Virus record (IMG/VR): IMGVR_UViG_3300033153_015063
Span: 62,001-126,000 of that record
Direction: 5' to 3' (one strand)
Length of the DNA stretch: 64,000 nucleotides
A model generated the notes under the pieces. That model worked only from the letters and a program-made list of their open reading frames with translations. It did not search any database and was not told where the DNA came from. Position numbers and translations under genes: made by a program. This document shows, piece by piece, positions 1 through 64,000 of the stretch (positions are counted from its first letter, which is position 1; every line of letters begins with the position of its first letter).

Positions 1-241
1 ATAGTTCTAATCCATCAATACCGCTGATTATTTTACAGACCTCACCACACCAGTCATTGCTGTCGTAAACAATAACTTGTTCTGGATGCCTCTCGATGAA
101 GGACCTCACATCTGTTTCAACGTCGTTACCACCAAGGTAGTGTCCGACTGCAACAGGAATGGAGTCGAGGGACGCAACTTTGTTGAGACTCAATGAAGTT
201 TGTTTGACGGCAAATACATCGAGATAAGCGTCATAACCCAT
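1..241 (-). CDS. hypothetical protein, runs off the window start (MGYDAYLDVFAVKQ...)
   Basis: ATG at 241 overlaps the TGA of the upstream gene; frame open to position 1; not in the ORF track. Confidence 0.6.
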   Translation of the reverse strand, partial: MGYDAYLDVFAVKQTSLSLNKVASLDSIPVAVGHYLGGNDVETDVRSFIERHPEQVIVYDSNDWCGEVCKIISGIDGLEL

Positions 242-399
242 CAGTGCCACGCACCACAGGAACACGGGCCCTCTCGCACATCACAACCATTTCCCAATCT
301 GGTCAGGAACCCCCCTCCAAGTGCCAGACCGTCGATGGTGCCGGTTTTCCTGTCGGTTGCTTTCTTCACCAACTCTTGAAAGGTTGGTTTTTCACTCAT
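241..399 (-). CDS. small hypothetical protein ending in CSCGAWH
   Basis: start moved to ATG 399 (MSEKPTF), downstream of a TTTATAAA box near 422-429. Confidence 0.55.
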   Translation of the reverse strand: MSEKPTFQELVKKATDRKTGTIDGLALGGGFLTRLGNGCDVREGPCSCGAWH

Positions 400-515
400 A
401 TCACTGGATCGCCTGTCTGTCTTTATAAAGATATCACTCTTCACTATCCTACTTGGTTGACGCCATGAACCATGAACCAATCCATTTAAATACAACACCA
501 GGCATTGGAGTGTTG

Positions 516-728
516 ATGTTAAGCGGGTTTGTAATCAAACCACTCCTATCTCCACTGGTCGAAACGGTCTACGTCGGAGAGAATAGAATCTACAACATGG
601 GAGAGACCACACACATCGAGGACGGAGAGGTTGTTGAGATAGCCAGAATGATTGATAACATTCTTCGGCACTCAGGTGACTTTGTTGCCCGGGAGGGGAA
701 CCGATTGGTCCCTGTGCCAAAACGCTAA
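516..728 (+). CDS. hypothetical protein
   Basis: TTTAAATA at 485 and GGAGTG before ATG 516. Confidence 0.55.
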   Translation: MLSGFVIKPLLSPLVETVYVGENRIYNMGETTHIEDGEVVEIARMIDNILRHSGDFVAREGNRLVPVPKR

Positions 729-777
729 GTTTTTTAACACTCCATGCGTCTTTCCTGTTCAGGGACACCGGGCAGGT

Positions 778-1185
778 ATGGATTATAAAATCTTAACAGG
801 AAACACCTTTTTTCATTGTAATAGATGCCTGGTGCCACTCCAGGGAATAGAATATTGGGTTGCTTTTCTGTTTGTCTATGGTGCTGACCACAACTTGGAC
901 AAGGTCGACGAAAGATACTACTGCACAACCTGTCTCGATCTGTCGATGGACGCTGGGGATGGCTGTTCCTTTTGCCTCAAGTACGTGGATATGATGTTAG
1001 GTTGGTATTGGGAGTTACTTCTTTTCGAGAAGGAGAGTGATTGGTTGGATGAACCCAAAGAAAAGCGATACTCCTGCCATAGTTGTATGACCAACTTCGA
1101 CCAGAAGATAGAGGCTGGTCACGAACCGCAATCAGAAGAAAAAAATGGGTTTAGATTGAATGAGTTGTCTGGGTTCAGGCCCTGA
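778..1185 (+). CDS. Cys-rich putative zinc-binding protein
   Basis: four CxxC pairs; start placed at ATG 778 (MDYKIL). Confidence 0.6.
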   Translation: MDYKILTGNTFFHCNRCLVPLQGIEYWVAFLFVYGADHNLDKVDERYYCTTCLDLSMDAGDGCSFCLKYVDMMLGWYWELLLFEKESDWLDEPKEKRYSCHSCMTNFDQKIEAGHEPQSEEKNGFRLNELSGFRP

Positions 1186-1351
1186 ACTGGTGGATCTTCT
1201 TTGGGGGCATCATCAACACCTCATAAACCATATCAGTGGGTTGATGCCCGGCCCTTTGTCCCTCTTCATCCATCCAGTCATAGTACTCTTTCAGTTCACT
1301 CTTCAGCACAAGGCCTGCCAGGACTCCGTTGCCCATTACTGCCATAGACAT
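1175..1351 (-). CDS. 58-aa hypothetical protein (MSMAVMGNG...HQFRA)
   Basis: below the track cutoff; preceded by AGGTGA RBS, TTATATAA box (1385-1392) and the 17-bp upstream motif. Confidence 0.65.
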   Translation of the reverse strand: MSMAVMGNGVLAGLVLKSELKEYYDWMDEEGQRAGHQPTDMVYEVLMMPPKKIHQFRA

Positions 1352-1407
1352 ACTTACATCACCTACTACTCGCTTTGTAGCCGATTATATAATAGTTACT
1401 GCCCGTT

Positions 1408-1424
1408 AACAGTAAAAAGCGTAA
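1408..1424 (-). promoter_or_regulatory. 17-bp upstream motif TTACGCTTTTTACTGTT
   Basis: one of 10 copies; 15 nt upstream of a TATA box. Confidence 0.7.
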
Positions 1425-1425
1425 T

Positions 1426-2079
1426 TTACTCGAATGAGTTTGCGACGTAGCCTGCCAGGGCACCCAGCAATCCAGCTACGATGGCTGCATTGATAGTCAC
1501 CTCGTAGATTAAAGGTGGCCAGTAGATGATTATCAATATTGGAAATATAACCGTAAAGGCCATGAGTGGCCTACCGACATCGACACCAAGTCGAACCATG
1601 AAGAATAGTAGAAAAACTCCGAAAACCAACGAAAGGAAAGCGACCTCTGTTCTTTCGACCTCGATTGGGGCGAGGTAGACAAACAGGAGTGCCAATGCAA
1701 TTGTGAAGATGAATGGATATACTTTCAGGTCTTTTCCCGGGCCCCCATCTTTTATTTTCAGTTGCTCGTAGTGAAAAAGAAGGAAACCACCTATCCCGAA
1801 GTACATACCAACTGAACCGCAGAACAACACCAGATTGCCCTCCATCCCCTGTGATACCCAGTACCAGAAAGGCAGCACGATGAACGTCGTCATGGTCCCA
1901 AGTCTCCATGGCCCACCCCACGTCTCAAGTGTGCCATAGACAACTACCGCCGCCAACATACCTATGACCACACACAGCATGTTGATTTGCCTGGTGAAGG
2001 GGAACACCATGAGTGCTATTGCTACACCGATGACGACCACGAGATAGTGCATCTCCTCGTTTTTGTCCACTAAACTCAA
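1426..2079 (-). CDS. polytopic membrane protein
   Basis: about 8 hydrophobic segments; overlaps the upstream stop codon. Confidence 0.75.
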   Translation of the reverse strand: MSLVDKNEEMHYLVVVIGVAIALMVFPFTRQINMLCVVIGMLAAVVVYGTLETWGGPWRLGTMTTFIVLPFWYWVSQGMEGNLVLFCGSVGMYFGIGGFLLFHYEQLKIKDGGPGKDLKVYPFIFTIALALLFVYLAPIEVERTEVAFLSLVFGVFLLFFMVRLGVDVGRPLMAFTVIFPILIIIYWPPLIYEVTINAAIVAGLLGALAGYVANSFE

Positions 2080-2279
2080 CTCCTTTGGCGTCTATAGACA
2101 TACAGTCCATAAAAAAGTATCGCTAGCCCGACGCCAAGGGCTGCGTAGGGGTTGATGGTATCGAGGTAATCACGGATAGGGTCTGCGATGAGTTCAATGC
2201 CGAACGAGATAAGGATACCGACCAGGATGGCTGTAGTGACCCATTTCCTCGAAGAACTATCTCCGCCTAACTGTTCCAT
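2076..2279 (-). CDS. small 2-TM membrane protein
   Basis: two hydrophobic helices and a basic tail; part of an operon. Confidence 0.7.
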   Translation of the reverse strand: MEQLGGDSSSRKWVTTAILVGILISFGIELIADPIRDYLDTINPYAALGVGLAILFYGLYVYRRQRS

Positions 2280-2854
2280 ATCTTCCGCCTCATCCTGTTC
2301 TCATGGAAATCTCCGCCGATTCCCCTGCCGATTTCCATAAACTCCGGCCGGCCCTCATCGTCTATGTCACTTGGGGCACGTTCCACGATGATACCACGCT
2401 TCCCCTCGACAGAAGTTTCTTCCATAGGATGCATCGAATCGTATTGAGACACGCTTTGTTTCAGGTCGTCAAAATCCTCTTCGTCAGATGACATAATAAT
2501 CAAACAGTCCTCGTCGCCTTTCCTGACAACAGCGAGTTCATAGTCATCATCACGGTGAACTTCAATAACCTCTCCTTCATCTTCCAGGTCGCCGGTATCA
2601 TGGCCCATCGCCCTCATCATCTTTGCCATCATCAGGGCCTGAAATGCCTGTTCTGACTCTGGTGTAACCTGAGTGTCGGACTGGGGTTCTCCGGGACCTC
2701 TGGTCTCTTCCACTATGGCATCAGGAGGGCCCTTCCATCTATCCTTATTGTAGATAGTCCCATCTTCGTTGACCCGGCCGAGGTACTTGTCGGCTCCTTT
2801 CTCGGGGTCGTACATATAGGCGTACCAACTGTCTTTAACGGGTTGTTTCCACAT
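2267..2854 (-). CDS. acidic protein with a divergent leader-like N-terminus
   Basis: SWYAYMYDPEKGADKYLGRV resembles the Y-x-Y...Y-x-G hairpin of the leader family. Confidence 0.7.
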   Translation of the reverse strand: MWKQPVKDSWYAYMYDPEKGADKYLGRVNEDGTIYNKDRWKGPPDAIVEETRGPGEPQSDTQVTPESEQAFQALMMAKMMRAMGHDTGDLEDEGEVIEVHRDDDYELAVVRKGDEDCLIIMSSDEEDFDDLKQSVSQYDSMHPMEETSVEGKRGIIVERAPSDIDDEGRPEFMEIGRGIGGDFHENRMRRKIWNS

Positions 2855-3656
2855 TGGATGAGCCTCCTCTCATTATAACCGGGTCTACCAGGACATTCAG
2901 TGTCCTGGGCCTGATAGATGTATTATGGGTATTGGATTTAAGATTTACCCCTCTTTCTGCCATTTCATTTTCCACAACAAGTGCTTCATGCTCATCCTCT
3001 ACTACAATCTGAACGTCACCACTATGGTCGATAAGGACGGGACGGTCACAACGTACAAGGAAATGATAGATGGTAGCTTCGGTTCTGATAGAATCCTTCA
3101 ATGCACGACCTTCGGCTCCATACTTGGTCATCACGTTCTCGATATCCTCACTTGGGACGCTTCTTGCTGTTGCCAGGTTTATCGTTGCACGTTCAGGAAA
3201 ATCCAGGTTGAGAAGTGGTGCCTCCTGACCATCCCCATCATATTTCAATAAAGTGCCCAACTCGGTCTGGGACTCGGAGACCCCTGGCGGGTTTCTGAAA
3301 TTGACCTGCCCATCTGAGATGTAGATATCTTTGAACTCACGGATCATATCTGGATAGGAACCGAGGATCACCTTTGAAGAGAGATGAGTACTGTCATCGA
3401 GACCTGATGCAATCTGGCCGTCGCTCAGACCATCGGACTTGAATCTCCTGACCGTTGCATCTGTCACCAGAGCTTCGTTCACAATCGGAACCTGTTCTTT
3501 TTCAAAAATTGACATCATCCACTTCTCGAACTCGACTTCCTTTACGTAGTCATTCCATCTACCAAGATACTCTGTGTCCCCATCCCGCTTCCTGTAAGCA
3601 TAATAATTCCCTGAACCTTTTGGGATCTCATTTTTTGAAGCGGGATATTCAGACAT
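2835..3656 (-). CDS. protein with a divergent leader module
   Basis: N-terminal EIPKGSGNYYAYRKRDGDTEYLGRW. Confidence 0.8.
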   Translation of the reverse strand: MSEYPASKNEIPKGSGNYYAYRKRDGDTEYLGRWNDYVKEVEFEKWMMSIFEKEQVPIVNEALVTDATVRRFKSDGLSDGQIASGLDDSTHLSSKVILGSYPDMIREFKDIYISDGQVNFRNPPGVSESQTELGTLLKYDGDGQEAPLLNLDFPERATINLATARSVPSEDIENVMTKYGAEGRALKDSIRTEATIYHFLVRCDRPVLIDHSGDVQIVVEDEHEALVVENEMAERGVNLKSNTHNTSIRPRTLNVLVDPVIMRGGSSNVETTR

Positions 3657-3672
3657 CTATATCACTTACATC

Positions 3673-4704
3673 CTAGTTGTTTAAAAATGATTGGATAAAA
3701 TATAACCCTGCACCCCACATTACCGCAATGGAAACAAATTTGATTACGGGATGTTCTACATGTCGTGGGAAGAATATATACAGGAAACCAAAGAAGGTAA
3801 GATACATCGCCAGACCGACATAGATAAAATCTACATCCTCTTTGCTATTATCCTCATCAGCATCTGCCAGTTTAAGGTACCCTTCGGCACTCGGAATTAT
3901 ATCTGAACCAACTCCTATCTCAATCTCATCAAACATTATCTGGTCATTGAGTTCAAAGCCTATCGAGTTATCATTATCGAACTCAAACCTGGGGTCAGAC
4001 AGTAACTCGACAACCATAGCCAGTCCTGTTGCCACAGGTATTTGTTCTCCATCAACATCCCATCCCTCCAGTGGTTGGAGAACCAACGTGAAGGGTTCTG
4101 CGGGATTCATCGTATGGACAGTCCAGGCAAATCCCATCCAACGTTCTGTTCCATCACCCCTGACCCAGTCCTCTTCCTCACCATAACAGAAAAGGCCCAC
4201 ATTTTTTGCCTCTACAGACACACTCCTGATATGAAACAGGTCTATGGCTATCCCACGCCCACCATCGTTACAAGACCCCGAAAAAGCAAAGGAAAGTAAC
4301 ATAAAATCGTCGGGGCTGTCCAACCCACGTGAACCTACATCAATTTCATCGGGTGATAGATAGAGACCGAAGAACATGGTCTCTGGGACCTCGGTTGGTA
4401 GGTCGTTGGTGATAGCACCTGGCTCATCCCCATGCCACGTCAAGCGATACATGAAGTGGCCATGTTCCACCTGGTTGATGGTCAACCCTGTCCTGGCTAT
4501 CCCCCCGATTGTCACTACCTCTGAGCCAATTGCACCATCACCACCGAAACCATTTGTAGATGGTTCAGTGGTCTCGTTGACCTCGATGATACTACCATCA
4601 TTCACATCCCACTTCTCAACGTCGTCAAGGACCTCGGCACCAGCACCTGTGAGTATAGAAATGAAAAGTAATAATAACATTATGAAAGATATCTTATTGC
4701 ACAC
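3673..4704 (-). CDS. secreted, C-terminally anchored surface protein; paralog of 4959-6236
   Basis: GTG 4704 overlaps the upstream TAG; signal peptide; HGHFMYRLTW motif; two C-terminal TM helices. Confidence 0.75.
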   Translation of the reverse strand: MCNKISFIMLLLLFISILTGAGAEVLDDVEKWDVNDGSIIEVNETTEPSTNGFGGDGAIGSEVVTIGGIARTGLTINQVEHGHFMYRLTWHGDEPGAITNDLPTEVPETMFFGLYLSPDEIDVGSRGLDSPDDFMLLSFAFSGSCNDGGRGIAIDLFHIRSVSVEAKNVGLFCYGEEEDWVRGDGTERWMGFAWTVHTMNPAEPFTLVLQPLEGWDVDGEQIPVATGLAMVVELLSDPRFEFDNDNSIGFELNDQIMFDEIEIGVGSDIIPSAEGYLKLADADEDNSKEDVDFIYVGLAMYLTFFGFLYIFFPRHVEHPVIKFVSIAVMWGAGLYFIQSFLNN

Positions 4705-4949
4705 TATTTCCCACTTCCAAGTGTCCTCTCGATGAAAATAACTATGAACACGACAGAGATTGTCAATACGACCAGATAGGCAAATTGGCCGAGTGGGGAA
4801 TCCGAGAACACAGGGAGGTAGGTATGGAACCACTCAGAGATAACGGCCCTGTATTCGAGAGCAAGGAAAAAACCGAGAGCTACAATGACGAGTTGGACCA
4901 ATCTTTCTCTGATAGCAGATGCCAGATTGGAGAAGAACTCAAACACCAA
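4704..4949 (-). CDS. small 2-TM protein, possibly DUF5654-like
   Basis: two TM helices; family resemblance judged by eye only. Confidence 0.65.
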   Translation of the reverse strand: MVFEFFSNLASAIRERLVQLVIVALGFFLALEYRAVISEWFHTYLPVFSDSPLGQFAYLVVLTISVVFIVIFIERTLGSGK

Positions 4950-4958
4950 CTCAACACC

Positions 4959-6236
4959 TCACAACACGACGTAGACCAACACGAATATGGCTACAGCAGC
5001 TCCGGCCAACATGGCCCATTTCACAAATTTGTTCTCAAGCAGCGTAGGACTCACTACAGACAGAACTCCGATGGTCACCATAACGGCACTACTCAATACG
5101 ATTAAGAACGTGTCGAAAGTGCCAATTTCATCTACCACTTCTTTTTCATCTTTGTCAGATGCTTCGAGCTCCGCCAGAACCTCGTTGACTCGTTCTTCGG
5201 CATAGGCGGAGGTGTAGACGTCGTGGGCCCGGTCAAATGGTTCATCATCATCCCCATCTCCCAGGACTACGTTATCGAAGATGACCTCGGAAGTTGTTTC
5301 AAAGCCAACAGCATTGCCTTCATCGGGGAATATTATGTTAGCGTCGATGAGTAACGTCTTTGTGACAGTAGTCACCGGGACCATGACGTTGGATGCAAAG
5401 CTCAGGAATTTACCCTGGAGATACTGGATTTCAACAGCAGTTTGACTCTCTGAGCCTGTGGGTGGAGTTATGTTCCAGGCAAACCCAAGCCATTTCTCTT
5501 CGGTGGTCCCTGCATAAAACCAGTTGTCCTGGTAATGGTCGTCGGTCCCTACGCAGAGTATGTCAAGGCGGTTGAAAGTGACAAACGACCCATCTACCAC
5601 GTAGTAAAACTCCAGGTAAACCTGCCATCCACAGGCCTTTGAATACATCTCATTCGATGGATGCATGGTGTAATCCAGATTGTTGACGAAAGTCATCGTC
5701 ATAACCAGGAAAGTTGGGTCACCAGCCCCGGTCAAAACACCAAACTCTCCCACTTCGGCGTCACGGTCTGGCATCCAGTAGACGGCAAAGAAGGTTTTCT
5801 CCTTGAATGCAGTCGAGATAGTCCGAAGGTCGTTCTGCACCTCGTCAGGCTGACCACCTTCCATAATATCCCAGGTATGTCGGTACATGAACCGACCATG
5901 AAGAACCTCGTCCTTGTTCAGGTCGTTCTTGGCGACACCTGTCATCTCGATTGGCTCAGACGTTGGGGTGGTCCCAAATGCCGATCCATCATCGAGAAAA
6001 CCATCGGTTGCCAGATGGCTGGGTTCTGTTTCATCTGTCATCAGAAGCACGTCGTCGTTGATATCCCAGAAATCCAGATCCTGGCTGTAGATTGTCCCAC
6101 GACCAGGTGCAAGCTCCTGGTCCAACTTGGTCAGTTTCGACCAGTCCACGGCCATGGCTGGGGTGGAGAGAAGGAACAATCCCACCACCATGACAACCAG
6201 GACCATCGTTGATTTGTTTTTCATCTCTGTCACCAC
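4959..6236 (-). CDS. secreted, C-terminally anchored surface protein
   Basis: signal peptide ending PAMA; HGRFMYRHTW motif; two C-terminal TM helices. Confidence 0.8.
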   Translation of the reverse strand: MVTEMKNKSTMVLVVMVVGLFLLSTPAMAVDWSKLTKLDQELAPGRGTIYSQDLDFWDINDDVLLMTDETEPSHLATDGFLDDGSAFGTTPTSEPIEMTGVAKNDLNKDEVLHGRFMYRHTWDIMEGGQPDEVQNDLRTISTAFKEKTFFAVYWMPDRDAEVGEFGVLTGAGDPTFLVMTMTFVNNLDYTMHPSNEMYSKACGWQVYLEFYYVVDGSFVTFNRLDILCVGTDDHYQDNWFYAGTTEEKWLGFAWNITPPTGSESQTAVEIQYLQGKFLSFASNVMVPVTTVTKTLLIDANIIFPDEGNAVGFETTSEVIFDNVVLGDGDDDEPFDRAHDVYTSAYAEERVNEVLAELEASDKDEKEVVDEIGTFDTFLIVLSSAVMVTIGVLSVVSPTLLENKFVKWAMLAGAAVAIFVLVYVVL

Positions 6237-8602
6237 CCATAGGCAGTCTGTCCAAAGCTCACATCACTTACAGGGTCAAAGACGCCCAACGCAGCAAATA
6301 CGAATAGCACCACTCCAAGGATTATTGGTATGAGTGCGATGTCGGAACCCTGGGAGTCACTCTTTGATACGAAGTACTGGAGACCAACTCCAACGAGTAG
6401 GAACATCAGTGCTATTGAAGTCCAGATGTGTTGGAGTATGAGGCCGAGGAATACCCCAAGTGCTATGATAACCCCACCTATGACAATGACACCAATGGTG
6501 AACAAATTGCCGGTCTCAGAAGTTTCCTCGATGTCGGTTTTACTCCTTATCAGGAATCCACCGAACACCACCCCAGCACCAGCTACTATGAAGTAGGCCT
6601 GGGTTCTACCCAGGCCCTCTGGCACGAAAGCCCTGATGACACCAAGTACGATGACGGCGACGACGCCTACCAATGCGGCCAGGCGGGCCCACTCATCTGT
6701 AGCCTTTGGTAGTTGAACGGGTAATACAAAGTAGATTACAATACCAGCGATGATACCAGCAATGAGTAGCCAATAGGTGTCAAAGAACGTTGATATGGTG
6801 CTGCGGGCTGTGACCACCTCGCCACCTTTGAAGCCCTCGAATATCTGCATGGAGAGTGCCCGGCCCGTGATTGTGTAGTCGCCTTCGCCAGTCGCCTCGA
6901 TGGTGAATTTTTTCGAATATTTGTTGTGGGTCCCATCATCATAGACATCCTCGTACACATCGGTCTCGACACTATCTTTCAACTCTACAGCACCTTCTAC
7001 CTCGTAGCTGAGAGAGATGCTTTCGTGATGCCCGATAACGGTGTAAGTGACAGTGATTTCTTTGGTGACATCCTGGACCATCTCAGATGGTGCAGAGATA
7101 ACAACGAGAATATCAGGGGCCTCCCGCTTGATGAAATACGACTTTGAATTTTTACCACCACCATCGTCATACACACTTATGCCGATACGTACCTCTGGTT
7201 CTGATTGGCAGGTCAGGGTTGCGGTCGCCTCACTACCAGACACACTCTGGGTGATTGCGGCCTGTTCATCACATATCAACTCTATTCTGGTCAAACTCTT
7301 TCCAGTATCGGGTTTAGCGGTGATGTCAAACCCTGAGTTGGTCCCTTCATTCGTGATAAGTGTGCCAAGAGTACCAACCAATATCGGTCTGTCCTGAAAG
7401 TAAGGCGGATGGTCCCACTCTATTGCCGTGATTGTGGGTTCAGAACCACTGGCCGATAGAACGGCCAGAGTTAATGTCTCGGTGACGGTCTGTACACCTG
7501 GTTCCGATGCCGTGATAGTCAAAGTGAGACTACCAGCCGAGGTTGGTAACCAATTGAACGTGAGTTTGTATATCTGCGTTCCAAGTGTTGCAACAGCCTT
7601 CAGATTGCTGATGGAAGAACCAAGACTGTCAGATGCAGACCAGTACGCCGAACAAGTTCCGTCACAGCTCATGTCGGTACTCAGAGAGTTGTGGAAGTTG
7701 ACCTCGACAGACCTGGTATTACCAGAGAACACGTCATAGTCCGTCCCAGGTTTCTGGCCGCTTGCCCACGAGAAGGTACCAACGTCAGAGGTCCGATGAA
7801 TTATAAGGTCATCTACCCAGGAATTTCCGAATCTGTAGTTTGTGTAGTGTTCTAGACCATACTTACTCATCTCGATTCCAATCTGCTTGATAGTGAAGCT
7901 ATGTGAGATTGTAGCGAGTCTCCGTCCGTTCAAGTCTACGCTGAAGGTTCCACTTGAGACCAATACCTGGATATGGTTCCAGTCACCAGCCACATTACCG
8001 CTACCATCTACGTTACCATTACCCCATTTCAGGGTGGTTTGAATACCCTGTATAACTTTTGTCTCAACTACATTATTATTTGTGTGGCTTCTGACAAAAA
8101 GATTAGAAGTTCCAAGATGACGGTAGAATCTAATACTTATCCCATCTTCGGGACTAGTGATACCAAAATTTGAAGGGCCAAGACCTTGCCTCAATTGATG
8201 TTCTTCAAAATAAACCCCAAACGTGTTGTCATGTACCTGACTCTGCCAGAGAAAGTATCCATCGAAGATAAATTCATCAGTGGCAGAAGCGGTGTTATAG
8301 TCAAAAACAGCGTCCACAATACCACCACATTCGATTGCGTTTTTGCCACTAAGACCAACACAAGGACTTGTGACAATGGCAATGTTATCGGTTCCACGAG
8401 ATGCCAGAGACGTAGTTCTCTCGATATAAGGGCCATACCCCTGAGAATCCGATTTGAAATCACCGTCGGTAGATACCCAGACCGTTGCTATTTCAGGGTT
8501 GCTGACCTGTCCATAGATGTTACAAAAACCCACCATGATGATGAGTATAACAACCATTCCAGCAATGTAGACTGGTTTTGTCAATTTACTCATATTATTC
8601 AC
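6230..8602 (-). CDS. surface protein with lectin/LamG-like and Ig-like regions and about 6 C-terminal TM helices
   Basis: N-terminal anchor; GDWNHIQV...VDLNG pattern; Ser/Thr-rich beta segments. Confidence 0.75.
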   Translation of the reverse strand: MNNMSKLTKPVYIAGMVVILIIMVGFCNIYGQVSNPEIATVWVSTDGDFKSDSQGYGPYIERTTSLASRGTDNIAIVTSPCVGLSGKNAIECGGIVDAVFDYNTASATDEFIFDGYFLWQSQVHDNTFGVYFEEHQLRQGLGPSNFGITSPEDGISIRFYRHLGTSNLFVRSHTNNNVVETKVIQGIQTTLKWGNGNVDGSGNVAGDWNHIQVLVSSGTFSVDLNGRRLATISHSFTIKQIGIEMSKYGLEHYTNYRFGNSWVDDLIIHRTSDVGTFSWASGQKPGTDYDVFSGNTRSVEVNFHNSLSTDMSCDGTCSAYWSASDSLGSSISNLKAVATLGTQIYKLTFNWLPTSAGSLTLTITASEPGVQTVTETLTLAVLSASGSEPTITAIEWDHPPYFQDRPILVGTLGTLITNEGTNSGFDITAKPDTGKSLTRIELICDEQAAITQSVSGSEATATLTCQSEPEVRIGISVYDDGGGKNSKSYFIKREAPDILVVISAPSEMVQDVTKEITVTYTVIGHHESISLSYEVEGAVELKDSVETDVYEDVYDDGTHNKYSKKFTIEATGEGDYTITGRALSMQIFEGFKGGEVVTARSTISTFFDTYWLLIAGIIAGIVIYFVLPVQLPKATDEWARLAALVGVVAVIVLGVIRAFVPEGLGRTQAYFIVAGAGVVFGGFLIRSKTDIEETSETGNLFTIGVIVIGGVIIALGVFLGLILQHIWTSIALMFLLVGVGLQYFVSKSDSQGSDIALIPIILGVVLFVFAALGVFDPVSDVSFGQTAYGW

Positions 8603-10743
8603 ACCCCCAACCTGATAGGAACAAAATAAGTATCTATCAATATAAATCCGACGATGATACCAGCCACCACTACCACCGTATATATGGTGAATCCTGCAAA
8701 CTGTTCTGGATACAGTTTAAGCAACCCGAAGAGTGTAATAGCAGCGATGATAACTCCTATCAGAACAGGGCCAAGGAATATCTCTGAAAGTGTTGTGGCA
8801 GCCCGATCCTCCTTCTCGGTTTTGATGACGAGTGCCAGGGTCTCAGTATCAGTGTTGCCGCTTTCGTCCTCGACAGAGAGAGATACCACGTAGTCTCCAG
8901 TGCCAAATTGGTGAGTGACTACCTCTCCATAGGAAAGATTGGTCCCGTCTCCGAAATCCCACTCATAGAGCTCAATGTTGTCCTCGGCGTCTATGGAGAG
9001 TGACGAGAAGGTAATTGTGCTGCCCACGATAGCAGTATAGCTTCGTCTTGGTTCGTCGGACGGAGTTATACTGGTGGTAATACCTATTTTTGCACTCGGT
9101 TCAGTGTCGATGAACTCGATAAAGATAGGTTGTGTAGTGTCGGTGATGTCGAACTCATCTCGGACGAAGAGAGTCACTCTGTATTCCCCGTAATGGGGAG
9201 CTCGGAAATCAAATACTGCTTCGGATGACGTCACGATGTTGCTGTCCTCATCAGTAAGAATCCATGCATATTCGAGTATGTTGTTATCTGCTGGGTCGCT
9301 GTCGCCATCATTATCGGAAGTGGAAAGAGACCCGTCCAGCTCCACAGGACCCAGACCATTGATGGGCGTGGTAACCTGTTTTATAACCGCTGTAGGACCA
9401 CCATCAACCACGACAATAGGGCGACTTCCCAGGCCAACGGTTTGGGTGTTGCTAACCTGCCCAGAATCGTCAGTTACCTCAGCGGTAGGATTAAAGTTCC
9501 TAGTCGATGTATAGATGTGGTGATAGATGTGGGGGATACCTTGAGACTGAGCAACGAGCTCATAATCATCCCAGACACCATCTCCCTCCCAATCCCACTT
9601 GATCGACACTACGTCCTGTATAATAGTGGCACCACTGATACCAGATGTCTCTCCATCTATAAAGATTGCCGAGAACACTATAGTATCATCCTTCAGAACG
9701 TATGTGATACCGATGTTTGTCGAGGTCACTGACGATGTTATAGAGAAATACACCGCAGGAGGTTTATTGATGTTGGGAGTATGCATTGGGGCAATATCTA
9801 TGGCCTGGTCACCACAACCTCCAGTCGAGATAATATAAGTTGTGTCTATAAAACCATCACCATTGGTATCAGAACCCTCGATTTCAGTCAGTCCATTCTT
9901 ACTCCAGTAATTACCCATCGGGGCTTCAAGGATAGTTATTATCTCGCCATCATCCTCTACATCTATGTCATCGACGACGCTGAAGGTCACTGTTCCCCAG
10001 CCAACACCACCGGATACTTCCTGGACATTGTTAATGAATCTATTATAAAAGAAGTTGAGATTTGTAGTTCCAGATGGATGAAAATCTCCAAGAGAAACAG
10101 CCTTGTTGCATCCTTCAATAGTATTATCCACGAAGTTGATGTCATTGGTACTTTCATCGAGTGAAATACACGATGATGATGCAGACGAGGACCCCATGAT
10201 TTCATTACTCATCACTGTAATAATAGTGTCGTCACCATAATCAGTGTATCTTATTTCGATGTTCTTTTCGCATTCGTAGAGAACGCTGTCACCAATATAG
10301 ACTTCGGTCTCGGCACCACCTTCGATTTTGATGCAGGTGGTTTGCTGGCTGATATCTGCATCGGTAATGGAACCCTTCGCACCTGCATTGAAGAGGATTC
10401 CGTCACCCCAATCTGATTGGTCAACACCAGGCACACCGGTGTCCTCGGCCCCGAAGGTTGCCCCACTACGGACTATCAACTCTCCGTTGACCTCGATATG
10501 GGCACCCTGCGAGATTACGACATGTGAACCCACAATCTCAAGGGACCCATCTATCATAAGGTCTGAAGAGACCAGGTAGACGTTGCCCTCCTCCCAGGTC
10601 CTATCATCTGTGATACTTGCCGGGGCCACGATAGTGGTGGTCTTGTAGACGTCGGTGGGGTCAGTGAGGTAGAAGGCTGCACCTACAAGGATTAAAGCCA
10701 TGATGAACATCAGCATCTTATTATTATCTGCCATTAAAGACAC
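8599..10743 (-). CDS. surface protein with NosD-like beta-helix and PKD domains
   Basis: GNYWS...DTNGDGFID, WDWEGDG and YEWDFGDG motifs; N-terminal anchor and two C-terminal TM helices. Confidence 0.8.
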   Translation of the reverse strand: MSLMADNNKMLMFIMALILVGAAFYLTDPTDVYKTTTIVAPASITDDRTWEEGNVYLVSSDLMIDGSLEIVGSHVVISQGAHIEVNGELIVRSGATFGAEDTGVPGVDQSDWGDGILFNAGAKGSITDADISQQTTCIKIEGGAETEVYIGDSVLYECEKNIEIRYTDYGDDTIITVMSNEIMGSSSASSSCISLDESTNDINFVDNTIEGCNKAVSLGDFHPSGTTNLNFFYNRFINNVQEVSGGVGWGTVTFSVVDDIDVEDDGEIITILEAPMGNYWSKNGLTEIEGSDTNGDGFIDTTYIISTGGCGDQAIDIAPMHTPNINKPPAVYFSITSSVTSTNIGITYVLKDDTIVFSAIFIDGETSGISGATIIQDVVSIKWDWEGDGVWDDYELVAQSQGIPHIYHHIYTSTRNFNPTAEVTDDSGQVSNTQTVGLGSRPIVVVDGGPTAVIKQVTTPINGLGPVELDGSLSTSDNDGDSDPADNNILEYAWILTDEDSNIVTSSEAVFDFRAPHYGEYRVTLFVRDEFDITDTTQPIFIEFIDTEPSAKIGITTSITPSDEPRRSYTAIVGSTITFSSLSIDAEDNIELYEWDFGDGTNLSYGEVVTHQFGTGDYVVSLSVEDESGNTDTETLALVIKTEKEDRAATTLSEIFLGPVLIGVIIAAITLFGLLKLYPEQFAGFTIYTVVVVAGIIVGFILIDTYFVPIRLGV

Positions 10744-10772
10744 CTTTTTTGTTGGGGGTCCGTTCTACGAGA

Positions 10773-10872
10773 GGGCAAAAGAGGGTTTCGAACCCTCACC
10801 TTCATCGGACCATATCGCCCCGGTAAAGGGGCCATGACCCTGATGATGTGCTTCCACTTACACTACATTGCC
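10773..10872 (-). ncRNA. tRNA-like RNA (100 nt) with an extended anticodon arm
   Basis: acceptor GGCAATG/TTTTGCC; D arm GTGT/GCAC with GG loop; stem TCATC/GATGA enclosing a 35-nt hairpin; T arm GAGGG-TTCGAAA-CCCTC. Confidence 0.7.
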
Positions 10873-10924
10873 AGTACAAAAGAGGGTTGGAAAAGAGGGT
10901 TGGAAGGGGGTGGAGGATTCGATC

Positions 10925-13900
10925 TCAGAACTCCATGTACTGACCGATGTCCCACGTCAGGTCGAACCAGAAGCTATGGATGAGAATGAACATCACCACC
11001 CACAGAAGATACACACCGATCAGTTTGAAGGACAGATCATAGACACCACCGAAACCAAGGGTGTCACCAAGGAATAACAGAGTCAGGATGGTGGCGATGA
11101 AGGCCAACAGGAACCACATGAACCATCCCTCGAAGATGAGTTCGTTATGGTCCTTGTCAACCTTTTCATCACTGACGACTGCGGTCACGTTCTGCACCTG
11201 GACCACCGTTACATGGGTCTTCTGGACGAGTATCTCAACGCTATCGGTGACGTCGGGGTCTGTATCACTCAAGCTGTCGGTAACATCTACGATAAGCGTA
11301 CAGGTCAGGTTGTCGATCTCGTCGTCGAGTGTGGGTGCTGTGTAGGTCCCCCATGCATCTGTGTCGAGGGCCTGCGAGACGCCGCCACAGTCGATAGTGC
11401 TGTTTTCTCCCTCGACGCTGAAGTCGTAGTAGAGGGTGTCTCCGTTGGCGTCGGTGGCCTGCACCATGAACTTCCCGGTTTCCTCAGGGGCAATAACCTC
11501 GTCGAAGGCAATGAACCTGATGATAATAGGTTCATACTCGGTCGTCCCTCCATCAGGCTGCACAATGATACAGTCGTCACAGACTGTGGTAGCGTCCTCA
11601 ACGATGTCAGTGCCAGCCGCTGAATGGTCTGTGGTGGTATGGTCCACCACAGTATCATCTACTTGTCCATCAGCACCATCGCTGTATCCGACAAGGTTGT
11701 TGTTATCCTTCAGAGACCATGTAGCATCAGTGACACCAAGACCGAAGTTCTCGTTGTTCTGGTTCTTGATATCCTCCTCGACTGTGTTGGAAGGTGCCGC
11801 CAGAACCTGGGTCTGGACCCCGAACTTGTCGTTGTTCTCGGCGTGGTTGTTCCAGATAGAGATGTCGTAGTCATCCACTACCAGTCCGAGGCTGGAGTAG
11901 ATAACCATCATAAACGCAGACCCACAGGACGAGTCAGCCAACCCGATGAGCTTGGTTCCCACAGGGGCACATGCTGCGGGGAGTGGTTCGGTCATATCTA
12001 TGACCTCATAGTTACTCATCTTGATGACATACTCATCGTTCATGTCCTCGGTCAACCAGAGATTCACCGAGTTACCTTCACCGCCACTCTGGGAAACGTT
12101 CTCGGAAAGAAGTGGTGCATTGAAGTTGACGATTCCGCTATCTACCTCGTTGAGAACGTTGTTGCTGAACATCGTAACATCAAACCCACAGTCAACTGGA
12201 GTAGGAAGCAATGGGCTACATGTCGTACTCTCGATGTTGAACAGGGCATTGCTTCGATGTGAGAAGTCGGTGTTGTTCACAGAGTAAGAGACTGTGTTGG
12301 GTCTGGTGGAAGGATTCCCGGTCATCAGTGCAACTGTGGATAGGGTCCCCCCAATATCGTCATTACCAGGAACTCCTGCCATGTTCATCAGGAACGGCAT
12401 ACCGTTATCTCCGGTCAATGGACCGATGACGCTGCCACCGTTGATTTCGAGGCTACCGAAGTTCCAGATGCCCATACCACCACCCTGGAAGGTGACCTTA
12501 CCGTGTGTCTGGTCACCGATGGCCTTGATAGTCCCATAGTTCTGGATAGTAACCACATCATCCACGTTATCGTGTTGGACAGTGGCACCACTCTCGATGT
12601 AAAGAGTATGTCCAGCGGGCACATAAACCCCCTGTGGACTGGGCGTCAATGGGTTGGTGTCAACGTAGTTGTCGAGGTCTCCAGTGTTGTCAGAATCGAC
12701 CACAGCAACAGTATCACCGTCGTAAGGATTGACCCACACAGCTCCCTCGTCCCGTTCCCAGATGAACACCCCGTACCACGGATGGTCCTGTTCTGGATGA
12801 CAGAACCAGTTTGCACCACGATAGTGGTCATGGGCCCATGCATAGAACTCCACGTTGTCGGGGTCGATGACACCAGTATCGAATGATACTTCCCAGAGGT
12901 TCGGGGTGTCGACGTTCTCGGCCATGTCCTCAACGTGCCATCCCTCGTCATACCGCTTCATCACCATGTCGACATAGGTAGGTACATCCACAAGCCAGTC
13001 ATGGACGGCGAAAGATGGATAGACCATCTTGAATGGTGGCATGACAGAGAGAGATGCACCATACTCGAACTGGAACCAGAAGCTATCTTCGTCAACGTCA
13101 TACCAGGTCCGGTCGATCAACGAGAGGTCGGTTCCAGAGAAGGGGATGGCCGCTTCGAACGAGCGAACATCGTTATCATGGTTACAAAGGTCGATGGTGC
13201 TGGCTGGCCCATAGTCTGTGAAACCAACTGCGAACTCGATGGTAGTGATGTCCTGATAAGGAGAACCACCGAGACCGCTTCCGACTGTATAGGTCAGGTA
13301 TTCATCATACACCCCGTCCATGTCGTAGTCAGAGTAGAGAGAGATGGTCTCGGTTCCATCGTCGATGTCGTTGCACATCACTCCGCCGAGATAGAGAAAC
13401 TCTGTGGACATATCAGCATAGGCGTAGAGATAGGTGTTGTCCTCAGTGTAGTAAGATGTCGGGGCATAGACACTATCCCAACCACCTTCCCGCTGCTTGA
13501 AGGTCTGGAGGTTCATCCAGTCCTCGGTAGTATCGAGCTCGCCATCGACTGTTGGAATGTCGAAAGAGTATGCTGGATGGATGCCACTGGTGGTGGCTGG
13601 GCTATCGGTCCAGGGGACCTGCCAGATATACGGATTATCCTCGGAAAGCTCATCGTAGGGCACGGCAACCAGGCGATCCTCATAACGATCTCGCCGCATC
13701 GAGGTCTCTGCGTTACCAAAGAGGGAAGGGACATTGATGGCCCCGGTCTCCTCGACACTATCATCGGTTTGATCCCTCCAGAAGAGTTTTATCTCCTTAA
13801 TCTGTTCATCATCTTCATCGTAGACCACGAAACTGGTGTCTACGATGGTTGTCTCCTCGACATAGGTATAGGAGTATTCCAGCATCCGGGGTAGGCCCTG

Positions 13901-15397
13901 GATTCCCACATCATCCCATGCGGGACCCTCGATCTTCGGGTTGACACGGGGGTCAGCTCCACCAGCAACCTGTTCGGCGAGATAAGGACGCTCAGCGGTC
14001 TCAATCTTACCAGCAGTACCAGTGGTGGCATCAGACCCGAAGTAGGTCACCATGTTCCCCTTGACGAAGTTCTCCTCAGGCTGAAGATTGTAGATGCTAC
14101 ACCGGTAGAGTCCGCCACTCGGTTCCTGCAAGTAGAACTGAAGATTCCACCATGCCTCGAAACCGTTGTCCTGGAGGTTGTTATGGAAAAGTATCGTGGA
14201 CATCTGACCGGCGACCCAGTCGAAGGGCTGTGGGATGAAGATATACCCAAAGCCCCAGTAATTAGTCGCAAGGTCATAGACCAACTGCCCATCCAACTTG
14301 ATGTCAACAACCCCGAAATCTCCGTTGTCGGAAATCTCGTTGTAACGGATGTTCGGGGAAGAATCAAAGATGTAAATTCCTGTGCAGATTCTTGGTGGGA
14401 AAGGGAATGGAATCTGCACCACGACATCTTCGGAAATACCCTCGATACCGTCCAGCCACCCGTCACCATCAGTGTCTACGTCGATGTCCGGGTCTGGATC
14501 TCTGATGAGGTCAAACCATGGGCTGACCTCGTCCATATTCCCGGTTATCTCATTGAGTTCGATGAGAGGAGAAGCTGGTCCATAGTGGTAGTACTCAGGG
14601 ATCTCTGGTTCTGGTTGGTAGGATGCCTCAGGGAATACATCAGCAGGCACCTCGTAGACACCACACATGAGATGGAAAGCGGGTATCGACGGTGCATTCA
14701 TGGCCAGACCAACCAGGATACCCGCACCGTTACCATGAATCCGAGAGTTGGAGATAGTAACGGTAGGGTGGTCCCTATCCATCGAACGACCACAGACCGA
14801 GATGCCTATATATGCATCAGTGACGTCGGCATGGTCTATGTGAACGATACGGTCAGAAAAGCCACCCATCCAACCTGGGTAGTGTTGGGCTGGAAGGATA
14901 TGGATTCCACCCCACAGTTCCTCCCAGTAGGGCGGATCGTCCACAAGAGAGTTCTGGTTCGTGAATCTGACCATACCCTCGTCATAGGTCCCACGCACGA
15001 TGATGGACCCATAGACGTAGATACCCACGTTGTAGGTTGTCCATGGGCTGGGGTCATCATAGTCACCGGGGATGTCATTGGGGCCATCAGGGTCCAACCA
15101 GTAATTGGCGTGTCCGCCACCACCGAGGGCACGGACCTCTACACCGGCCTCTATGACCAATGTCTTTTCTGGCGGGATGATGAGGTCCCCGTTCAGGAAG
15201 TATTCCCCTCTCTCCCAGTGTTCGTCAGAAGAAAGGATGTATGGAACACCAGCAGTCGATACATAGGTGACTTCCGTCTCTCCATCTTCGACAGAGGTTG
15301 AAAATCCAAGCTTCGGAGCGTTTACCCAGAGAACGGCCACAAGCAGGAACACTCCCACTACGGCCAGCGGTCTCTTGAGGTCCTCAAACATTACCAT
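10925..15397 (-). CDS. large acidic surface protein with beta-helix repeats and two C-terminal TM helices
   Basis: 1490-aa ORF; LVIEAGVEV, WGGI and SSPNIRYNEISDN patterns. Confidence 0.85.
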   Translation of the reverse strand: MVMFEDLKRPLAVVGVFLLVAVLWVNAPKLGFSTSVEDGETEVTYVSTAGVPYILSSDEHWERGEYFLNGDLIIPPEKTLVIEAGVEVRALGGGGHANYWLDPDGPNDIPGDYDDPSPWTTYNVGIYVYGSIIVRGTYDEGMVRFTNQNSLVDDPPYWEELWGGIHILPAQHYPGWMGGFSDRIVHIDHADVTDAYIGISVCGRSMDRDHPTVTISNSRIHGNGAGILVGLAMNAPSIPAFHLMCGVYEVPADVFPEASYQPEPEIPEYYHYGPASPLIELNEITGNMDEVSPWFDLIRDPDPDIDVDTDGDGWLDGIEGISEDVVVQIPFPFPPRICTGIYIFDSSPNIRYNEISDNGDFGVVDIKLDGQLVYDLATNYWGFGYIFIPQPFDWVAGQMSTILFHNNLQDNGFEAWWNLQFYLQEPSGGLYRCSIYNLQPEENFVKGNMVTYFGSDATTGTAGKIETAERPYLAEQVAGGADPRVNPKIEGPAWDDVGIQGLPRMLEYSYTYVEETTIVDTSFVVYDEDDEQIKEIKLFWRDQTDDSVEETGAINVPSLFGNAETSMRRDRYEDRLVAVPYDELSEDNPYIWQVPWTDSPATTSGIHPAYSFDIPTVDGELDTTEDWMNLQTFKQREGGWDSVYAPTSYYTEDNTYLYAYADMSTEFLYLGGVMCNDIDDGTETISLYSDYDMDGVYDEYLTYTVGSGLGGSPYQDITTIEFAVGFTDYGPASTIDLCNHDNDVRSFEAAIPFSGTDLSLIDRTWYDVDEDSFWFQFEYGASLSVMPPFKMVYPSFAVHDWLVDVPTYVDMVMKRYDEGWHVEDMAENVDTPNLWEVSFDTGVIDPDNVEFYAWAHDHYRGANWFCHPEQDHPWYGVFIWERDEGAVWVNPYDGDTVAVVDSDNTGDLDNYVDTNPLTPSPQGVYVPAGHTLYIESGATVQHDNVDDVVTIQNYGTIKAIGDQTHGKVTFQGGGMGIWNFGSLEINGGSVIGPLTGDNGMPFLMNMAGVPGNDDIGGTLSTVALMTGNPSTRPNTVSYSVNNTDFSHRSNALFNIESTTCSPLLPTPVDCGFDVTMFSNNVLNEVDSGIVNFNAPLLSENVSQSGGEGNSVNLWLTEDMNDEYVIKMSNYEVIDMTEPLPAACAPVGTKLIGLADSSCGSAFMMVIYSSLGLVVDDYDISIWNNHAENNDKFGVQTQVLAAPSNTVEEDIKNQNNENFGLGVTDATWSLKDNNNLVGYSDGADGQVDDTVVDHTTTDHSAAGTDIVEDATTVCDDCIIVQPDGGTTEYEPIIIRFIAFDEVIAPEETGKFMVQATDANGDTLYYDFSVEGENSTIDCGGVSQALDTDAWGTYTAPTLDDEIDNLTCTLIVDVTDSLSDTDPDVTDSVEILVQKTHVTVVQVQNVTAVVSDEKVDKDHNELIFEGWFMWFLLAFIATILTLLFLGDTLGFGGVYDLSFKLIGVYLLWVVMFILIHSFWFDLTWDIGQYMEF

Positions 15398-15490
15398 CTC
15401 ATGTTCACCTCTTTCATATGCATTTTAGCGATTTAAGAACATCATCAGGATATTTAAAGCTACCTATCGCCAAACCCACTATCGAAAGTG

Positions 15491-15528
15491 TTACGCTTTT
15501 TGTGGTTTAAATCAGGCAAACTTTATAT
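15491..15528 (+). promoter_or_regulatory. upstream motif plus TATA box driving the tRNA-like RNA at 15551
   Basis: TTACGCTTTTTGTGGTT at 15491-15507; TTTATAT at 15522. Confidence 0.65.
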
Positions 15529-15550
15529 TTCAGAGCTCGAAGGGAAGTGT

Positions 15551-15688
15551 GCGGTGGAAGCTCAACTGGTTGGAGCCCCCCGGCCGTCATACCGGGGGAG
15601 GAGCAGAAGCCCGGAGCGAAGTGGCTGGTACCTAGGCTATACCAACCACAAGCAACACCGGGAGGCGGTTCAAATCCGGCCCACCGCA
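15551..15688 (+). ncRNA. tRNA-like RNA (138 nt) with a CAT-containing loop and a ~60-nt variable-arm insertion
   Basis: acceptor GCGGTGG/CCACCGC; D arm GCTC/GAGC; stem CCCCCGG/CCGGGGG with loop CCGTCATA; T loop TTCAAAT; own promoter. Confidence 0.7.
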
Positions 15689-15757
15689 TCGAAAGAGAGT
15701 AGATACACGAAGCATCCCGAGTGCCGGCGTAAATCGTCAGCCACAATTGGGGTTCCC

Positions 15758-15796
15758 TTACGGTTTTTACGGTTATACATGAGCAACCATTATATA
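15758..15796 (+). promoter_or_regulatory. upstream motif plus TATA box
   Basis: TTACGGTTTTTACGGTT at 15758-15774; TTATATA at 15790. Confidence 0.7.
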
Positions 15797-15819
15797 CCCA
15801 CCCTACTCGAAATAGTAGT

Positions 15820-16380
15820 ATGTCTCTTAAGAAGCTCTCTATTGGTGATGTTTTCTATCTGAAAAGCCCCACCAGGGAAAATAGCCCTGATGATTATCAG
15901 ATTTTGAAGGTCAAACAAATCACAAACTACGCTCACCCAAAAGGAGACCGTAATGTAACCGAGATGAACGGGGATGACATAGTTGACATCACCTTCGAAG
16001 TTCCACTCCACGAAAATACCTACGGCGACAAACCTTTCCGCCCTGAGCATGACTTCTATGATGTTTCGCTGTCTGATTTGGATTGGCTGGAAATCGACAA
16101 AGCACCCGTCCCAACATCCTGTACGCTTGGAATTATGGGTCGCTATGGAAAGGACGAGGAGTGGACTGAGTTGAAGGGCAAGAAGAACCGCACAGTCCAC
16201 AAGTCCGGCGAGAACGGGTCACCTGTCTGTGGGTCGAAGGCAACATCACACATCTTTAAACCCGATGGCCGATGGGACCCCTGGAACAAGCACTGGTGTA
16301 AGGAGGAAGAGAGTGTTACCTGCTGGGTGCCATCATTCCGGGAACCCACATGTAAAAAGTGCTTGAAGAAAGTTGAATAA
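15820..16380 (+). CDS. hypothetical protein with a C-terminal zinc-finger-like motif
   Basis: H...CG...TCKKCLK; motif-bearing promoter. Confidence 0.75.
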   Translation: MSLKKLSIGDVFYLKSPTRENSPDDYQILKVKQITNYAHPKGDRNVTEMNGDDIVDITFEVPLHENTYGDKPFRPEHDFYDVSLSDLDWLEIDKAPVPTSCTLGIMGRYGKDEEWTELKGKKNRTVHKSGENGSPVCGSKATSHIFKPDGRWDPWNKHWCKEEESVTCWVPSFREPTCKKCLKKVE

Positions 16381-16481
16381 CATCTCCTTCTTACTTTTTA
16401 CGGTTTTTATGGTTAATTAAACAGAAACTATACCCATGCCCCAAATGTGGTGGGAGTGGGTTAAAATATAACCACTATAAA

Positions 16482-16673
16482 CTATAAACCAAACCAACCC
16501 ACGATAGTGTGAAGGGTAATACCTAGAAGCATCATCACCAGCAGAACCAAAAGCCCCACGATGATAGCTTTTTTCAAAGCTCGGTCAAAAATGAGATACA
16601 CGACGATGCCTAGAAGGATAGGGATAGTCAACAAAGACAGCGTTCCCATCAGGTCATAACCACCAATTTCCAT
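16482..16673 (-). CDS. small 2-TM protein
   Basis: hydrophobic 63-aa ORF abutting the upstream stop. Confidence 0.7.
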   Translation of the reverse strand: MEIGGYDLMGTLSLLTIPILLGIVVYLIFDRALKKAIIVGLLVLLVMMLLGITLHTIVGWFGL

Positions 16674-17645
16674 CTACACCACACCGAAAAATGGAAAGGC
16701 AACGAACACCAGGACGAGCTGAGTAACCATCCCGATGCCGAATCCGTTGTACCATCGTCTCAACGCAGTTTCACCACGCTTGACGCCAGAACCAATAAAC
16801 CAGAACACCAGTATGACACTGATGATGGATGCGAATATCACGCCAGATGCCACAGAGATTGTGTCCCATTGTGTATCGAGAAATTGGCTAGCCTCAGATG
16901 GTTCAGTGCCGCCATCAGCAGCGTTGTCAATGCTATTGGATGGGCCAGTATCATCAATAAGTCTCTGGCCAGTAACCGATTCAGTAAGGCCGTTGATGCC
17001 ACTGGCGATTAAATTCCCACCGAATCCAGCGACACCCGTTATCGCCCCACCGACGAAGCCGAGGGCCTGTGATGCCGTTGCCAATACCAGTGATATTACG
17101 AGTAAAAGAATCGTGTATATAATGATAGGTGCAGCAAAACCAACACCTATCCAGAGTGCAATACGTAAAGGTGCATCCTCCTCACGTAAAATTGCCATAA
17201 GCACAAAGGTCCATATCAATGGCATGAACACTACGTGTGCTGCTAATATCCCTGTATCTCGTTTCAATGGTGATGTGACAATAGCAGTTGAAACATTTTT
17301 TCCACTTGGAACATCATCTGGGTCCTCTATCAGAGTATCCTTATCATACTCGTCTTCATCCTCGAAGTCCCCATCGTCATTAAGGTCCTTTCCTTCAGCA
17401 TCGTAACGGCCATTTTCGTTGTCATCAATATAAGATACATACTCGATTCGGTAGCGATCCGGTTCCTTTCCTGTTCGGAAACTCTCGATGATAAAGGGCT
17501 GGATGAAAAGTGTCTGGGTAGCAAGCAACAACAGACCGATGGCGATGAGTCCCCATGCCGAGAACCCTTCGTCGGTGTCCTTCAACCCAACGTCACTTAC
17601 CGCCCCCGATATACGCTGAGTGATGGTTTGTTGCTCCTCTGCCAT
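16674..17645 (-). CDS. membrane protein with an acidic EF-hand-like loop
   Basis: DDNENGRYD and DLNDDGDFED; several TM helices; start placed at MAEEQQ (uncertain). Confidence 0.7.
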   Translation of the reverse strand: MAEEQQTITQRISGAVSDVGLKDTDEGFSAWGLIAIGLLLLATQTLFIQPFIIESFRTGKEPDRYRIEYVSYIDDNENGRYDAEGKDLNDDGDFEDEDEYDKDTLIEDPDDVPSGKNVSTAIVTSPLKRDTGILAAHVVFMPLIWTFVLMAILREEDAPLRIALWIGVGFAAPIIIYTILLLVISLVLATASQALGFVGGAITGVAGFGGNLIASGINGLTESVTGQRLIDDTGPSNSIDNAADGGTEPSEASQFLDTQWDTISVASGVIFASIISVILVFWFIGSGVKRGETALRRWYNGFGIGMVTQLVLVFVAFPFFGVV

Positions 17646-17689
17646 TGTTGGTGTCATAAGCTCATGGGGATTTAACTCTTTCGACGGTC

Positions 17690-17728
17690 TTACGCTTTTT
17701 ACAGTTCTCAAGCAACAACCATTATATA
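17690..17728 (+). promoter_or_regulatory. upstream motif plus TATA box
   Basis: TTACGCTTTTTACAGTT at 17690-17706; TTATATA at 17722. Confidence 0.7.
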
Positions 17729-17749
17729 CTCACCATCAAAGGTAGTAGC

Positions 17750-17842
17750 ATGTCAATCTACGGGTTTCAGACAGACGACGCCTCCGCTGGTTACTACACT
17801 GGACAGACTGGGCCAAACTTCGTCCCAATCACAACCGGATAG
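17750..17842 (+). CDS. 30-aa micro-ORF MSIYGFQTDDASAGYYTGQTGPNFVPITTG
   Basis: promoter layout almost identical to that of gene 15820. Confidence 0.5.
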   Translation: MSIYGFQTDDASAGYYTGQTGPNFVPITTG

Positions 17843-17855
17843 GGGCCCACTAACC

Positions 17856-19580
17856 CTACCCCATCAACTTTGTGGGAAAGAAGTCGTCTGGTGGTTGGGC
17901 ATCCCCGTTGAGTATGACAGTCTCCTCGATATACTCATCAATCTCATCGAGAAGTGGGTCAATCTTTTCACGACGGAGAGAGAGACCAAGCATGACCATC
18001 GTACCCAACACACCAACCAGGATTACTACAGAAAGCACTGTTTTTGGGATGATAGAGTCTGTATCATCCCTTTCCCCATCCTCATCATCAATGGATTCCC
18101 CTGTGCCGTTGTTTGTGTTGTTATCGGACCCATTGTCAATTGGTGTATCGTTGGCGGTCTGGTTGTCCACGACCGGTGGAAAGTATGGTCTGATAGGATG
18201 CCAGGTAGGTTCAAGGAAGTTATTGGAAGTGTCTAAGACGGCTACTGAAACGTAGTATGTCTGGTTCAGGAAGGTGCCGTTGAAATCGGTAGATGTAGTG
18301 TTACGGTCTGTGAGATTGAACGTTGGTGTGGCATTGGAAACGTTTTTGGTCTCTATCTCCATGTATAGTTCATATCTACCAAAGTCATCTGCCGGACTGA
18401 TAGACCACTCTGCATGTATTGATGTAGATGAGTTCGAAGAAAGATTGGTGATATAGACTATCTCAGGAGGCGTCAGGTCTCGGTTGTCGATAGCCATCCC
18501 CTGTACGGTGTTGACGCTGATGAGTTTGAGACCTTTCAAGTTAACCGGCACTACCGAGAAGTAGTACGTCTGGTTATTGGTGAGATTGGATATAGTGGTC
18601 TCGTTGAAGGTCTTGGAGATGTTGACAGATTTGATCGAAGATGTGTTTGAGATGTTCGAGAAGATTTCAGTGTTGTAATACACCTCGTAGTAGTCCAGAA
18701 GGTCGGAAGGTATTGGGTCCCAATGAACATCCACACTACCTCCAGCGTCATCTGGAACATCAGATACGTTTGTGTATGGTTGTGAGATAGGAATATCATC
18801 TACGTTATACTCCACAATCTTTAAGTGATTGCTAACGAGTATATTGTTAGTATCTGGATTATAATCCACCCATCTTGGCCAATAAGACAATGGATATTCA
18901 TGGATAATACCAACCGTTCTGTTTAAAATAATAATCCTGTTATCATTGGAAGATAGAAGGATATTCCCATCTGGAAGCACGAAAGAACATAAAGATTGGA
19001 TTCCATAATATGACCAATTCATATCACTTTCGAATACAATATTATTTTGATAATCAGATATCAAGTACTTACCTTCTGGCGTTTTGGATGCATCCTGATA
19101 AGAACCGTTACCATCATATCTCCATATCAGGTCAGAATTGTTGTCTGGTAATATAGACCTCTCTTCTACAGCTCCTTCACCGCTTACCAACACATTTCCA
19201 TCATCTACTATCTCGATTGACTGTGGTGTGAAGTCCAACATATAATACCATACAATTTCTTTGGTATTGGTGTTTATCTCAGATATGTTTTGTGACGATG
19301 AGTCTACAACAAGTATATTACCATTATCTAGCACCAATGAATCTCTGGAATTATATAATTGACCATTGTATGACCACAGCTCAGTACCGTTTCGATCTAT
19401 TACTTTGATGTTATTACCCATAGTCACCAGTATATTATCCCCAAAATATCTGGATGCAATAATACCATTACGGTCCCAGCTCCATAACTCATCGTCGTCT
19501 CCAGCCGCTGGGCCAGAAAGAAATGACGCAAGCGGCATAGACACTACCAGCACAATTACCAACCATTGAAGATTTCTCAT
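17856..19580 (-). CDS. surface glycoprotein with beta-propeller and fibronectin type III-like domains
   Basis: GNILV/IVW repeats; LTNNQTYYFSVVPVN; many N-x-S/T sequons; C-terminal TM helix. Confidence 0.8.
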   Translation of the reverse strand: MRNLQWLVIVLVVSMPLASFLSGPAAGDDDELWSWDRNGIIASRYFGDNILVTMGNNIKVIDRNGTELWSYNGQLYNSRDSLVLDNGNILVVDSSSQNISEINTNTKEIVWYYMLDFTPQSIEIVDDGNVLVSGEGAVEERSILPDNNSDLIWRYDGNGSYQDASKTPEGKYLISDYQNNIVFESDMNWSYYGIQSLCSFVLPDGNILLSSNDNRIIILNRTVGIIHEYPLSYWPRWVDYNPDTNNILVSNHLKIVEYNVDDIPISQPYTNVSDVPDDAGGSVDVHWDPIPSDLLDYYEVYYNTEIFSNISNTSSIKSVNISKTFNETTISNLTNNQTYYFSVVPVNLKGLKLISVNTVQGMAIDNRDLTPPEIVYITNLSSNSSTSIHAEWSISPADDFGRYELYMEIETKNVSNATPTFNLTDRNTTSTDFNGTFLNQTYYVSVAVLDTSNNFLEPTWHPIRPYFPPVVDNQTANDTPIDNGSDNNTNNGTGESIDDEDGERDDTDSIIPKTVLSVVILVGVLGTMVMLGLSLRREKIDPLLDEIDEYIEETVILNGDAQPPDDFFPTKLMG

Positions 19581-19666
19581 TGTTGATGAATAGTCCTTCT
19601 TTAATATAAATCTTTATATCGACCTTATCGTCTAATTCACTTATCCTATCCCATCAACTTCGTGGA

Positions 19667-20032
19667 CTACATCCGTCTCCAGTCCCAGAAGATGATGAAG
19701 AGATAGAACATAACGAAGGCCCCTACAATGTCCCTTCCGACCTCTCCATTCGTGTACAGAGTGATTGATGCACCAAGCCCAAAAAAAGCAAGCCACGTAC
19801 CGACACTATCTAACAACGGATTCCTTTGTTCGTTACGGTGTAGGAACCAGGTCAATAGAAAAGATATGAACACGGTGATACCAAAGGCCCTACTATCGAG
19901 AAATCTTTGAGATGCATCGTTGTAGTAGTAGAAAAGTAGTAGGATGGGAAGGATGGCTATGACGAAGACGCCGAATGATGAACTCACAAATGAACGGCCT
20001 TTATCTTTAAAATTCTGGTCCAACACTGACAA
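19667..20032 (-). CDS. membrane protein
   Basis: 4 hydrophobic segments. Confidence 0.7.
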   Translation of the reverse strand: MSVLDQNFKDKGRSFVSSSFGVFVIAILPILLLFYYYNDASQRFLDSRAFGITVFISFLLTWFLHRNEQRNPLLDSVGTWLAFFGLGASITLYTNGEVGRDIVGAFVMFYLFIIFWDWRRM

Positions 20033-20036
20033 TACT

Positions 20037-20654
20037 CTACCTTCCTTTTTTGAACACGAAGTATATCATTATGATAAAAAGCAGCGATGAGATTATAACT
20101 ATATTGTTGTAGAATATTTCAAGTGGTAGATCCCCTATCTGGCTGTCGATGAAAGTGCCACCAAGCATAGTCACACCAAAACCAAGTGAACCCAACAATA
20201 TGGGGTCGGCCCTGGTAAAAAATTTCACTACCAAGAGTGACCCGATGGCGGCTACGAGTACAGCTATGAGTATAAGCCCATTGAACTCTGGAACTGTAGT
20301 TCCACCAAGTTCTGCTTCAGTATAAGCAGAAGAAAATGGTAGAAGTGAAGATGATAAGTAATCGCCCATGTATGTAATAGATATAATAAGAGATGTTATA
20401 GTAGTAAATATAAAAATCTTATTAACGTCTGTAGTAAAACTATCATCTTTGATGATGATATATGACATAAATACAAACACAACAATAGCCAGAATTGATA
20501 TTGTTGTATCTCTAAGGAAACCTGATATCAGTATAGATTCAGATAATGTTGTATTTATTACAACCAATATCCTACATATCAAGTTTCCTCTATCATAGAT
20601 GACAAACATTATAGAGAGCCATGTGAGTAGTACCAGAACCAACTCAGCTTCCAC
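20037..20654 (-). CDS. membrane protein
   Basis: highly hydrophobic; operon spacing. Confidence 0.7.
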   Translation of the reverse strand: MEAELVLVLLTWLSIMFVIYDRGNLICRILVVINTTLSESILISGFLRDTTISILAIVVFVFMSYIIIKDDSFTTDVNKIFIFTTITSLIISITYMGDYLSSSLLPFSSAYTEAELGGTTVPEFNGLILIAVLVAAIGSLLVVKFFTRADPILLGSLGFGVTMLGGTFIDSQIGDLPLEIFYNNIVIISSLLFIIMIYFVFKKGR

Positions 20655-20660
20655 TTTGGC

Positions 20661-20984
20661 TCATCCCCCAATAACGGCGAGGACAAACTCCCCTACCATC
20701 TCGCCCATAAAGATGAAGATGAAGGTTAAAACCAGTGCGAGTCCGATGGTGATGTTCCTGGTCTTTGGGGTGATCTCGGACCACTCAAATCCCTCGAATA
20801 CTGCAAACACCCCCAGGATAGCCACCAGGACGACGAAGAGGTTGTAGATTGTGTTCGATAGGAATCCCAACTGGAAAAACAGTGAACCGTCGGCTTTGTA
20901 GATGGTCATAAAGAGTAGGATGATACCTAGCGTACCGAAAAGCACTGTCATGGGTTTTTCTTGTATCAAAGCCATCAGGGACAA
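20661..20984 (-). CDS. membrane protein
   Basis: 3 hydrophobic segments. Confidence 0.7.
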   Translation of the reverse strand: MSLMALIQEKPMTVLFGTLGIILLFMTIYKADGSLFFQLGFLSNTIYNLFVVLVAILGVFAVFEGFEWSEITPKTRNITIGLALVLTFIFIFMGEMVGEFVLAVIGG

Positions 20985-21073
20985 TCAACGAACCCGGCGT
21001 ATTAATAGTTTTCGCCGGATTCCGGGTCCGTCTAGACCGAAAAGGAAAAAAAGGAGAGACTACATCTACCTCC

Positions 21074-22273
21074 GTGTCTATGAGAGAACACCTGAAAGCC
21101 CCAAGGACTATTATAGGCCTCATTGTAGTCACACTGTTATTGACACTTATTTCATTCTACTTCCCCAACGAATCCTTTATCTCTACATACATAGCACTCA
21201 GTTACATAATAATCTCTGTATCGACAATTTTGGTTATAATGGAGAGTAAAAGAGAACCAAAACCATCTATGATGATATTGTTGATGATAGCTCTATTTGT
21301 AACTATGACGTGTCATCTCATAGCAAACTCGTTTATAATTAAAGACCAGATAGAAGAGTATGTAAAAGTAGATTTCAGTATAACTATTCAATCAATAATT
21401 GCCTTCAATATAATCGTAGCCGTTATTTATTTACTGGCCCTCATCATTTTTGAATCGTTGTTAACAGATAAAAAGACGAGGGCCGCCGTCACCAGCATCA
21501 GTCTGGTAATTATATTGTGTATGACATTTTTCTCGTCTTTCCTGATAATGGGGTCGACCATCAAAGACGACCGGACCGCAACCGTATCAATCTCCTATGC
21601 AACCATGACCGAACTTGTCGTTTTCGAGTATGACCACGACATCAATCTTTCGTCCAATACCACCACTGAGACAGAGTATCAGAACTTCACCGATGATTAC
21701 TGGAACCATACTGATGAGACGATGGGTAGTGCCAATCATATCCTGAACAACTCTGGCATGAACATGATCTTCCAACAACTTGATGAACGTAAGTTGGGCA
21801 TCATCATCGTTTTCGATGAGTTGAGTTTCCGCCCAGTTCTCTCACTGACAGTTTATCTCAACCTGGTCAATGGCACAGTAGAAGACATCGAGGAAGGTTG
21901 TAATAATGTTACCATCCCTTTGGAGTTAACGCCTGCTGAGGGTGGAAGCGGCCTGGCTTCATCCTACATTACCTACGCTGTGGATAAGATTGCGATGGAG
22001 GACCTTGGTGGCTACGGGTTGGCGAAAGATGGGTTATATGATGTGGTCCTTTTTGCGAAGTATAGTAATTACAGAACGTTCATAGACCACGTAGAAAAAT
22101 ATCTATCTGATGGTGAGATAACCCCAGACGAAGCACGGAATATAGCCCTGGATGTACTGCAAGAACATCTAATAACAATTGCACCTGTATCCGAGCTCCA
22201 GGACATAGACAATACAATACTCTCTTCAGGAAAAACACAACAATCAATTCAAAAGGCACTTGAAATGAGGTAG
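21074..22273 (+). CDS. membrane protein with a soluble C-terminal domain
   Basis: 5 N-terminal TM helices followed by an acidic domain. Confidence 0.75.
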   Translation: MSMREHLKAPRTIIGLIVVTLLLTLISFYFPNESFISTYIALSYIIISVSTILVIMESKREPKPSMMILLMIALFVTMTCHLIANSFIIKDQIEEYVKVDFSITIQSIIAFNIIVAVIYLLALIIFESLLTDKKTRAAVTSISLVIILCMTFFSSFLIMGSTIKDDRTATVSISYATMTELVVFEYDHDINLSSNTTTETEYQNFTDDYWNHTDETMGSANHILNNSGMNMIFQQLDERKLGIIIVFDELSFRPVLSLTVYLNLVNGTVEDIEEGCNNVTIPLELTPAEGGSGLASSYITYAVDKIAMEDLGGYGLAKDGLYDVVLFAKYSNYRTFIDHVEKYLSDGEITPDEARNIALDVLQEHLITIAPVSELQDIDNTILSSGKTQQSIQKALEMR

Positions 22274-22275
22274 AC

Positions 22276-22833
22276 ATGGATTCCAATACAGTACTCACAA
22301 TTTATGCTATAGTGGTCGTAGCTGTAGTACCACTCTTGTTTGTATTACGAGAGAAATCGAGGAAATTTGCGGGTCCCTACTTCGGCGGATTCGCAGCTGT
22401 ACTCATCTCTTTAATCCTTGAAACTCATATCTCAAGAGGGGCTGCCTTTCCAGTCATAGTGGTGTTCTGGGCCCCATTTGTAGAGGAGTTTTCGAAAGCG
22501 ATAATTATCATTGCTTTCACGAACATCCTGAAAGACGAAGGGACAGAAAACGTGTTCTGGGTATGGTTGTTCATCGGACTGGGTTTTGGTCTCGGAGAAA
22601 ATGGTCTCTACACCACGTATCTCATCAACTCAGATGCAGCAATGACAACCATCATCTCCAGAACACTCTTTCCAGTGGCCCTACATATCGTCACTACTGT
22701 GGTCACTGGTTGGCTTATAGAGAGAACACTCTCCGGTAAAAAAATCTCTTTTGGTGTTGCTATACTCTATGCAATAATCCTCTCACTTCCTGCGGTGGTC
22801 ATCCACTACTGGTACAACCTCAGCGTAGCCTGA
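22276..22833 (+). CDS. PrsW-family intramembrane protease
   Basis: APFVEEFSK, GLGFGLGEN, and the His motifs ALH and IHY. Confidence 0.75.
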   Translation: MDSNTVLTIYAIVVVAVVPLLFVLREKSRKFAGPYFGGFAAVLISLILETHISRGAAFPVIVVFWAPFVEEFSKAIIIIAFTNILKDEGTENVFWVWLFIGLGFGLGENGLYTTYLINSDAAMTTIISRTLFPVALHIVTTVVTGWLIERTLSGKKISFGVAILYAIILSLPAVVIHYWYNLSVA

Positions 22834-22883
22834 CCACAAAAGTGCAGCAAACTTTATAAACTTATCTCGGGTTTTTAACCCGA

Positions 22884-23699
22884 ATGAGTGATGGTAAAGA
22901 GTTACTGGACGCCGCTATAACTATGTTGGATGACCTTATGGAAGAAAAGAAGGGTGGTAAAGACAAAGGTATGATAGAGAGGTGGTTCCAGTTACGAGAG
23001 GATAGAGAGAAAATAAGATTAGAAGATGATCTCAACAATCTGAGAAAAGAAAAAGAGTTATGGATGAAAAAAGTAACTGAAAAAAGTGAAGTTATTTCAC
23101 CTACACCAACAGTTATTTCACCTACACCAACAGTTATTTCACCTACACCAACAGTTATTTCACCTACACCAACACTCAAAAAAGATCCGAATATTTCTAT
23201 CTGTGATATATGTAGAAACCCACTGGCAATCAACAATGATGGTTCATCAAAATGTATGAATGAAGGATGCACAAAATACAGTAAAACGCATCGTAAAAAA
23301 GGGATTGCATCAAATAGAAAAGACATACCAAAATCAGAAACTCACACAAAATACAGTAAAAGAAATAGCAATATACTTAGAGTCGCTGTAGACAATGAGA
23401 TATGTAAACTATTAGTAGATAACATCGGAGATTTTTTCGGAGTCAAAGAAATTTCAAAAGGTATATTTAATAAAGATATTATAAATGATTATAAAGATAT
23501 TATTAATATCAATACTTATATAAGCAATGTTCTGAAATCAATTGATGAAAAAGAAGAATTTATCGGTTCAAAAGATGAATGGGCAGTTTTTACATTTTAC
23601 GATAATGAATATGTTTTCTGTAGAACGGGGGTTGCCAAAGGTAGAAAATATAAAATAGAGAGAAAAGTAGATGATTACTCCTGGATCGAGTTAACTTAG
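22884..23699 (+). CDS. AT-rich gene encoding a coiled coil, VISPTPT repeats and a zinc ribbon
   Basis: CDIC...CMNEGC; TTTATAAA about 25 nt upstream. Confidence 0.75.
   Translation: MSDGKELLDAAITMLDDLMEEKKGGKDKGMIERWFQLREDREKIRLEDDLNNLRKEKELWMKKVTEKSEVISPTPTVISPTPTVISPTPTVISPTPTLKKDPNISICDICRNPLAINNDGSSKCMNEGCTKYSKTHRKKGIASNRKDIPKSETHTKYSKRNSNILRVAVDNEICKLLVDNIGDFFGVKEISKGIFNKDIINDYKDIININTYISNVLKSIDEKEEFIGSKDEWAVFTFYDNEYVFCRTGVAKGRKYKIERKVDDYSWIELT
23090..23173 (+). repeat. 4 perfect copies of a 21-bp tandem repeat (AGTTATTTCACCTACACCAAC)
   Basis: read directly; encodes (VISPTPT)x4. Confidence 0.95.
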
Positions 23700-23762
23700 C
23701 CTTTAGCCAGAAAACAAACCCTCCCGAACTCTTTATATACTCAACACCCATTGTATTCCTTG

Positions 23763-24452
23763 ATGACCACCGTAGAGATACCTGAGGGTTCAGGGAATAG
23801 ATACCGCTATGATTATGAAGAGGGAGCTACGGTCTACAAGGGGCCGGTCGGCAATGCACCAGCCCTGGATGAGGAGGAATTTCTCTCTTTGATGGAAATG
23901 GGCATTCCCGAAGGGAGGATAGCCACCGAAAGAGATGGGATATACCGGAAAATCAAGGGTAACTACTACGACGACGACGGAAACCGCATCAAGGTATTCG
24001 TAAAGTACGGTTTCACCCAGTTGGGCAACCAGGAACCATACTTCTCCATCACAGCCGAGGCAGGGTCCAACAAAACCGGTTGGTCCAGTGGGATGCAGCA
24101 TGAAAAAATCGAGAACGCTTTCGAGGAGTTCCCAGAGCTCACCAGGTGGCATCTTACAAACATCAGTAATGGTCCGATGCACTATAATGCCAACGCCAAA
24201 CACCATTGGAAAAAAGATAAGCTTGACGCCTTCAAGAGTACCATCGTGTTCGGGGCCCTACCAGACGATGATATGGAAGACATCGAGTTTATGATGGACC
24301 AGTCTCCCGACGCCTTCCTTAACGATAGACTGCCAAAGTTGATGGAACAGTTTCGAAAGGACATGAAAAAGTTCAATGTTCCACCACCAAGAGGACAGAG
24401 AACACGAGAAGCTATCGACGTTGTGATGGCAGCAGCCTACGAAGACTGGTAA
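23763..24452 (+). CDS. leader-module protein with phage-type hypothetical cargo
   Basis: MTTVEIPEGSGNRYRYDYEEGATVYKGPVG; TTTATATA at 23732; leaderless start. Confidence 0.85.
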   Translation: MTTVEIPEGSGNRYRYDYEEGATVYKGPVGNAPALDEEEFLSLMEMGIPEGRIATERDGIYRKIKGNYYDDDGNRIKVFVKYGFTQLGNQEPYFSITAEAGSNKTGWSSGMQHEKIENAFEEFPELTRWHLTNISNGPMHYNANAKHHWKKDKLDAFKSTIVFGALPDDDMEDIEFMMDQSPDAFLNDRLPKLMEQFRKDMKKFNVPPPRGQRTREAIDVVMAAAYEDW

Positions 24453-24548
24453 CCACCTCCTCCATCATCCCTCCGTATCTTCCCACCTCCCACCTCCATC
24501 CTCCCCCGAACTCTTTAAATACTCCTCAGCCCATCCCACATTGATACC

Positions 24549-25646
24549 ATGACCGTCGTCGAAATCCCTCCAGGTTCAGGTAACCGCTACAAATACGTCT
24601 ACGAAGGCGGCAAGACTGTGTACAAGGGGCCGGTCGGCACGGCCCCGGAGCTTTCGGAGGGGGAGTTCCTGGAGATGTTCCAGGTTCAACTCACAGGACC
24701 CGAACCTACGAACCAGGATAAAGCAAATTCCTTCATCGCAGAGAATGAAGAAAAAATCAAGTCTGTCATCCGGGAAGGTCTCGGAGAAGAGTATGCCTGG
24801 GACCTTGACGACTGGGACGAAGATGAGCTCGTGGACCTCATCTACGAGATTCTCAACGACGCCAACAAGTTCGATGAACTGGGTGAAGAGGAACTTGAAC
24901 ACCGGGAACAGATTGCAGATATCGAGAAAGAACTCAAAGGTGCCCTTGAAGATGCTTCATCGACTGAAGAGAAAGAGAATCTGAAGTCCGAGGCAAAAAA
25001 GGAGATAGCCAAACTCAAATCGGCTTGGGATTGGGACGATGGAAAGGGGGCACTCATCGAGAGTCTGGTTTCCGACCTCGAACTCGAAGATGGACCATGG
25101 GCTGACTCCTTCAAATACGAACACCCCGACGAACCAGGCGAATGGGTGGCGATGAAAGAAGACGATGCCAAATCGGCCGCTATCGAGGATACCATCGGAC
25201 TCATTGAAGAAATGGGTGGCGATCTCGGTGATTTTGTCAAAGACCACGTCGACGAGAAGAAAGCGAAAAACTACTTCGAGATGGTTTATACCGAATGGGA
25301 TGAATCCTACATCGAAGATATCAGGGATGAAAAATCGAGCGATGAAGATGAATGGGCCAGTCGTCTTGAAGAGGAAATAGAAGAGTGGGGTGTTGATGAC
25401 GAAGACGAGCTCCGAGAGGTATTGACCAAGTCCAAACTCGATGAAGGACGTGGTGGATTTGACTACTACGCCAATAACTTCGGAGAAGATGAAGCTTTTA
25501 AGGTCGCCGATGGTAACGGGCTTATCGACATGCAGGCAGCGGCCGAGTTCGCTGTAAATACAGACGGTTGGGCCCACTCTCTTTCTGGCTACGACGGGAA
25601 CTATTCTGATATGAGTGGCGGTTACGTCACATTCAGGACAAATTAA
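24549..25646 (+). CDS. leader-module protein with very acidic cargo
   Basis: MTVVEIPPGSGNRYKYVYEGGKTVYKGPVG; own TTTAAATA box. Confidence 0.85.
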   Translation: MTVVEIPPGSGNRYKYVYEGGKTVYKGPVGTAPELSEGEFLEMFQVQLTGPEPTNQDKANSFIAENEEKIKSVIREGLGEEYAWDLDDWDEDELVDLIYEILNDANKFDELGEEELEHREQIADIEKELKGALEDASSTEEKENLKSEAKKEIAKLKSAWDWDDGKGALIESLVSDLELEDGPWADSFKYEHPDEPGEWVAMKEDDAKSAAIEDTIGLIEEMGGDLGDFVKDHVDEKKAKNYFEMVYTEWDESYIEDIRDEKSSDEDEWASRLEEEIEEWGVDDEDELREVLTKSKLDEGRGGFDYYANNFGEDEAFKVADGNGLIDMQAAAEFAVNTDGWAHSLSGYDGNYSDMSGGYVTFRTN

Positions 25647-25698
25647 CCAGGTCGTAGTCGCCGATCTCTTTTTAAACTTATCCAGACATCTTTTCTAC

Positions 25699-25971
25699 AT
25701 GGCCAACTATAGCACTGAAGACCTCGCCAAGATGCACCACTATCCCTACGTGAAAACCGTGACCCATCTCGTCGAGTTCTCCGAAGAGGTAAAAAAGAAG
25801 TTGCATAAGGAAATTATGAACATGACACCTGGCGACGAGGACCCCGTTGATGGTGTTGTGTTTCGGGACGTCGACATGAACACCATCCACATCTACTTCT
25901 ACGAAGAGCTCTCCGAACAGGCAGAGAACAAGCTCGATAAACTCGTTGAGAAGTGGGTCAACCCAACCTGA
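25699..25971 (+). CDS. hypothetical protein
   Basis: start at MANYSTEDL, downstream of a TTTTTAAA box. Confidence 0.65.
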   Translation: MANYSTEDLAKMHHYPYVKTVTHLVEFSEEVKKKLHKEIMNMTPGDEDPVDGVVFRDVDMNTIHIYFYEELSEQAENKLDKLVEKWVNPT

Positions 25972-26066
25972 CCATCCGATGAGGCAGTCCGAGTATCGTT
26001 CTTTCCCTTCTAGAGACCATCGACCATCCCGAAATACTTAAATATCACCCTATCATTCTATACCCA

Positions 26067-26369
26067 ATGACTGACAACAGGATGCTCATGGTCGTTGCTG
26101 CTGCCCTCGTCATCGTTGGACTCTTCCTTCACGGTGATGTAATCGGACTCGGTGTAACCCTTCCACTCTATGCAGGCTTCATCTTCTTCGGGTTACTGGT
26201 CTCCGTCGGACTGACCTGGCTCCTCGCCGAACTTGGCTGGCTTGACTTCGCTGAAGTGGATTCCATATTCAAGTTCAGGGGCTGGATAGTCATAATCACC
26301 CTCTTCGTCCTCTTCTATATACTACATCTCTACTGGCTCTCTCCAGATGTAGACCTCTTTTCCTACTGA
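26067..26369 (+). CDS. 3-TM membrane protein
   Basis: hydrophobic; TATA-like box upstream. Confidence 0.7.
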   Translation: MTDNRMLMVVAAALVIVGLFLHGDVIGLGVTLPLYAGFIFFGLLVSVGLTWLLAELGWLDFAEVDSIFKFRGWIVIITLFVLFYILHLYWLSPDVDLFSY

Positions 26370-26470
26370 CGACCCGACCCAACCCAACCTTTTATCCTCT
26401 CAATTTTCTTTTGCTGTTCTACTACCATCCACCAGGAAGGTATATAAGTGATACTTGAGATACATCTTCG

Positions 26471-27985
26471 ATGTTAGGTTTCAATATCGAGGACCGTGAG
26501 GGCCAGTTTAAACTAATGGCTATACTTGGCTCGATGGCACTCATCCTGGCGAGTGCCTTCTACTACCTTCCTGGTATCGTTTACGAACCCTATACCGTCA
26601 AGGGTAAAATCAAGAAACATGATGGTGGAGGTGACATCAAAACCCTGGATGTGAGGGTCACCAACCTCGACACAGGTGAGTATCTCGAATCTGATACTTC
26701 AGATAAGGGCAAGTGGCAGGTCAATCTCGGCAACCTACCATCTGGTTACGATTGGGGAGATGTCATCAGGGCGGAGATTGTAGGAAGTGAGTATCGGGCT
26801 GAAGAAAATCACACCCTACAATCTGGAGAAACACAGAAAGACTTTGGTGATATGACCCCGAACATGCAACCAGTCGCTGACATCGTTGGAACCGATAGGT
26901 CTGCTGATAAGAATGACCAGGTTGACCTCAGCGGGGGTGACTCCTTCGACAATGATACTAACCCGGTGGACACTCTTACCTACAAGTGGGACTACGATGA
27001 CAGCGACGGCCTCGATTGGGACAACCCAGATGACACTGGACTGACAACTTCGTTCGTGGCAACATCGACAGTCACAGTAACATTACAGGTAGATGATAAC
27101 ACAGGTCTGGACTATGACACCGATACCGATTCTATAGTTGTCACCATCAGCAACCAGGCACCTACTGTTGTAGGAATCACCCACGACCAGAGTGGCGACC
27201 CAGACCCGACAGACAATGTAGAGTACACCTGTGATGCTACTGACCCGGATGAGGATTCACTTCAGTATAGATGGGACTGGAACAACGACGCCTCATGGGA
27301 CACATCCTATACATCCTCGAACTCGTCTTCAACCACCTTCGCATCTGGAACCCATACACCAAAGTGTCAGGCATATGATGGATACTTGACGGACTCTGAG
27401 GTGGATACCTCTACCCTCTACGTCAATTATACCTACACATTCACTCTACACTCAGGGTGGACACCTTTCGCTATGTTGTTCAACGATGGTAGATACAACA
27501 ATGCATCTTCACTCATGGATGATGAATCGTTGAATCTCCATGACGACAGTGGTATCATCTACTGGGACTACGTAGGCCAGAACTATAGCGATGGATACTT
27601 CACCAACTGGTCTGAGGCAGGAGACGACGAAGACTTCAACTTTGTACGGGGAAATACCTACTTCATCAACAATCCGGGGCTCAACAAAACCATCGTCATC
27701 AAAGGTCGTCTATGGGCTGACAGGGCCCTATCCTTCACTTCTGGTTGGTACTATCTCCCCTATGCAGGTGTCGAAAAGACTGTAGCAAACCACTACGAGA
27801 CCCTACTTCCATCATCACTCACAGAGGCTATGCTTATCGACCACAATGACCAGTGGTTCTCGACATCTTATATCTCTGGATTCCATGACGCAGGGTCCGA
27901 TGAGAACTTCGCCCTGACCACTGGGGTGTTTGTTCTGATAAACTTCGATTCATCGGATAGTTACACTTGGAGGTATCAGACATGA
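26471..27985 (+). CDS. surface protein with an N-terminal beta-sandwich and PKD domains
   Basis: YKWDYDD and YRWDWNND motifs; [10 protein letters not shown] shared with the next gene. Confidence 0.8.
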   Translation: MLGFNIEDREGQFKLMAILGSMALILASAFYYLPGIVYEPYTVKGKIKKHDGGGDIKTLDVRVTNLDTGEYLESDTSDKGKWQVNLGNLPSGYDWGDVIRAEIVGSEYRAEENHTLQSGETQKDFGDMTPNMQPVADIVGTDRSADKNDQVDLSGGDSFDNDTNPVDTLTYKWDYDDSDGLDWDNPDDTGLTTSFVATSTVTVTLQVDDNTGLDYDTDTDSIVVTISNQAPTVVGITHDQSGDPDPTDNVEYTCDATDPDEDSLQYRWDWNNDASWDTSYTSSNSSSTTFASGTHTPKCQAYDGYLTDSEVDTSTLYVNYTYTFTLHSGWTPFAMLFNDGRYNNASSLMDDESLNLHDDSGIIYWDYVGQNYSDGYFTNWSEAGDDEDFNFVRGNTYFINNPGLNKTIVIKGRLWADRALSFTSGWYYLPYAGVEKTVANHYETLLPSSLTEAMLIDHNDQWFSTSYISGFHDAGSDENFALTTGVFVLINFDSSDSYTWRYQT

Positions 27986-29346
27986 AAAAAGTCTCTATCT
28001 TCCTCTTACTGAGTTCAGTAGTGTTACTCTCGATGCTGGGAACTGTTGCGTCTTTCAACCCATCTTACACAGTCTATGGGGTTATCGAGACGGTAGAAGG
28101 TAACCCTATCCAGGATGCAAGTGTCACGGTGACAAACACTGATACAAACGAGAGTCTGAATACTACCACAGGTAGTGAGGGGAAGTATCAGGTCAACCTC
28201 GGTAACCTTCCATCAGGATGGTCGATAGGCGATACCATCGACATCGAGGTATCTTTTGATGATGTCACTGTAAACGACAACTTCACCACATCTGGAAACA
28301 GAAAGATGGTGGACTTCGAGTTGACCTTCTCAGACCCGGTGGCAATCATCATCTTCACCCCCGAGACCGTCTTTGTGGGTGATGTTGTCGAGTTCGACGG
28401 GTCATCATCATGGTCTAACGGCACCATTACCAACTGGAACTGGATTTTCGGCGACGATGATGCCGATGGAGGTGTGGATGTAACACACGTCTATGATGAA
28501 GCGGGTGTATACGAGGTCAGCCTGGCGATTGTAGATAACTACACGATGGCCGATACTCACTCTATCAACATCACAGTTTTGGAACCGTTCTGGAGTGGTT
28601 CAGCGTCATACGAAGTCAGACAGGGTGTCGATAGATGGATTGACATCTCTGAAAACCTGGTCTCTGATGCTTCTGTCGAATGTGCCGATAGTAGAGTGTC
28701 CTTTGTAGTAGAAAACAGTACATTGTTGTTGTCTTTCAACGCCGGAGATACCAACACTACATTACAACTTTCCATCACCAAGGAATATATTGTATACCAA
28801 CACTACATTACAATCGTAGTAGTAGAGGTATTCAGTGCTACATTATCCGCCAGTAACATCAACTCGTCAGGATTGATAGAGATTGAACTCTCAATTAACG
28901 GTGGAAAAACGCCTTATAGTATCGTGTGGGATTGGGGCGACGGAAATTACACGAACCTCACTACAAACCTGATCGAACTATCTTCCACTCACAACTACTC
29001 ATCTGTTGGTAACTATTCTATAGTATCCACAGTCACGGATGATGATGAATATAGTGTTATCAACGAGTATACTATAACCTTTGCCGATGAGGATGAAGAC
29101 GATGATAGTGCAGGCAACACAGCTACAGTGCTTACTGAGAACCAGAAAAAACAGGTAAGTGCTGTAACTATTACTGCTCTTGAAGTAGTTTTAGTCCTCT
29201 TTATGACTGTTTTCCTTTTCATGGTAGTTTCTAAAGTTGTAGAAATGAATACAACTAAGCTTGTGTTTATTCTACTGATTATCAGTGGGGCTATCTCTCT
29301 TTTATATGGTTGGATTGACCTATTCAGATTATTGGCATGGTGGTAA
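27982..29346 (+). CDS. surface protein with PKD domains and two C-terminal TM helices
   Basis: GGAGGT RBS; signal peptide; WIFGDD and WDWGDG motifs. Confidence 0.8.
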
Positions 29347-32300
29347 AAATGGATTTAAAAGACAAACCTATGCTACTCAGTGTAATGCTGGTCATCGGCA
29401 TCTTCGCTGTCGGTGGAGTTCTATGGTATAGCGGTTACTTTACAGTAGTTGTAGAACCATATCCTGTAACTATCCACTCGGATAGTCTCGATGATCTCTC
29501 AGGTCATCTGAACCTTGAGGTCACTGACGAAGTAGACGACTACGACGACGATGGATGGTCATACGGTGACGAGGAAACCGATGAGTTGGGGAGTGGCTGG
29601 GCTGAGATACCAACGGCCCAACCAATCTCGGCATCCTTCTCGGTTTATGTCCGAGACTGGGGGGAGAAAGAACCCGATAACGATGGTGGGGTAGTTCATC
29701 ACAACCCATCGTTTGCCTTTTTTCTTTCAACAGCCGATACCCTGACCCTTGACGAAACCAATGGTGTCGAGGTAATCTCTCTCGGAGACTTCTACATCTT
29801 CGTCGGTCTGGTATGGGAGAACAAACACGACAGGTACAAAGTAGAGTTTGGTTGTATGGAGAACAAACTCCACCACAAACATCCTGGTCAGATGGATGCC
29901 CTCGATGACTGGCATGTCGTAGATATTATCTACGACGGAAATTATGCCTACCTCAATCTGGAAGAACGAGACCAGAAAGGTAAAGGGTGGAAACATGGCC
30001 TGTTCAGGTTGGACTGTAAGGTAGAAACTACTATCAGCTCAGTAGGGTTTGAGTTCAACAAGAACCACTTTCTCGATGGAATAACCCTGACTGACGATGG
30101 AGAAGGTTCAGAACCTTTCGTTGATGCTGGTGAGGATTTTGATGCCATAGAGGATGTCTCCTTTGATGTTTCGGGTGATTATGGACATATGCCTACCGAT
30201 GTTGATGGAGTCTGGTGGGACATGGATGACAGCGACGGTACCGACGACCGGGATATCGCCACCAGGGATGGTTCATGGGTCTACGGGGACCCAGGGATTT
30301 ACACCGCTACGTTCTGCGTCGAGCTTGACGATGCTTCTCTCTATTGTGATAGTATCGAAATAGAGGTCGAGGCGATCTATCCTGACACCGATGGAGATGG
30401 TATCACTGACCCAGACGACAACTGCCCATCAATCCCCAACCCTGGGCAAGAGGATAATGACCTGGACGGCCTGGGTGATGTCTGTGACCCCGACGATGAT
30501 AACGACGGCGTTCTTGACACTACAGACAACTGCCAGTTCATCTGGAACCCACTCCAGGCCGACAACGACCTGGATGGTCTGGGTGACGTCTGCGATGACG
30601 ACGACGACAACGATGGCATCCTTGATACTGTCGACAACTGTCAATACACCTACAATCCCTTGCAAACAGACATTGATAGCGATGGAGAGGGTGACGCTTG
30701 TGATGGAGACCTCGATGGTGATGGGGTTCCCAACACATCTGACAACTGCCCATCAATCCCCAACCCTGGGCAAGAGGATAATGACCTGGACGGCCTGGGT
30801 GATGTCTGTGACCCCGACGACGATGATGATGGAGTTCTGGATGGGCCAGACAACTGCCAATATGTAGCAAACCCCCTACAAACAGACACCGATGCAGATG
30901 GACTTGGAGATGCATGTGACCCTGACGACGATAACGACGGTGAACCCGACACTACGGATAACTGCCAACTCATCTACAACCCAGACCAGATTGATACCGA
31001 TAGTGATGGTCTGGGTGATGTCTGTGACCCTGATGATGATGATGATACAATCCTGGACCCCGTTGACAACTGCCCTTTGACAGCAAACTTGGGGCAGGAA
31101 GATAACGATGCCGATGGGATAGGGGACGTGTGTGACCCCGACGATGATAACGACGGTGTGTTGGATGGGCCAGACAACTGCCAATACACTCCAAACCCAT
31201 CTCAACTCGATACTGACAGCGATGGGGAGGGTGACGCCTGTGACACCGACGACGATGGAGACGGTGTGTTGGATGGTCCAGACAACTGCCCGTTGACGCC
31301 GAACCCAGGACAGGATGATACTGATGGAGACAGCCTTGGAGACCTGTGCGATCCTGACGACGACAACGACGGCGTTCTTGACTGGGCCGACAACTGCCAG
31401 TATGTCGTGAATCCATCCCAGGCCGACAACGACGGAGATTCACTCGGTGATGCCTGTGACCCTGATGATGATGATGATGGTGTTCTCGATGGGGCCGACA
31501 ACTGCCCCTTCACCCCCAACCCAGGACAGGAAGACCTGGACTCCGACGGCCATGGTGACGCCTGTGATGATGATTGGGACGGCGACGGTATTGATAACGG
31601 GGATGATAACTGCCCAATCGTCCCCAACCCGGGGCAGGAAGACGCTGACGAGGATGGGGTCGGCGATGCCTGTGAGGATGATACCGACGGTGATGGTATC
31701 CCTGACCCCCTGGATAACTGTGTGTTGACGCCTAACCCCGACCAGACTGACACGGACGGGGACGGTGACGGGGACGCTTGCGACACCGACGACGACGACG
31801 ATACAATCCTGGACCCAGACGACAACTGCCCCCTTATCCCCAATCCAGGGCAGGAGGACAACGACCTGGATGGTCTGGGTGATGTCTGTGACCCGGACGA
31901 CGACAACGACGAGATAGACGACCCAGAAGATAATTGCCCTCTGGTCACAAATCCAGGACAGGAGGACCTGGACGAGGACGGGGTCGGTGACGTCTGTGAT
32001 GACGACGATGATGGTGATGGTATCTCTGATGAAGATGATAACTGCCCGACCATCCAGAACCCTTCTCAGACTGACACTGACGTAGATGGAATCGGTGATG
32101 CCTGCGACAGCGATGATGATGGCGATGGTGTTCCTGATACTACAGATAACTGCCCCTTGACCCCGAACAGCGACCAGGCTGACACGGATGGGGATGGTAT
32201 AGGCGATGCCTGTGAGGAACCCATCACAATCATACTCTTTGACATCTCTGACAACGTCACCTACATCGTCAATACAAGGGTGAACTTCTCTGGAGTGATT

Positions 32301-32729
32301 ATCTCTCCAGAGGACTGTTCGTTCTTATGGGAGTTTGGTGACGACAGAACGGCAAATGTCAAGGGCCCGAGTCACATCTGGTTATGGCTTGGGGAGTTCC
32401 AGATGAACATCACCGTGACCTGCGACCTGGACGAGGAGAAGAAGGTTGTCAACGTGACTATCGTTGAATCTGCACCTGGTCCTGCTGGCAAGGCCGAGGT
32501 GGTGTCAAAGATGGAATATCCGTTGACATACTTCCTTGTGCCGTTCCTCGTGTTATTCGGTCTCGGACTGTTTGTGTTCCAGGCCCCGACGTTGGTAGAT
32601 AACCAGAAGTACGTCATGGCCGTTATGTTGGGCATCATAGCGATAATGATGTTCGAGTTCTTCGGCATCACCAGCTACTCTGTCAACTTTGGGGCGATCT
32701 ACTCTGGCATGGGAGTTACACCGAGGTGA
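29337..32729 (+). CDS. surface protein with PKD domains and 17 thrombospondin type 3 repeats
   Basis: 17 units of DNCP..PNP.Q.D.D.DG.GD.CD; N-terminal anchor; two C-terminal TM helices. Confidence 0.9.
30380..32216 (+). repeat. 17 x 108-bp coding repeat (thrombospondin type 3)
   Basis: counted DNC motifs; units 1 and 4 share about 80 identical bp. Confidence 0.85.
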
Positions 32730-33267
32730 TAGGATAGCAGTCATAGATGTTACCATAGTAGCAATCATTCTGTTTGTTCCCATCGCCTGGGTGGCCAGAC
32801 GAAAGAACGTACTTGGAGAGCTTCTTCTGGGTATGGCCTTCGGGTTCGTATGGGAGCTGATGACAAAGCGGCTATGGACCATCGAGCTGACTAACATCTA
32901 TTACACTCTGTCCCCAGTAGTCATAGTGGCGTGGGGAGTGGTATTCGTATCAACGACTTACTATGCAGAATACATCAAGGATAAATTTAATTTTACGACC
33001 TACTTCATCCCGGATCTGATATCTTCGGTTATTGGTCTGGGATTCGAGTACGTAGGTTTTAAAATTTATGATGCCTGGAGATACAAACCTGTGGTTATGG
33101 ATGAGGGTATCATCCCGATACTCGACATGCCCTGGGTAGTCCTTGCACTCTGGCCAGTAGTTGTGTTACTCTACAACAACTTCATCCGGGTCTATGACCC
33201 ATTCATAGAGAGTTGGTTCGAACAGCGTCAGATAACAATCGACTTACGAAAGAACAGTGGAAAATGA
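32689..33267 (+). CDS. membrane protein, start uncertain; similar to 39713-40321
   Basis: two internal repeats with E...W.Y....P pattern. Confidence 0.65.
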
Positions 33268-33277
33268 GAGGAATAGA

Positions 33278-34081
33278 TTACCTCTTCTGTTTGTAATCTG
33301 TGAAGTATTTACTCAAAGGCCACGGGACGCCACGGCCATGGCTGCTGTAAAGTATGTCCTGGGCAGCGTTGATACTCTTTGCCCCGGCGTTGTACTTCTT
33401 CACAGCCTTTCCAACGATGGGTTTGAGGCGTTTCAGCTCCTCGATGTCTCTGGCATCAAGCCAAAGACCATAGTTGTAAGAGTTTTCATCATGGTAGCTA
33501 CCAGGGTCCCTCCGTTCTTTGGCGAAAGCTCTGTGATGGTCATAAGCACCCCTGGTCAACCCTTCAGGCGTCATCACCTCTTGAGAGTCATAGGCGATGA
33601 AGAAACGAGCTGCCCTGTCGTCCCAGTCCCAATCGCTTGCATACCCATGCCCTTTTGGTCTCTGCCCATAAACATTGAGATAGGTCATCCCGGCGATACG
33701 TTCCTTTTGGACCTTGTACTTCCCAGGATATTTTTCATCGAGATGCTTCTGGAACGAGGTCTCCATACGCCTACTCGGAGCTTTTCCCTGATACTTGGGT
33801 AGGTGTGTGTCAGCCTCTTTCAAAAGTAGGATACCCTCTTCTTTTTCTTTGATGGATTGGTCGATGGACTTCTTTATCTCCCGGGTATCCAACTTCTCAA
33901 TGGCATCGTAGTTCTTGGAGTGTTCTGGTCTTGGTGTTATCTCTCCAACCATAGCCGCCATGAACTCTCCCTCCGTCAACTGAGGACTGTCTCCCACAGG
34001 TCCCTTGTAGACCGTAGATCCCTCTTCATATTCATAGCGGTATCTATTCCCTGAACCCTCAGGTATCTCTACGGTGGTCAT
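33278..34081 (-). CDS. leader-module protein
   Basis: MTTVEIPEGSGNRYRYEYEEGSTVYKGPVG; upstream 40 bp identical to that of gene 23763. Confidence 0.85.
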   Translation of the reverse strand: MTTVEIPEGSGNRYRYEYEEGSTVYKGPVGDSPQLTEGEFMAAMVGEITPRPEHSKNYDAIEKLDTREIKKSIDQSIKEKEEGILLLKEADTHLPKYQGKAPSRRMETSFQKHLDEKYPGKYKVQKERIAGMTYLNVYGQRPKGHGYASDWDWDDRAARFFIAYDSQEVMTPEGLTRGAYDHHRAFAKERRDPGSYHDENSYNYGLWLDARDIEELKRLKPIVGKAVKKYNAGAKSINAAQDILYSSHGRGVPWPLSKYFTDYKQKR

Positions 34082-34195
34082 CAAGGAATACAATGGGTGT
34101 TGAGTATATAAAGAGTTCGGGAAGATTCTGCATCTCAAATCGGCCGGTGCTGCTTCTCAAAAGAGTCCTACCCAACTTACCCAGCTACCTCCTTT

Positions 34196-34271
34196 TTACG
34201 CTTTTTACAGTTAACCCAGCCCAAACTATATAAAGACCAAGATGCGGGTAAGAGTTAGGTGATGTATGATG
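34196..34271 (+). promoter_or_regulatory. motif + TATA + UTR + RBS unit, copy 1 of 3
   Basis: 45-bp TATATAAAGACCAAGATGCGGGTAAGAGTTAGGTGATGTATGATG at 34227-34271. Confidence 0.9.
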
Positions 34272-35021
34272 GTTACAAAAGTAAAAATCGGAACGACCTT
34301 TCGCTCTGGACTTGCCGATGGAAACCCTCTCTGGAAGATTATCAAGAAAGTAGGATCTCGGCCGGCGACCTATCTCTGCGATGTCGTGAACGAACCCGTT
34401 GAGTTCAACGGAAAGATGTTTGATAGTGACTTCGCTGGCCACTCAGATACCTTCCTCAAGTCAGCAATCGAGCAGAAGCTCAGGTTCTCCGATGCTATCA
34501 ACCATCTGGTGGCCGAAAAAGAATCATTCTGGGACAGCCAGAAAGTTGGAACCACCTACCACTACCAGAGCTCCCGGGGCCAGTGGATTCGGGGAGTGGT
34601 TGATACCCGTGAGGACGACAAAGGTAGGACTGAGAAGTTCCTGAAGTGGACCAACCTTATCGGAGATTGGCGACATGAACTTCCTCAGGTCCGTGCTGAT
34701 GGTTCAGTCTACAAGGGTTACTATATTGAGAACATCGAGAAGGGAGATGGGAACTGTCCAAGTGAATCCCAACTCTATGAGTGTAACTCCGCCAAGTTCT
34801 CTGACAACCCTACCCAGATGGAACCTATCGACCTGACCATCCCCGAACCATCCGAGGATGAAAAGAAGGAACAAGAGCTCTGGCAGAAGGTCAACAAGGT
34901 CCGGGATCTCTTACAGTCCACCAACGAATCCATCAAGTCTGATGGAAAATCCCCCGAACATCTTCTCGATGAAATCAGGGGCGTCGTGGGTCAAGGTTAC
35001 AGACGCCTCTTCAATTTCTGA
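34266..35021 (+). CDS. phage-type hypothetical protein
   Basis: 251-aa ORF with strong promoter and RBS. Confidence 0.8.
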   Translation: MMVTKVKIGTTFRSGLADGNPLWKIIKKVGSRPATYLCDVVNEPVEFNGKMFDSDFAGHSDTFLKSAIEQKLRFSDAINHLVAEKESFWDSQKVGTTYHYQSSRGQWIRGVVDTREDDKGRTEKFLKWTNLIGDWRHELPQVRADGSVYKGYYIENIEKGDGNCPSESQLYECNSAKFSDNPTQMEPIDLTIPEPSEDEKKEQELWQKVNKVRDLLQSTNESIKSDGKSPEHLLDEIRGVVGQGYRRLFNF

Positions 35022-35269
35022 TGACAGTCCAATATATCATAGGTGATAAGGTGGACCCATCAAAAGAAGAAAAACTGGTCCAGGCGATGTTGGCCCAGAT
35101 GCGTCGGGATACCGTAAGGATATTCGGTAGGATTCTCGGTATCCCGACGCATCAAACCATAACACCACAACCAATCCAGGAGCCTCAACCGGCCCCGGTG
35201 GTTCCAACGTCCCAGGTTGTCACTAAAACCCCGAAAAAACGGGTGAATCGTAGGCTTTTCGATTTCTGA
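35021..35269 (+). CDS. small protein ending RRLFDF
   Basis: TGATG coupling; C-terminus echoes RRLFNF of the upstream gene. Confidence 0.7.
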   Translation: MTVQYIIGDKVDPSKEEKLVQAMLAQMRRDTVRIFGRILGIPTHQTITPQPIQEPQPAPVVPTSQVVTKTPKKRVNRRLFDF

Positions 35270-35343
35270 CCCATCCACCCAACCATTCTCTCCTGTTTTC
35301 TAGAAAACACTTCCGGGGTGATGGGTGATGTTACGAGGATGGT

Positions 35344-36255
35344 TTACGAATCTGATTGTCTGGCCCAGACGACCCAGCCCTGGGCCCTCTTCTGCATCCT
35401 GACAAAGTAACCGGCCTCCCTCCATGCATCCCGGATTGCATCTCCACCACTCCGTTCTTTCATAATGGCGATGACACGGTACTCCTTACCGTCGAACATC
35501 CTTTTGGAATTGATACCAGACTTCTTTGCCTTTGCCTTTGCCTTTTTGGCCTGACGGGCAGTCTTCAGGTTCCGCTTCGCCGCCCGTATCTGTTTCTTTG
35601 ACCTTGGAAGCTTGTGAGCCTCTTTGATGTTCTTCTTTGCCTGCTTCACCTGGGCCGATGTCGGGCGGTCAGAAATCTCGACGTCGATGGGGTCCCAACC
35701 CAGCTTCCCCCGGTACTTGTTGACCATACGGATGGCCTGCTGTTGCTTGGCCTTCGTGGCGAACTCACCCCTACCAGATTGTTTGATAGCGGCCCCGAGT
35801 GTCATGGTCCGTGATTGGAGGGTAGCCATGTTGATACCCTTCCGCCGGTCCTGGTCTATCTGTTCCAGAATCTTTTTCACTTCATCGGTGTGTGACAGAC
35901 CCTCTGGGTCGATGTCCTTTACCTGCCCCTTCGCACCGAGATAGATGGGTTTCCCTGACGCCATCTTTTTCCGTTCTGTGACCCGCTTTTTTGCTCTTCC
36001 CCCACCCTCTGTGGTCTCTCCCGTCCTCTCCCATGAATCTACGTAAGTGGCACGTTCGTCTCGCTTTCGGACCCTGGCGAGTTCCTCCTGGGCTGGCTTG
36101 ATGCGTTCCTCCAGTATGTCCTGGAGAGATTCCATGAACTCAGCCTCCTTCAGTGCCGGGGCCTCTCCCACAGGCCCCTTGTACACAGTTTTACCATTTT
36201 CGTACTCGTACCTGTATCTGTTACCGGACCCTGGTGGAATCTCAACGGTGGTCAT
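35344..36255 (-). CDS. leader-module protein with very basic, possibly nucleic-acid-binding cargo
   Basis: MTTVEIPPGSGNRYRYEYENGKTVYKGPVG; cargo paralogous to gene 43144. Confidence 0.85.
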   Translation of the reverse strand: MTTVEIPPGSGNRYRYEYENGKTVYKGPVGEAPALKEAEFMESLQDILEERIKPAQEELARVRKRDERATYVDSWERTGETTEGGGRAKKRVTERKKMASGKPIYLGAKGQVKDIDPEGLSHTDEVKKILEQIDQDRRKGINMATLQSRTMTLGAAIKQSGRGEFATKAKQQQAIRMVNKYRGKLGWDPIDVEISDRPTSAQVKQAKKNIKEAHKLPRSKKQIRAAKRNLKTARQAKKAKAKAKKSGINSKRMFDGKEYRVIAIMKERSGGDAIRDAWREAGYFVRMQKRAQGWVVWARQSDS

Positions 36256-36416
36256 CGGCTATGGATGAGCTGAGGAGTATTTAAAAGGTTCTCTTTTGAA
36301 GGGATTTACATCCTGTTCAATCTCAAACTATAGGGATGTACATCAAAACTATATAGATACTTACACTTATTTCACATAAAATAAGTTAAAAAGTGATTTA
36401 CTTTTATATCTTGCCT

Positions 36417-36529
36417 CCATAAAAGGGAGTATTTAACCATAGGGGGAAAAAAGATACCCCCCTGTACCATGCTGTAATGAAGCCATCTGCAGTATATAAA
36501 GACTATAGAGATTGAGGCTGGAAATATAT
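36417..36529 (+). repeat. 113-bp inverted repeat, left copy
   Basis: exact reverse complement of 51888-52000. Confidence 0.9.
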
Positions 36530-36953
36530 GTATGACTACAAAATCTCTATATAGATTCAAAAGAGATTTATACACGACTGATATAAAACTACATCGTCTG
36601 TCAACGTATTAGAAACAGATACGTTGAGAAGGTAAACTACTTATATTAGTTGTACAAATACACACAACTACCAATTTCGTCCTGGTGCGGAGTCCTCATC
36701 TCTCCGCACCCACTTTTTTCCCTCTACTCCCATCATCCCCATATACCCCCCTAACCAAAAAGGGGCCCTAATACCCTATATATAATATAGGACCAATAAT
36801 AATAATAATAATAAAAATAGACCCCAAGCTACCATTGAGCTGCTTTCGCTCAGTTTCTTTCAGGCTGCTTTCATATATAAACCCCACGACGCCACATCCA
36901 TCTTACGAACCAAAAACCTTTTAAAACCATAGGCCTTTAAACCCAACGATAGA

Positions 36954-38123
36954 GTGACACACCTGAAGGAGATTCCGAAGGGCAGCGGAAACCTTTACAT
37001 CTACGGTTATAACTCAGGAAAGAAGAGTGATGAATACATAGGGGTCTACTCCAGGGAAAAATGGGTTGAGTTAGCCCTGATGGAGAAGCTACAGAAGAGT
37101 GTCCAGGAACTCAGAGAAATCGAAGGTAGTCGTAGTGAAGATGAACGGGAGGAGGATGAAAGTGAGTTGAACAATGACCTCATCTACCCAGACGACCCAC
37201 GTATCAGAGAGTGGCTCATCGACCCATCCAAACTCGACGTAGTCGGTGTAGACCTCGATCTCAAATCGGTCCGAGATGAAATAATAAGACTCAAAAAGGA
37301 TAGTAAAAGTCTCGAAAGGGAAATAGGTGAGATGGAAAAAATTGGTGTTGAGAAAGAACGTTACGAAAATCTACTCTGGCGTAAAAAGGCAAAGGACCTG
37401 GAATTGAGACAAGCCATTTTCATCGAAAAATTCCCAAACACTACATCTTTCATAGTTTTCAATCCAGAACATATGAAGAACGTCATAAACGGAAAATACA
37501 ACTATGTCCTTCAAATAGGAAAAGAAGTTGATGGTTTTTCTGACCTTGGGATTCCACCACGACACATCTACGACATAGGTATCAACTACTTCAATGGTTC
37601 TCAGGAGAATTATGGGGCAGCTGGATCGTATCAGAGAAAAAATGAACATCACTTGCATGGTCAGTTGACCATACCTTACTATAAAAACAAACGAAAAAAG
37701 GGTCCAACTGAAGATGATAAACATACCATAATCCATGAAGTGGGTCATCACGTCCATACATCTACACTCCTTGGTCACAAAAAATTAAAAAAGTATTACA
37801 CCAAGTGGAACGAAGAGATGCATAAAATATCACTGACAATGCCACCAGCCGGAACCATGTCCAGGGTCCAGGCATATGGGAGTGACCCGCACGAAACGTT
37901 CGCCGAGAGATACGCAACCTATATCGACGGTAAGATGATAACAAATAAACAGATATTAAATAAACAAGTTACAACACTAAAAAGTAAAACTAAATTAACT
38001 AAAAAAGAGAAGAAAGAGATAGAGATATTGGAGGATGAGATAACCGCATCTAAAACGATACTAGATTTTTTCTCTGAAACGTTTAAAGCTATCGAACAAG
38101 TAGACCTCAACAGGAGAGAATGA
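36954..38123 (+). CDS. divergent leader fused to a zincin-like metallopeptidase
   Basis: EIPKGSGNLYIY; IIHEVGHHVH followed by ETFAE. Confidence 0.8.
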   Translation: MTHLKEIPKGSGNLYIYGYNSGKKSDEYIGVYSREKWVELALMEKLQKSVQELREIEGSRSEDEREEDESELNNDLIYPDDPRIREWLIDPSKLDVVGVDLDLKSVRDEIIRLKKDSKSLEREIGEMEKIGVEKERYENLLWRKKAKDLELRQAIFIEKFPNTTSFIVFNPEHMKNVINGKYNYVLQIGKEVDGFSDLGIPPRHIYDIGINYFNGSQENYGAAGSYQRKNEHHLHGQLTIPYYKNKRKKGPTEDDKHTIIHEVGHHVHTSTLLGHKKLKKYYTKWNEEMHKISLTMPPAGTMSRVQAYGSDPHETFAERYATYIDGKMITNKQILNKQVTTLKSKTKLTKKEKKEIEILEDEITASKTILDFFSETFKAIEQVDLNRRE

Positions 38124-39076
38124 CAGTGGCACCAAACGTCGCCAGCATACCACAGTGGGCCAATGGGAAAAAGGGTTGGCTTCTACTACTGGCCATCTTA
38201 ATTGTTGGACTATACATAGCAGCAGATGCCCTCACTGTAAATAATCAGAAAGCCATACTCCTTTTTGAGTGCGATGGAGACGAACCAGACGATTGGGATG
38301 ACAGATGGAACCTACTTGGGAAAAATTCAAGCCATGACCAGGATGAAAGTGGTGGGTACCTGACAGGTTACAACAGGTCATACAATACCACAACCATGGC
38401 CGAAAATGTCCCAGGGGAAGTTTCCAGGGTTTCAATGTGGGCCATAATCAGGGATATAACTGCCATTGACGACGATGCACCTATCTACCACCACCCGGTC
38501 GCTTATGCCCTGGTTTTTGGGGATTCCTGGTTGGCACTATCGGGTAGAATCGGTGTCAACTACTCATCACTCCCCATGTATTACGCATTCATGGTCATAG
38601 ATAGCAACAATGTGATTGTAGGTGTGGCAGAACGTGGGTATCTGATAAAAACTTCATCAGTCGAGATATCTACCGATGTAGAGGAGTGGTTTCACATCAC
38701 AATCAAACTAGAAGGGAACTGCATCCAGGGTTTCACTGGTCTGAACAGCACCGAGAAGGTATGTAACGATGAAGGATTCCCGAGAGAAAGGATAGCAATC
38801 GAGATGAACTCCTACAACAGATTGGACAACATGACAGTAGAGGGATACAAAGAAAGTGGTATTGTAAGGTCAGCATCTGTAATGGGATTCACTTCGATGA
38901 CCTTCCCTGGATGGTTATTGATGCTTGGCACAGGCCTGAGTATGTTGCTTGCTTTATTCCTTGCTGTCTCGCTAAAGGAGTACCCGATGTCCAAATTCAT
39001 GCGGGGATGGTGCATACTCGTGTTCATCTGGTCTGTGGTTCTGGTCCTGATATTTTTACGAATAATAGTGTTGTGA
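38120..39076 (+). CDS. surface protein with a lectin-like domain and two C-terminal TM helices
   Basis: N-terminal TM; WFHITI and IAIEMN...LDNMTV. Confidence 0.75.
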   Translation: MTVAPNVASIPQWANGKKGWLLLLAILIVGLYIAADALTVNNQKAILLFECDGDEPDDWDDRWNLLGKNSSHDQDESGGYLTGYNRSYNTTTMAENVPGEVSRVSMWAIIRDITAIDDDAPIYHHPVAYALVFGDSWLALSGRIGVNYSSLPMYYAFMVIDSNNVIVGVAERGYLIKTSSVEISTDVEEWFHITIKLEGNCIQGFTGLNSTEKVCNDEGFPRERIAIEMNSYNRLDNMTVEGYKESGIVRSASVMGFTSMTFPGWLLMLGTGLSMLLALFLAVSLKEYPMSKFMRGWCILVFIWSVVLVLIFLRIIVL

Positions 39077-39080
39077 GAAA

Positions 39081-39689
39081 ATGAGTAAAAAGTGGTTATC
39101 AAATATTCCACCTGGGTCACCGAACTGGTACATATATGGTTCTCCAGATGAAGATGAAATGTGTGGCACAGGTTACTATGGACGTGCCACACTCGATAAT
39201 CTACAGGAATATAAACTCCAATTATTCTGGGAAAGAAAAGTGCAAAACATGGAACATAATGCTAGAGTAATTTTATCTACAGAACAACTATTCAACATCA
39301 AGTCAAGAGCATTAGGAAAAGTTTTAAAGAAAAGGGTGTCTGTAGATTCATTAAAACTGAATACTATCAATCTCAAAGTAGGAAGAGATATCATCAACAT
39401 CCAGTTCGGAGGTAGCCCGGTTTTCGAGAAAAGTGATGGGGTATGGAGAGTTGGTGTGGATGCAACGACTCCGATGATGAGAGGAAAGCAAATCTACATC
39501 ACCTACGATGAGACCTTCTACACCCATCTTGATAGAAGGGAAAGGCATCACATCGCTGCATCCATGAACGATGCCATGAAAAAAAGGGGATTCAGAATCG
39601 GAAACGTTGTGGATGAGTTCGAACGTAGTATCGGATTCGAGGATAAACTTATCAATCAAGATGAGATAGACGACGTTGCAGTCGTGTAG
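39081..39689 (+). CDS. protein with a divergent leader-like N-terminus
   Basis: NIPPGSPNWYIYG...YYGR. Confidence 0.75.
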   Translation: MSKKWLSNIPPGSPNWYIYGSPDEDEMCGTGYYGRATLDNLQEYKLQLFWERKVQNMEHNARVILSTEQLFNIKSRALGKVLKKRVSVDSLKLNTINLKVGRDIINIQFGGSPVFEKSDGVWRVGVDATTPMMRGKQIYITYDETFYTHLDRRERHHIAASMNDAMKKRGFRIGNVVDEFERSIGFEDKLINQDEIDDVAVV

Positions 39690-39712
39690 TCACACACGTA
39701 CGATGCATACTC

Positions 39713-40321
39713 CTACTTGACCATCCGGCGGCCCTGAGCAGTCAGCCAACCGCCCAGAATCCATACCAAAAACATGTAAAAGAGGGCAATGCGGAAGTTC
39801 CACCCACCCGGGTAATGGATGACGCCTGAGTCCACAAAAATGATGCCCTCCAGCACCCAATCTCCAGCGGCTGCAGCGAGACCAATGAGCACCACCATCT
39901 CACGTCTCTCAGCGATAAGAAGGCCAGCTACTCCTATGAAGAGGATAGTCCATGTCACGTCACCTGAAAGTAGGAACACGACGAACCCAACACCAACCAG
40001 AAGTTCAGGGGCCCCAAACTGTGTGATGGTGTCGATTTGAGTGTTGTAAGTGGTCTGGAACAGCCACAGAAAGATAGGGGCCATGAAAGCGAGGGTCAGT
40101 GGTATCTCGATAGGGACTCCTCCTATCATCAACATACTATCGTGGTACTCCCACCGCCCAGCGATCACACCCCTGTATTCCAGTATCCAGTCACCGATAG
40201 CCACGAACACGCCAATGTAGAATGCCTGACGCTTAAGACGTGGCGTCAACCGAAAGAAGGCAACGACACCAAGTAGCACTGTGATGATGAAAGCACTCTG
40301 AATCGCTAGTAGACCATCCAT
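39713..40321 (-). CDS. polytopic membrane protein
   Basis: GDWILE and GDWVLE internal repeat; TATATAAA upstream. Confidence 0.75.
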   Translation of the reverse strand: MDGLLAIQSAFIITVLLGVVAFFRLTPRLKRQAFYIGVFVAIGDWILEYRGVIAGRWEYHDSMLMIGGVPIEIPLTLAFMAPIFLWLFQTTYNTQIDTITQFGAPELLVGVGFVVFLLSGDVTWTILFIGVAGLLIAERREMVVLIGLAAAAGDWVLEGIIFVDSGVIHYPGGWNFRIALFYMFLVWILGGWLTAQGRRMVK

Positions 40322-40374
40322 TGTATGGGGAAGGAATTAGACATATATAAAGGTTGAAGGTTGAGGTTCCGCTT

Positions 40375-40408
40375 CATCCAGCATCCAGCATCCAGCATCC
40401 AGCATCCA
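40375..40408. repeat. CATCCAG tandem repeat, about 5 copies
   Basis: read directly; intergenic between divergent genes. Confidence 0.85.
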
Positions 40409-40443
40409 AAACTTCTTAAAGTCACTCTGGTGTTGGTTGGATA

Positions 40444-41226
40444 GTGGAAGTTGAGTATTACCTTCATATAGCATGTTTCTGGAACATCAAGCGTACCAAG
40501 TATCATGCTAACAGAGATGAGAGGAGGGACATCTTCTCTGGAACTCTCTGCTTCGAAAGATTGAGGAGTCCCAACAAGACCACCTATCTGGTCCATCGTC
40601 GGGTCTATCCATTGGTATTGATGGTGTTCCAGGACCTACGCATCCTCAGTGTAGTTCCAGTGAAGGAAGAACAACATAAAATATTCTACGGACAGTGGAA
40701 AGAAGATTGCCGTGAATCCATCAGAATGATTGCCGATGCAATCGAAAATAAAAAGTTGAATGCCAATGTAGGTTATCGTAAATATATACTCCAGATAGTG
40801 ACTGCAACTATGTTTGAGGATGAAATTAAAGAGGAACTATCACATTATTTGAGTAGACTACCCAGAGGTCATATAAAAAATCACGTTAACAAATTCCGAA
40901 GCAGCTTGACAAGGATGTACATGTTTCATACCTGGTTCTTTAACTGTTATAGTAAAATTGTTCAGAGTCTACCAGTGCCAGTAACCACAGAAAGTTCCGA
41001 GTACAGAATAGTACAAGTTATGGGTCGTAATACAAAGAATAGTACCAGGGCAATCAGATATAAGCTGGAGGAAAGATTTATAGATGGTAACAAGAGATGT
41101 ATAAAACACTACGACACAATAGAAGAGGCCGAGAATAAAAAAATGATGTATGAACAACTTAGAGATGAAAAACACATCAGAGATTTAATAGATAATGACT
41201 TGAGGAAATCCTTTTCTGGTGAATAG
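40444..41226 (+). CDS. hypothetical protein
   Basis: 260-aa ORF. Confidence 0.7.
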   Translation: MEVEYYLHIACFWNIKRTKYHANRDERRDIFSGTLCFERLRSPNKTTYLVHRRVYPLVLMVFQDLRILSVVPVKEEQHKIFYGQWKEDCRESIRMIADAIENKKLNANVGYRKYILQIVTATMFEDEIKEELSHYLSRLPRGHIKNHVNKFRSSLTRMYMFHTWFFNCYSKIVQSLPVPVTTESSEYRIVQVMGRNTKNSTRAIRYKLEERFIDGNKRCIKHYDTIEEAENKKMMYEQLRDEKHIRDLIDNDLRKSFSGE

Positions 41227-41427
41227 ACTTACACCTTATTATACTATAAGTATATATAGAGGAAATGCGTTTAACTGTGGCAGTTAGTAAGGATAGTGCC
41301 ACAGTTAAACACTTTTTTTTACCTTTGGCCAAAGTGAAACTATAGATTCCACTTTATTAAAATCCACTTTATTAAAATGGGTTGTATGAAATTGGTTGTA
41401 TAGTGAATGTTGACCTGTTCGAGTAAC

Positions 41428-41880
41428 TCAGATCCAGTACTCTTCCTCCTCATCTGCCTTGCGTTCCTCTTCTTCCTTCTCCTTTATCCTTCTGTCCCAC
41501 TCTTCTTCTGTGAGTGGTGACGCTTTGTGACACTTCTGGATGAACTCTTCAGATACCATCCACATCTCTTCAGCATAGTGGATCTTACATTGTGGACAAA
41601 AAGATGTTGCCACACCACCAGAACATTGTGGGCAGAGTGGGATAAGATACTCCTCGATGCCGTTGAACCTGAAATCATTCCCATGTAACATCCGGTGCCT
41701 CTTGTCAAGCTCTGCGGTGGTAAATTTCTCCCACTCTTCTGGGTTTTTATCCTGTAGCAGTTTGACGATCCAACAGGCACTCACCTCTCTCTCCATGTTT
41801 CCAAAGGATGCAAAAAAGTGTTTTTTTGTGTCGATATCCATTGGTTTGATAGTCTCTTCGGGATCATCTATGTCATCCAT
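41428..41880 (-). CDS. hypothetical zinc-ribbon protein
   Basis: CPQC...CPQCKIH. Confidence 0.7.
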   Translation of the reverse strand: MDDIDDPEETIKPMDIDTKKHFFASFGNMEREVSACWIVKLLQDKNPEEWEKFTTAELDKRHRMLHGNDFRFNGIEEYLIPLCPQCSGGVATSFCPQCKIHYAEEMWMVSEEFIQKCHKASPLTEEEWDRRIKEKEEEERKADEEEEYWI

Positions 41881-41968
41881 ACATTCGAAAAGGTAGGTAC
41901 GAGTTTAAAAAGATAAATGAAAAAGATGGGCCGAGAAAAATCAAGGGGGGCCCAGACTTCTCGACCCA

Positions 41969-42044
41969 AGGCGGGTAGCGGATTCGAACCGCTGTGGTCT
42001 CTACAGGTGATGTATGATATGAGACACACCTCCATCGACCCACC
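41969..42044 (-). ncRNA. 76-nt tRNA-like RNA lacking a D-stem, with an anti-RBS loop
   Basis: acceptor GGTGGGT/ACCCGCC; stem GTCTC/GAGAC around loop ATATCATACATCACCTGTA; T arm AGCGG-TTCGAAT-CCGCT. Confidence 0.7.
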
Positions 42045-42340
42045 ATTTGACCAGAGGACCTTATAGATCCAATCCCCTGGTCCCCCGGAGGACAATCCAA
42101 AGATGACCATCCGGGTCCTTCGTAGTTCAGTATATCCTGCTTCGGTTCACCCCCATCTGATGGTGGGTATTTCACTCTCAGCAGTCCCCCGGTCCAGGGT
42201 GTATCAAACTTCCCAAGGGGGGCACCCAGCGGGCAATCCTGTGAAGGGTTCGCCAGGTGGATACTCTCAAACTCCGTGTGTGTTGTTGTTGTTGTTATTT
42301 CAGTTGCTGGCTACTTTTGTAACCACCTCCGTTGAAAGTG
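42045..42340 (-). ncRNA. putative structured RNA co-transcribed upstream of the tRNA-like element
   Basis: hairpins GACCAGGGGA/TCCTCTGGTC, CCCGGA/TCCGGG and CTGCT/AGCAG; motif at 42377-42393 and TTTAAGAA box at 42362; no convincing CDS. Confidence 0.45.
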
Positions 42341-42406
42341 AATATATGTGGGAGTTCTTAAAGATTTCTGGAGTTCAACCGTAAAAAGCGTAATGATACT
42401 CGGAAC

Positions 42407-42949
42407 CTATATCCTTCGCCCAATGGACTGAACATGCCTATCACGGGTTTTGCCGACTATCGGGGTTCCAACCACGTAAAAGCTATCAGGGTACTTTGCC
42501 AGGTCTCTGGTCACCCATTCGTTCCCACCCATCGAAAGGCCATACTTATAGATGGCCGATCTGACACGTTTTGATTGTTGACGAAAACCCTTACCAACCC
42601 TGAAACCAAGTTTGAGAAGTTCATCTCCATCGAGTGTGTAGTAGTTCTTATATGCTTCTGGGTCCTTCAACCGGAATTTTACTACATTTTCGGTGACCTC
42701 GGCCTTCAGGAAATACCCTTCAGGCAAAGGGACGTTTGATACGAGACCAGGGTTTTCCCTGACCACAGTCGGAGAGAGATTCTTCAGGTCAATCGTTTTG
42801 ATGTCCTTGGTCATAGCCGCCATGAACTCCACTTCTGTCAACTCTGGTTCATTCCCAACTGGACCTCGATAATCATTTTTCTGTGTAGATTGATTATAAG
42901 TGTATCTATAAAGGTTCCTATCTCCTATAACTACAATGAAATCTGACAC
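42407..42949 (-). CDS. leader-module protein, variant form
   Basis: NLYRYTYNQSTQKNDYRGPVGNEPELTEVEFMAAM. Confidence 0.8.
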   Translation of the reverse strand: MSDFIVVIGDRNLYRYTYNQSTQKNDYRGPVGNEPELTEVEFMAAMTKDIKTIDLKNLSPTVVRENPGLVSNVPLPEGYFLKAEVTENVVKFRLKDPEAYKNYYTLDGDELLKLGFRVGKGFRQQSKRVRSAIYKYGLSMGGNEWVTRDLAKYPDSFYVVGTPIVGKTRDRHVQSIGRRI

Positions 42950-43140
42950 TACCTACATCTCCGACGTATCCATTCACCGGCCCCAACGAGAGAAATGCCG
43001 ATGATGGTTCTGGCGGTCCTACCAATATCAGCGATAGGGAAATGGCCCACAGCGGGAGACAGAATACTGAGGATGCCATCTATGATAAGAAAGATACCCA
43101 ACACAATCAGGAATCCACCAAATTTCTCCATGTTGGTCAT
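42949..43140 (-). CDS. small 2-TM protein
   Basis: hydrophobic; in an operon between two leader genes. Confidence 0.7.
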   Translation of the reverse strand: MTNMEKFGGFLIVLGIFLIIDGILSILSPAVGHFPIADIGRTARTIIGISLVGAGEWIRRRCR

Positions 43141-43143
43141 TAC

Positions 43144-43641
43144 CTACTTCCCCTTCCTGATGGCTACAGAGAGTGGTTTCCAACCATGACCATCTCTCCA
43201 TTTATTGATTACCACAATGGCTTTTTTCTTCTGTTCATTCGTCATCTTCGAGGTCTGTTCCACAATACCCTTCAATCTCATCGAACGTGCATGTATGGTG
43301 CCCCTGTTAACACCTTCATCCATGTCCTCGTCGAGTTCGATGAGTATGTTTTTGACCTCACGAACATCCGAAAGACCCTTCGGGGCAAAATCTCTGACCT
43401 GCCCAGGTCTACCGAGATAGACATTCTCACCACCTGGTACTACAATCCTCTTCCCTTCGACGTATGTGACACGCCTATCCCTTTCTCTAACACCCACCAC
43501 CTTCATAATCTCCAGGAACTCCCCCTCGTCCAGGGCTGGTGCTTCTCCTACAGGCCCCTTGTACTGAGTTTGTTGTGTGGCCTGGTCATAGACATACCTG
43601 TATTTATTCCCTGAACCTGGAGGGATTTCAACTATGGACAT
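43144..43641 (-). CDS. leader-module protein
   Basis: MSIVEIPPGSGNKYRYVYDQATQQTQYKGPVG. Confidence 0.85.
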   Translation of the reverse strand: MSIVEIPPGSGNKYRYVYDQATQQTQYKGPVGEAPALDEGEFLEIMKVVGVRERDRRVTYVEGKRIVVPGGENVYLGRPGQVRDFAPKGLSDVREVKNILIELDEDMDEGVNRGTIHARSMRLKGIVEQTSKMTNEQKKKAIVVINKWRDGHGWKPLSVAIRKGK

Positions 43642-43702
43642 TACAGACACCTAGGATGATTATGGATGAGCTGAGGAGTATATAAATGTCCCGTTAACTT
43701 AT

Positions 43703-43783
43703 TCGTAACAAACTCCATTCTCAAATCGTAACAAACTCTCCATCTCAATCGTAACAAACTCCAAGTATGCTAGTTTGTTACGA
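43703..43783. repeat. TCGTAACAAACT, three direct copies and one inverted copy at 23-bp spacing
   Basis: copies start at 43703, 43726, 43749 and (inverted) 43772. Confidence 0.85.
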
Positions 43784-43802
43784 ATTTGTATTTGGAACGT
43801 AG

Positions 43803-44363
43803 TTATTTTCCGTCTACATCTTTGTGAATCTCTTTCATCCAGGCCAATCTCCCTCTGTCTTTTTTCTTTACCACCCATTTTCCATCTACACTCTCGTCCC
43901 AGAAAGAGAAACCTTCTGTCAGCCATTTCCGGTAAGCATCAGTGACCTCCTGGGCCGGTTTCCATCCCTTCGGTGGTTTGGTCTTCAGTGATATCTCGAC
44001 CAGGTCATTGTCGTTCAACTCCACCCCAAACGCCCCGATATCCAGCGTCAGGACAGCCGACAGGACCACTTCTGATACCGACCCACATCCCTGGCACGTA
44101 TGCTCGATTTCAGCAACCAAGACGCTCCAGGCTATCCCGGATGGGATGGAACCGTCTTGGCACTCAGGTTGAATGGTTTTCAACAACTCATCCAGCGTCG
44201 TCTCTACTCTGATAGGTATATCATCTTCGCTACCAGCAGGTGTCTCGACGTCGAATACATATGGGTCAAAGTTCCCCCAATGTGGCAATCCACTTAGGTA
44301 GCAATGTGGACACTGGAAGCACCATTTGTAGTCAAAAACCACGTCTCTCGGACCGATAACCAT
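43803..44363 (-). CDS. zinc-binding hypothetical protein
   Basis: CPHC and CQGC. Confidence 0.7.
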   Translation of the reverse strand: MVIGPRDVVFDYKWCFQCPHCYLSGLPHWGNFDPYVFDVETPAGSEDDIPIRVETTLDELLKTIQPECQDGSIPSGIAWSVLVAEIEHTCQGCGSVSEVVLSAVLTLDIGAFGVELNDNDLVEISLKTKPPKGWKPAQEVTDAYRKWLTEGFSFWDESVDGKWVVKKKDRGRLAWMKEIHKDVDGK

Positions 44364-44402
44364 ACTTCTACTTAGATGGGATGAGTTTAAAAAGAGTTCT
44401 TC

Positions 44403-44612
44403 TTATTTCTTATCTGGAGAATGAGATACATTCTCCCTGAACAACCATTCTCCATCCCAACCAAAATCGACCCAGTAATCATCACATCCTTCACAGTAGT
44501 AGATGTATTCACCTACGTTATCACCGATTGGTTTTCCCTCTTCGTTAACTGGATGCCAGTGACAACAAGTACACAGACCACAACCACCAGGGCACCCCTC
44601 ACTATCACTCAT
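44403..44612 (-). CDS. small Cys-rich protein
   Basis: ATGA coupling to the leader gene; 7 Cys. Confidence 0.6.
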   Translation of the reverse strand: MSDSEGCPGGCGLCTCCHWHPVNEEGKPIGDNVGEYIYYCEGCDDYWVDFGWDGEWLFRENVSHSPDKK

Positions 44613-45112
44613 CGTAACCAGGAAGATGGCTCAGGATTTTCCCACTTATCCTTAACCTTCTCTACCAATTCATCATCTCTTTTCTGGACCAACTCAGATA
44701 CCTTCATCCCTTTCTCGGTCAGTCCGCCCCAATATTCAGCGTAAGAATATTCTTTAAACATAGTTCTGATTTTCCCTCCAGTTAATCTCCACTCCATCAG
44801 ACCTTTTCGTTCCATTACCTTATAGGTGACCATTGGATAAAGGATGTGTTGTCCTCTACTTATATGGAAGTTAGTGTCTGAATCTACATCCCACCCTTTT
44901 CTCCCAAACAGTATAAGAACTTCCTTCTGTGTAGGGGAAAGTTCTTTGTAGATTTCTTCGATTTCTTTATTCTCAGTACCCATCCCCTTCAAGAACTCAG
45001 CCTCTCCCAGCTCAGGAGAATCCCCGACCGGCCCCTTGTACTGTGTCTTGCCGCCTTCATATTCGTAGCGGTATCTATTCCCTGAGCCTGGTGGAATCTC
45101 TACAGTGGTCAT
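44609..45112 (-). CDS. leader-module protein, possible winged-helix cargo
   Basis: MTTVEIPPGSGNRYRYEYEGGKTQYKGPVG; LSPTQKEVL...LTEKG. Confidence 0.85.
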   Translation of the reverse strand: MTTVEIPPGSGNRYRYEYEGGKTQYKGPVGDSPELGEAEFLKGMGTENKEIEEIYKELSPTQKEVLILFGRKGWDVDSDTNFHISRGQHILYPMVTYKVMERKGLMEWRLTGGKIRTMFKEYSYAEYWGGLTEKGMKVSELVQKRDDELVEKVKDKWENPEPSSWLR

Positions 45113-45267
45113 TGGTTGGAGATAACCGGGAGGCTATTTAAAGATTGGTAGAAAAGTATGACACCCGGCGTCGCTGTCATCACGGAGTCCGTTGACAGCA
45201 ACACCAGGGTCTGGCTGGGCAAACCCACCTGATAATAACTTGAGCTCTCTTTGTTCTTAAATGTTTT

Positions 45268-45651
45268 CTACTCATCAACCACTAGACCAAATAAGCCACC
45301 GAGTATTCCTGTCATAACCCCGTAATCTATAGGTCGTGAGAAGTAGTAATTTCCGTCCATATACCACTCCACCACAATAGTGGTGATGAGTATGATGAGT
45401 ATAAACAGTAAAACAACCACAATAAGTGCCGTAGGACCCTTCAGTTTATCTCTGATACCAACAACTTTCTCCCCTAGCTTAGGGAACGCCCATGCTGATA
45501 CAAATCCACAGATACCAGCAATACCTATCCACGTGAAAAAATCACCTATGGTGTATGAGAAGGAAGCACCTTCGACGAGTAGCATGTAGTTGAACGCTAT
45601 TGCTGCGATGATAGAAAACAACAGGCCGTACCAACATCTCTTTGTTGGCAT
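45268..45651 (-). CDS. 4-TM membrane protein
   Basis: abuts the upstream stop codon. Confidence 0.7.
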   Translation of the reverse strand: MPTKRCWYGLLFSIIAAIAFNYMLLVEGASFSYTIGDFFTWIGIAGICGFVSAWAFPKLGEKVVGIRDKLKGPTALIVVVLLFILIILITTIVVEWYMDGNYYFSRPIDYGVMTGILGGLFGLVVDE

Positions 45652-46224
45652 CTACTCCTCGGCCTCGAAATCCTCTTCCTCAAGGTCAGCAAGTCGATCC
45701 TCTATCTCCTCTAATCTATTGTCAATAGCATTATCCTCTTTTTTCAGTTGCAGGACCTTTCTTTTCAGGTCTGTGACATGCGTCCTATTCTCAGCAGCAT
45801 TGTCACTCACAGATTCTATTTCAAATTCTATGATGCTGAATGCTTTGTTCTGTTCGTTGTCGATGACTATAATAGCGTCGACAACGTTCTCTATCTTCTC
45901 CTGGTCGGTTTGGGTTTCCTCTATGTCGTCTTCTATCTCTTCGAGTTGATTGACGACCCGGCCGGCAGCATCTTTGAAACCCCCTACACCCTCCAATACT
46001 TTCGGCCTCGGTGGATCAAAATCTCTCCAGTCATCGACCCACTCCACAAAATCTCCGACCCCGACAACTACATCATCGTCAATTCCCATCATCTCCAGGA
46101 ACTCCTCCTCATCCAGGGCTGGTGCATTGCCGACCGGCCCCTTGTAGACCGTAGCCTTGGTCTCAGCATCATAGACGTATTTGTATCTGTTACCGCTTCC
46201 AGGAGGGATTTCGACTATGGACAT
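45652..46224 (-). CDS. leader-module protein with acidic coiled-coil cargo
   Basis: MSIVEIPPGSGNRYKYVYDAETKATVYKGPVG. Confidence 0.85.
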   Translation of the reverse strand: MSIVEIPPGSGNRYKYVYDAETKATVYKGPVGNAPALDEEEFLEMMGIDDDVVVGVGDFVEWVDDWRDFDPPRPKVLEGVGGFKDAAGRVVNQLEEIEDDIEETQTDQEKIENVVDAIIVIDNEQNKAFSIIEFEIESVSDNAAENRTHVTDLKRKVLQLKKEDNAIDNRLEEIEDRLADLEEEDFEAEE

Positions 46225-46280
46225 TAAAGGATGATAGGGGTGGGAGGATAAGAAGATTGTGGTAGGTCATAGGTCACTAC

Positions 46281-46688
46281 CTAAAACTCCACTTGAAGCT
46301 CGTTGTAATAGTCCCGAGGGCTTTTCGGGGAACGGCCGGCAATCAAATCACTGTTGAATAAATCGACCATATCACCGATAGTATCAGCAGCCCTATTTAA
46401 ATAATCTTCACAATCTGTATCACAATCTATAGGTAAATCTAACTGTTTTAACTGTTCAGATGTTATATAGTCATTGATATATGCATTATCGTCCTCTGCA
46501 AATTGTGAAAAGAAATATGTTAATCCAGACATCTGATAATGGTTCACCGTATTCCTGAACATCTCCAGGAACTCCCCCTCGCTCATCTCAGGAGAATCCC
46601 CGACCGGCCCCTTGTAGACCGTAGCTCCCTCTTCATATTCATAGCGGTATCTGTTACCTGAGCCAGGAGGGATCTCGACAATGGTCAT
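46281..46688 (-). CDS. leader-module protein with AT-rich cargo
   Basis: MTIVEIPPGSGNRYRYEYEEGATVYKGPVG. Confidence 0.85.
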   Translation of the reverse strand: MTIVEIPPGSGNRYRYEYEEGATVYKGPVGDSPEMSEGEFLEMFRNTVNHYQMSGLTYFFSQFAEDDNAYINDYITSEQLKQLDLPIDCDTDCEDYLNRAADTIGDMVDLFNSDLIAGRSPKSPRDYYNELQVEF

Positions 46689-46824
46689 CAAGGAATAGAA
46701 GGGGTGGTGGGTATAAAAATGTGATGGTGGGGTGTGGTGGGTGCCCCGGTTCCTTCATTTCTATCTTCCATTTTCCATCACTACTCAATTTTTTCATTTA
46801 ACTTACAACTAATTATATGAATGG

Positions 46825-47127
46825 TCAGTCAATGGCATCAAATATTACATTGTGCCCTTCTATCACATCTATAAATTTTGATATGAAGTCACTTGTGGTG
46901 TTCCAATCGTCTGGGTTTTTACTTACTTTACAGCACCACATCCTGATATGGTAGGCATCAGATTCAGCGGTGATAACCTTACGTTGGATGTTATCCTCAG
47001 CTCTCTTTGCCTTATCAACGATATCCTTCTGGAACATCTCTCTCTTATTGCTCGTGAGAGCTTCAAGTGCTATCAGGACCAATTTTTTATCCTTATTGAA
47101 TAGTGCTGAGCTCATTTTAATCATCAC
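46825..47127 (-). CDS. hypothetical protein
   Basis: coupled to the upstream ORF. Confidence 0.6.
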   Translation of the reverse strand: MMIKMSSALFNKDKKLVLIALEALTSNKREMFQKDIVDKAKRAEDNIQRKVITAESDAYHIRMWCCKVSKNPDDWNTTSDFISKFIDVIEGHNVIFDAID

Positions 47128-47750
47128 TCACATTTAGGACAGCGATATACCTTGTCTTCGTAGCGTAGCTCTGTTCCACAGAACAGGCAGCAGAGCCCAC
47201 CAATTTCAATCCGCTTTCGTCTGAGTTCGATAAATAAATCTTTTCGGATCTCATCTGATAACCCACTTGCCATAACAAGGAACTCATGTTTCCACTCTGA
47301 ATCCAGAACGTCCTGTTGACCAGAGTTATCTTTCGTGAATGTTTCACACAACTCGACTATCTGGTTCACCGCTGTCTTATGAAAGTACCGGTCTACTTGT
47401 GTTTTTTGACCTTTACCATCCGTTGGTGTGATAACGTTCAGAAAAGTGGAGAGAGATTTACTGATGCCTTCCTCCTCGACGTTTGGGGTGGTCATGTGTA
47501 ACACCACGTGGCCTTCTTCTTCGACCTTGATTACTTTCTCACCGATGACATGACTATCCCTGGTTGTATGGAAATCCGAGAGTCGATATTCTTCAAACCA
47601 TTCCTTCTTGATGTCCTCGATACTTCTGTTATCGAGATTGGTGGTCTTTTCATCGACCATCGTCACAACATACCTTTTCTCGATTGTGACTCTCAGAATC
47701 TTCTCCCTGGGAAATGGATACTCGATCATGGTATGTGAAGAACGTAGCAT
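47124..47750 (-). CDS. hypothetical protein with a C-terminal zinc ribbon
   Basis: CLFC...CPKC. Confidence 0.7.
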   Translation of the reverse strand: MLRSSHTMIEYPFPREKILRVTIEKRYVVTMVDEKTTNLDNRSIEDIKKEWFEEYRLSDFHTTRDSHVIGEKVIKVEEEGHVVLHMTTPNVEEEGISKSLSTFLNVITPTDGKGQKTQVDRYFHKTAVNQIVELCETFTKDNSGQQDVLDSEWKHEFLVMASGLSDEIRKDLFIELRRKRIEIGGLCCLFCGTELRYEDKVYRCPKCE

Positions 47751-47859
47751 GTTTTTAAAGATTTCGACGTAACTCGTAGTATTTCATACTACATCGACTG
47801 CATCAATATAGTGTAAAAGTAAGCTAACTATAAAGATGAGTAATAATAAAATAAATACT

Positions 47860-48678
47860 TCATTCATTAATTTTACTTCCATCACCTTCAATATACAGTG
47901 CTATTCTACTATAGTTCCTGTCAAGTACTGCACGAACACCACCAGCTCTCCATCCCTTCTTTCGTCTGGTAACTATTCCCATTTTCTCCAACTCAGAGGC
48001 TATCTCTGATGCGTTCAGACCCTTTTCATCCAGTTCCCTGATGATAACGATGACTGTCTGTTCATCTTCTCTCTCAATCAATCTGGTGTTTTCTTTTTTG
48101 AGAACACCGCCACCCTTGTCGACTACATCGGATTTGACTTTGTAGCCATATGGTGCCTGCCCCACCCACTCTCCTGAACGCTGTTTTTGTTTGACACCTC
48201 GACGGGTATGCTGAGAAATCTTCATCCTCTCGTACTCTGCCATGTTGACCAGTTGCACGAACACAGAACGCCCCTCGGCTGTCCAAAGATCCAGGAATCT
48301 TACGGACTTGATAACCAACCTGACGCCGTATTTCCTGAGCTCATCCAGCATCCATAGGGCTTCCTTCACATCCCTCCCGAAACGATCCTCTTTTGCCACC
48401 GCAACGATGTCAAAAGCACGTTCCCTGGCGTCCGCAAGGAGTTGCTGGATCGCTTCTCTCTTCTCGATAGATGAACCCGTTTCCTCATCAGAGTAGGTCC
48501 TGGTCCATCTCCACCCACTTTCCTCATCGCACCATTCCTTGATTTCCTTCTCCTGGGCAGGTAGTGAGAAACGCCCTGAGATGAGTTTGTCGGACTTGCG
48601 AATGTATGCGACCACGATGAAACTCGGGCCGTCTTGTTCAAGCTTTGCGGTTGACAACTGAAATTTTGTACTGGGCAA
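47860..48678 (-). CDS. serine recombinase (resolvase domain plus recombinase-type C-terminus)
   Basis: AYIRKS catalytic motif; YSDEETGS...R; DRFGR; GQAPYGY. Confidence 0.9.
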   Translation of the reverse strand: MPSTKFQLSTAKLEQDGPSFIVVAYIRKSDKLISGRFSLPAQEKEIKEWCDEESGWRWTRTYSDEETGSSIEKREAIQQLLADARERAFDIVAVAKEDRFGRDVKEALWMLDELRKYGVRLVIKSVRFLDLWTAEGRSVFVQLVNMAEYERMKISQHTRRGVKQKQRSGEWVGQAPYGYKVKSDVVDKGGGVLKKENTRLIEREDEQTVIVIIRELDEKGLNASEIASELEKMGIVTRRKKGWRAGGVRAVLDRNYSRIALYIEGDGSKINE

Positions 48679-48866
48679 CTTAGAGACCCCCTAAACCAAA
48701 TCAAACGGGTAACGGGCAGTAACATGTTAAAGGTATTAAGTCATTCCTTAACCCTGGGTTGTTAACTATTCACTTTTATCAACCAGGTTGTAGTTTCGGG
48801 GGGCAAGATATATTAACCCATGTAATGTATTACCCAATCAGAAACATCGTTTCGAGGTGGTAGGAG

Positions 48867-49265
48867 ATGGACGAAGTTAAGGTGGACCAAACCAAGCTAC
48901 TCAAACTCTCAAGGGAAGAGCTCGTATCGGCCCTGTTTGATGCATGGGACGAGATCAAGGAAGAAAGAAAGGTGAGTAGTCGTGAGATAGAGATATTGGA
49001 GAAGAAGGTTGAATCCCTGGAGAAAAAAACCGAAGGGACCGGGGAACTCATGCCAAAAGAGTCGGTTAGTGGTAAGGTGACCGAGTATGATGAAGAAAAG
49101 AATATTTTTTACTTTGAGAGTACCGATGGTGAAGTGATAATAGCCCCAGCATCTGTATTTCCGATTGACGCTGTAGGTAGGTGGTATGAACTTCATATTC
49201 GCCGTATCCATTCATCAGGTAAGGTCGGAAAGTGGATAAAAATTATTCCGACCTATGGTATGTGA
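48867..49265 (+). CDS. coiled-coil protein between the two recombinases
   Basis: GAGGTGG RBS; N-terminal heptads. Confidence 0.75.
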   Translation: MDEVKVDQTKLLKLSREELVSALFDAWDEIKEERKVSSREIEILEKKVESLEKKTEGTGELMPKESVSGKVTEYDEEKNIFYFESTDGEVIIAPASVFPIDAVGRWYELHIRRIHSSGKVGKWIKIIPTYGM

Positions 49266-49282
49266 TGGGATGGATGTAAATA

Positions 49283-50233
49283 ATGTCAGAAACACGTAAA
49301 CGAGTGGCGATGTATATCAGGGTCTCAATCGACGAACAATCCAGGGATGGATACGATGTCAAGTCCCAGGTCAGAAATCTTCGCAATTATATTGCTATGA
49401 AAGAAGGGTGGATTGAAGGTTGGGAATATAGTGATGATGGTTACGATTGTGATGAGAAAAGGCCGGCTTATGAACGGTTGTGGGATGAAATAGATGAATG
49501 GGATGTTCTTCTCATCTGGAAGTTGGACCGTATCCACAATGACATGCCAGGTTTACTGAACATGGGCATCAAACTGGCAGACAACGACAAGGACCTGGCG
49601 TCAGTCAGTGAACTTATCGACACCACTTCTGACATGGGCCGTCATCTCTATCACATCTTCGGAGCTCTGATCCAATTCGAGAACAAAAACCCACGTTCTG
49701 TCTCTCTACCCCATCCTACTTTCATTGATGATGGAGTAGTGGCCGATAGTCAAGAAGTGGAAGTTCCTACCCCTGAAACAGGAACGCCGGTAGCTACGCT
49801 TACAGGTAAGTGGATAACATCTCCACCATTTGGTTATGATATTGACAAAGAACCAGAGTCAAAGGGCCACCTGGTCGTGAACGAGGAAGAAAGTAATGTT
49901 GTTAGATACATCTTCTATCTACGGTTCAAGTTAGAGAACCCCGACTTATTCAAACCATATCAGTGGGATAGTAAGAGAGCCGGCCTCAATGTCCCATACT
50001 ACCGCACCTACCAGGACATCGCAGACCTACTCCACGACAAAGGTATCAGAACAAAGAAGGGAAAGCGATGGACTCCTTGTGCCATCAGAAGGGTCTGTGT
50101 TAACCCCATCTACTGGGGTATATTCAGGTACGGGAGTGAAGAAATGTTGGGTGGACATGAACAATTAACCCCCGAACCAGGTACTGCGGCGATGGGTGAG
50201 TGGGATTGGAAACCGCCCGATGGAGAAGAGTAA
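49283..50233 (+). CDS. serine recombinase
   Basis: MYIRVSIDEQ; RPAY; WKLDRI; PPFGY; IA..L...GI.T..G..W; NPIYWG. Confidence 0.9.
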   Translation: MSETRKRVAMYIRVSIDEQSRDGYDVKSQVRNLRNYIAMKEGWIEGWEYSDDGYDCDEKRPAYERLWDEIDEWDVLLIWKLDRIHNDMPGLLNMGIKLADNDKDLASVSELIDTTSDMGRHLYHIFGALIQFENKNPRSVSLPHPTFIDDGVVADSQEVEVPTPETGTPVATLTGKWITSPPFGYDIDKEPESKGHLVVNEEESNVVRYIFYLRFKLENPDLFKPYQWDSKRAGLNVPYYRTYQDIADLLHDKGIRTKKGKRWTPCAIRRVCVNPIYWGIFRYGSEEMLGGHEQLTPEPGTAAMGEWDWKPPDGEE

Positions 50234-50530
50234 ATGTCTTTCATTACATCTGAAGGACTCGAACTTGCTACTGAAAGCAGAAGGATAGTAAGTAGCAAGC
50301 GAGGGTCCTACTACGAGTTTGATGACGAACACATACTGAAGGTGAATATCTACGTTCCTGAAGAAGAAGAGTGGCGTCTTACCACTGACTATGTTTACTA
50401 CCATGAGTATCGTTCATGTGACGATGCATATGTGAAGCTCTACTATCAACGTCGCTTTGTCTCTTATGCTGACTACTGGGTTGGGAGATGGTATATCTCC
50501 GTTGATGATGTTACTGAGGTCGATAACTGA
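50234..50530 (+). CDS. Tyr-rich hypothetical protein
   Basis: abuts the recombinase stop codon. Confidence 0.65.
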   Translation: MSFITSEGLELATESRRIVSSKRGSYYEFDDEHILKVNIYVPEEEEWRLTTDYVYYHEYRSCDDAYVKLYYQRRFVSYADYWVGRWYISVDDVTEVDN

Positions 50531-50883
50531 TTTACGCTTTTTACAGTTGAACAATCGTAAGACCGTTGTTGTCACAATCGGTCCTATTTCAATAGTTTAA
50601 TATTCTCTGAAGTAGTTGACGCTATCAAGAACGTTGGTGGGAGTATCAGACTGTAACCCTATGATATGTCCAGGGTTTCCAAAACCACACCCGCTACTTT
50701 TCCACCATGGCCGTCAAGCTACCCCAGGCCATCCTTTCCTGGTGGGTTTACCCGGATACGATTGTTAGATATAAACTGTCTCTTATAAAAATGTATCTTG
50801 TTTGCATCAAACGTATTGGTGAGATGTTTATAAAGGAACTGTAAAATATCAGGCATCTTATAAAAGTCCTGTACCATCACGTG

Positions 50884-51042
50884 AGAGCTTTATATACTCA
50901 CAAGTAGGCCAGAGCTTTATATACTCACAAGTAGGCCAGAGCTTTATATACTCACAAGTAGGCCAGAGCTTTATATACTCACAAGTAGGCCAGAGCTTAT
51001 ATACTCACAAGTAGGCCAGAGCTTTATATACTCACAAGTAGG
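50884..51042 (+). repeat. 6 x 27-bp tandem repeat AGAGCTTTATATACTCACAAGTAGGCC
   Basis: units start at 50884, 50911, 50938, 50965, 50992 (one T missing) and 51018 (partial). Confidence 0.95.
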
Positions 51043-51083
51043 TTACGTTCTTTACGGTATTGGCCTAAGATACGTTTCTAATG

Positions 51084-51800
51084 TGTAGTAGTAGTGTAGT
51101 AGTAGTAGGTAGTAGTGTAGTAGTAGTAGGTAGTAGTGTAGTAGTAGTAGGTAGTAGTGTAGTAGTAGTGTAGTAGTGTAGTAGTAGTAGGGTAGGTAGT
51201 AGTGGAATTAAATGTGAAGCACTGTGGATGGGGTAGGTAAGATAGGTAGGTAACGGAATTAAATGTGAGACAGTAGATGCCGTAATAATAGTAATAGTAG
51301 TAATAACTGTAACAGGAAAATTAAATGTTATCAGTCAGTACACAGTTGTTTGGCACTATGGTAACCAAATTAAATGAAATCAGTTCACTCTCAAAAGCGT
51401 AATTTTTGAAATTCTACCATCCCGTACACACGTGTATGGCAAGGAGATAGTTAGTAAGTAGTAGTAGTGGTAGTAGATAGGGTAGATAGGGTAGTAGAAT
51501 TAAATGAAATATGGTAGGTAGTAGTAGGTAGTAGTAGGTAGTAGTAGGTAGTAGTAGTAGGTAGTAGTAGGTAGGTAGGTGGTAGGGTCAGAATTAAATG
51601 AAATAGGGTAGTAGGGGGTAGTAGTAGGGTAGTAGGGGGTAGTAGTAGGTCAGAATTAAATGAAATAGGGTAGTAGGGGGTAGTAGTAGGGTAGTAGGGG
51701 GTAGTAGTAGGGTAGTAGGGGGTAGTAGTAGATAAGGTAGGTAGGGTAGGTGGGTCAGAATTAAATGAAAGTAGGTATGATGTATCAGTAGTGGTAGTAG
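51084..51800 (+). repeat. GTA/GGTA low-complexity tract with 8 AATTAAATG boxes; candidate origin or terminal region
   Basis: + strand is G-rich and C-poor; no ORFs. Confidence 0.8.
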
Positions 51801-51887
51801 CTAATGGTTGTAATTTCTGTTAGTTATACTGGGCTTATGTCCAAGGAATTATATAAGAGTAAGACCTATAAAACCCCTATAGGCCCT

Positions 51888-52000
51888 ATATATTTCCAGC
51901 CTCAATCTCTATAGTCTTTATATACTGCAGATGGCTTCATTACAGCATGGTACAGGGGGGTATCTTTTTTCCCCCTATGGTTAAATACTCCCTTTTATGG
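51888..52000 (-). repeat. 113-bp inverted repeat, right copy
   Basis: exact reverse complement of 36417-36529. Confidence 0.9.
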
Positions 52001-52134
52001 GGTTGGTTCTATGGAAGTATATTTCTGAAATCGAGGCTGAGTTATACTGACTATAGAGACAGCGGCATCGTAATCCATAGGAATTTACCATGACCCAGAA
52101 GTTATGTATAGGTAAGGTTTGGTACTGTAGTTAG

Positions 52135-52389
52135 TTATTCTACGATCTTTCTGGGGTTACCATCATCCCCAAGTGTATATCTGTTACCAGATCCATAAGG
52201 AAATTCAATCACCCCGGTGTTTTTCTTGCGATGGATCTTACATTTTGGGCACCACGAGAGTTTTCCTGCATCCCTCAACTTGGTGTCACACTCGGGGCAC
52301 CAACCCTGGATTAGTTCCAATGCACCTTTCAAAGCAGTCATACTGACTTCTCTGCCCACTCTTTTTGTCCTCCTATACTTTGGACCCAT
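52135..52389 (-). CDS. zinc-ribbon protein with a leader-like motif at the C-terminus
   Basis: CPEC...CPKCKIH followed by VIEFPYGSGNRY. Confidence 0.7.
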   Translation of the reverse strand: MGPKYRRTKRVGREVSMTALKGALELIQGWCPECDTKLRDAGKLSWCPKCKIHRKKNTGVIEFPYGSGNRYTLGDDGNPRKIVE

Positions 52390-52434
52390 CCTTGTTCAGT
52401 TATCGCTTGTTTTTGCCTGTTTCCTGGTGGTTAT

Positions 52435-52695
52435 TCAATCCGTTCCGTTCTCCCCCAGAACCTGGATGGTATCTTCGATGGTTACACTGGCACTTCCGAT
52501 GAAGGAGTGGTCACTGCTCCGGGCCATCTGGAGTTGTGCATACCAGTAACAATACGCAGCCTCAAGGTCCCGGCCGTTCCCATTCTCTCGCAGTTCACTG
52601 TCGTTGATGACTACTTGGGCCAGATCAATGGCTTGTTCGATGAGCTCAGAGACCTCCTGTAGATTTTCGATTGCTTCGTTCTTGTCCATGTTCAT
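52435..52695 (-). CDS. hypothetical protein
   Basis: GGAGA RBS; operon context. Confidence 0.65.
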   Translation of the reverse strand: MNMDKNEAIENLQEVSELIEQAIDLAQVVINDSELRENGNGRDLEAAYCYWYAQLQMARSSDHSFIGSASVTIEDTIQVLGENGTD

Positions 52696-52712
52696 CTCTC
52701 CATAAGGTAATG

Positions 52713-53168
52713 TCAGTCATCTGGGCGTGGGCCTGGGCCTTCCCACCACCAATAGTACATCACACCATCATCTCCCTCTCGTTCATCTCGAAACCACTTC
52801 GTTCCACAAACAGGGCAATAGATCACACTCCTTATCTCGTGGGCTGATGCTACCGCACCAAGGCAACAAAGGTTATCGCCTCCAAATTGGGATTCTTCGA
52901 AGGTCTCACTATTGAGACAATGTTTACAGGTAACCTTTTTTACATCAATGGTGCAAAGAATGTCCTTTGGAGATACACCACAAGAGACAGTATTCTCACT
53001 TGTCCAATAGTGGACCATTGGTCCCTTCTGATTAACAGGTTTTGATGGGTCGTCACTTTCTTGTATTGCACTACCTTTGACATGGATCTTACATCTCCGG
53101 CACCAATACGCTTTACCTACCTCTTTTAGATTATCCCCACAATCGGGACAGACGTTAGTCATCCTCAT
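52713..53168 (-). CDS. multi-zinc-finger protein
   Basis: CPDC...CRRCKIH, TCKHC and CPVC. Confidence 0.7.
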   Translation of the reverse strand: MRMTNVCPDCGDNLKEVGKAYWCRRCKIHVKGSAIQESDDPSKPVNQKGPMVHYWTSENTVSCGVSPKDILCTIDVKKVTCKHCLNSETFEESQFGGDNLCCLGAVASAHEIRSVIYCPVCGTKWFRDEREGDDGVMYYWWWEGPGPRPDD

Positions 53169-53184
53169 CCTACCTTCTTACCTT

Positions 53185-54498
53185 TCAGATTGGGATGGTC
53201 CACGTCTTGGTCTTGGGTTTGTACTTCCCACCAACGGACTTGACAGCGGCCACAGCGTCAGAAAACACAGAACGTTCGAGGAAAGATCCATCGCCTATGG
53301 TAACTGATACGGACTTGGCGTTAACCCTCTTCAGCACAAGTTCTTCATGGACACCCTTTATTTTATCCTCGATGTCGGCCCTATCGGACACCCGATCTTT
53401 TTTCGCTTTGCGGGATACGGCAGCTTTGGCCTTTCGTTCCTCGGCCTTCCGGGCTGCCTCTTCTTTCATCTCTTTCTCCCGCTCAGCATCCCGGATCTCA
53501 CGTTTTGCCTTCCGTTCGGTCTCTTTCTCGGTCTTGATGACAACGGCCTTTTTCTGACGAACCTCGAAAGCGGCCTGGACCTCGGCCTCGACACCAAGGA
53601 GCTCGATGGAGTTCTTCAAACCAGAGCTTGATGGACTGTGGATTGGGCCCCACTCGGCCTGACGCATCTCATCCTCAGAGAGTTCTTTCGAAGTGAGCTT
53701 CACCTTCATGTTCTCGATGACCCGGTCGGCCAGGTCCTTGTCAGCCATGATGTCTTTGTACAGGGCGGAACCGTAGCAGTCGGAGTAGTCACATCCCTGG
53801 GCCCCATCGGACCGGTGATGAAAGATGGTCTCGATGAGATAACCCGATGGATCTTCTACCATCAAGTCGATGTCCTTCTGATTGATGCCAACCGCCCGGC
53901 CTGGTGTGGTGTAATAGTACACCCGCCAATCGTCGTAGGCATCGACGTTCATCTTCAGCGTATCAGAATCGGGGAACCACGTGGCTCTCTTCGTGGAGAT
54001 ACCACCATCCACGAAACCAATCTGTGTGCTCTCACCGTCCGTCGGGGCCCCGTTGACCTCCACCAGTCCCTTCTCGCTGATAAAGTCCTCGATGACCTTG
54101 TTGATCTTCTCCCGTTCGGCCTCGGCATCAGCTTCTTTCTGCTTTTTTTCCTCGACCTTCCGTATCCCTTCCGCCTTGGCTTTGACCCTGGCTTTGGCAT
54201 CATCATCCAATCGCCCTCGGGCCTCGTCGATGTCGGTCTGGAAGTTATCGAGAAGATACTGAACACTTTCATTGGTCGGGGCGAAGTAAGTATAGTTTTT
54301 ACCGTAGCTGGATCTCACGACGAAGGTGTTGGAGAGATTTTTTACCTTTGGGAGGGCGGCTGCCGGGACTGTATGAACGTCCCAGTGACTGTGCCAGAAA
54401 CAATCGTCGCAGTAGTCAGGGCAGTCCGAGAAGGAACCATCCTCGTCAACATGCACGGCCTCCACCCATGATTTCCGAACCACTTCTTCGTCGTTCAT
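53185..54498 (-). CDS. hypothetical protein with coiled coils
   Basis: GAGGTGA RBS; C-terminal GGKYKPKTKTWTIP motif. Confidence 0.8.
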   Translation of the reverse strand: MNDEEVVRKSWVEAVHVDEDGSFSDCPDYCDDCFWHSHWDVHTVPAAALPKVKNLSNTFVVRSSYGKNYTYFAPTNESVQYLLDNFQTDIDEARGRLDDDAKARVKAKAEGIRKVEEKKQKEADAEAEREKINKVIEDFISEKGLVEVNGAPTDGESTQIGFVDGGISTKRATWFPDSDTLKMNVDAYDDWRVYYYTTPGRAVGINQKDIDLMVEDPSGYLIETIFHHRSDGAQGCDYSDCYGSALYKDIMADKDLADRVIENMKVKLTSKELSEDEMRQAEWGPIHSPSSSGLKNSIELLGVEAEVQAAFEVRQKKAVVIKTEKETERKAKREIRDAEREKEMKEEAARKAEERKAKAAVSRKAKKDRVSDRADIEDKIKGVHEELVLKRVNAKSVSVTIGDGSFLERSVFSDAVAAVKSVGGKYKPKTKTWTIPI

Positions 54499-54509
54499 CG
54501 CTTCTCACC

Positions 54510-54650
54510 TCAGCTACTGAGAAAGTTCACGTCCCTTTCATGTTCTTCCCAGCAGGCAGTATGGATGCCGAATGTCACTTTCATACCCTTGGTAATGGGC
54601 AGGTCACAGTACTGGCAGGTAGCATCTTCACCTTTGTATATCACTTCCAT
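54510..54650 (-). CDS. 46-aa zinc-finger protein (MEVIYKGEDATCQYC...HTAC)
   Basis: fills an operon gap; CxxC...HxxC; below the track cutoff. Confidence 0.65.
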   Translation of the reverse strand: MEVIYKGEDATCQYCDLPITKGMKVTFGIHTACWEEHERDVNFLSS

Positions 54651-54662
54651 TGTTCTCACTTC

Positions 54663-55712
54663 CTAGATGATCGCCTGAGCGGTTGAATCGTTGCTGTCAG
54701 TGGTTTCGTGGGGCAAAGGATGGGCTTTCTGGACTTCGACGGTCTTTGCCTCATCCAGGACGAGTTCGAGAGCTCTCTGGACCCGGCCCATGACCTTGTA
54801 GATGGCTTTTCCCACCGAGAAGCCACCCTCCTTTGCGTAGTGCTGGATGTACTCGTAGGTGTTGCCGGTCGTGTCATCCTCCCCATCACCGAATACCTGG
54901 TAAAGCACCTGGGCACCGAGTTCAGCGGTCGCCTCCTGGTCCCAATGCTGCCCCGTCTTCAGGCTGCCCCGATTCTTCTCGTCGGCCTTGTGGACCAGTT
55001 CATGGAGGAAGGTCTTGGGATGGCCGGTCATAAGTTCGATGGTCTGTTTTGATGGACTGTAGGAACCGAGGGACTTCCCGTTGAACCCGTTGGCTTTGAC
55101 CCGCAGGCCCCATTTCTGGGCCACTTTGATGAGTGGAAGATCCTTTAGTTCGTTCCACTTCTCCTTTCTCCAGACATCCTCAGGGATGTCGTCCCCTTCG
55201 GTGTCTTCATAGCGGAAGGCCTTGAAGGTGCGGAACCTCATGTAGAAGATTTCTGCCTTGTACTCACCGTACTTGGCACCTGGGTCCCCATCAGACGCAG
55301 GATGGGTCTTTCCATCGGCGTCGGTGGTGTGCCACCCATTCTTCTTCGAGATGAACGAGTTGTTATCAGGACGGAGGAGGTAGATGGCTTTGGACCCCTT
55401 TTTCGGGTAGCGGTTGTAGTTGTCCCGCCACTGTGCGAAGGTCATGGACAGGTTGGTTCCCATGACCCACTCGATGACCTTGTTGCCCATCGACCTCTGG
55501 GGATGGAATCCGACGTCGGGTTGGTCGGCAAAGACCTCCATTGCTATGGACTCTGGGATGGTCTTCACCTTCTCGGGATCGGAGAAGAAATCAGTCAGGG
55601 TGTCGAGGACCTGGTTGACCTCCTCCTCCTTCTTGGCCTTCCACTCGGCCCGTTCTTCTGGACTCGGGTTCCACTTCTTTCTGCCGCCTTTGGATGGTTT
55701 CCGTCGTGCCAT
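54663..55712 (-). CDS. ArdC-like anti-restriction protein (ssDNA-binding N-domain plus HExxH domain)
   Basis: TFAQW...KKGSKAIYL; FLHELVH; EATAELGA; YIQHY. Confidence 0.75.
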   Translation of the reverse strand: MARRKPSKGGRKKWNPSPEERAEWKAKKEEEVNQVLDTLTDFFSDPEKVKTIPESIAMEVFADQPDVGFHPQRSMGNKVIEWVMGTNLSMTFAQWRDNYNRYPKKGSKAIYLLRPDNNSFISKKNGWHTTDADGKTHPASDGDPGAKYGEYKAEIFYMRFRTFKAFRYEDTEGDDIPEDVWRKEKWNELKDLPLIKVAQKWGLRVKANGFNGKSLGSYSPSKQTIELMTGHPKTFLHELVHKADEKNRGSLKTGQHWDQEATAELGAQVLYQVFGDGEDDTTGNTYEYIQHYAKEGGFSVGKAIYKVMGRVQRALELVLDEAKTVEVQKAHPLPHETTDSNDSTAQAII

Positions 55713-55713
55713 C

Positions 55714-55899
55714 TTACTCACTCTCCATGAAGACATCAGGGATAGCCTCGATCATGTCCGTACCATCCTCATTCTGCAACCAGTCGATGGCATACCAAAG
55801 GATTTTCAGCTTCCTCCAGGTGTTCTTGTCATCCTTGTGGACGGTCTGTAGCCGGGCCCTGATTTCACGCTTCGTTTGTGTAAGATTTTTGGACATCAT
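55714..55899 (-). CDS. small protein, first gene of the ArdC-like operon
   Basis: directly after copy 2 of the 45-bp promoter/RBS unit. Confidence 0.75.
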   Translation of the reverse strand: MMSKNLTQTKREIRARLQTVHKDDKNTWRKLKILWYAIDWLQNEDGTDMIEAIPDVFMESE

Positions 55900-55969
55900 A
55901 CATCACCTAACTCTTACCCGCATCTTGGTCTTTATATACTTTCAGGCCAAACAACCGTAAAAAGCGTAA
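55894..55969 (-). promoter_or_regulatory. motif + TATA + UTR + RBS unit, copy 2 of 3
   Basis: 55894-55938 is identical to 34227-34271; motif at 55953-55969. Confidence 0.9.
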
Positions 55970-56260
55970 AAGAACATTTCGTACTCTCAAGGTGTGATGG
56001 GATTTGAAGAAATTTATGGTGGTAGGATTGAAAAAACGCAGGGCCCCGTATGCCATGACACCCAACCGTCGTTGGGTACTGGGACGACTCCCAGGAGATG
56101 CACGTGCGATTACCTCGACGGGACCCCGCCCACCCTCACACTTCGGTTCTCGTCAGTGGCTTTTGGCCACTTTATTCGATACACCTCCGAGGGTGGACCA
56201 CACAATCTATGATTGGTGGCAACGTAAGGTATTACAGGATGTGTTGATTAAGATTTCGGT

Positions 56261-56602
56261 CTATCTTTCATCCCCTGAACCGTGTAGCTTCTGGTCCGCT
56301 TTTCTCTTCGAGAGCTTCTGGACGTTCTTCTCCAATACATTGTTGAAGCTCAGGCCGAGGGTGTCACATATCCTGGCCAGATACCAACAGACGTCCCCGA
56401 TTTCTTTCTCTATAAGTGGCACATCGAGTTTTTCATCACGATACCACTTCTTGACCTTCTCGGCTATCTCTCCAGTCTCACCAGTGAGACCGAGTGTCAG
56501 ATACATGACCTCGACTATCTTCTCGTGTTTGGCCTGGTCGAGAGATGGGTAGACTACTGTGGTTTTCGTGAAAGCCTGGTATTCATCGGGGTCCATACCC
56601 AA
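56261..56602 (-). CDS. MazG-like nucleotide pyrophosphohydrolase
   Basis: LGLTGETGEIAEKVKK, KEIGDVCWY, N..KL..R...GSGDER. Confidence 0.85.
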   Translation of the reverse strand: MGMDPDEYQAFTKTTVVYPSLDQAKHEKIVEVMYLTLGLTGETGEIAEKVKKWYRDEKLDVPLIEKEIGDVCWYLARICDTLGLSFNNVLEKNVQKLSKRKADQKLHGSGDER

Positions 56603-56648
56603 CGACTACTGGAGAATGTTTTTAAACTATTCGTTCGTTGTCCGTCCG

Positions 56649-57644
56649 TCATCGACTCAGGAACCCTACTACATCGTTCCATCTGTCTCTCAGTTCTTCA
56701 AGGTTCTCAACGTGTTCATTCTCCTTTTTTACCTTCTCCTGCCACTTTTTTTCATCTCTGATAGCCTCGACCTCATCTCTGATAAGACCAACTATAATGC
56801 CAGGCCCCAGGGCATCAACCTCCCAACTCTCAGCACCATACTTGGAGATATAATCGACGGACCTGCTATCGGAAATCTTGGCTGGGTTGGGAGGTGGGCT
56901 GTGTTGTTGGACCTGGTCCCAGTTCAGTGCTATCCTCCTGACCTCAAGGAGATTGTTGGTATGAGTATCACTTGCACCTTCATAATCATCGAACCTCTCC
57001 ACCCAGTGATCCCAGGTTTCACGTTCCCATTTTCTATTGACATCACCTTCCAAAAAGATGGTCAACCTCTCAAAGATGTCTCTGGTCATGTCGATGCCCG
57101 ACGGATCGTGGTCCCCGAGATGGAGAAGGATAGGATACTTCCCACTATTAAGATAACCAAGAAAGCGTTGAGATGCCTCCCACATCGCACTCTGGCTTGA
57201 GTATCCTCTACATGAGAAGTACGGAACATCAAGGCTGGGGCAGATTGCCTCAAGGATGCCCACGAGGGCGTCTTTTTCAATCCACACCTCAACCATATAC
57301 TCCTGACCATCCCACTTGTTGATTTGGAAGGACTTGACTGCTGACCTGATGATGTCCACCGGGCTGTCCCAATGGTTGTTTTCCCGCACATAACGGGTCC
57401 TGTCAGTGATATGGTCCCAATCAATCAGCCCGGCTAGCCTGGCGTTGTTGATGACGGTCTTTATGCGGTTGTAGGATTTGTCATTGTTTTCTATCAGACC
57501 TTTGCTGACAAACTGGTAGTAGAGCTGTCTGATAGTCAGGTCAAAACCCTGTTGGACATGCTCGTCGATGATTGCTGTAGCCATCTCTATAAGAGATGTG
57601 CTATCCTTCTGAAATCTCTTCTTTACATACTCGATATTGGGCAT
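56649..57644 (-). CDS. winged-helix plus Toprim protein (Topo VI-A/Spo11/JetD-like architecture)
   Basis: TIRQLYY; VWIEKDAL; GYSS; LHLGDHDPSG; WEVDAL. Confidence 0.75.
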   Translation of the reverse strand: MPNIEYVKKRFQKDSTSLIEMATAIIDEHVQQGFDLTIRQLYYQFVSKGLIENNDKSYNRIKTVINNARLAGLIDWDHITDRTRYVRENNHWDSPVDIIRSAVKSFQINKWDGQEYMVEVWIEKDALVGILEAICPSLDVPYFSCRGYSSQSAMWEASQRFLGYLNSGKYPILLHLGDHDPSGIDMTRDIFERLTIFLEGDVNRKWERETWDHWVERFDDYEGASDTHTNNLLEVRRIALNWDQVQQHSPPPNPAKISDSRSVDYISKYGAESWEVDALGPGIIVGLIRDEVEAIRDEKKWQEKVKKENEHVENLEELRDRWNDVVGFLSR

Positions 57645-57727
57645 CTCAAGTCCTCAGTATGAAAGAAAATGAAAAAGAGAGTTAATAAAGAGAGTCCCTG
57701 GGAAAGGAGTAAAAACCAGTCGGAGAT

Positions 57728-58045
57728 TCATAGTCTGGTTTTTCTGATACTTCGTAGGAAATCCAGACTTTTCCGTGTCAATCGAAAAACTTCCATCTCC
57801 ATCTCTATCAGATACCCATCTACGATAAGTTTTTCGAGGGTAGTAGAGTGGAAGGTTTGACCTTCGGGACGCCAACATTTTTCCCCAAACTCCCACATAA
57901 GTTGTTGGCGGTCAACATCCAACATATAATCTCCAGATAATATATTGTCGATGTGTATTAGATTGATACGATAGATAACGTCGTATAGGATTTTTTCATC
58001 TATATTATCGGATTCAAAAGAATCCAGACTTTCACTTCCTTCCAT
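57728..58045 (-). CDS. small protein, possible winged helix
   Basis: TLEKLIVDGYL...FRLTRKS. Confidence 0.6.
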   Translation of the reverse strand: MEGSESLDSFESDNIDEKILYDVIYRINLIHIDNILSGDYMLDVDRQQLMWEFGEKCWRPEGQTFHSTTLEKLIVDGYLIEMEMEVFRLTRKSLDFLRSIRKTRL

Positions 58046-59345
58046 TTTTCAGGACCTTCACGTAGTTGACAATGGTCTCCTTATTTCCGTTGTAGCTGTT
58101 CTGCTTCTTGACCTTGGCAGAGATGGTAACGATTGTTCCTTCCTGGATGTTGTCCCGATTCTCATTGGCGAACCACTTGACGGATCGACCAGTGGGGTTA
58201 TCATCGTCATCGACCTCGTCCATGATATGAAGCGTCCAGGCACCATACCCACTCTGGCCCGACCTGTGTGCCTTGACATGGACCCGCACACTGACCTTAT
58301 CACCTTCTTTTCCGAGGAATCCATTGGCTGTGTTGGTGGGTGTCTTCGAGGCAAGGCTCTGGGCGTTCTCACGGGTGTAGGCGGAAACGATGCTGGCCAC
58401 GATACCGAGAGACCTCCGGGTGAGGGCGATGGATTTTGAAGCCGCATTCATGTTCCTTTCGTAGTCCGACATGGGTTTCAGGGCCCGGCGGGCCCAGTCA
58501 AGGGCATCGGCAGCGAGTTTCTGGTCGGCGTCGGTGGGATTCCACCGTTTCCATTCACTCTTGGTCATGGTCTCGGGGGGGTCGAAAAGGCGGAGTGCGA
58601 TATTGGCCGTTGAGTGGACACCATCCTCCTCTGCCTTCCATTTCGGCATCCAGCCGCCGATACGGATGCAGACAGCGACAGCGGTCAGATAGTCTTTGGT
58701 GTCAATCTCCCAGTAATCGTGGCTATACTCACCCATGTCATCAATGGACCGCATGACCACGTTGATGGTCTTCTGATAGTTGGCGAGGGTCTTGGGGTCG
58801 ATGCCACCGAGATAATCTCGGACGCACTTCGATCCAACCTGCTTGTAGACGCCGGTGTCCTCTTCGAGAACCACGTAGGTGATCTTCCGGGCGGATCTAC
58901 CTGCCTTCTTGGTCCCACAGTGGTCACACATAAACCGACCCCGGAACGTCTCGGGGATGACCTCGCCAGGCACAGAGTAGAACACCTCGGTACCCTTTTT
59001 ATCCTCGGTCTTGAGTTTCTCGATGGACCCGATGAGCTGGAACCCCTCGATATGGGGTGCCTCACCGGTTATTCGAACAATGGCCCACTGGCAGAGTTCT
59101 GCGTAATAATTGCTGGGCTTTCCGTTCACCCTGATGGGACACACCTGGTCCTTGGCCTTTCCCCTGAAGTCCTTTTCCGTCCACTTTTCGATGAGTGTCA
59201 TGGTGGGCTCAGGGAATCCGTACTTCAGGGCCTTCTTTGCCTGCTGCCCGATTTTCTTCTCCAGGGTCTCCAGATTATACTGGGGGATGAGGAAGAGTTC
59301 AGGGTCCTTCCCAACAAGTGTTTCGGCGGTTTCATAATCCATCAT
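58032..59345 (-). CDS. phage-type protein with a zinc motif and a C-terminal OB-fold-like region
   Basis: CDHC...QVGSKCVRDYLG; ISAKVKKQNSYNGNKETIV. Confidence 0.8.
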   Translation of the reverse strand: MMDYETAETLVGKDPELFLIPQYNLETLEKKIGQQAKKALKYGFPEPTMTLIEKWTEKDFRGKAKDQVCPIRVNGKPSNYYAELCQWAIVRITGEAPHIEGFQLIGSIEKLKTEDKKGTEVFYSVPGEVIPETFRGRFMCDHCGTKKAGRSARKITYVVLEEDTGVYKQVGSKCVRDYLGGIDPKTLANYQKTINVVMRSIDDMGEYSHDYWEIDTKDYLTAVAVCIRIGGWMPKWKAEEDGVHSTANIALRLFDPPETMTKSEWKRWNPTDADQKLAADALDWARRALKPMSDYERNMNAASKSIALTRRSLGIVASIVSAYTRENAQSLASKTPTNTANGFLGKEGDKVSVRVHVKAHRSGQSGYGAWTLHIMDEVDDDDNPTGRSVKWFANENRDNIQEGTIVTISAKVKKQNSYNGNKETIVNYVKVLKNGRK

Positions 59346-59415
59346 ACATCACCTAACTCTTACCCGCATCTTGGTCTTTATATAGTTTTGGCTGGGTTAA
59401 CTGTAAAAAGCGTAA
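59340..59415 (-). promoter_or_regulatory. motif + TATA + UTR + RBS unit, copy 3 of 3
   Basis: one mismatch to 34196-34271. Confidence 0.9.
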
Positions 59416-59466
59416 AATGGTTAAGGAACAACAACCTTAAAAACACATCTTTTCTATCTGGGCCAT

Positions 59467-59865
59467 ATGGATCGTAAATCGTGGTTGTGGGGTTTTGCTA
59501 AGGAGATGAAATGCCCTGGTTGTGGTAAGGCATCAACTATGACCCCAGGTGAAGATGGGTGGGAGTGTGATAGTGGCTGTCACTTTACCCCTGAAGGTAA
59601 ACTTGATAAAGTAGCTACGATGATGAAGGGTACCACAAACGTAATCAAATCTTCGTATCACAACCAATTGGAGGTTGATGTACTCGAAGCATTTACCATG
59701 ATGGAGGTAAAAAAAGAACACCTACGAGATATATCCGTAGAACGTTCTGGTCGATACGTAGTGGTGAAAAGCCCGAACCCAGGTATCCTTATCGGTTCTG
59801 GTGGATGCACAGTCAAAGGTGCAGGTGAACATATTGGCTGTCGTATCAAAGTTTTGAAGAGTTAG
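59467..59865 (+). CDS. zinc ribbon plus KH-like domain protein
   Basis: CPGC...CDSGC; PGILIGSGG (GxxG loop). Confidence 0.65.
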   Translation: MDRKSWLWGFAKEMKCPGCGKASTMTPGEDGWECDSGCHFTPEGKLDKVATMMKGTTNVIKSSYHNQLEVDVLEAFTMMEVKKEHLRDISVERSGRYVVVKSPNPGILIGSGGCTVKGAGEHIGCRIKVLKS

Positions 59866-60674
59866 TTGAGGTCACCCTTCAGTCTTCCCATGACATCTGT
59901 CATATATTCTTTTCCTTCCTTGGACCAGAGTGGGTCGGTAGATGGGTGGACTTCGAGTTGGTAACCAAGTATTCCCGACGCCGTCCTGAGAATGTCGTGT
60001 TCTACGGAGTTCTTTCGCACGATGAACATGGATTTTCTCTTCAGTTTATGTTCATGGATGAACCGGGCAAGATTCTTGCCAGAGTGATTTATACTGTCGC
60101 GGTACGCCCTCCAGTCCCATTTCATGTCGTGCTTCTCGTTGAACTGACGTTGCCAACCTGGTGTTGCAATGTGAGGACGTATTGGGAAGTAATCTTCTGG
60201 AATTGGCCCAAGTGTTTTTGAAAGTGCAAAGGTATTGACATCATCTGGTCTGAACCCTACTTTATCCATAGCCTGATAGTAATTTTTGAAGGAAGGAACA
60301 GTATCTTTTGCTCTAACCCATCTTGGTTCAGGCGACTCCGGGATGAACACTACAAAGTCTTCTGCTTTTATAGGATAATCCATAACAATTTTCTGCCATT
60401 CTTTGACATGCCTGCTAGTGGCTAGGTCGGCGACCTCACTGATATTGAAAGCGGTTAACTCCGGTTCGATGTCTGGATTCTGTGATAATGTTTCTGATAA
60501 TAATCTATCCCGGAGTTTTTGTTCTTTCTGGCCAACAACCTGGAACATCTCCAGGAACTCCCCCTCCGAAAGCTCCGGGGCCGTGCCGACCGGCCCCTTG
60601 TACACAGTCTTGCCGTCTTCGTACTCGTACTTATAGCGGTTGCCGCTTCCAGGAGGGATTTCAACTATGGACAT
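59862..60674 (-). CDS. leader-module protein
   Basis: MSIVEIPPGSGNRYKYEYEDGKTVYKGPVG. Confidence 0.85.
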   Translation of the reverse strand: MSIVEIPPGSGNRYKYEYEDGKTVYKGPVGTAPELSEGEFLEMFQVVGQKEQKLRDRLLSETLSQNPDIEPELTAFNISEVADLATSRHVKEWQKIVMDYPIKAEDFVVFIPESPEPRWVRAKDTVPSFKNYYQAMDKVGFRPDDVNTFALSKTLGPIPEDYFPIRPHIATPGWQRQFNEKHDMKWDWRAYRDSINHSGKNLARFIHEHKLKRKSMFIVRKNSVEHDILRTASGILGYQLEVHPSTDPLWSKEGKEYMTDVMGRLKGDLN

Positions 60675-61009
60675 TACAGACACCTAGGATGATTATGGAT
60701 GAGCTGAGGAGTATATAAAATGTTTGATGGGGAGTGAGGAGGTGGGAGGTGGTGGGAGGATGGGTCGATTTGGGAGAGTAGTGTGAAAAATACCTGGGTT
60801 TGTCTACCGACAGTCACCTATCTCGTATCACTACGAGGTTTGTTACGCCCTCCGCATCAGCTTCGGCCCCAACCGGGTGTCTCTTTTGGTATCCTTCACG
60901 ATACGTTTCATCATCAGGTGTCCTTTTAAAGATTGTGTGATAGGTGATAGGTAATAGACACCAATAACCAACAGAACTCTTTATATCCTCCCTCCCCTAT
61001 CACTCTTCA

Positions 61010-61759
61010 ATGACCACTGTAGAAATCCCACCAGGTAGTGGTAATCATTACCGCTATGTCTACGAAGAGGGAGCTACGGTCTACAAGGGGCCGGTCGGCA
61101 ATGCACCTGAGCTGAGTGAGGATGAGTTCATGGCTATTCTGGGGCGTAGTAATCTAAAGGAACATCCCCGCTACGATACCTACAAATGGACACTTAATAC
61201 AACTAAGCAACAAAATCCTGGATACTCCAACGAGTATTATATCTGGCAGACACTTTCAATCCTATCTGGTAGACTTTCTCATCAGGAGATGGTATCTCTC
61301 GATACTGCATTGGTTGAAGATGGTGTATGGAAGCAGAAAGCCTATATCGTCGAAGTAGACGGAAAGGAGATGGATAAGTTTTGGTGGGATAAGGATACTA
61401 CGAAGGTAGTCAGAAAAAGTGTACTGCGTTCTGGTGAAGGTTTCATGGGTGAGATAGTCACTGTAGACCCGAGAGACGAAGGTATCTCAACAGCATATCA
61501 TCCTGACCAGAACCTAACCACAGGTCTTCCACTTTTTCGATGGAAAGAGTTTATCCCTGGTGGTCTTGGGGCCGGTAAACACCCCGCCAACTTCGACCCT
61601 GACCAGATACGGAAGGGCATCAATGTTGAGATGGAGCACGTGGTTGGTTCCACTTCACTTACAGAACAGGAAAAGATTCGAGTAGCGGCCGAGATAGCCA
61701 CTGACCATCTTATGGAAGACCCGAAATACTACGATAAACTGGAAACCCTGGGTTTGTAA
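61010..61759 (+). CDS. leader-module protein with a C-terminal DUF5661-like domain
   Basis: QIRKGINVEMEH...IATDHLMEDPKYYDKL. Confidence 0.8.
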   Translation: MTTVEIPPGSGNHYRYVYEEGATVYKGPVGNAPELSEDEFMAILGRSNLKEHPRYDTYKWTLNTTKQQNPGYSNEYYIWQTLSILSGRLSHQEMVSLDTALVEDGVWKQKAYIVEVDGKEMDKFWWDKDTTKVVRKSVLRSGEGFMGEIVTVDPRDEGISTAYHPDQNLTTGLPLFRWKEFIPGGLGAGKHPANFDPDQIRKGINVEMEHVVGSTSLTEQEKIRVAAEIATDHLMEDPKYYDKLETLGL

Positions 61760-61807
61760 TAGACACCAACAGAACAGTTTATAACCAACCTTTTCTATTC
61801 CCTATCC

Positions 61808-62476
61808 ATGACCACCGTTGAGATTCCTGAGGGCTCAGGCAACCGCTACAGGTACGATTACGACGCCAGTACCAAAGGCACTGTGTATAAGGGGCCTGTA
61901 GGGAATAGTCCTGGGCTTTCGGAGGAGGAGTTTCTGAGGGTTATTCAACAAACCATTGGTGGGCATGAAGCGTCGGCTAGCTCTGTGATGGGAACTCCGG
62001 CGAAGCGTGGTACCTACGTCGAACCAGACGATGATGAGCTCGGATGGGATTTCAATGATGAATGGGATTTTGTCCATGACCTGTCAGATGACAGTGAACG
62101 GCAGACGGGGACCGGCCTTCTCATAGAGAAGAGTGGTGACACTGTTACAATCATCGAGTGGACCGAGGCATCAGGTCTCATCGAGGAGTTCGAGGACCCC
62201 GAAGCCACCGTTATCAAACAAGAGGCGAGGGTGGACTTGAGTGATCTACTCGACCCAGAACAACCACATCTCAGTCCTGCGTCCTACGGCGAGGGTAGAG
62301 ACTATGATGACGCCTTCAACACCTACAAGAGGATACAGAAGGCAAAATACTACGAGCAGACCGATGATGTCTACAGACTCGAAAAAGAGTTGAAAGACAT
62401 CATCGTAGAAGCTGCTATCTCCTGGATGGGTCATTGGGGTGGGGATGAAGAGTTCGTGACCGATGTCGGTGACTGA
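61808..62476 (+). CDS. leader-module protein with acidic cargo
   Basis: MTTVEIPEGSGNRYRYDYDASTKGTVYKGPVG. Confidence 0.85.
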   Translation: MTTVEIPEGSGNRYRYDYDASTKGTVYKGPVGNSPGLSEEEFLRVIQQTIGGHEASASSVMGTPAKRGTYVEPDDDELGWDFNDEWDFVHDLSDDSERQTGTGLLIEKSGDTVTIIEWTEASGLIEEFEDPEATVIKQEARVDLSDLLDPEQPHLSPASYGEGRDYDDAFNTYKRIQKAKYYEQTDDVYRLEKELKDIIVEAAISWMGHWGGDEEFVTDVGD

Positions 62477-62541
62477 CCACCAACATAAACCGCTTGATTT
62501 ACCTTCCGTTTTGTATTTTCAAAAAAAGCAGGAAAGAACCA

Positions 62542-63109
62542 ATGACCATAGTCGAAATCCCCCCAGGTTCAGGGAATAAATACAGGTACGTTTACGAACA
62601 ATCAAGTCAGGACACTGTCTACAAGGGGCCAGTAGGCCAGGCCCCGGAACTGGGACGACGACCATCAACACGCCCCAGATATTTCTATTGATGGAACGAT
62701 CTATGCTGTAGAGGAGAGAATCCCTGAGTCCGTTTGGCTCTCGGCACGTCGGTGGGTGTTCAGTTCCGATCCCAGGGACAAGGAGAGCTTGATAGACGCC
62801 TATAACGGCTTGTCAGACCGCCAGAAAACGGTCATAGCGACGGATGTGAGGGAAACCTTTCGTCGGGTCTATAACGCTGATAAAACCACCATTTTTCGGT
62901 CCTTTCGGGGGCATGAGGTTGATATGGGTGGGTTGTCGGTCACTGATGAAAGATCAACCAGAGTTGGAACTGATGTTAGGGCTTTCGAGGTCTCCCATAG
63001 CGACGTAATGCTTCACTATGCCCAGGATGAGTCACCTCTGGAATCCAGGGCCTTTGGACATGAACGGGAGATTATACTCAGACCTGATGCTAACCCAATA
63101 CCAATCTGA
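62542..63109 (+). pseudogene. frameshifted leader-module gene with ADP-ribosyltransferase-like cargo
   Basis: leader frame stops at 62691; removing one G at 62652-62654 joins it to the open frame ending at 63109; IFRS, LSVT and EREIIL motifs. Confidence 0.65.
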
Positions 63110-63195
63110 TTGTTGGGTTTGGGCGGGCTCTGGCTGCTGGCTGCTGGCTGCCGGCTGCCAATCCCTTTAAATATTCAATCGTCTTTATAGACACG

Positions 63196-63519
63196 ATGGC
63201 ACGAGAAATGTGGAACCTGTTTGCATGGCTCTTTATCACTATAACGCTCGCCTCGGTATCTCAGTGGTGGGCCTATGGTTCTTTTGATGTCGACGTAGCA
63301 TTCAGACTATGGCTCATTGGAATGATCTTCTCTACCATCAGCGTGTTTGCGTCAACAAAGAACCATGTTTTCATAGCTCTTTTGTTCTCTGTCGCCCTTG
63401 GTATTGTCTGGTGGGCCTTTCTCAATGAGCCCACGGAGTTTATGAACGGTCTTTTCGCCTACGCTATTTCGAGTATGTTGCTGGTGGCGACGGTAGATAG
63501 GCTTACTCTTCTCCGATGA
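63196..63519 (+). CDS. 4-TM membrane protein
   Basis: TTTAAATA about 25 nt upstream; hydrophobic. Confidence 0.7.
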   Translation: MAREMWNLFAWLFITITLASVSQWWAYGSFDVDVAFRLWLIGMIFSTISVFASTKNHVFIALLFSVALGIVWWAFLNEPTEFMNGLFAYAISSMLLVATVDRLTLLR

Positions 63520-64000
63520 AACCTCTGACCTGAACGTCAGATGGGACCTGGAAACCTTTGTTGGTGTAGATAGCCTCGTTCTTTTTCTTCGTGATGAAGG
63601 ATCGCATCCTGTTCTGGATGTTTTCCTGTACGAATTTGGATACTTTTTCACCGTCACCGATAACTACATCCTCGTAGTCGTTTCCCCACAACTGGGCGTG
63701 GGTCACGCCAGGCATCGAGTGGAAGAGAGATGAGACGGTCTTTCTGTTGTCTGATGAAAGTTCGAACCAGGGCGTCAGTTGACCAGGGGAGACACCTGTC
63801 ACACCCTTGTCGATGTACCATCGTGGTGTCCCTTCGTTGACCTTGTACTCTGTTGCTTTCAGGTCGCTGTCGGGTCGGTGGCGTCTCAGATCCCTCTCCA
63901 CAGCCCGCCGCACGAACCTCTCACGGTCATCAACCCATCGTTCTATCTCTTCTCTCGAAGCTGCACCAAACACGTTGATTTCCCTGGACCCGATACTGTC
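63503..64000 (-). CDS. hypothetical protein, 5' end outside the window
   Basis: frame open to position 64000. Confidence 0.7.
   Translation of the reverse strand, partial: DSIGSREINVFGAASREEIERWVDDRERFVRRAVERDLRRHRPDSDLKATEYKVNEGTPRWYIDKGVTGVSPGQLTPWFELSSDNRKTVSSLFHSMPGVTHAQLWGNDYEDVVIGDGEKVSKFVQENIQNRMRSFITKKKNEAIYTNKGFQVPSDVQVRGFIGEE

What the first reader, a model, noticed from the sequence alone, without database searches (positions are those of the whole stretch)
1408..59415. 17-bp motif at fixed distance upstream of TATA boxes defines a regulon
Seen: TTACG(C/G)TTTTTAC(A/G)GTT-like sites at 1408(-), 15491, 15758, 16398, 17690, 34196, 42377(-), 50532, 55953(-) and 59399(-). Eight lie 14-15 nt upstream of a TATA box in the same orientation; 16398 and 50532 have no clear one. 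The motif is a TTAC direct repeat with 9-bp period. Knowledge: archaeal activators such as Ptr2 bind just upstream of BRE/TATA. Inference: an activator-controlled early class covering the ArdC-like, Toprim/MazG and two ncRNA units. Leader-module promoters lack it and form a second class.
Basis: partly seen in the sequence, partly recalled or inferred. Interest (0 to 1): 0.7.

Follow-up and report, generated by a model that had tools for sequence, protein, structure and literature searches.

The report
Upstream motif marks one viral promoter class
A near-invariant 17-base sequence sits exactly 14 bases upstream of the TATA box at about 36 promoters of a 243-kb virus-like element that most likely infects an archaeon, marking one of its two promoter classes and probably serving as the docking site for a dedicated transcription regulator.

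Summary
All ten sites are at the stated coordinates (13 hits at up to 3 mismatches, 0.29 expected). The window lies in a complete 242.6-kb circular or terminally redundant IMG/VR virus record with 38 sites, all co-oriented with a downstream gene or tRNA.

In 33 sites the TATA box starts 14 nt after the motif. 27 of the 28 AAA[CG]TATATAAA boxes in the genome carry the motif at that spacing. The motif is 93% identical between sites, the spacer only 36% and the upstream flank 26%, so this is a constrained two-block promoter and not duplicated DNA.

A second class, CTTTWWAWAC placed 29-32 nt before start codons with no Shine-Dalgarno (at least 54 genes), lacks the motif. That spacing, tRNA 5' ends about 30 nt after the TATA start, the absence of any RNA polymerase, TBP, TFB or sigma gene, and PolB affinities all point to host archaeal transcription.

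A relative (PolB 55-57% identical) has four copies of TTACTCTTTTTACTCTT. Both half-sites changed together.

Best reading: a binding site at about -61 to -45 for a lineage-specific factor, more likely an activator, controlling roughly a third of the genes. 'Early' timing, the gene labels and the binder are unproven, and no RNA data could be obtained. The closest known case is the halovirus HF2 intergenic-repeat promoters.

The parts
1386..1424 (-). Class A promoter: motif TTACGCTTTTTACTGTT (1408-1424), 14-nt spacer, TTATATAA box. SD GGTGAT and ATG of a 58-aa ORF follow.
15491..15529 (+). Class A promoter: motif TTACGCTTTTTGTGGTT (2 mismatches), 14 nt, TTTATATT. It drives the tRNA-like gene.
15551..15688 (+). 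tRNA-like gene with acceptor, D and T arms. 82 nt stand in place of the 18 model positions of the anticodon arm. Its 5' end lies 29 nt after the TATA start.
   Evidence: Rfam RF00005, 25.3 bits, gathering score 29; ARAGORN did not call it
15758..15796 (+). Class A promoter: perfect motif TTACGGTTTTTACGGTT, 14 nt, TTATATAC. The ATG of the 186-aa ORF (15820-16380) lies 31 nt after the TATA start, so the mRNA is leaderless.
16398..16436 (+). Motif TTACGGTTTTTATGGTT, 17 nt after the stop codon of the 186-aa ORF. Only a degenerate TATACCCA at the +14 position. Function uncertain.
17690..17728 (+). Class A promoter: perfect motif, 14 nt, TTATATAC. Only a short ORF or RNA follows, running antisense towards the 3' end of the 574-aa gene on the minus strand.
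34196..34234 (+). Class A promoter: perfect motif, 14 nt, AAACTATATAAAG. The shared leader gaccaagatgcgggtaagagttAGGTGATgtatgATG precedes the 251-aa ORF (34266-35021). The divergent neighbour is a leader-module gene.
42355..42393 (-). Class A promoter variant: perfect motif, 14 nt, TTTAAGAA. The next ORF of at least 40 aa starts 201 nt after the motif end (about 187 nt after the TATA start).
50532..50548 (+). Perfect motif without a TATA box, 2 nt (one intervening base) after the stop codon of a plus-strand operon, at the edge of a 1.2-kb non-coding repeat region.
55931..55969 (-). Class A promoter: perfect motif, 14 nt, AAAGTATATAAAG, with the same leader and SD. It heads a 61-aa ORF followed by 357-, 437- and 151-aa ORFs.
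59377..59415 (-). Class A promoter: perfect motif, 14 nt, AAACTATATAAAG, with the same leader and SD. It heads the 437-aa ORF (58032-59345).

Best explanation
The 17-bp motif TTACGSTTTTTACRGTT consists of two TTACGS half-sites in direct repeat, 9 bp apart, joined by a T-tract. It is the upstream block of a composite promoter: motif, then a variable 9-10 nt spacer, then a purine-rich BRE (G)AAAs, then TATATAAAG. A 243-kb virus-like element that relies on its archaeal host's RNA polymerase, TBP and TFB uses this promoter about 36 times.

With transcription starting about 30 nt after the first base of the TATA box, the motif covers about -61 to -45, directly upstream of the BRE.

Shown: its existence, number, orientation, exact spacing, near-invariance against a variable spacer, exclusive coupling to one TATA/BRE subtype, absence from the second (leaderless, 'leader-module') promoter class, and concerted change of both half-sites in a related element.

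Inferred: the motif is the docking site of a sequence-specific protein that binds as two equivalent units in tandem. From that fixed position the protein contacts TFB/TBP or the polymerase and switches this promoter class as a block. I consider activation more likely than repression. The factor is more likely encoded by the element than by the host. If so, class A would be a delayed rather than an immediate-early class.
For: Abundance and placement:
- Enrichment is 13 hits against 0.29 expected in the window.
- There are 38 sites genome-wide, all co-oriented with a downstream ORF or tRNA.
- TATA starts at exactly +14 in 33 of the 38.
- 27 of the 28 AAA[CG]TATATAAA boxes in the genome have the motif exactly 14 nt upstream.

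Constraint rather than duplication:
- The information profile has no signal upstream of the motif, about 1.9 bits at each of the 17 positions, a low-information spacer, then BRE/TATA.
- Pairwise identity is 93% in the motif, 36% in the spacer (26 distinct spacers among 35 sites) and 26% in the flank.
- First genes behind the motif are mostly not paralogous.

Archaeal-type initiation:
- At least 8 class A and at least 54 class B genes have their start codon 28-33 nt after the TATA start with no SD.
- The tRNA-Leu 5' end lies 33 nt after the TATA start and the tRNA-like gene's 5' end 29 nt after it.
- The element has no TFB, TBP, RNA polymerase Rpb2_6 or NADFDGD-type polymerase signature motif, and no sigma70 region 2.
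- The best cultured PolB matches are all haloarchaeal tailed viruses. A Methanospirillaceae chromosomal PolB is about 30% identical.

Lineage specificity:
- The exact motif plus TATA is absent from other IMG/VR contigs.
- In 185,579 species genomes it occurs only as 3 single hits, all in bacterial MAGs.
- The relative contig Ga0452204_000775 (PolB 55-57% identical) has 4 copies of TTACTCTTTTTACTC(T/C)T in the 41 kb read, against 5e-5 expected. Two of them have a TATA box at +14.
- Each element lacks the other's variant.

Position logic: archaeal activators (Ptr2, TFB-RF1, EarA, the ara-box factor) bind immediately upstream of the BRE, whereas repressors overlap or follow BRE/TATA (PMC5512572, PMC5569661).
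Against: - No transcription data. No run could be listed, so transcription start sites are inferred from spacing only.
- No binder was identified. Pfam finds only sub-threshold winged-helix and Zn-ribbon candidates.
- Class A BRE/TATA looks consensus-like rather than weak, whereas known archaeal activators usually rescue weak BRE or TATA elements (PMC5512572).
- In HF2, mutating the analogous upstream 'alpha' block did not change basal promoter activity (PMC8707807).
- 28 of 38 sites lie just after a co-oriented gene and contain a T5 tract. One site (50532) has no TATA. A terminator or insulator role therefore cannot be excluded.
- Two sites in G000 and two in the relative have longer motif-to-TATA distances (26, 29, 46, 47 nt).
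- The host domain rests on indirect evidence. GyrA/GyrB, topoisomerase IA and a class II CCA-adding enzyme are bacterial-type.
Confidence: 0.57

Rival explanations
1. The motif is an operator for a repressor or temporal shut-off factor. A factor bound at -61 to -45, possibly spreading or looping, keeps the class A promoters silent during a carrier or lysogenic state or in a given phase. This would resemble SSV1 F55 or SvtR, which nucleates upstream of its target.
For: - The class A core (purine-rich BRE plus TATATAAAG) looks intrinsically strong.
- HF2 class I repeats are active without viral factors, and the upstream alpha block is dispensable for basal activity.
- SvtR binds about 80 nt upstream of its target TATA.
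- In 10 divergent arrangements the motif lies between a class A and a class B TATA, so one bound factor could affect both.
Against: - Most archaeal repressors overlap or follow BRE/TATA.
- The strict 14-nt spacing and single orientation suit a defined contact with the initiation complex better than occlusion.
Confidence: 0.2
2. The motif is, or doubles as, a terminator or insulator. Its T-tracts (cTTTTACGCTTTTTAC) would stop read-through from the upstream operon just before each class A promoter.
For: - 28 of 38 sites lie 1-120 nt after a co-oriented gene end, many within 30 nt.
- Site 50532 has the motif directly after a stop codon with no TATA.
- Archaeal intrinsic termination uses oligo-T (general knowledge).
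Against: - 10 sites face a divergent gene, where nothing needs terminating.
- The non-T positions are as invariant as the T positions.
- The exact 14-nt spacing to TATA has no explanation under this reading.
- Most gene ends followed by a gap (101 of 144) have no T5 tract at all, so the element does not generally rely on such signals.
- The relative changes G to T and G to C in both half-sites in concert, which is protein-like recognition.
Confidence: 0.12
3. The motif has no separate function. It is part of a promoter cassette that spread and is kept uniform by recombination or gene conversion.
For: - Several promoters share the whole roughly 80-bp cassette including the leader (for example window 34196, 55953, 59399).
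- Divergent cassettes with a leader-module gene recur.
Against: - The spacer and flanks are variable (36% and 26% identity) while the motif is 93% identical. There are 26 distinct spacers.
- The motif is retained, with a concerted variant, in a relative at 55-57% PolB identity.
Confidence: 0.06
4. The host is a bacterium, and the motif is an extended -35 region (TTTACR) placed 17 bp upstream of a TATATA -10 element of a sigma-70-type promoter.
For: - TTTACR-N17-TATATA fits the sigma-70 consensus spacing (read directly from the sequence).
- Several genes are bacterial-type: GyrA/GyrB, topoisomerase IA, class II CCA-adding enzyme.
Against: - Start codons without SD, and tRNA 5' ends, sit 28-33 nt after the TATA start in more than 60 units. 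This is the archaeal TATA-to-start distance, not the 7 nt expected after a -10 element.
- The second class has no -35-like element.
- PolB affinities are archaeal.
- The tRNA-like gene has a 64-nt insertion, too short for a bacterial group I intron.
Confidence: 0.05

Closest known systems
Halovirus HF2 (Haloferacalesvirus) intergenic-repeat promoters, class I (58 bp, alpha/beta/gamma blocks) and class II (PMC8707807)
   Same: - An archaeal virus with no RNA polymerase of its own.
- Two sequence-distinct classes of repeated intergenic promoter cassettes.
- Class I has a conserved block upstream of the BRE (alpha), a TATA block (beta) and a block around the start site (gamma). Here these correspond to the motif, the BRE/TATA and the GTAAG region.
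- The repeats are conserved in related viruses.
- The authors propose virus-encoded, sequence-specific factors acting on the repeats for temporal control.
- HF1/HF2-group viruses are also the best cultured PolB matches.
   Different: - No sequence similarity. HF2 alpha, beta and gamma strings are absent from this element.
- 7 plus 2 repeats in a 77-kb genome there, against about 38 plus at least 54 here in 243 kb.
- Here the upstream block is a 17-bp tandem half-site element separated from the BRE by a variable spacer of fixed length.
- The host is probably a methanogen-type archaeon, not a haloarchaeon.
- No experimental data exist here.
Archaeal upstream activator sites: Ptr2 (M. jannaschii), TFB-RF1 (P. 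furiosus), EarA sites of the fla promoter (M. maripaludis), the Sulfolobus ara-box
   Same: - Located immediately upstream of BRE/TATA.
- EarA sites are repeated short units.
- These factors act by recruiting TBP or TFB.
   Different: - Those are host regulons of one to a few promoters, usually with weak BRE or TATA elements.
- Here about 36 near-identical sites sit in front of a consensus-like core.
- The binder is unknown.
Phage T4 middle promoters (MotA box plus AsiA) and promoter-class motifs of giant eukaryotic viruses
   Same: A virus-wide short motif at fixed distance from the core element defines a temporal class of dozens of promoters read by the host polymerase after a virus-made factor appears (from general knowledge).
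   Different: This is a bacterial sigma-appropriation mechanism or eukaryotic-virus machinery. It is an analogy of logic only.

Membership tests
Archaeal upstream activating site (Ptr2 / TFB-RF1 / EarA type) | Lies upstream of and adjacent to BRE/TATA of an archaeal-type promoter | tested here: met
   The motif ends 14 nt before the TATA start (about 8 nt before the BRE) in 33 of 38 sites. The archaeal-type TATA-to-start distance holds in more than 60 units.
Archaeal upstream activating site (Ptr2 / TFB-RF1 / EarA type) | Bound by a sequence-specific activator that recruits TBP or TFB | not testable with these tools
   No binder identified. Needs EMSA or in vitro transcription.
Archaeal upstream activating site (Ptr2 / TFB-RF1 / EarA type) | Target promoters have a sub-optimal BRE or TATA that needs help | tested here: inconclusive
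   The class A core is (G)AAAs plus TATATAAAG, which looks close to methanogen consensus. The host consensus is unknown.
HF2-type intergenic-repeat viral promoters | Repeated conserved intergenic cassettes that contain BRE/TATA and fall into distinct classes | tested here: met
   Class A has 38 sites. Class B (CTTTWWAWAC) has at least 54 genes at leaderless distance.
HF2-type intergenic-repeat viral promoters | Conserved in related viruses | tested here: met
   Four variant copies in 41 kb of a relative at 55-57% PolB identity. Leaderless class-B-like promoters occur in the relative and in two small contigs.
HF2-type intergenic-repeat viral promoters | Sequence homology to the HF2 repeats | tested here: not met
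   HF2 alpha, beta and gamma strings have 0 occurrences. The resemblance is in architecture only.
HF2-type intergenic-repeat viral promoters | Demonstrated promoter activity and mapped start sites | not testable with these tools
   No sequencing runs listed.
Bacterial sigma-70 promoter | Transcript start about 7 nt after the -10 element, with -35 and -10 elements 17 bp apart | tested here: not met
   The spacing TTTACR-N17-TATATA fits. However, leaderless start codons and tRNA 5' ends lie 28-33 nt after the element, and the element has no sigma70_r2 gene.

The most novel reading that the evidence does not exclude
A jumbo archaeal virus-like element runs about a third of its genes from a private promoter grammar. 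A virus-encoded factor would bind two tandem TTACGS half-sites at -61 to -45 and co-evolve with them (TTACGS in this element, TTACTC in its relative). It would act as a lineage-specific specificity factor for the host's TBP/TFB/RNA polymerase. This would be an archaeal counterpart of T4 MotA-type promoter-class switching, with a recognition code readable from half-site covariation.
Probability: 0.35. Interest if true: 0.75.

Novelty: new variant of a known kind. Interest (0 to 1): 0.58.

Why it matters
Very little is known about how large archaeal viruses schedule transcription, and only a handful of archaeal activators have been characterised.

This element offers about 36 near-identical copies of one upstream site. 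The geometry is exact, a motif-less second promoter class in the same genome serves as an internal control, and a relative carries a concerted half-site variant. Together these make a clean, directly testable system for finding the factor and for learning how it talks to TBP/TFB.

The composite promoter could also serve as a strong, switchable part for archaeal genetics. The promoter grammar itself (TATA 30 nt before leaderless starts) is useful evidence that this unclassified 243-kb element infects an archaeon.

Tried and rejected
- RNA evidence: two searches for public sequencing runs (8 kb and 1.4 kb queries) listed none, so no reads could be laid.
The bare 17-mer in IMG/VR gave 17 single hits, roughly the number I would expect by chance.
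- PolB as a single query found no close relative in viral contigs.
- The record behind the relative contig is not held for whole-record search, so it was walked in 10-kb steps and 41 of its 117 kb were read.
- The jumbo Methanoperedens ECEs (PMC13444090) were considered and rejected as identity. They have different GC content, carry Orc1 and have a metabolic gene load.
- Function of motif-driven genes: Pfam and PHROGs gave almost nothing. Hits were a helicase, DUF6011, CobT-VWA and a MoxR AAA+, so no functional or temporal theme could be drawn.
- Virus hallmarks: no Terminase_6N/6C or HK97 capsid Pfam hit, so 'tailed virus' is not shown. No PCNA or PriS either.
- Host: GyrB is about 48-50% identical to diverse bacteria and gives no host clue.
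- Binder: an atlas search with the 186-aa protein from the motif-dense region gave nothing. Small-protein Pfam hits were all below the curated cut-offs.
- No complex prediction was run, because there was no candidate with a prior high enough to justify it.
- I first took the repeated TATATAAA cassettes without the motif for a third class. They are class B leader-module promoters read from the other strand.
Full report
**1. Observation**

The pattern TTACGSTTTTTACRGTT with up to three mismatches occurs 13 times in the window, against 0.29 expected from dinucleotide-preserving shuffles.

Read in the motif's own orientation, eight sites are followed after 14 nt by a TATA-like octamer. Site 16398 has only TATACCCA at that place. 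Site 50532 has none.

TTACG occurs at motif positions 1-5 and 10-14, so the direct repeat with 9-bp period is correct.

**2. The element**

The window is bases 62001-126000 of a single 242,596-bp contig. IMG/VR holds it as a virus record with direct terminal repeats and a CheckV completeness of 100%. Its first and last 64 nt are identical. GC content is 46.6%.

Identified genes are a family B DNA polymerase, class II ribonucleotide reductase, topoisomerase IA, GyrB and a GyrA-like subunit, SNF2 and other helicases, a ThyA-like domain, a class II CCA-adding enzyme, CobT-VWA and MoxR AAA+ proteins, 11 DNA methyltransferase paralogues and four tRNAs.

I found no TFB, TBP, RNA polymerase Rpb2 domain, NADFDGD-type signature motif of the polymerase's double-psi beta-barrel (DPBB) domain, sigma-70 region 2, PCNA or PriS. 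I also found no Terminase_6N/6C or HK97 capsid Pfam match. So it depends on host transcription. Its virion type is not established.

**3. The motif is element-wide and tightly coupled to one core promoter type**

Scanning the whole contig gives 38 sites with up to 2 mismatches. Every one points towards a downstream ORF or tRNA. In 33 of them the TATA element starts 14 nt after the motif.

Conversely, 27 of the 28 occurrences of AAA[CG]TATATAAA in the genome have the motif exactly 14 nt upstream.

An information profile of 35 aligned sites shows:
- nothing upstream of the motif except a weak CTT;
- about 1.9 bits at each of the 17 positions, with only positions 6 and 14 varying;
- a low-information spacer;
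- then (G)AAAs-TATATAAAG, a conserved C, a GTAAG-like patch about 20-24 nt after the TATA start, and nothing further.

Mean pairwise identity is 93% in the motif, 36% in the 10-nt spacer (26 distinct spacers), 80% in BRE/TATA and 26% in the upstream flank. The first genes behind the motif are mostly not paralogous.

This pattern is what selection on two separate blocks at a fixed distance produces. It is not what recent duplication produces.

**4. A second promoter class, and the archaeal ruler**

Genes without the motif very often carry a different box, consensus aaatCTTTWWAWACtC (expectation-maximisation position weight matrix). Of 86 genes with a hit of at least 10 bits upstream, 52-54 have it 33-38 nt before the start codon, counted from the start of the matrix. 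That places the TATA start 28-33 nt before the ATG. These genes have no Shine-Dalgarno sequence.

Genome-wide, 41% of such boxes are followed by an ATG at that distance, against 11% at random positions.

This class includes topoisomerase IA, the GyrA-like gene, SNF2, and the 'leader module'. The leader module is a promoter plus a conserved 45-residue N-terminus (MTTVEIPPGSGNRYRYEYEEGATVYKGPVG..PELSEEEFLEMM) shared by about 35-40 otherwise unrelated proteins.

At least eight class A genes are also leaderless, with their ATG 28-31 nt after the TATA start. The rest have GGTGAT and an ATG about 42 nt after it.

The 5' end of tRNA-Leu lies 33 nt after its class A TATA, and that of a tRNA-like gene 29 nt after its own.

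A sharp distance of about 30 nt from the box to leaderless starts and RNA 5' ends is the archaeal TBP/TFB geometry. A bacterial -10 element would sit about 7 nt from the start.

Two further observations point the same way. All of the top cultured PolB matches are haloarchaeal tailed viruses. A chromosomal Methanospirillaceae PolB is about 30% identical.

Together these make an archaeal host the best reading, although several genes are bacterial-type.

On this ruler the motif spans about -61 to -45.

**5. Relatives**

The exact motif plus TATA is absent from other IMG/VR contigs. Among 185,579 species genomes it is found only as three single hits, all in bacterial MAGs. So it is not a promoter element of any sequenced host genome.

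The closest relative found is JGI contig Ga0452204_000775 (PolB 55-57% identical). In the 41 kb I could read, it has four copies of TTACTCTTTTTACTC(T/C)T, all on one strand, against 5e-5 expected. Two have a TATA box 14 nt downstream, and two have TATATAAAGT 46-47 nt downstream.

Both half-sites have changed from TTACGS to TTACTC. Neither element contains the other's version. Concerted change of two equivalent half-sites is what co-evolution with a protein that reads each half-site in the same way would give.

The relative and two small contigs also have leaderless TATA-to-ATG promoters.

**6. Mechanism**

[quoted passage not shown] Repressors usually overlap or follow the core promoter (PMC5512572, PMC5569661).

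The motif's position, single orientation and exact spacing therefore fit a factor that makes a defined contact with the initiation complex. I rate a protein-binding regulatory site as likely, activation as more likely than repression, and a virus-encoded factor as more likely than a host one.

Three caveats apply:
- The core promoter looks strong, not weak.
- In HF2 the analogous upstream block was dispensable for basal activity.
- A factor made by the element would make this class delayed, not immediate-early.

A terminator or insulator role is possible as a second function. 28 of 38 sites follow a co-oriented gene, the motif has a T5 tract, and site 50532 lacks a TATA.

That role does not explain several facts:
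- 10 sites face divergent genes.
- The non-T positions are invariant.
- The spacing to TATA is fixed.
- The half-sites covary between the two elements.

**7.

By nearest upstream promoter on the same strand, about 90 of 293 called genes lie behind class A and about 163 behind class B.

Pfam and PHROGs give no significant ArdC, Toprim or MazG match for the window genes concerned. No functional theme emerges.

'Early' cannot be assessed, because no sequencing run could be listed.

**8. Comparison and novelty**

The nearest described system is halovirus HF2. It has two classes of intergenic-repeat promoters. Class I has an upstream alpha block, a TATA block and a start-site block. The repeats are conserved in relatives and were proposed to be read by virus-encoded factors (PMC8707807).

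The architecture here is the same but the sequences are unrelated. The copy number here is several-fold higher. The upstream block is a defined tandem half-site element with lineage-specific covariation.

I therefore class it as a new variant of a known kind.

Noticed in passing
window 23751-24452(+), 24549-25646(+), 33278-34138(-), 35344-36255(-), 43144-43650(-), 44609-45112(-), 45652-46224(-), 46281-46691(-), 59862-60683(-), 61010-61759(+), 61808-62476(+); about 38 genes genome-wide: About 35-40 proteins share a 45-residue N-terminal module (MTTVEIPPGSGNRYRYEYEEGATVYKGPVG..PELSEEEFLEMM) fused to unrelated C-terminal parts. Almost all are expressed from the leaderless class B promoter. Outside this element only 3 proteins among 5.8 billion carry the module, plus one gene in the relative contig. 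It may be a packaging or targeting tag. One member has DUF5661.
   Followed up: partly
window 50549-51750: A 1.2-kb non-coding region. It holds six tandem 27-bp units, each containing a TATA box that reads as one in either direction (AGAGCTTTATATACTCACAAGTAGGCC). GTA-rich repeats and spaced GGAATTAAATG-like iterons follow. A perfect motif without TATA (50532) and two degenerate motif copies (51043+, 51386-) flank it. The cumulative GC-skew minimum lies just before it. This is a candidate replication origin or control region.
   Followed up: partly
window 15551-15688 (+): A tRNA-like gene with good acceptor, D and T arms, but 82 nt where the 18 model positions of the anticodon arm should be. 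That is an insertion of about 64 nt, which could be an archaeal-type intron or a long extra arm. ARAGORN missed it and Rfam scores it 25.3 bits, below the 29-bit cut-off. T-arm-like remnants upstream of tRNA-Pro and tRNA-Ala suggest more unrecognised tRNAs.
   Followed up: partly
genome 2537-3520, 26623-27498, 32137-32997, 35816-38386, 158409-159149, 178067-179155, 184588-186234, 205213-206040, 241014-241760 (outside the window): Eleven paralogous DNA methyltransferases (N6_N4_Mtase) in one element. Several begin with the same MIDRKM N-terminus.
   Followed up: no
window 52135-52389(-), 52713-53168(-); genome 17706, 43403, 48772, 159178, 161260: A family of proteins with an N-terminal zinc ribbon, CPxCG-x7-GK-x2-[FW]C-x2-CK-x-H. 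Several sit in class A units. They are candidate DNA binders. Pfam matches are only sub-threshold.
   Followed up: partly
window 36449-36575(+) and 51842-51968(-): Two copies of a roughly 80-bp element (aaaaagataccccc...ctgcagTATATAAAgactatagagattgagg...). It has a class-A-like TATA but no motif, and an inverted repeat follows. Both copies lie in large non-coding gaps. They may be small RNA units.
   Followed up: no
window 8599-10743(-), 26471-32729(+), 17856-19580(-): Large proteins with PKD, fibronectin type III, carboxypeptidase-regulatory-like and 17 thrombospondin type 3 repeats. Unannotatable 790-aa and 1490-aa proteins lie next to them. Together they look like an adhesin or structural module. 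None is driven by a class A promoter.
   Followed up: no

What the first reader, a model, noticed from the sequence alone, without database searches (positions are those of the whole stretch)
2267..3656. Divergent leader modules inside the membrane-protein operon
Seen: two adjacent soluble proteins with EIPKGSGNYYAY...YLGR and WYAY...YLGR lie within the long minus-strand surface-protein cluster. Inference: ancestral or structural members that link the module to particle or envelope assembly, supporting the address-tag idea.
Basis: inference. Interest (0 to 1): 0.6.

Follow-up and report, generated by a model that had tools for sequence, protein, structure and literature searches.

The report
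Two degenerate copies of viral tag
Two soluble proteins inside a membrane-protein operon of a 243-kb archaeal-type viral element carry worn-down versions of a small N-terminal domain that about 40 other genes of the same element wear as a common tag; the family is new and its purpose is untested.

Summary
ORFs 2835-3656(-) (273 aa) and 2267-2854(-) (195 aa) are real, adjacent, soluble, acidic genes inside a ten-gene minus-strand operon of membrane and surface proteins.

The window is part of a circular 242,596-bp IMG/VR record with archaeal-type promoters. About 40 of its genes begin with one conserved ~45-residue module, MTTVEIPPGSGNRYRYEYEEGxTVYKGPVGxAPELSEEEFL. It is predicted to form three strands plus a helix and sits in front of unrelated C-termini, including Ham1 and RelA/SpoT enzyme domains.

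An HMM built without the two proteins scores the 273-aa protein at E = 3.9e-9 over the whole module. The 195-aa protein matches only the strand-2/3 hairpin: E = 0.01 against all ORFs and 4e-4 among N-termini.

Both lack the family's GPVGxAP linker and its private TATA/leaderless promoter. Their start regions instead carry Shine-Dalgarno-like sequences, as expected for genes inside an operon.

Nothing shows that they are ancestral or tied to particle assembly. Both are orphans, no capsid or terminase gene was recognised, and no relative carries the operon. The "address tag" idea gains support from the enzyme fusions, not from these two genes.

The module matches no Pfam, PHROG, NCBIfam, PADLOC or PDB family significantly.

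The parts
2835..3656 (-). 273-aa soluble acidic protein, a divergent member of the N-terminal module family
   Evidence: ORF and JGI gene call. Typical codon usage. Profile E = 3.9e-9. Orphan in the 5.8-billion-protein search.
3498..3638 (-). Module of the 273-aa protein (residues 7-53): strands 7-10, 18-24 and 27-33, helix 34-53
   Evidence: AlphaFold2 with the module alignment, pLDDT 84-94 over residues 11-50. Alignment to the family keeps E-I-P-x-G-S-G-N, Y-x-Y, G-x-T-x-Y-x-G and E-x-E-F but lacks GPVGxAP.
3661..3666 (-). Partial Shine-Dalgarno-like AGTGAT, 4 nt before the ATG of the 273-aa gene. Only 16 nt separate this gene from the stop of the upstream 386/343-aa gene.
   Evidence: Sequence read directly. 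No TATA box of the family's type in this position.
2267..2854 (-). 195-aa soluble acidic protein whose N-terminus keeps only the strand-2/strand-3 hairpin of the module
   Evidence: ORF and JGI gene call. Codon usage. Orphan. Atlas model poor, pLDDT 0.55.
2765..2827 (-). Hairpin remnant WYAYMYDPEKGADKYLGRVNE (residues 10-30) of the 195-aa protein
   Evidence: Profile positions 14-32. E = 0.01 against all ORFs and 4e-4 among N-termini. 0 of 5000 shuffles reach its score. Resembles family variants such as YRYAYDPETQATRYLGPVG.
2863..2869 (-). Shine-Dalgarno GAGGAGG, 8 nt before the ATG of the 195-aa gene, inside the end of the 273-aa gene (the two genes overlap by 20 nt)
   Evidence: Sequence read directly.
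2076..2279 (-). 67-aa single-span membrane protein; its start overlaps the end of the 195-aa gene
1426..2079 (-). 217-aa protein with about seven membrane spans; its start overlaps the stop of the 67-aa gene
3673..6236 (-). Two paralogous acidic proteins with a signal sequence and two C-terminal spans (386/343 aa and 425 aa, 28% identity), with an 81-aa two-span protein between them
   Evidence: No relatives outside this genome.
6230..15397 (-). Upstream part of the operon: 790-aa, 714-aa (PKD domains) and 1490-aa acidic proteins, each with an N-terminal signal sequence and C-terminal spans

Best explanation
The two ORFs are real genes. They are degenerate paralogues of a lineage-specific family defined by a small N-terminal domain of three antiparallel strands followed by a helix. 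In about 40 genes of this circular 243-kb archaeal-type element, that domain is placed in front of unrelated soluble proteins.

Shown:
- The 273-aa protein keeps the whole module apart from the GPVGxAP linker.
- The 195-aa protein keeps only the second and third strands.
- Both have lost, or never had, the family's private TATA/leaderless promoter. They are instead internal genes of a membrane-protein operon, with Shine-Dalgarno-like sequences and overlapping gene ends.
- The canonical module is under purifying selection at the protein level.
- The canonical module is also found fused to ordinary enzymes.

Inferred:
- The module is a shared docking handle, that is an address or assembly tag, that brings many different cargo proteins to one common partner.
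- The two operon copies are cytoplasmic accessory proteins, made in step with the membrane proteins.
- They use what is left of the handle, chiefly the tyrosine-rich hairpin, for a changed or weakened contact of the same kind.

What the address is (a particle, a membrane site, a replication compartment or a host machine) is not known.
For: Family and its size:
- jackhmmer and profile searches in the element's own genome.
- 286 cluster representatives at E <= 0.001 among 1.84 billion proteins, nearly all with the module at the extreme N-terminus.
- 69 module genes on 49 short contigs of three JGI metagenomes, 20 of them with two or more copies.

Fold:
- Module alone has pLDDT 86, with strands 2-5, 13-19 and 22-29 and helix 37-51.
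- The 273-aa protein shows the same elements.

Selection: pS 0.62 against pN 0.155 among 24 copies from this genome, and synonymous codons vary at invariant residues.

Tag-like use:
- C-termini are unrelated to one another and have no membrane spans.
- Some are Ham1 (starting at residue 48), RelA_SpoT, DUF5661, AAA_5, methyltransferase or DUF6876 domains.

Promoter: a TATA box at -28 to -42 from the ATG occurs in 20 of 35 module genes against 5 of 299 other ORFs. The same layout is seen in relatives.

The two genes themselves: profile scores, alignment, operon position, Shine-Dalgarno sites and overlaps, and codon usage.
Against: - No partner is known and no binding was shown. The co-fold of the two proteins gave no answer.
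- The 195-aa match covers only about 20 residues and fails against a profile of this genome's copies alone (E = 1.9).
- Both proteins are orphans, so their conservation, and therefore their function, cannot be checked.
- The C-terminal parts fold poorly in prediction.
- Operon membership is inferred from spacing only; no transcript data could be found.
- The two genes may simply be decaying copies.
Confidence: 0.45

Rival explanations
1. Decay without function. The 273-aa gene is a worn-out family copy that landed in the operon by chance. The 195-aa resemblance is chance or the last trace of another dead copy. Neither has anything to do with the membrane proteins or with any address.
For: - Both lack the linker and the family's promoter.
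- Both are orphans.
- The genome holds other decayed copies: truncated ones and two with the ATG deleted.
- The 195-aa match is weak.
- Large parts of both predicted models have low confidence.
Against: - Both frames are intact at 273 and 195 codons, with codon usage typical of this genome's genes.
- Both have a Shine-Dalgarno-like sequence at the right distance, and their ends overlap neighbouring genes as in coupled genes.
- The 273-aa module still folds with pLDDT above 84.
- The 195-aa hairpin sits at the same distance from the N-terminus as in the family.
Confidence: 0.2
2. Particle loading. The module is a capsid- or virion-targeting domain, like the T4 capsid targeting sequence. It loads dozens of cargo proteins into the particle for delivery to the next host. 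The two operon copies are virion- or envelope-associated members.
For: - The module has an N-terminal position, a constant tag and variable cargo, including enzymes useful on entry.
- Precedent: ten N-terminal residues of T4 IPIII suffice to load foreign proteins into the head and are cut off by the prohead protease (PMC9026906).
- Giant phages pack about 50 head proteins (abstracts).
- A near-invariant L/I-x-E lies inside the module; the match to the T4 cleavage motif is my own reading, not a test.
Against: - No capsid, terminase or prohead-protease family was recognised (and the precomputed Pfam hits).
- The module is a folded 45-residue domain, not a short propeptide.
- Nothing is known about cleavage.
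- The record may be a plasmid-like element rather than a virus.
Confidence: 0.15
3. Nucleic-acid tether. The module is an AP2- or integrase-arm-like DNA-binding domain, and the address is DNA. The 273-aa copy, which is less acidic and has an R-K-R patch, would bind DNA near or for the operon.
For: - Three strands plus a helix is the AP2/arm-type layout.
- Such domains recur among the nearest neighbours in five libraries: Arm-DNA-bind_5 in one of 33 modules at E = 0.027; top Atlas neighbour, TM 0.44; AP2 entry 3igm at Z 2.5-2.8; arm-type integrase and AP2 rows in Foldseek PDB and BFVD at E of 0.7-3.
- An Arg in the second strand is nearly invariant.
Against: - Every one of these matches is at noise level.
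- No PDB profile hit to any AP2 or arm domain at E <= 10.
- Canonical modules are acidic (mean net charge -3.6 over 45 residues).
- The conserved Arg is Ala in the 273-aa protein.
Confidence: 0.12
4. Expression cassette only. Promoter, start codon and the first 45 codons spread together as a portable unit that gives captured genes strong leaderless expression. The peptide itself does nothing.
For: Promoter and module are duplicated together, and the promoter type is nearly private to module genes.
Against: - Synonymous sites are close to saturated while the peptide is conserved (pN/pS about 0.26).
- The peptide is conserved across metagenomes, with 14 invariant columns.
- It folds confidently.
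- The two operon copies keep the peptide without the promoter.
Confidence: 0.05

Closest known systems
Capsid targeting sequence of phage T4 internal proteins (IPI-IPIII, Alt), and the ejection-protein sets of giant phages such as SPN3US
   Same: A constant N-terminal element sits in front of unrelated proteins of one large virus and is thought to give them a common destination. Cargo can be enzymes (PMC9026906; abstracts).
   Different: The T4 element is about 10 residues and unfolded, and is removed by a known prohead protease in a known HK97-type head. Here the element is a folded domain of about 45 residues. No protease, capsid or cleavage is known. About 40 genes carry it, each mostly with its own promoter.
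AP2 / integrase arm-type DNA-binding domains (Pfam Arm-DNA-bind families; PDB 3igm, 3jtz, 3rmp, 7et4)
   Same: A three-stranded antiparallel sheet followed by a helix, often at the N-terminus of phage proteins. These are the most frequent named neighbours in the structure searches.
   Different: No significant sequence or structure score. The module is acidic, and its loop P-x-G-S-G-N and linker G-P-V-G-x-A-P have no counterpart that I could show.
Multigene effector families with a constant N-terminal trafficking domain and variable C-termini (polymorphic toxins, PE/PPE, LXG)
   Same: The same architecture logic: a conserved N-terminal domain defines the route and diversified C-termini define the action (PMC3482391, listed).
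   Different: Those are bacterial secretion substrates with known secretion machines and immunity genes. Here the host is archaeal-type, no secretion machine is recognised, and some C-termini are housekeeping-type enzymes.
N-terminal strand-loop-strand of family I inorganic pyrophosphatases
   Same: Sequence motif E-I-P-x-G-S-x-N-K-Y-E-x-D...G. For example 2prd reads VIEVPRGSGNKYEYDPDLG against the module's VEIPPGSGNRYRYEYEEG. Profile E = 0.0023 with this genome's copies and 0.027 with the broad family.
   Different: Only about 19 residues match. The catalytic Lys and Glu positions are not kept. Pfam Pyrophosphatase finds nothing in the genome. No pyrophosphatase appears among the structural neighbours.

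Membership tests
N-terminal module family of this element (unnamed): 273-aa protein | Module at the extreme N-terminus | tested here: met
   Match begins at residue 9 of 273; family members begin at residues 1-5.
N-terminal module family of this element (unnamed): 273-aa protein | E-I-P-x-G-S-G-N loop, Y-x-Y-x-Y strand, G-x-T-x-Y-x-G strand and E-x-E-F helix | tested here: met
   NEIPKGSGNYYAYRKRDGDTEYLGR...VKEVEFEKW. Only the third Tyr is replaced, by Arg. Profile E = 3.9e-9 over positions 5-46.
N-terminal module family of this element (unnamed): 273-aa protein | G-P-V-G-x-A-P-x-L linker between strand 3 and the helix | tested here: not met
   Replaced by RWNDY; the helix follows the strand directly.
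N-terminal module family of this element (unnamed): 273-aa protein | Three strands plus helix in prediction | tested here: met
   E7-10, E18-24, E27-33 and H34-53 at pLDDT 84-94, against E2-5, E13-19, E22-29 and H37-51 for the canonical module. The alignment used for the fold contained family modules, which favours this result.
N-terminal module family of this element (unnamed): 273-aa protein | Own BRE/TATA promoter about 30 nt before the ATG (leaderless layout) | tested here: not met
   16-nt gap to the upstream gene, with a partial Shine-Dalgarno sequence instead.
N-terminal module family of this element (unnamed): 195-aa protein | Significant profile match at the N-terminus | tested here: inconclusive
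   Positions 14-32 only. E = 0.01 (all ORFs) and 4e-4 (N-termini), with 0 of 5000 shuffles as high. But E = 1.9 with a profile of this genome's copies alone and 0.05 with a short-loop subfamily profile.
N-terminal module family of this element (unnamed): 195-aa protein | E-I-P-x-G-S-G-N loop, G-P-V-G-x-A-P linker, E-x-E-F helix and own promoter | tested here: not met
   None of the four is present.
T4-type capsid targeting sequence | Loading into a prohead and removal by a prohead protease at L/I-x-E | not testable with these tools
   No capsid, terminase or protease family was recognised. No proteomic data.
AP2 / integrase arm-type DNA-binding domain | Significant profile or structural match | tested here: not met
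   Best results: Pfam E = 0.027 in 1 of 33 modules; VIA Z 2.8 (rmsd 5.3 A, 53 aligned); Foldseek E >= 0.7.
AP2 / integrase arm-type DNA-binding domain | Basic DNA-contact surface | tested here: inconclusive
   Mean net charge -3.6, range -7 to +2. One near-invariant Arg in strand 2.
Family I inorganic pyrophosphatase | Full catalytic domain (Pfam PF00719) | tested here: not met
   No hit in the genome at E <= 10. Only 19 residues of motif similarity.

The most novel reading that the evidence does not exclude
The module is the recognition handle of a so far unknown sorting system of a very large archaeal virus or virus-like element, and about 40 different cargo proteins carry it. The two operon-embedded proteins would then be the system's cytoplasmic adaptors or chaperones rather than cargo. 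They would keep a hairpin that pairs with the cargo's hairpin and hand the cargo to the membrane proteins encoded beside them, for export, envelope incorporation or particle loading. The nearest shapes found are noise-level and serve only as leads: type III secretion chaperone-like folds for the 195-aa protein and a GspL/PulL-like ferredoxin domain for the 273-aa C-terminus.
Probability: 0.1. Interest if true: 0.85.

Novelty: new variant of a known kind. Interest (0 to 1): 0.55.

Why it matters
Large viruses of bacteria are known to sort proteins into particles or compartments by short tags. For archaeal viruses nothing comparable is described in what I could find.

Here roughly one gene in eight of a 243-kb element carries the same folded N-terminal domain. 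It has its own promoter type and is even placed in front of ordinary enzymes. That points to a sorting or assembly code that could be tested directly: use the module as bait, fuse it to a reporter, or look for it in particle proteomes.

The two genes of this finding matter mainly as natural variants. They show which parts of the module can be lost (linker, loop, promoter) while the tyrosine-rich hairpin is kept. They are also the only family members tied by position to membrane proteins. On present evidence they do not reveal the address.

Tried and rejected
**Family libraries**
- Pfam, PHROGs, NCBIfam and PADLOC scans of both proteins and their neighbours gave nothing above noise.

**Protein searches**
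- The word-indexed search of 5.8 billion proteins was used three times, because the family scans left the proteins open.
- The 273-aa protein, the 195-aa protein and the 386/425-aa paralogue profile each found only themselves.
- That search sees only proteins 0.55-1.75 times the query length and needs shared 5-residue words. It is therefore not proof of absence.

**IMG/VR and GTDB scans**
- IMG/VR scans with the 273-aa protein, two module alignments, the 425-aa protein and the 217-aa protein confirmed no relative.
- GTDB species genomes gave none either.
- Synteny in relatives could therefore not be tested.

**Structure searches**
- The 273-aa model was searched against PDB by Foldseek, by VIA wide search and against the Atlas. 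The module model was searched against PDB by Foldseek, VIA wide search and VIA second look, and against BFVD.
- There was no match at E <= 0.001 or Z >= 6.

**Co-fold**
- The co-fold of the 273-aa and 195-aa proteins returned the tool's verdict "no answer" (score 0.00, folded without alignments). It counts neither for nor against binding.

**Other checks**
- A pyrophosphatase origin was considered: no such gene is in the genome, and the motif similarity weakens with the broader profile.
- A profile of the short-loop subfamily did not extend the 195-aa match to strand 1.
- The run index listed no sequencing run holding the stretch.
- Paper searches for the sample identifiers and for comparable archaeal-virus families found nothing relevant.
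Full report
**What is there.** ORFs 2835-3656(-) (273 aa) and 2267-2854(-) (195 aa) exist as described and carry the quoted motifs near their N-termini. JGI's independent gene calls give the same two products. Their codon usage in the annotated frame is 0.29 and 0.40 bits per codon. That is typical of long genes of this genome (0.30 +/- 0.09), while shifted frames score about -0.48. Neither protein has a hydrophobic span, and both are acidic.

The two genes overlap by 20 nt. The 195-aa gene has GAGGAGG 8 nt before its ATG. The 273-aa gene has AGTGAT 4 nt before its ATG and lies 16 nt after the stop of the upstream gene.

Upstream lie five large acidic proteins, each with an N-terminal signal-like segment and C-terminal spans. 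They are 1490, 714 (with PKD domains), 790, 425 and 386/343 aa; the last two are paralogues at 28% identity. An 81-aa two-span protein sits between those paralogues. Downstream lie a 67-aa single-span and a 217-aa seven-span protein, both with overlapping gene ends. Operon status is inferred from this spacing, not shown.

**The genome.** The window is bases 62001-126000 of a 242,596-bp IMG/VR record (JGI Ga0366824_1000500). The record has an exact 64-bp terminal repeat, which points to a circular assembly.

It encodes:
- a family B DNA polymerase, closest (about 30% identity) to those of haloarchaeal tailed viruses;
- a clamp loader, class II ribonucleotide reductase, both topoisomerase II subunits, topoisomerase IA, an SNF2 helicase, CobT-like proteins and a Ro60-like protein;
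- several DNA methyltransferases and serine recombinases.

Most genes have no family hit. Terminase_6N, Terminase_6C, Phage_capsid and Capsid_NCLDV find nothing. No virion family appeared among the roughly 30 large proteins scanned, or in the precomputed Pfam hits for about 120 kb of the genome. So the record being a virus rests on IMG/VR's filing.

**The module.** An iterative search seeded with the first 70 residues of the 273-aa protein shows the following.
- About 40 ORFs of this genome share a conserved N-terminal stretch, consensus MTxVEIPPGSGNRYRYEYExGxTVYKGPVGxAPELxExEFLExM. About sixteen of them lie in the window.
- The parts after the module are unrelated to one another (only two BLAST pairs among 37), and none has a membrane span.
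- Among 24 indel-free copies, pS is 0.62 and pN is 0.155, and invariant Gly, Ser and Asn use several codons. The peptide is therefore what selection keeps, not the DNA.
- Most module genes have a BRE/TATA-like box, for example CCGAACTCTTTAAATAC, ending about 25 nt before the ATG. That is the layout of archaeal leaderless genes. A strict pattern finds it in 20 of 35 module genes but in only 5 of 299 other ORFs.
- A profile search of 1.84 billion cluster representatives finds 286 proteins at E <= 0.001, of which 138 are at E <= 1e-10. Of the 150 listed, 31 are from this genome and the rest are not. Nearly all have the module at the very N-terminus, followed by a unique sequence.
- In JGI metagenomes the relatives lie on 49 short contigs from three samples. 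Twenty of these contigs carry two to four module genes, mostly with the same TATA-to-ATG spacing.
- None was found in other IMG/VR records or in 185,579 species genomes.

**Fold and known families.** AlphaFold2 on 147 modules gives pLDDT 86, with strands at 2-5, 13-19 and 22-29 and a helix at 37-51.

No library recognises the module:
- Pfam run on each of 33 modules gives only single hits at E >= 0.027, one of them Arm-DNA-bind_5.
- The VIA wide search finds six chains at Z >= 2; the best is Z 2.7, and an AP2 domain scores Z 2.5. The second look gives Z 2.8 for that same AP2 entry.
- Foldseek finds nothing below E = 0.5 in PDB or BFVD.

AP2, AP2-HNH and arm-type integrase entries keep turning up among these weak rows, and as the top Atlas neighbour at TM 0.44. 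I take this as a shared simple layout, not as membership. The module is acidic on average, with net charge -3.6.

The only cross-family sequence signal is a 19-residue resemblance to the first strand-loop-strand of family I inorganic pyrophosphatases. It scores E = 0.0023 with this genome's profile and 0.027 with the broad profile. The genome has no pyrophosphatase gene. I leave this as a curiosity.

**What the module is attached to.** Pfam on 150 family members finds AAA_5 (four members), DUF5661 (two), Ham1, RelA_SpoT, a methyltransferase, DUF6876 and a few others.

In this genome:
- Ham1 starts at residue 48, directly after the module (genome 165979-166656).
- RelA_SpoT occupies residues 126-228 of another member (genome 53294-54109).
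- DUF5661 ends a third member (window 61010-61759).

A constant folded N-terminal piece in front of otherwise ordinary, unrelated proteins is what a docking or address handle looks like. It remains an inference, because no partner or location is known.

**The two proteins against the module.** I built a profile from 149 family members without the two proteins and searched all 1363 ORFs of the genome.
- The 273-aa protein scores E = 3.9e-9 over profile positions 5-46.
- It keeps E-I-P-K-G-S-G-N, two of the three alternating Tyr, G-D-T-E-Y-L-G and V-K-E-V-E-F, but has RWNDY in place of GPVGxAPxL.
- Folded with the module alignment, its first 53 residues give the same three strands and helix at pLDDT 84-94. 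The rest is poorly predicted except residues 170-240, an alpha/beta unit whose best match (the GspL/XcpY periplasmic domain, Z 5.4) is within noise.
- The 195-aa protein matches only positions 14-32 (WYAYMYDPEKGADKYLGRVNE) at E = 0.01.
- Restricted to the first 45 residues of 334 non-overlapping ORFs, it scores 14.3 bits (E = 4e-4). The next non-family ORF scores 3.4 bits, and none of 5000 shuffles of its own N-terminus reaches 14.3 bits.
- It resembles family variants with a longer turn, such as YRYAYDPETQATRYLGPVG.
- It fails with a profile of this genome's copies only (E = 1.9). A short-loop subfamily profile does not extend the match (E = 0.05).

I rate homology at about 0.95 for the 273-aa protein and about 0.7 for the 195-aa protein. 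Both lack the family's promoter.

A second group of divergent modules lies at window 36954-38123 and 39081-39689, again in closely spaced genes.

**Ancestral or derived?** A quick maximum-likelihood tree on 54 columns puts 26 of 27 canonical copies from this genome in one clade nested among foreign copies. The 273-, 389- and 202-aa modules join outside, on branches of 8-10 changes per column. The 195-aa hairpin is placed elsewhere on an equally long branch. An early split and long-branch attraction give the same picture, so the tree decides nothing. Because the canonical sequence, including the linker, is shared across samples, the two proteins are more simply read as derived. This is an inference.

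**Link to particle or envelope.** Position in the operon is the only link.
- Both proteins and the operon's 386/425-aa paralogues are orphans in the searches run.
- No related record carries the operon.
- The run index listed no sequencing run holding the stretch.
- The co-fold of the two proteins returned "no answer", which the tool says is no evidence either way.

**Verdict.** The homology claim is supported strongly for one protein and tentatively for the other. The claims "ancestral" and "linking the module to particle or envelope assembly" are unsupported.

My preferred reading is that the two genes are degenerate family members kept as cytoplasmic accessory proteins of the membrane-protein operon. 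The module itself would be a shared docking handle with an unknown address.

Rivals, in order of weight:
1. Plain decay.
2. A capsid-targeting role of the T4 kind (facts on T4 from PMC9026906).
3. An AP2/arm-like nucleic-acid tether.
4. A pure expression cassette; the selection pattern argues against this one.

The module family as a whole is the more interesting object: it is new to the libraries searched, very abundant in one element and directly testable.

Noticed in passing
whole genome; in the window: 23751-24452(+), 24549-25646(+), 33278-34138(-), 35344-36255(-), 42407-42949(-), 43144-43650(-), 44609-45112(-), 45652-46224(-), 46281-46691(-), 59862-60683(-), 61010-61759(+), 61808-62476(+): About 40 genes of the 243-kb element, roughly one in eight, start with the same ~45-residue module followed by unrelated soluble sequence. 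286 further cluster representatives exist in public metagenomes.
   Followed up: yes
about 25-45 nt upstream of most module genes, e.g. window 36256-36300 and 60684-60730: A BRE/TATA-like box (e.g. CCGAACTCTTTAAATAC) at a fixed distance from the ATG is nearly private to module genes: 20 of 35 against 5 of 299 other ORFs. It is also seen in relatives. The layout suggests leaderless transcripts and one regulatory class.
   Followed up: partly
genome 165979-166656(-), 53294-54109(+); window 61010-61759(+): The module is fused directly to a Ham1 NTP pyrophosphatase domain, a RelA/SpoT-type domain and DUF5661. In relatives it is also fused to AAA_5 ATPases, a methyltransferase and DUF6876.
   Followed up: partly
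window 36954-38123(+), 38120-39076(+), 39081-39689(+): A second tight gene cluster holds two more divergent modules, of 389 aa and 202 aa. They also lack the GPVGxAP linker and group with the 273-aa module on long branches.
   Followed up: partly
L019:734-1250(-) and L022:3771-4290(-) (genome 162734-163186 and 219771-220220): Two otherwise intact module genes have no ATG. A deletion between the TATA box and the coding start leaves CTG or CCG where the start codon should be. They may be dead copies or may use an unusual start.
   Followed up: partly
window 62494-62691(+) and 52135-52389(-); genome 23998-24627, 39126-39851, 51596-52075: Truncated or internal module fragments. In the list, the first 60 bases of the module at 62494 are identical to those of the copy at genome 51596-52075, which suggests a recent duplication.
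   Followed up: no
genome ends (1-64 and 242533-242596): An exact 64-bp terminal repeat, as produced by assembly of a circle. One module gene runs across the junction.
   Followed up: partly
module residues 3-21 of canonical copies: Resemblance to the N-terminal E-I-P-x-G-S-x-N-K-Y-E motif of family I inorganic pyrophosphatases (E 0.0023 to 0.027). No pyrophosphatase gene in the genome.
   Followed up: partly
whole genome: No capsid or terminase family was recognised in a record filed as a complete virus. Replication and nucleotide-metabolism genes are plentiful, as are at least five DNA methyltransferases.
   Followed up: partly
window 47860-48678(-) and 49283-50233(+): Two serine recombinase genes (Resolvase; Resolvase plus Recombinase) sit among the module genes.
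   Followed up: no
window 3673-4833(-) and 4959-6236(-): The two membrane-anchored acidic proteins next to the finding are paralogues (28% identity, E = 1e-26) with no relatives outside this genome. The longer ORF start of the first (GTG at 4833) is probably too far upstream; JGI aa.
   Followed up: partly

What the first reader, a model, noticed from the sequence alone, without database searches (positions are those of the whole stretch)
10773..10872. tRNA-like RNA with an elongated anticodon arm inside the surface-protein operon
Seen: normal D and T arms and an imperfect acceptor stem, but the anticodon loop is replaced by a 35-nt extension (GGGUCAU/AUGGUCC then GCCCC-UUUACC-GGGGC) with no U33 at the usual place. 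I cannot place a bulge-helix-bulge splice motif. Two 8-nt pieces are complementary to leader-module mRNA (CCAUGACC and AAGGGGCC), but they are paired in the hairpin and could be chance. Inference: a tRNA mimic, decoy or mRNA processing signal.
Basis: partly seen in the sequence, partly recalled or inferred. Interest (0 to 1): 0.6.

Follow-up and report, generated by a model that had tools for sequence, protein, structure and literature searches.

The report
Viral tRNA gene with hairpin-blocked anticodon
A large archaeal virus carries a genuine tRNA-shaped gene, derived from a threonine tRNA, whose anticodon loop is replaced by a long hairpin that lacks the usual archaeal splice signal, so it probably cannot decode and is either a tRNA-like processing element or a disabled tRNA.

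Summary
On the minus strand, 10872 to 10773, lies a 100-nt cloverleaf. Rfam's tRNA model scores it 37.5 bits (cut-off 29), with 35 nt where the 7-nt anticodon loop belongs.

The window comes from a complete 242.6-kb virus, apparently of an archaeon. Its tRNA-Met has a textbook bulge-helix-bulge (BHB) intron, so a host splicing system is used. The candidate's insertion has no BHB or relaxed half-motif for any cut that leaves a 7-nt loop. It extends the anticodon stem into an 18-bp arm. Removing 28 nt would give loop AUGGUCC or AGGGUCC, with C at position 37, where tRNAs almost always have a purine.

The gene sits 52 nt after one large gene and 38 nt before the next, with no recognisable promoter or terminator.

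- **Most likely (0.5):** an unspliced, non-decoding tRNA-like RNA cut out by RNase P and tRNase Z. Whether that is useful or mere decay is open.
- **Rival (0.27):** a spliced tRNA-Thr.
- **Weak lead:** the virus encodes a Ro60-like protein, but the GGUCCGA link to it did not survive testing.
- **Leader-mRNA complementarity:** near chance.

No relatives were found, so covariation could not be tested.

The parts
10773..10872 (-). Whole tRNA-like gene (100 nt): acceptor 5' strand 10866-10872, D arm 10848-10863, T arm 10781-10797, acceptor 3' strand 10774-10780, discriminator C 10773. No encoded CCA.
   Evidence: RF00005 37.5 bits, model positions 1-71. ARAGORN -i calls tRNA-Thr(GGU). The minimum-energy fold is this cloverleaf.
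10802..10846 (-). Extended anticodon arm (45 nt). Stem UCAUC/GAUGA (10842-10846 / 10802-10806) plus 35 nt (10807-10841) in place of a 7-nt loop. Total 18 bp, with bulged A32 (10841), bulge G57 A58 (10815-10816) and apical loop UUUACC (10822-10827).
   Evidence: -21.3 kcal/mol, z -2.55. The opposite strand folds 2.4 kcal/mol worse.
10814..10841 (-). The 28 nt that ARAGORN treats as an intron (between positions 31 and 32). A cut shifted by one base gives the same product. No bulge-helix-bulge motif is present.
10805..10811 (-). GGUCCGA heptamer on the 3' strand of the arm. It equals anticodon GGU + C37 C38 + G39 A40 of the notional mature tRNA, and is identical to the motif contacted by Xenopus Ro60 in Y RNAs.
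   Evidence: Sequence; (30 copies in the genome, about 35 expected); PMC4201824.
10873..10924 (-). 52-nt spacer between the TGA stop of the 1490-aa ORF and the tRNA 5' end. It consists of three fragments resembling tRNA 3' ends: 10901-10924 (T loop, T stem, 7-nt acceptor strand, U, CCA), 10888-10900 and 10877-10887. The last two repeat the candidate's own ACCCUCUUUU.
   Evidence: AACCCTCTTTTG occurs three times within 130 nt.
10925..15397 (-). Upstream ORF on the same strand, 1490 aa, 7.4% Thr. No family match.
8599..10743 (-). Downstream ORF on the same strand, 711-714 aa. The likely ATG is at 10734, after GGUG. It has an N-terminal hydrophobic segment and PKD-type domains, and is 10.1% Thr.

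Best explanation
This is a real tRNA-type gene of an archaeal virus, derived from a tRNA-Thr(GGU). A 28-nt insertion has converted its anticodon loop into a continuous 18-bp hairpin arm.

The insertion carries no archaeal splice signal. The RNA therefore most likely stays unspliced and cannot decode.

It is probably transcribed as part of the message that runs from the 1490-aa gene into the 714-aa gene (inferred). Its intact acceptor/T-arm/D-arm body would let host RNase P and tRNase Z cut it out. That cut would separate the two cistrons. The virus's own CCA-adding enzyme could then add CCA. All three steps are inferred from what these enzymes are known to recognise.

The product would be a stable, roughly 100-nt tRNA-shaped RNA with an over-long arm. 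Whether the virus benefits from it, as a processing signal or a tRNA mimic, or whether it is a tRNA gene disabled by a palindromic insertion, cannot be decided from one sequence.
For: **Shown**
- The tRNA body scores 37.5 bits against RF00005, with all tertiary-contact bases present.
- 35 nt replace the loop and pair into an extended helix.
- No BHB, hBH or HBh' motif exists for any splice pair that leaves a 7-nt loop. tRNA-Met of the same genome shows a perfect motif: H1 CUCA / H2 UGAG, bulges UA|A and AC|A, and a 5-bp outer helix.
- The bulges that are present (A32; G57 A58) lie 5' of the intervening helix on each strand. That mirrors the BHB layout. They are separated by 8 bp rather than 4.
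- The only possible 7-nt loops are AUGGUCC and AGGGUCC, both with C37 (sequence).
- The virus has no EndA gene, but does have a class II CCA-adding enzyme.
- The gene lies 52 nt after a stop codon and 38 nt before the next start on the same strand. I saw no TATA-like box in the 130 nt upstream and no oligo-T downstream. Genuine promoters in this genome carry a clear TTTAAATA box.
- A second tRNA-like RNA with an intact body and an aberrant anticodon region exists at L006:16182-16278.

**From established knowledge**
- RNase P, tRNase Z and CCA-adding enzymes recognise the acceptor/T-arm half of tRNA and do not need the anticodon arm.
- YrlA from M. smegmatis is cut by RNase P and receives CCA (PMC4201824 and 10.1101/312249).
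Against: - There is no expression or processing data, and no sequencing run was listed.
- No relative was found, so there is no covariation or conservation evidence.
- ARAGORN accepts it as an intron-bearing tRNA-Thr.
- ACC and ACU make up 59% of the virus's Thr codons, and the flanking genes are Thr-rich (7.4-10.1% against 5.8%). A working tRNA-Thr(GGU) here would make biological sense.
- The host is unknown. It might have a broad-specificity endonuclease (the alpha2beta2 or epsilon2 type).
- The spacer upstream is made of tRNA 3'-end scraps. That fits a decaying locus as well as a functional one.
Confidence: 0.5

Rival explanations
1. It is a working intron-containing tRNA-Thr(GGU). The host endonuclease removes the 28 nt despite the atypical structure, a ligase joins the halves, and the tRNA supplies ACC/ACU decoding for the Thr-rich genes around it.
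For: - ARAGORN -i calls tRNA-Thr(GGU) with a 28-nt intron.
- The length and the hairpin form are typical of archaeal introns.
- The virus clearly relies on host splicing for tRNA-Met.
- It would be the virus's only Thr tRNA.
- ACC is the commonest Thr codon and the neighbouring genes are Thr-rich.
- Both notional splice junctions (31|32 and 59|60) fall beside bulges.
- Another tRNA of this virus, Pro UGG, also has a pyrimidine at position 37 and still scores 46 bits.
Against: - No BHB or relaxed half-motif exists for any cut that leaves a 7-nt loop.
- The bulge arrangement is mirrored relative to a BHB and spaced by 8 bp.
- The product would carry C37, so it could not receive t6A37, which ANN-decoding tRNAs normally carry (own knowledge).
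- The acceptor stem has a U.U mismatch and a G.U pair.
Confidence: 0.27
2. It is a dead relic. A viral tRNA gene was disabled by a quasi-palindromic insertion, namely an inverted copy of its own anticodon loop plus a small hairpin. It has no function and is not yet eroded.
For: - GGGUCAU is an imperfect inverted copy of the loop AUGGUCC, as template switching would produce.
- The 52 nt upstream are scraps of tRNA 3' ends.
- Several of this virus's tRNAs carry defects: a mismatch in the tRNA-Met acceptor stem, and G33/U37 in tRNA-Pro.
- No relative conserves the element.
Against: - The body keeps every tertiary-contact base and scores above the Rfam cut-off.
- Three G.U pairs in the predicted arm (two within the inverted repeat, plus G40.U59) are compatible only with the tRNA-sense strand, though the energy advantage is small.
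- Even a relic with this body would still be cut by RNase P and tRNase Z if transcribed, so this reading overlaps with the best explanation.
Confidence: 0.15
3. It is a ligand of the virus's Ro60-like (TROVE) protein: a non-permuted tRNA-shaped Y RNA. The GGUCCGA-bearing bulged helix would sit where YrlA RNAs carry their Ro60-binding stem.
For: - The virus encodes a TROVE protein: phrog_850 2e-52; PDB 9L5Y/9KOP 1.3e-29; Rsr 2NVO 2e-4.
- The exact GGUCCGA lies on the strand equivalent to the 5' strand of a YrlA stem (PMC4201824 and 10.1101/312249).
- The chance of the heptamer occurring anywhere in 100 nt is about 0.7%.
Against: - The gene is 100 kb from the TROVE gene.
- The RNAs that actually flank TROVE genes in this virus (four copies) and in 5 of 5 relatives fetched share a different motif, GUGUAG..CGGNUACUUC. 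The candidate lacks it.
- GGUCCGA is absent from those five loci.
- Three of the seven bases are simply the anticodon.
- The bulge is on the opposite strand from that in vertebrate Y RNAs.
- There is no match to Rfam Y_RNA or YrlA.
Confidence: 0.05
4. It is an antisense regulator on a tRNA scaffold. The segment GGUCAUGGCCCCUU would pair with the start-codon region (CCAUGACC) and with AAGGGGCC of a multi-copy 'leader-module' gene family.
For: - Both 8-mers occur in at least 3 of 7 family members.
- CCAUGACC spans the start codon of these apparently leaderless genes.
Against: - Each match is exactly 8 nt and does not extend.
- Both segments are paired inside the arm.
- 1.5% of shuffled inserts do as well, before correcting for the choice of target.
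- The duplex energy is unremarkable: 22% of shuffles are as good.
- The excess of these 8-mers in the window merely reflects paralogy.
Confidence: 0.03

Closest known systems
Archaeal intron-containing pre-tRNAs (bulge-helix-bulge introns, canonical 37/38 or non-canonical positions)
   Same: A tRNA body with a short (28-nt) insertion in the anticodon loop that folds as an extension of the anticodon stem. The genome is archaeal-type, and its tRNA-Met has a canonical BHB intron.
   Different: There are no two 3-nt bulges around a 4-bp helix and no relaxed half-motif. The bulges are 1 and 2 nt, 8 bp apart, and on the mirrored side of the helix. The product would have C37.
YrlA-type bacterial and phage Y RNAs (tRNA-mimicking Ro60 partners)
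   Same: An L-shape-competent T/D/acceptor core with a long helix in place of the anticodon stem-loop. A TROVE gene and a CCA-adding enzyme are in the same genome. A GGUCCGA heptamer lies on the equivalent strand.
   Different: The element is not circularly permuted: its ends are at the acceptor stem and the arm is closed by a loop. It is not adjacent to the TROVE gene. It lacks the motif shared by the TROVE-adjacent RNAs of this clade, and has no Rfam match.
tRNA-like processing elements (mascRNA from MALAT1; tRNA-like elements of Haloferax volcanii; tRNAs embedded in phage and bacterial operons)
   Same: A tRNA-shaped module inside a longer transcript. RNase P and tRNase Z can excise it whatever the anticodon arm looks like.
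   Different: Processing has not been shown here. The mascRNA model scores only 16 bits against a cut-off of 42.5.
Degenerate or pseudo-tRNA genes in large phage genomes
   Same: A solitary viral tRNA gene with acceptor-stem mismatches and a non-standard anticodon loop, surrounded by tRNA fragments.
   Different: The defect is an ordered 18-bp helix, not scattered decay. The rest of the molecule is intact.

Membership tests
tRNA (Rfam RF00005) | Cloverleaf body with conserved D-loop/T-loop tertiary bases, scoring above the gathering threshold | tested here: met
   37.5 bits against a cut-off of 29, model positions 1-71. U8, A14, G18, G19, A21, G53, U54, U55, C56, A58 and C61 are all present.
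tRNA (Rfam RF00005) | 7-nt anticodon loop with U33 and a purine at position 37 | tested here: not met
   The gene has 35 nt there. After removing 28 nt the only possible loops are AUGGUCC (U33, C37) or AGGGUCC (G33, C37) (sequence).
tRNA (Rfam RF00005) | 7-bp acceptor stem | tested here: inconclusive
   Five Watson-Crick pairs plus U6.U94 (position 6:67 in standard numbering) and G7.U93 (7:66). The fold pairs only five. Other tRNAs of this virus also carry mismatches in the acceptor stem.
Archaeal BHB-intron pre-tRNA | Two 3-nt bulges on opposite strands separated by a 4-bp helix, with splice sites after the second bulge base | tested here: not met
   An exhaustive scan of all splice pairs found no 4/4 central helix for any pair that yields a tRNA. 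tRNA-Met of the same genome passes as a control.
Archaeal BHB-intron pre-tRNA | Relaxed hBH or HBh' half-motif at each splice site | tested here: not met
   For 5' exon ends at 31-37 with an intron of exactly 28 nt, the central helix has at most 3 of 4 pairs and neither flanking helix reaches 2 bp (hand check). The nearest BHB-like pairs give 6- or 8-nt loops.
Archaeal BHB-intron pre-tRNA | A spliced product exists | not testable with these tools
   No sequencing run was listed for this stretch.
Archaeal BHB-intron pre-tRNA | A splicing endonuclease is available | tested here: inconclusive
   The virus has no EndA. The host is unidentified, but the BHB intron in tRNA-Met implies a host enzyme.
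Y RNA / YrlA (Ro60 ligands) | A Ro60/TROVE protein is encoded in the same genome | tested here: met
   L006:12573-14225(-): phrog_850 2e-52; PDB 9L5Y 1.3e-29; Pfam TROVE plus vWA_Ro60.
Y RNA / YrlA (Ro60 ligands) | Encoded next to the TROVE gene | tested here: not met
   The candidate is at genome position 72.8 kb and the TROVE gene at 172.6-174.2 kb.
Y RNA / YrlA (Ro60 ligands) | Match to Rfam Y_RNA or YrlA, or to the clade's own motif CGGNUACUUC | tested here: not met
   RF00019 and RF02553 give no hit at the candidate. The motif is absent from the candidate and its 60-nt flanks, whereas four copies stand upstream of the TROVE gene and it occurs in 5 of 5 relatives.
Y RNA / YrlA (Ro60 ligands) | Ro60-contact motif (GGUCCGA, or GNCGAAN0-1G) in a helix at the anticodon-stem position | tested here: inconclusive
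   The exact GGUCCGA lies at 10805-10811(-). The genome holds 30 copies against about 35 expected, and 0 of 5 related TROVE loci have it.
tRNA-like processing element (RNase P / tRNase Z substrate inside an mRNA) | Intact acceptor/T-arm minihelix and elbow | tested here: met
tRNA-like processing element (RNase P / tRNase Z substrate inside an mRNA) | Co-transcribed with flanking cistrons and cleaved in vivo | not testable with these tools
   Only indirect evidence: same strand, gaps of 52 and 38 nt, no TATA box or oligo-T seen.

The most novel reading that the evidence does not exclude
The RNA is never spliced. It serves the virus's own RNA-handling set (a Ro60-like TROVE protein, a CCA-adding enzyme and a cluster of Y-like RNAs) as a non-permuted, tRNA-shaped Y RNA. 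Its GGUCCGA-bearing bulged arm would be the Ro60 docking site. That would make it the unpermuted counterpart of YrlA, and the first Ro60 partner proposed for an archaeal virus.
Probability: 0.06. Interest if true: 0.8.

Novelty: new variant of a known kind. Interest (0 to 1): 0.38.

Why it matters
If the RNA is unspliced yet retained, it would show an archaeal virus using a tRNA body for something other than decoding, such as punctuating an operon or mimicking tRNA.

If it is spliced, it would be an archaeal-type tRNA intron removed without a bulge-helix-bulge motif. That would widen the known substrate range of the splicing endonuclease.

Either outcome is directly testable with one Northern blot or small-RNA library.

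On present evidence this is a single, unconserved instance and may simply be a disabled gene.

The more solid by-product is the genome context. This is a complete 243-kb archaeal-type virus with a BHB-intron tRNA, a Ro60 homologue flanked by a conserved family of Y-like RNAs, and its own CCA-adding enzyme.

Tried and rejected
**Searches for relatives**
- The flanking 714-aa protein in viral contigs: none. In the 5.8-billion-protein set: only itself plus weak PKD-domain hits.
- PolB alone, then a PolB alignment, in viral contigs: only relatives at 25-29% identity.
- The 57-58% PolB relatives sit on JGI contigs that could not be searched whole and are not collinear with this genome.

**DNA pattern scans for the element**
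- The insert with its stem in viral contigs: 0 hits.
- D arm plus T loop in metagenomes: 0 hits.
- GGTCCGA plus this T arm in metagenomes: 11 unrelated hits.
- GGTCCGA plus a generic T loop in viral contigs: 118 hits, mostly ordinary Pro, Gln, Ser and Leu tRNAs or coding DNA. One lies inside a YrlA-like RNA beside a TROVE gene.

**Other attempts**
- Sequencing runs: none was listed.
- Host identification: the TopA search gave 43% identity to an unnamed archaeon, then about 34% to DPANN archaea and Thermococci. Five of those genomes hold no similar tRNA.
- Homology between the candidate locus and the tRNA/Y-like array near the TROVE gene: local alignment scores fall within the shuffle range.
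- A shared ACCGGGG..UAUGGU with the second odd tRNA-like, and a shared GCCCC/GGGGC-GAUA hairpin with a Y-like RNA of L221: both judged to be chance.
- The weak YrlA model hit at genome 165464-165563 (19 bits) spans two adjacent tRNAs, which is a known false-positive type.
- Alternative anticodon loops hidden in the insert (CUUUACC, GUCAUGG and others): none is closed by a 5-bp stem.

Full report
**1. The observation**

The feature lies on the minus strand, 10872 to 10773. It has the full anatomy of a tRNA except for the anticodon loop:
- a 7-position acceptor stem (five Watson-Crick pairs, then U.U and G.U);
- a D arm GUGU/AAGUGGAA/GCAC;
- a perfect 5-bp anticodon stem UCAUC/GAUGA;
- a 4-nt variable region;
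- a T arm GAGGG/UUCGAAA/CCCUC;
- discriminator C, with no encoded CCA.

Rfam's tRNA model matches it end to end at 37.5 bits (cut-off 29; E 2.5e-7 for the whole genome). It treats the 35 nt between the anticodon-stem strands as a local end. The isolated 100 nt folds into this cloverleaf as its minimum-energy structure (-40 kcal/mol, z -2.6).

The arm is 5 bp, bulged A32, 8 bp, a 2-nt bulge G57 A58, 5 bp, and loop UUUACC (-21.3 kcal/mol, z -2.55). Default ARAGORN and the whole-window Rfam scan missed it. ARAGORN does not look for introns by default, and the Rfam miss was due to its speed filters.

**2. The genome**

The window is part of a single 242,596-bp virus record with direct terminal repeats, rated complete. 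Several lines point to an archaeal host:
- Its family B DNA polymerase is closest, at about 30% identity, to those of Halorubrum tailed viruses.
- Its topoisomerase I exceeds the cut-off of an archaeal-type NCBIfam model. Its nearest relative among species genomes is an uncultured archaeon at 43% identity, followed by DPANN archaea and Thermococci at about 34%.
- A multi-copy gene family has a TTTAAATA box about 30 nt before a start codon, as in leaderless archaeal genes.
- Its tRNA-Met carries a 92-nt intron at position 37/38 with a textbook bulge-helix-bulge motif.

The host lineage remains open.

**3. Is the insertion an intron?**

I derived the BHB geometry from the literature (PMC4090602) and confirmed it on tRNA-Met: central helix CUCA/UGAG, bulges UA|A and AC|A, and the anticodon stem as outer helix.

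I then enumerated every possible splice pair in the candidate. No pair with a 4/4 central helix yields a tRNA. For the seven cuts that leave a 7-nt loop, the central helix has at most 3 of 4 pairs and neither flanking helix reaches 2 bp.

The bulges that do exist (A32 on the 5' strand, G57 A58 on the 3' strand) lie 5' of the intervening helix on each strand. That is the mirror of a BHB. They are also 8 bp apart rather than 4. The virus has no endonuclease of its own.

**4. What splicing would give**

GGUC occurs on both sides of the insert. Every 28-nt deletion therefore gives anticodon GGU, with loop AUGGUCC or AGGGUCC. Both put C at position 37, where tRNAs almost always have a purine and ANN-decoders carry t6A (own knowledge).

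In favour of a real tRNA-Thr:
- ACC and ACU make up 59% of the virus's Thr codons.
- The flanking genes are Thr-rich (7.4-10.1% against 5.8% genome-wide).
- It would be the virus's only Thr tRNA.
- A second tRNA of this virus (Pro UGG) also has G33 and U37.

**5. Local context**

The gene starts 52 nt after the TGA stop of a 1490-aa ORF. It ends 38 nt before the likely ATG of a PKD-domain protein with an N-terminal hydrophobic segment. All three are on the same strand. I saw no TATA-like box upstream and no oligo-T downstream, so co-transcription and excision by RNase P and tRNase Z is the natural inference.

The 52-nt spacer is built from three fragments resembling tRNA 3' ends, two of which repeat the candidate's own ACCCUCUUUU. 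This suggests past recombination or decay at the locus.

**6. The Ro60 lead**

The virus encodes a TROVE/Ro60 homologue. Its best solved relative is the Ro60 of Thermus phage phiLo, which binds phage-encoded Y-like RNAs. It also encodes a class II CCA-adding enzyme.

Bacterial YrlA RNAs mimic tRNA and carry the Ro60-binding stem where the anticodon stem would be. The candidate's arm contains the exact heptamer GGUCCGA, which Xenopus Ro60 contacts, on the equivalent strand.

I tested this lead and it did not hold up:
- The heptamer is not enriched in the genome (30 copies, about 35 expected).
- Three of its seven bases are the anticodon.
- The RNAs that actually flank the TROVE gene share a different motif, GUGCUGUAGA..CGGNUACUUC. 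There are four copies within 800 nt in this virus, and the motif occurs in 5 of 5 distant relatives fetched.
- The candidate lacks that motif and lies 100 kb away.
- The Rfam Y_RNA and YrlA models do not match it.

I keep this reading only as a low-probability novel case.

**7. The leader-module complementarity**

CCAUGACC and AAGGGGCC are over-represented in the window: 13 copies each against 3.7 and 1.5 expected. The reason is that they belong to the conserved start region of a paralogous gene family of at least 7 members.

The matches to the candidate are exactly 8 nt each and sit inside its helix. About 1.5% of shuffled inserts match two such words. The best duplex energy is ordinary. I regard this as chance.

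**8. Relatives**

None could be found for the element or its neighbouring genes. No sequencing run was listed. Covariation and expression therefore could not be assessed.

**9. Verdict**

The thing is real and is a tRNA-Thr-derived gene of an archaeal virus. I put the readings as follows:
- About 0.5: it is not spliced and yields a non-decoding tRNA-shaped RNA cut from the operon transcript, with function open.
- 0.27: it is a spliced tRNA-Thr.
- 0.15: it is an inert relic.
- The remainder: the Ro60-ligand and antisense ideas.

It is a new variant of known kinds, of moderate interest, and resolvable with a single RNA experiment.

Noticed in passing
L006:12573-14225 (-), genome 172573-174225; outside the window: The virus encodes a TROVE/Ro60 homologue of 550 aa. 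Hits: phrog_850 2e-52; PDB 9L5Y/9KOP (Thermus phage phiLo Ro60) 1.3e-29; Pfam TROVE plus vWA_Ro60. Its closest relatives, at 64-66% identity, lie on short metagenome contigs.
   Followed up: partly
L006:15760-16700 (-), genome about 175.76-176.70 kb: Four copies of GUGCUG(U/A)AGA..CGGNUACUUC lie within 800 nt upstream of the TROVE gene, interleaved with tRNA-Lys, tRNA-Ala and tRNA-like RNAs. Two units carry a circularly permuted tRNA-like module: T arm, closed acceptor, D arm. The same motif stands next to TROVE genes in 5 of 5 distant relatives (L206, L218-L221). This looks like an undescribed clade of Y-like RNAs.
   Followed up: partly
L006:16182-16278 (-): A second tRNA-like RNA (RF00005 44.9 bits) has an intact acceptor, D and T arms, but 36 nt in place of 11 positions of the anticodon arm. 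ARAGORN's call of 'Ser(GGA) with a 5-nt intron' is doubtful.
   Followed up: partly
L006:5517-5683 (-): tRNA-Met(CAU) has a 92-nt intron at position 37/38 with a canonical hBHBh' motif. A virus-borne archaeal-type intron implies dependence on the host splicing endonuclease.
   Followed up: yes
L006:5438-5508 (-) and L009:6378-6522 (-): tRNA-Pro(UGG) has the anticodon loop UGUGGUU (G33, U37). tRNA-Ser(UGA) has a roughly 54-nt insertion whose boundaries, as called by ARAGORN, do not form a clean BHB. A BHB-like motif with long flanking helices lies further 3', at tRNA index 65/119.
   Followed up: partly
L003:11972-13297 (+) and L003:13294-14109 (+): A class II (bacterial-type, HD-domain) CCA-adding enzyme is followed by a small RelA/SpoT-like synthetase-domain protein.
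   Followed up: partly
window 24547, 61806; genome 15119, 57059, 57932, 129673, 211568: A paralogous gene family of at least 7 members shares a conserved promoter (CTTTAAATACTCC about 30 nt upstream), an apparently leaderless start CCATGACC, and the N-terminus MTVVEIPPGSGNRY.
   Followed up: partly
window 10877-10924 (-): The spacer upstream of the candidate consists of three fragments resembling tRNA 3' ends. The first ends in a 7-nt acceptor strand, U, then CCA. AACCCTCTTTTG occurs three times within 130 nt.
   Followed up: partly
window about 41970-42010 (-), genome 103988: An isolated T-arm-like hairpin (AGCGG UUCGAAU CCGCU) is preceded by CUGUAGAGACCAC and followed by a small closed stem. 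It may be another permuted tRNA-like module. A similar one lies at genome 30370 (-).
   Followed up: no
window 27967-32729 (+): A 459-aa protein carries a PamR-like (pilus RbmA-like) domain. It is followed by a 1130-aa protein made of many thrombospondin-type-3/Omp28-like repeats (NCBIfam MtsC 1e-208 over 6 stretches).
   Followed up: no
L173 and L203 (IMG/VR contigs): Two related viral contigs carry AUGGUCCGAUG followed by a T arm, inside a short tRNA-like element with a closed GUUCCCC/GGGGAAC stem. No TROVE gene was found in the stretch held.
   Followed up: no
whole window: Method note: the Rfam gathering scan of the full 64 kb and default ARAGORN both returned nothing. The same Rfam model scores the element 37.5 bits when its filters are relaxed.
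   Followed up: yes

Follow-up and report, generated by a model that had tools for sequence, protein, structure and literature searches.

The DNA analysed here, termed the window throughout, is a stretch of 64,000 nucleotides corresponding to bases 62001-126000 of the 242,596-bp JGI contig Ga0366824_1000500, which is recorded in IMG/VR as IMGVR_UViG_3300033153_015063. The majority of the window proteins do not belong to known families; those annotated are PKD and thrombospondin-type-3 (TSP3) repeat proteins, a PrsW protease, two serine recombinases and a RecT-like protein, and no gene for any RNA-processing enzyme was found in the window. Between the gene for a 1490-aa protein (10925-15397, minus strand) and that for a 186-aa protein (15820-16380, plus strand), sequence, Rfam alignment, fold and a cloverleaf-frame test delineate a tRNA-derived RNA of 138 nt on the plus strand (15551-15688), which begins with its first acceptor base and closes with the discriminator A. 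We consider this to be a genuine tRNA-derived gene, predicted to be transcribed independently.

The acceptor stem is formed by the 5' strand GCGGUGG (15551-15557) and the 3' strand CCACCGC, which together with the discriminator A occupies 15681-15688 and is not followed by an encoded CCA; all 7/7 pairs are Watson-Crick. A8 and A9 lead into the D arm (15560-15576; GCUC/AACUGGUUG/GAGC), in which G18G19 are present, and this is followed by an anticodon-like hairpin (15577-15598) with a stem of 7 bp (CCCCCGG/CCGGGGG) closing an 8-nt loop, CCGUCAUA. The loop can be read either as U33-CAU-A37 with three extra 5' bases or as C33-GUC-A37 with one extra base. Next comes an unpaired, purine-rich linker of 11 nt (AGGAGCAGAAG, 15599-15609), the first 5 nt of which resemble a normal variable loop, this AGGAG segment being found at the place of the variable loop, and then, at the position of the variable arm, an irregular hairpin of 53 nt (15610-15662; CCCGG..GUGG.UGGUA..UACCA.CCAC..CCGGG) with an apical loop of 9 nt containing the palindrome CCUAGG. 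A single A stands between this hairpin and the T arm (15664-15680; GGCGG/UUCAAAU/CCGGC), in which 4/5 pairs are formed and G50-G64 is a mismatch. Altogether 65 nt separate the anticodon-like arm from the T arm, the acceptor/T geometry is 7/5, and two near-universal tRNA positions are altered, position 8 being A instead of U and position 21 being G instead of A.

The minimum-free-energy fold of the 138-nt RNA (-60.3 kcal/mol, z -2.2) shows this structure, and the identical fold is retained within the predicted 220-nt transcript. Folded alone, the 53-nt hairpin reaches -19.4 kcal/mol (z -2.7 versus shuffles) and the anticodon-like hairpin -14.5 kcal/mol (z -2.1 versus shuffles). The preliminary description of this DNA had reported perfect acceptor and D stems, which we recover both in the sequence and in the minimum-free-energy fold, a 7-bp stem with an 8-nt loop containing UCAUA, which is present and can also be read as GUC, and a long hairpin insertion before the T arm, which we can now divide into the 11-nt linker and the 53-nt hairpin. 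A search of the window revealed neither a second copy of the insertion nor an antisense target, and reading the insertion by eye we noticed no C/D box, H/ACA or K-turn motif. A likeness of the anticodon-like hairpin to a CRISPR repeat was insignificant (E 9.9) and was discarded.

A local scan with the Rfam tRNA model (RF00005) aligned the acceptor, D and T arms with 25.3 bits (E 0.006 in a 601-nt scan), which is below the gathering score of 29 bits, and placed 82 nt where the anticodon arm should be; the score of the tRNA-Sec model was lower than that of the tRNA model. The RNA was reported by such local scans only, Rfam scans of the whole window at gathering or E-value thresholds returning nothing at 15551-15688, and ARAGORN made no call there with or without the intron option, lowered thresholds resulting in noise only. 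This shows that standard tRNA finders miss loci of such kind. The cloverleaf-frame test, which asks for a 7-bp acceptor, a D arm containing GG, 4 or more pairs in the T stem and a TTCRA loop, found two sites in the window, 15551-15688 and 41969-42044, compared to 0.11 per dinucleotide shuffle. Among the features by which a tRNA is recognised, the RNA has the 7-bp acceptor, the G18G19 D arm and the T-Psi-C-R-A loop with one G-G mismatch in the T stem, and it lacks U8, A21 and an anticodon arm with 5 bp in the stem and 7 nt in the loop (U33, purine 37).

An archaeal TATA box, CTTTATATT, is located at 15521-15529 on the plus strand, its first base lying 30 nt before G1 of the RNA. The consensus CTTTAWATA is found with its first base 28-32 nt before the start codons of 11 to ~15 window genes having no Shine-Dalgarno sequence (examples of the box are at 24514, 26037, 36285, 40351, 44393 and 63166), and 30 nt is the modal distance between box and start codon of these leaderless genes. 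The spacing therefore predicts a transcription start at about 15551, i.e. at the first acceptor base, so that an RNase P step would not be needed. A box of this type at leaderless spacing in the absence of a Shine-Dalgarno sequence is the signature of archaeal leaderless transcripts, and thus the host of this uncultivated 242-kb virus is an archaeon; a scan of the window found no enrichment of sigma-70 promoters or intrinsic terminators. A minority of the window genes have a GAGGTG ribosome-binding site instead of a leaderless promoter.

Upstream of the TATA box, at a distance of 30 nt, lies the motif TTACGCTTTTT (15491-15501, plus strand), which is over-represented in the window with 11 copies at up to one mismatch versus 0.42 expected; ten of these are at 1414, 15491, 15758, 16398, 17690, 34196, 42383, 50532, 55959 and 59405. 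Three copies are situated ~30 nt upstream of TATA boxes and four are found 2-18 nt past a same-strand stop codon, and the motif is probably a terminator or insulator. Because those four copies so closely follow stop codons, the copy at 15758-15768 (plus strand), TTACGGTTTTT, which lies 70 nt past the 3' end of the RNA, is the likely terminator of the unit; the next TATA box starts at 15789 and serves the gene of the 186-aa protein. On these signals the RNA is predicted to be a real, separate transcription unit. The preliminary description had assigned to it its own regulated promoter: the TATA box and its spacing support a promoter of its own, but not a regulated one, the shared upstream motif being more terminator-like, and the copy of TTACGCTTTTT in front of the TATA box may be the source of this claim.

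The predicted transcription start lies 3 nt before the in-frame GTG of an open frame (GTG at 15554, stop at 15862, 102 aa), which would fit a leaderless protein-coding gene. We regard this as barely credible: the codon-usage log-odds of the frame, -0.14 per codon, are in the spurious range (mean -0.075) while real small genes of the window have +0.03 to +0.22, the product would be Arg/Ser-rich, the frame crosses the promoter and the start of the next gene, and the tRNA frame at 15551-15688 is non-random.

The position of the insertion raises the question of an intron. The preliminary description had itself named a spliced intron resulting in an ordinary tRNA-Met as the competing explanation, and we do not find this, since the 8-nt loop remains after removal of the insertion. 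For the analysis we used the bulge-helix-bulge (BHB) definition of Marck and Grosjean 2003 as restated in bioRxiv 10.64898/2026.10.13.758758, i.e. a 4-bp central helix with two 3-nt bulges and a minimum of one flanking helix, located at the intron boundaries. A recursive search for canonical BHB motifs (hBHBh', hBH and HBh'), in which as many as three introns were allowed, gave 62 products, 0 of which were called by ARAGORN. The sole canonical motif within the variable region is an hBH excising RNA positions 67-113, which would leave an unstructured variable region of 18 nt, and at the boundary restoring a 5-nt variable loop (excision of 54-113, +/-3 nt) at most 2/4 central pairs are formed and a hand check gave no relaxed BHB. 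A search with relaxed BHB motifs is too permissive to inform, as is likewise stated in bioRxiv 10.64898/2026.10.13.758758. After deletion of the 60-nt insertion ARAGORN calls a tRNA of 78 nt, the 8-nt loop of which carries GUCA as a four-base anticodon, additional deletion of U40 results in a call of tRNA-Asp(GUC), and a 3-nt deletion gives a perfect CAU arm. Searching for single or double excisions that create a canonical anticodon arm, we obtained two solutions, one deleting 3 nt plus ~62 nt and the other building a Thr(GGU)-like arm from the hairpin apex; the latter was rejected, about one such solution being expected by chance. An alternative T stem at RNA positions 73-78, implying a 40-nt intron at 53/54, was rejected as well because no anticodon arm is then left. 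The RNA is not an ordinary intron-bearing tRNA, and whichever way the large insert is excised, the result is not an ordinary tRNA either.

With the intron-containing archaeal tRNAs, whose BHB motifs are substrates of EndA, the RNA shares the archaeal setting, an insertion at the non-canonical junction of variable region and T stem and an insertion length inside the known range. It differs in having no canonical or relaxed BHB at the boundary restoring a normal variable loop, in a spliced product that is still non-canonical and in that the sister tRNAs of the virus are intron-less. In Asgard archaea only ~21% of variable-region intervening sequences are found at canonical BHB boundaries (bioRxiv 10.64898/2026.10.13.758758), so that the absent motif lowers the probability of an intron and is not decisive.

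We consider it rather unlikely that the RNA is a working decoder, from which the insertion is removed by relaxed or unknown splicing or in which it is tolerated as a giant extra arm, and which would read GAY codons (Asp, GUC), AUG/AUA (CAU) or a four-base codon via the 8-nt loop. The ARAGORN calls after deletion argue for such a decoder, and so does the similarity to tRNA-Asp: the 5' 26 nt of the RNA, with three positions left free, matched 88 genomic sites, 74/88 being Patescibacteria tRNA-Asp(GUC), and the insertion-less product is identical to Patescibacteria tRNA-Asp in 61/78 positions, of which the first 26 nt are imposed by the search pattern. The amino acid composition would suit a viral tRNA-Asp, Asp being the most frequent residue of the window proteins (8.7%) and accounting for 22.6% of the TSP3 repeat protein (29337-32729, plus strand) and 10.3% of the 1490-aa protein adjacent to the RNA. 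Against a decoder stand the absence of any BHB, even relaxed, within 3 nt of the needed boundary, the persistence of the 8-nt loop after any excision, the lack of introns in the demonstrably canonical tRNAs of the virus and, for the Asp reading, C33 and a discriminator A instead of G73. The CAU reading keeps U33, A37 and A73, and as judged from the sequence the ancestry appears ambiguous, either Asp-GUC-like or Met/Ile2-CAU-like.

The virus and a relative encode tRNAs that are canonical. At 60859-60947 of the contig (minus strand; L099 13908-13996), ~1.05 kb left of the window, lies a canonical, intron-less class II tRNA-Leu(UAA) of 41.2 bits with an encoded CCA and a TATA box giving a leader of ~5 nt. 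The relative, JGI Ga0452204_000775 (L005/L098), encodes a 1475-aa protein that is 54% identical to the 1490-aa protein of the window, and at L005:14483-14552 a canonical, intron-less tRNA-Ile(UAU) of 43.2 bits. The odd architecture of the RNA is thus not simply the tRNA-gene style of this virus. The preliminary description had listed two further tRNA-like RNAs in the window, both of which we find. One, at 10773-10872 (minus strand, 37.5 bits), closely follows the stop codon of the 1490-aa gene, at the same place as the tRNA-Ile(UAU) of the relative; 28 nt inserted into its anticodon loop convert the arm to an 18-bp rod (z -2.55), its acceptor stem contains a U-U mismatch, and a BHB was not found in it. 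From its sequence it looks like a disrupted counterpart of the intact tRNA-Ile. The other, 76 nt long at 41969-42044 (minus strand), combines the acceptor GGUGGGU/ACCCGCC with a D stem that includes G-U pairs and with a good T arm; a credible anticodon arm is missing from it (its sequence includes UCAUAUCAUA), as is a consensus TATA box at the usual distance. For its 180-aa neighbour we found no homolog.

Where the window has the RNA and the gene of the 186-aa protein, the relative has only 81 nt. The two therefore represent an indel between the viruses, and this fits a recent gain. Searches of IMG/VR, JGI metagenome contigs, 185,579 species genomes, the first 31.7 kb of the relative and the window flanks gave no homolog of the RNA. 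The flanking proteins, searched in IMG/VR, matched the source contig only, and scanning for relatives with the regulatory motif gave only unrelated contigs.

These data bear on whether the RNA is a recently decayed tRNA pseudogene that is still transcribed and idle, having received a palindromic 60-nt insertion at the junction of variable loop and T stem, a second, small one in the anticodon loop and also a few point mutations. This is possible, if somewhat doubtful, and it accounts for the same data almost as well as the tRNA-shaped RNA that we favour below. Decay is suggested by the change of near-universal features (A8, G21, no canonical U33 in a 7-nt loop, G50-G64), by the RNA at 10773-10872, syntenic to the intact tRNA-Ile(UAU) of the relative and bearing both an insertion and a mismatch, by the likewise degenerate RNA at 41969-42044, by the missing locus in the relative and by the lack of homologs in the collections searched. 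What does not fit is the distribution of the changes: only one of about five substitution-type departures is located in a stem, though stems make up ~60% of the body, and every pair is formed in the acceptor (7/7), D (4/4) and anticodon-like (7/7) helices. Promoter and terminator are, moreover, intact and consensus-like, and the inserted segment folds better than shuffles.

The same indel could mark the remnant of a recombination or attachment site, a piece of a tRNA gene having arrived on a mobile segment together with the 186-aa gene, and two serine recombinases are encoded at 47.9-50.2 kb of the window (47860-48678, minus strand, and 49283-50233, plus strand, the genes being divergent and adjoining a repeat-rich non-coding region). 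To our knowledge, tRNA attachment sites are not typical of serine recombinases. The RNA is also not a half-tRNA, its cloverleaf frame being complete and including both acceptor strands, and it has a promoter of its own, the 3' 20-mer has no match in 185,579 species genomes and hence none to the 3' half of a host tRNA among these, and homologs of the 186-aa protein occur elsewhere, in other viruses, without a tRNA-like neighbour. Such a remnant is very improbable in our view, and both this and the coding gene are unlikely explanations. The 186-aa protein belongs to a small viral family with 23 representatives and invariant H127, C137, C178 and C181 (H-C-C-C), which probably form a zinc site. 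Its AlphaFold model (pLDDT 84) shows an SH3/Tudor-like N-terminal barrel; sequence searches gave no Pfam, PHROG or PDB match, and all fold matches were below Z 5 and uninformative.

Our tentative preference is for an expressed, tRNA-shaped RNA in which the acceptor/T half is kept and which is predicted not to decode normally. We rank it first because the helices are intact and the departures fall into unpaired conserved positions, and because promoter and terminator are consensus-like and the insert is well folded. Intact are the acceptor stem, the D stem, the elbow of G18G19 and T loop, and the T loop itself. According to this model, transcription would start at the first acceptor base, directed by the canonical viral TATA box at leaderless spacing, the terminator-like motif following 70 nt past the 3' end of the RNA; the trailer would be removed by RNase Z and the acceptor/T-arm half tailed by the CCA-adding enzyme. 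This would leave a stable tRNA-shaped RNA of ~138 nt, retaining the 60-nt insertion, i.e. the remainder of the linker and the hairpin, as an oversized extra arm and displaying the 7-bp/8-nt anticodon-like hairpin. The 8-nt loop and the lack of a U8-A14-A21 core triple and of an excisable intron would prevent normal decoding, and the RNA would instead act via its tRNA-like top half and exposed arms by binding or titrating some tRNA-recognising factor. The preliminary description had proposed a tRNA scaffold for non-decoding functions; that the RNA is not a standard decoder is supported by the failure of any excision to give an ordinary tRNA and by the canonical tRNAs of virus and relative, whereas the non-decoding function belongs to the tentative part of the model. 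Several observations count against a functional tRNA-shaped RNA: no homolog was found in the searched collections and hence there is no support from covariation or conservation, A8, G21 and the G50-G64 mismatch would weaken a tRNA mimic too, the disrupted RNA at 10773-10872 suggests tRNA decay in this lineage, and no partner protein was found, the 186-aa protein having an uninformative fold and its family members in other viruses having no tRNA-like RNA beside them.

A putative decoy against anticodon nucleases is one possibility compatible with the tRNA-shaped RNA. In a broader and quite improbable version, the archaeal virus would encode a set of tRNA mimics, among them this one with a promoter of its own, the decoding side of which has been rebuilt as long helices, acting as putative sponges or decoys for a tRNA-targeting defence nuclease of the host or a tRNA-modifying enzyme; the acceptor/T half would then be retained as the part grasped by RNase Z, by the CCA-adding enzyme and perhaps by a synthetase. 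If true, this would represent RNA-based counter-defence of a kind that is not known from archaea.

Compared to canonical tRNA (RF00005), the RNA has the same 7-bp acceptor, G18G19 D arm, UUCAAAU T loop and order of cloverleaf arms, and it is closest by sequence to tRNA-Asp(GUC) or readable as tRNA-Met/Ile2(CAU), but it scores only 25.3 bits and differs by A8, G21, G50-G64, the 7-bp stem with an 8-nt loop and the 65-nt segment. An extra stem-loop at the same topological position is found in class II tRNAs (Leu, Ser) and in tRNA-Sec. Their arms are, however, ~10-24 nt long whereas the segment here has 65 nt with a single-stranded lead of 11 nt, the loop holds CAU or GUC and not a Leu, Ser or Sec anticodon, the geometry of tRNA-Sec is 9/4 or 8/5 compared to 7/5, and the tRNA-Leu of the virus itself is normal, unlike this RNA.

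The vtRNA/TMER transcripts of murine gammaherpesvirus 68 are likewise viral tRNA-shaped RNAs with their own promoter, extra stem-loops and doubtful decoding. They are eukaryotic Pol III units in which the hairpins lie 3' of the tRNA-like part and are released by tRNase Z; in contrast, the hairpin described here is internal to the tRNA body, and the virus has an archaeal host. Some phage tRNAs evade the anticodon nucleases of the host by means of an altered anticodon loop (eLife 2023, PMC10264068; PARIS and the T5 tRNA, PMC11464382), and like the RNA at 15551-15688 they are virus-encoded with an anticodon loop departing from the host-like consensus, but they are working bacterial decoders whose loop keeps the normal 7 nt and is changed by point substitutions. 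The RNA studied here is altered in loop size and body, and no defence system or nuclease was identified. In bacteria, virus-encoded tRNAs are now viewed as tools against host immunity that cleaves tRNAs; we know of nothing comparable in archaeal viruses.

If functional, this tRNA body with an internal 60-nt extra arm and an expanded anticodon loop would represent either a novel type of tRNA mimic or a tRNA that naturally tolerates an extreme variable arm. If a pseudogene, it would document rapid decay of tRNA genes in a 242-kb archaeal virus, the relative of which keeps an intact copy at one shared locus.

Further observations were made in the window. TiaS is the archaeal enzyme modifying the CAU anticodon of tRNA-Ile2, and a 151-aa protein (52713-53168, minus strand) shows a weak, sub-threshold match to the C-terminal zinc ribbon of TiaS (E 0.0011), which is probably just a zinc ribbon. 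A multigene family has in common a near-identical promoter and a conserved N-terminal region of ~45 residues; its genes start in the window at 23751, 24549, 34138 (minus strand), 36255 (minus), 45112 (minus), 46224 (minus), 46691 (minus), 60683 (minus), 61010 and 61808, and more copies are present elsewhere on the contig. Inside a 1.7-kb non-coding gap (50531-52216), six tandem units of 27 nt, each with the promoter box CTTTATATAC, occupy 50884-51042 and are followed by long repeats of the (GTA)n type at 51085-51203 and 51514-51731; the tandem array together with these repeats could be a replication origin or an array binding a transcription factor.
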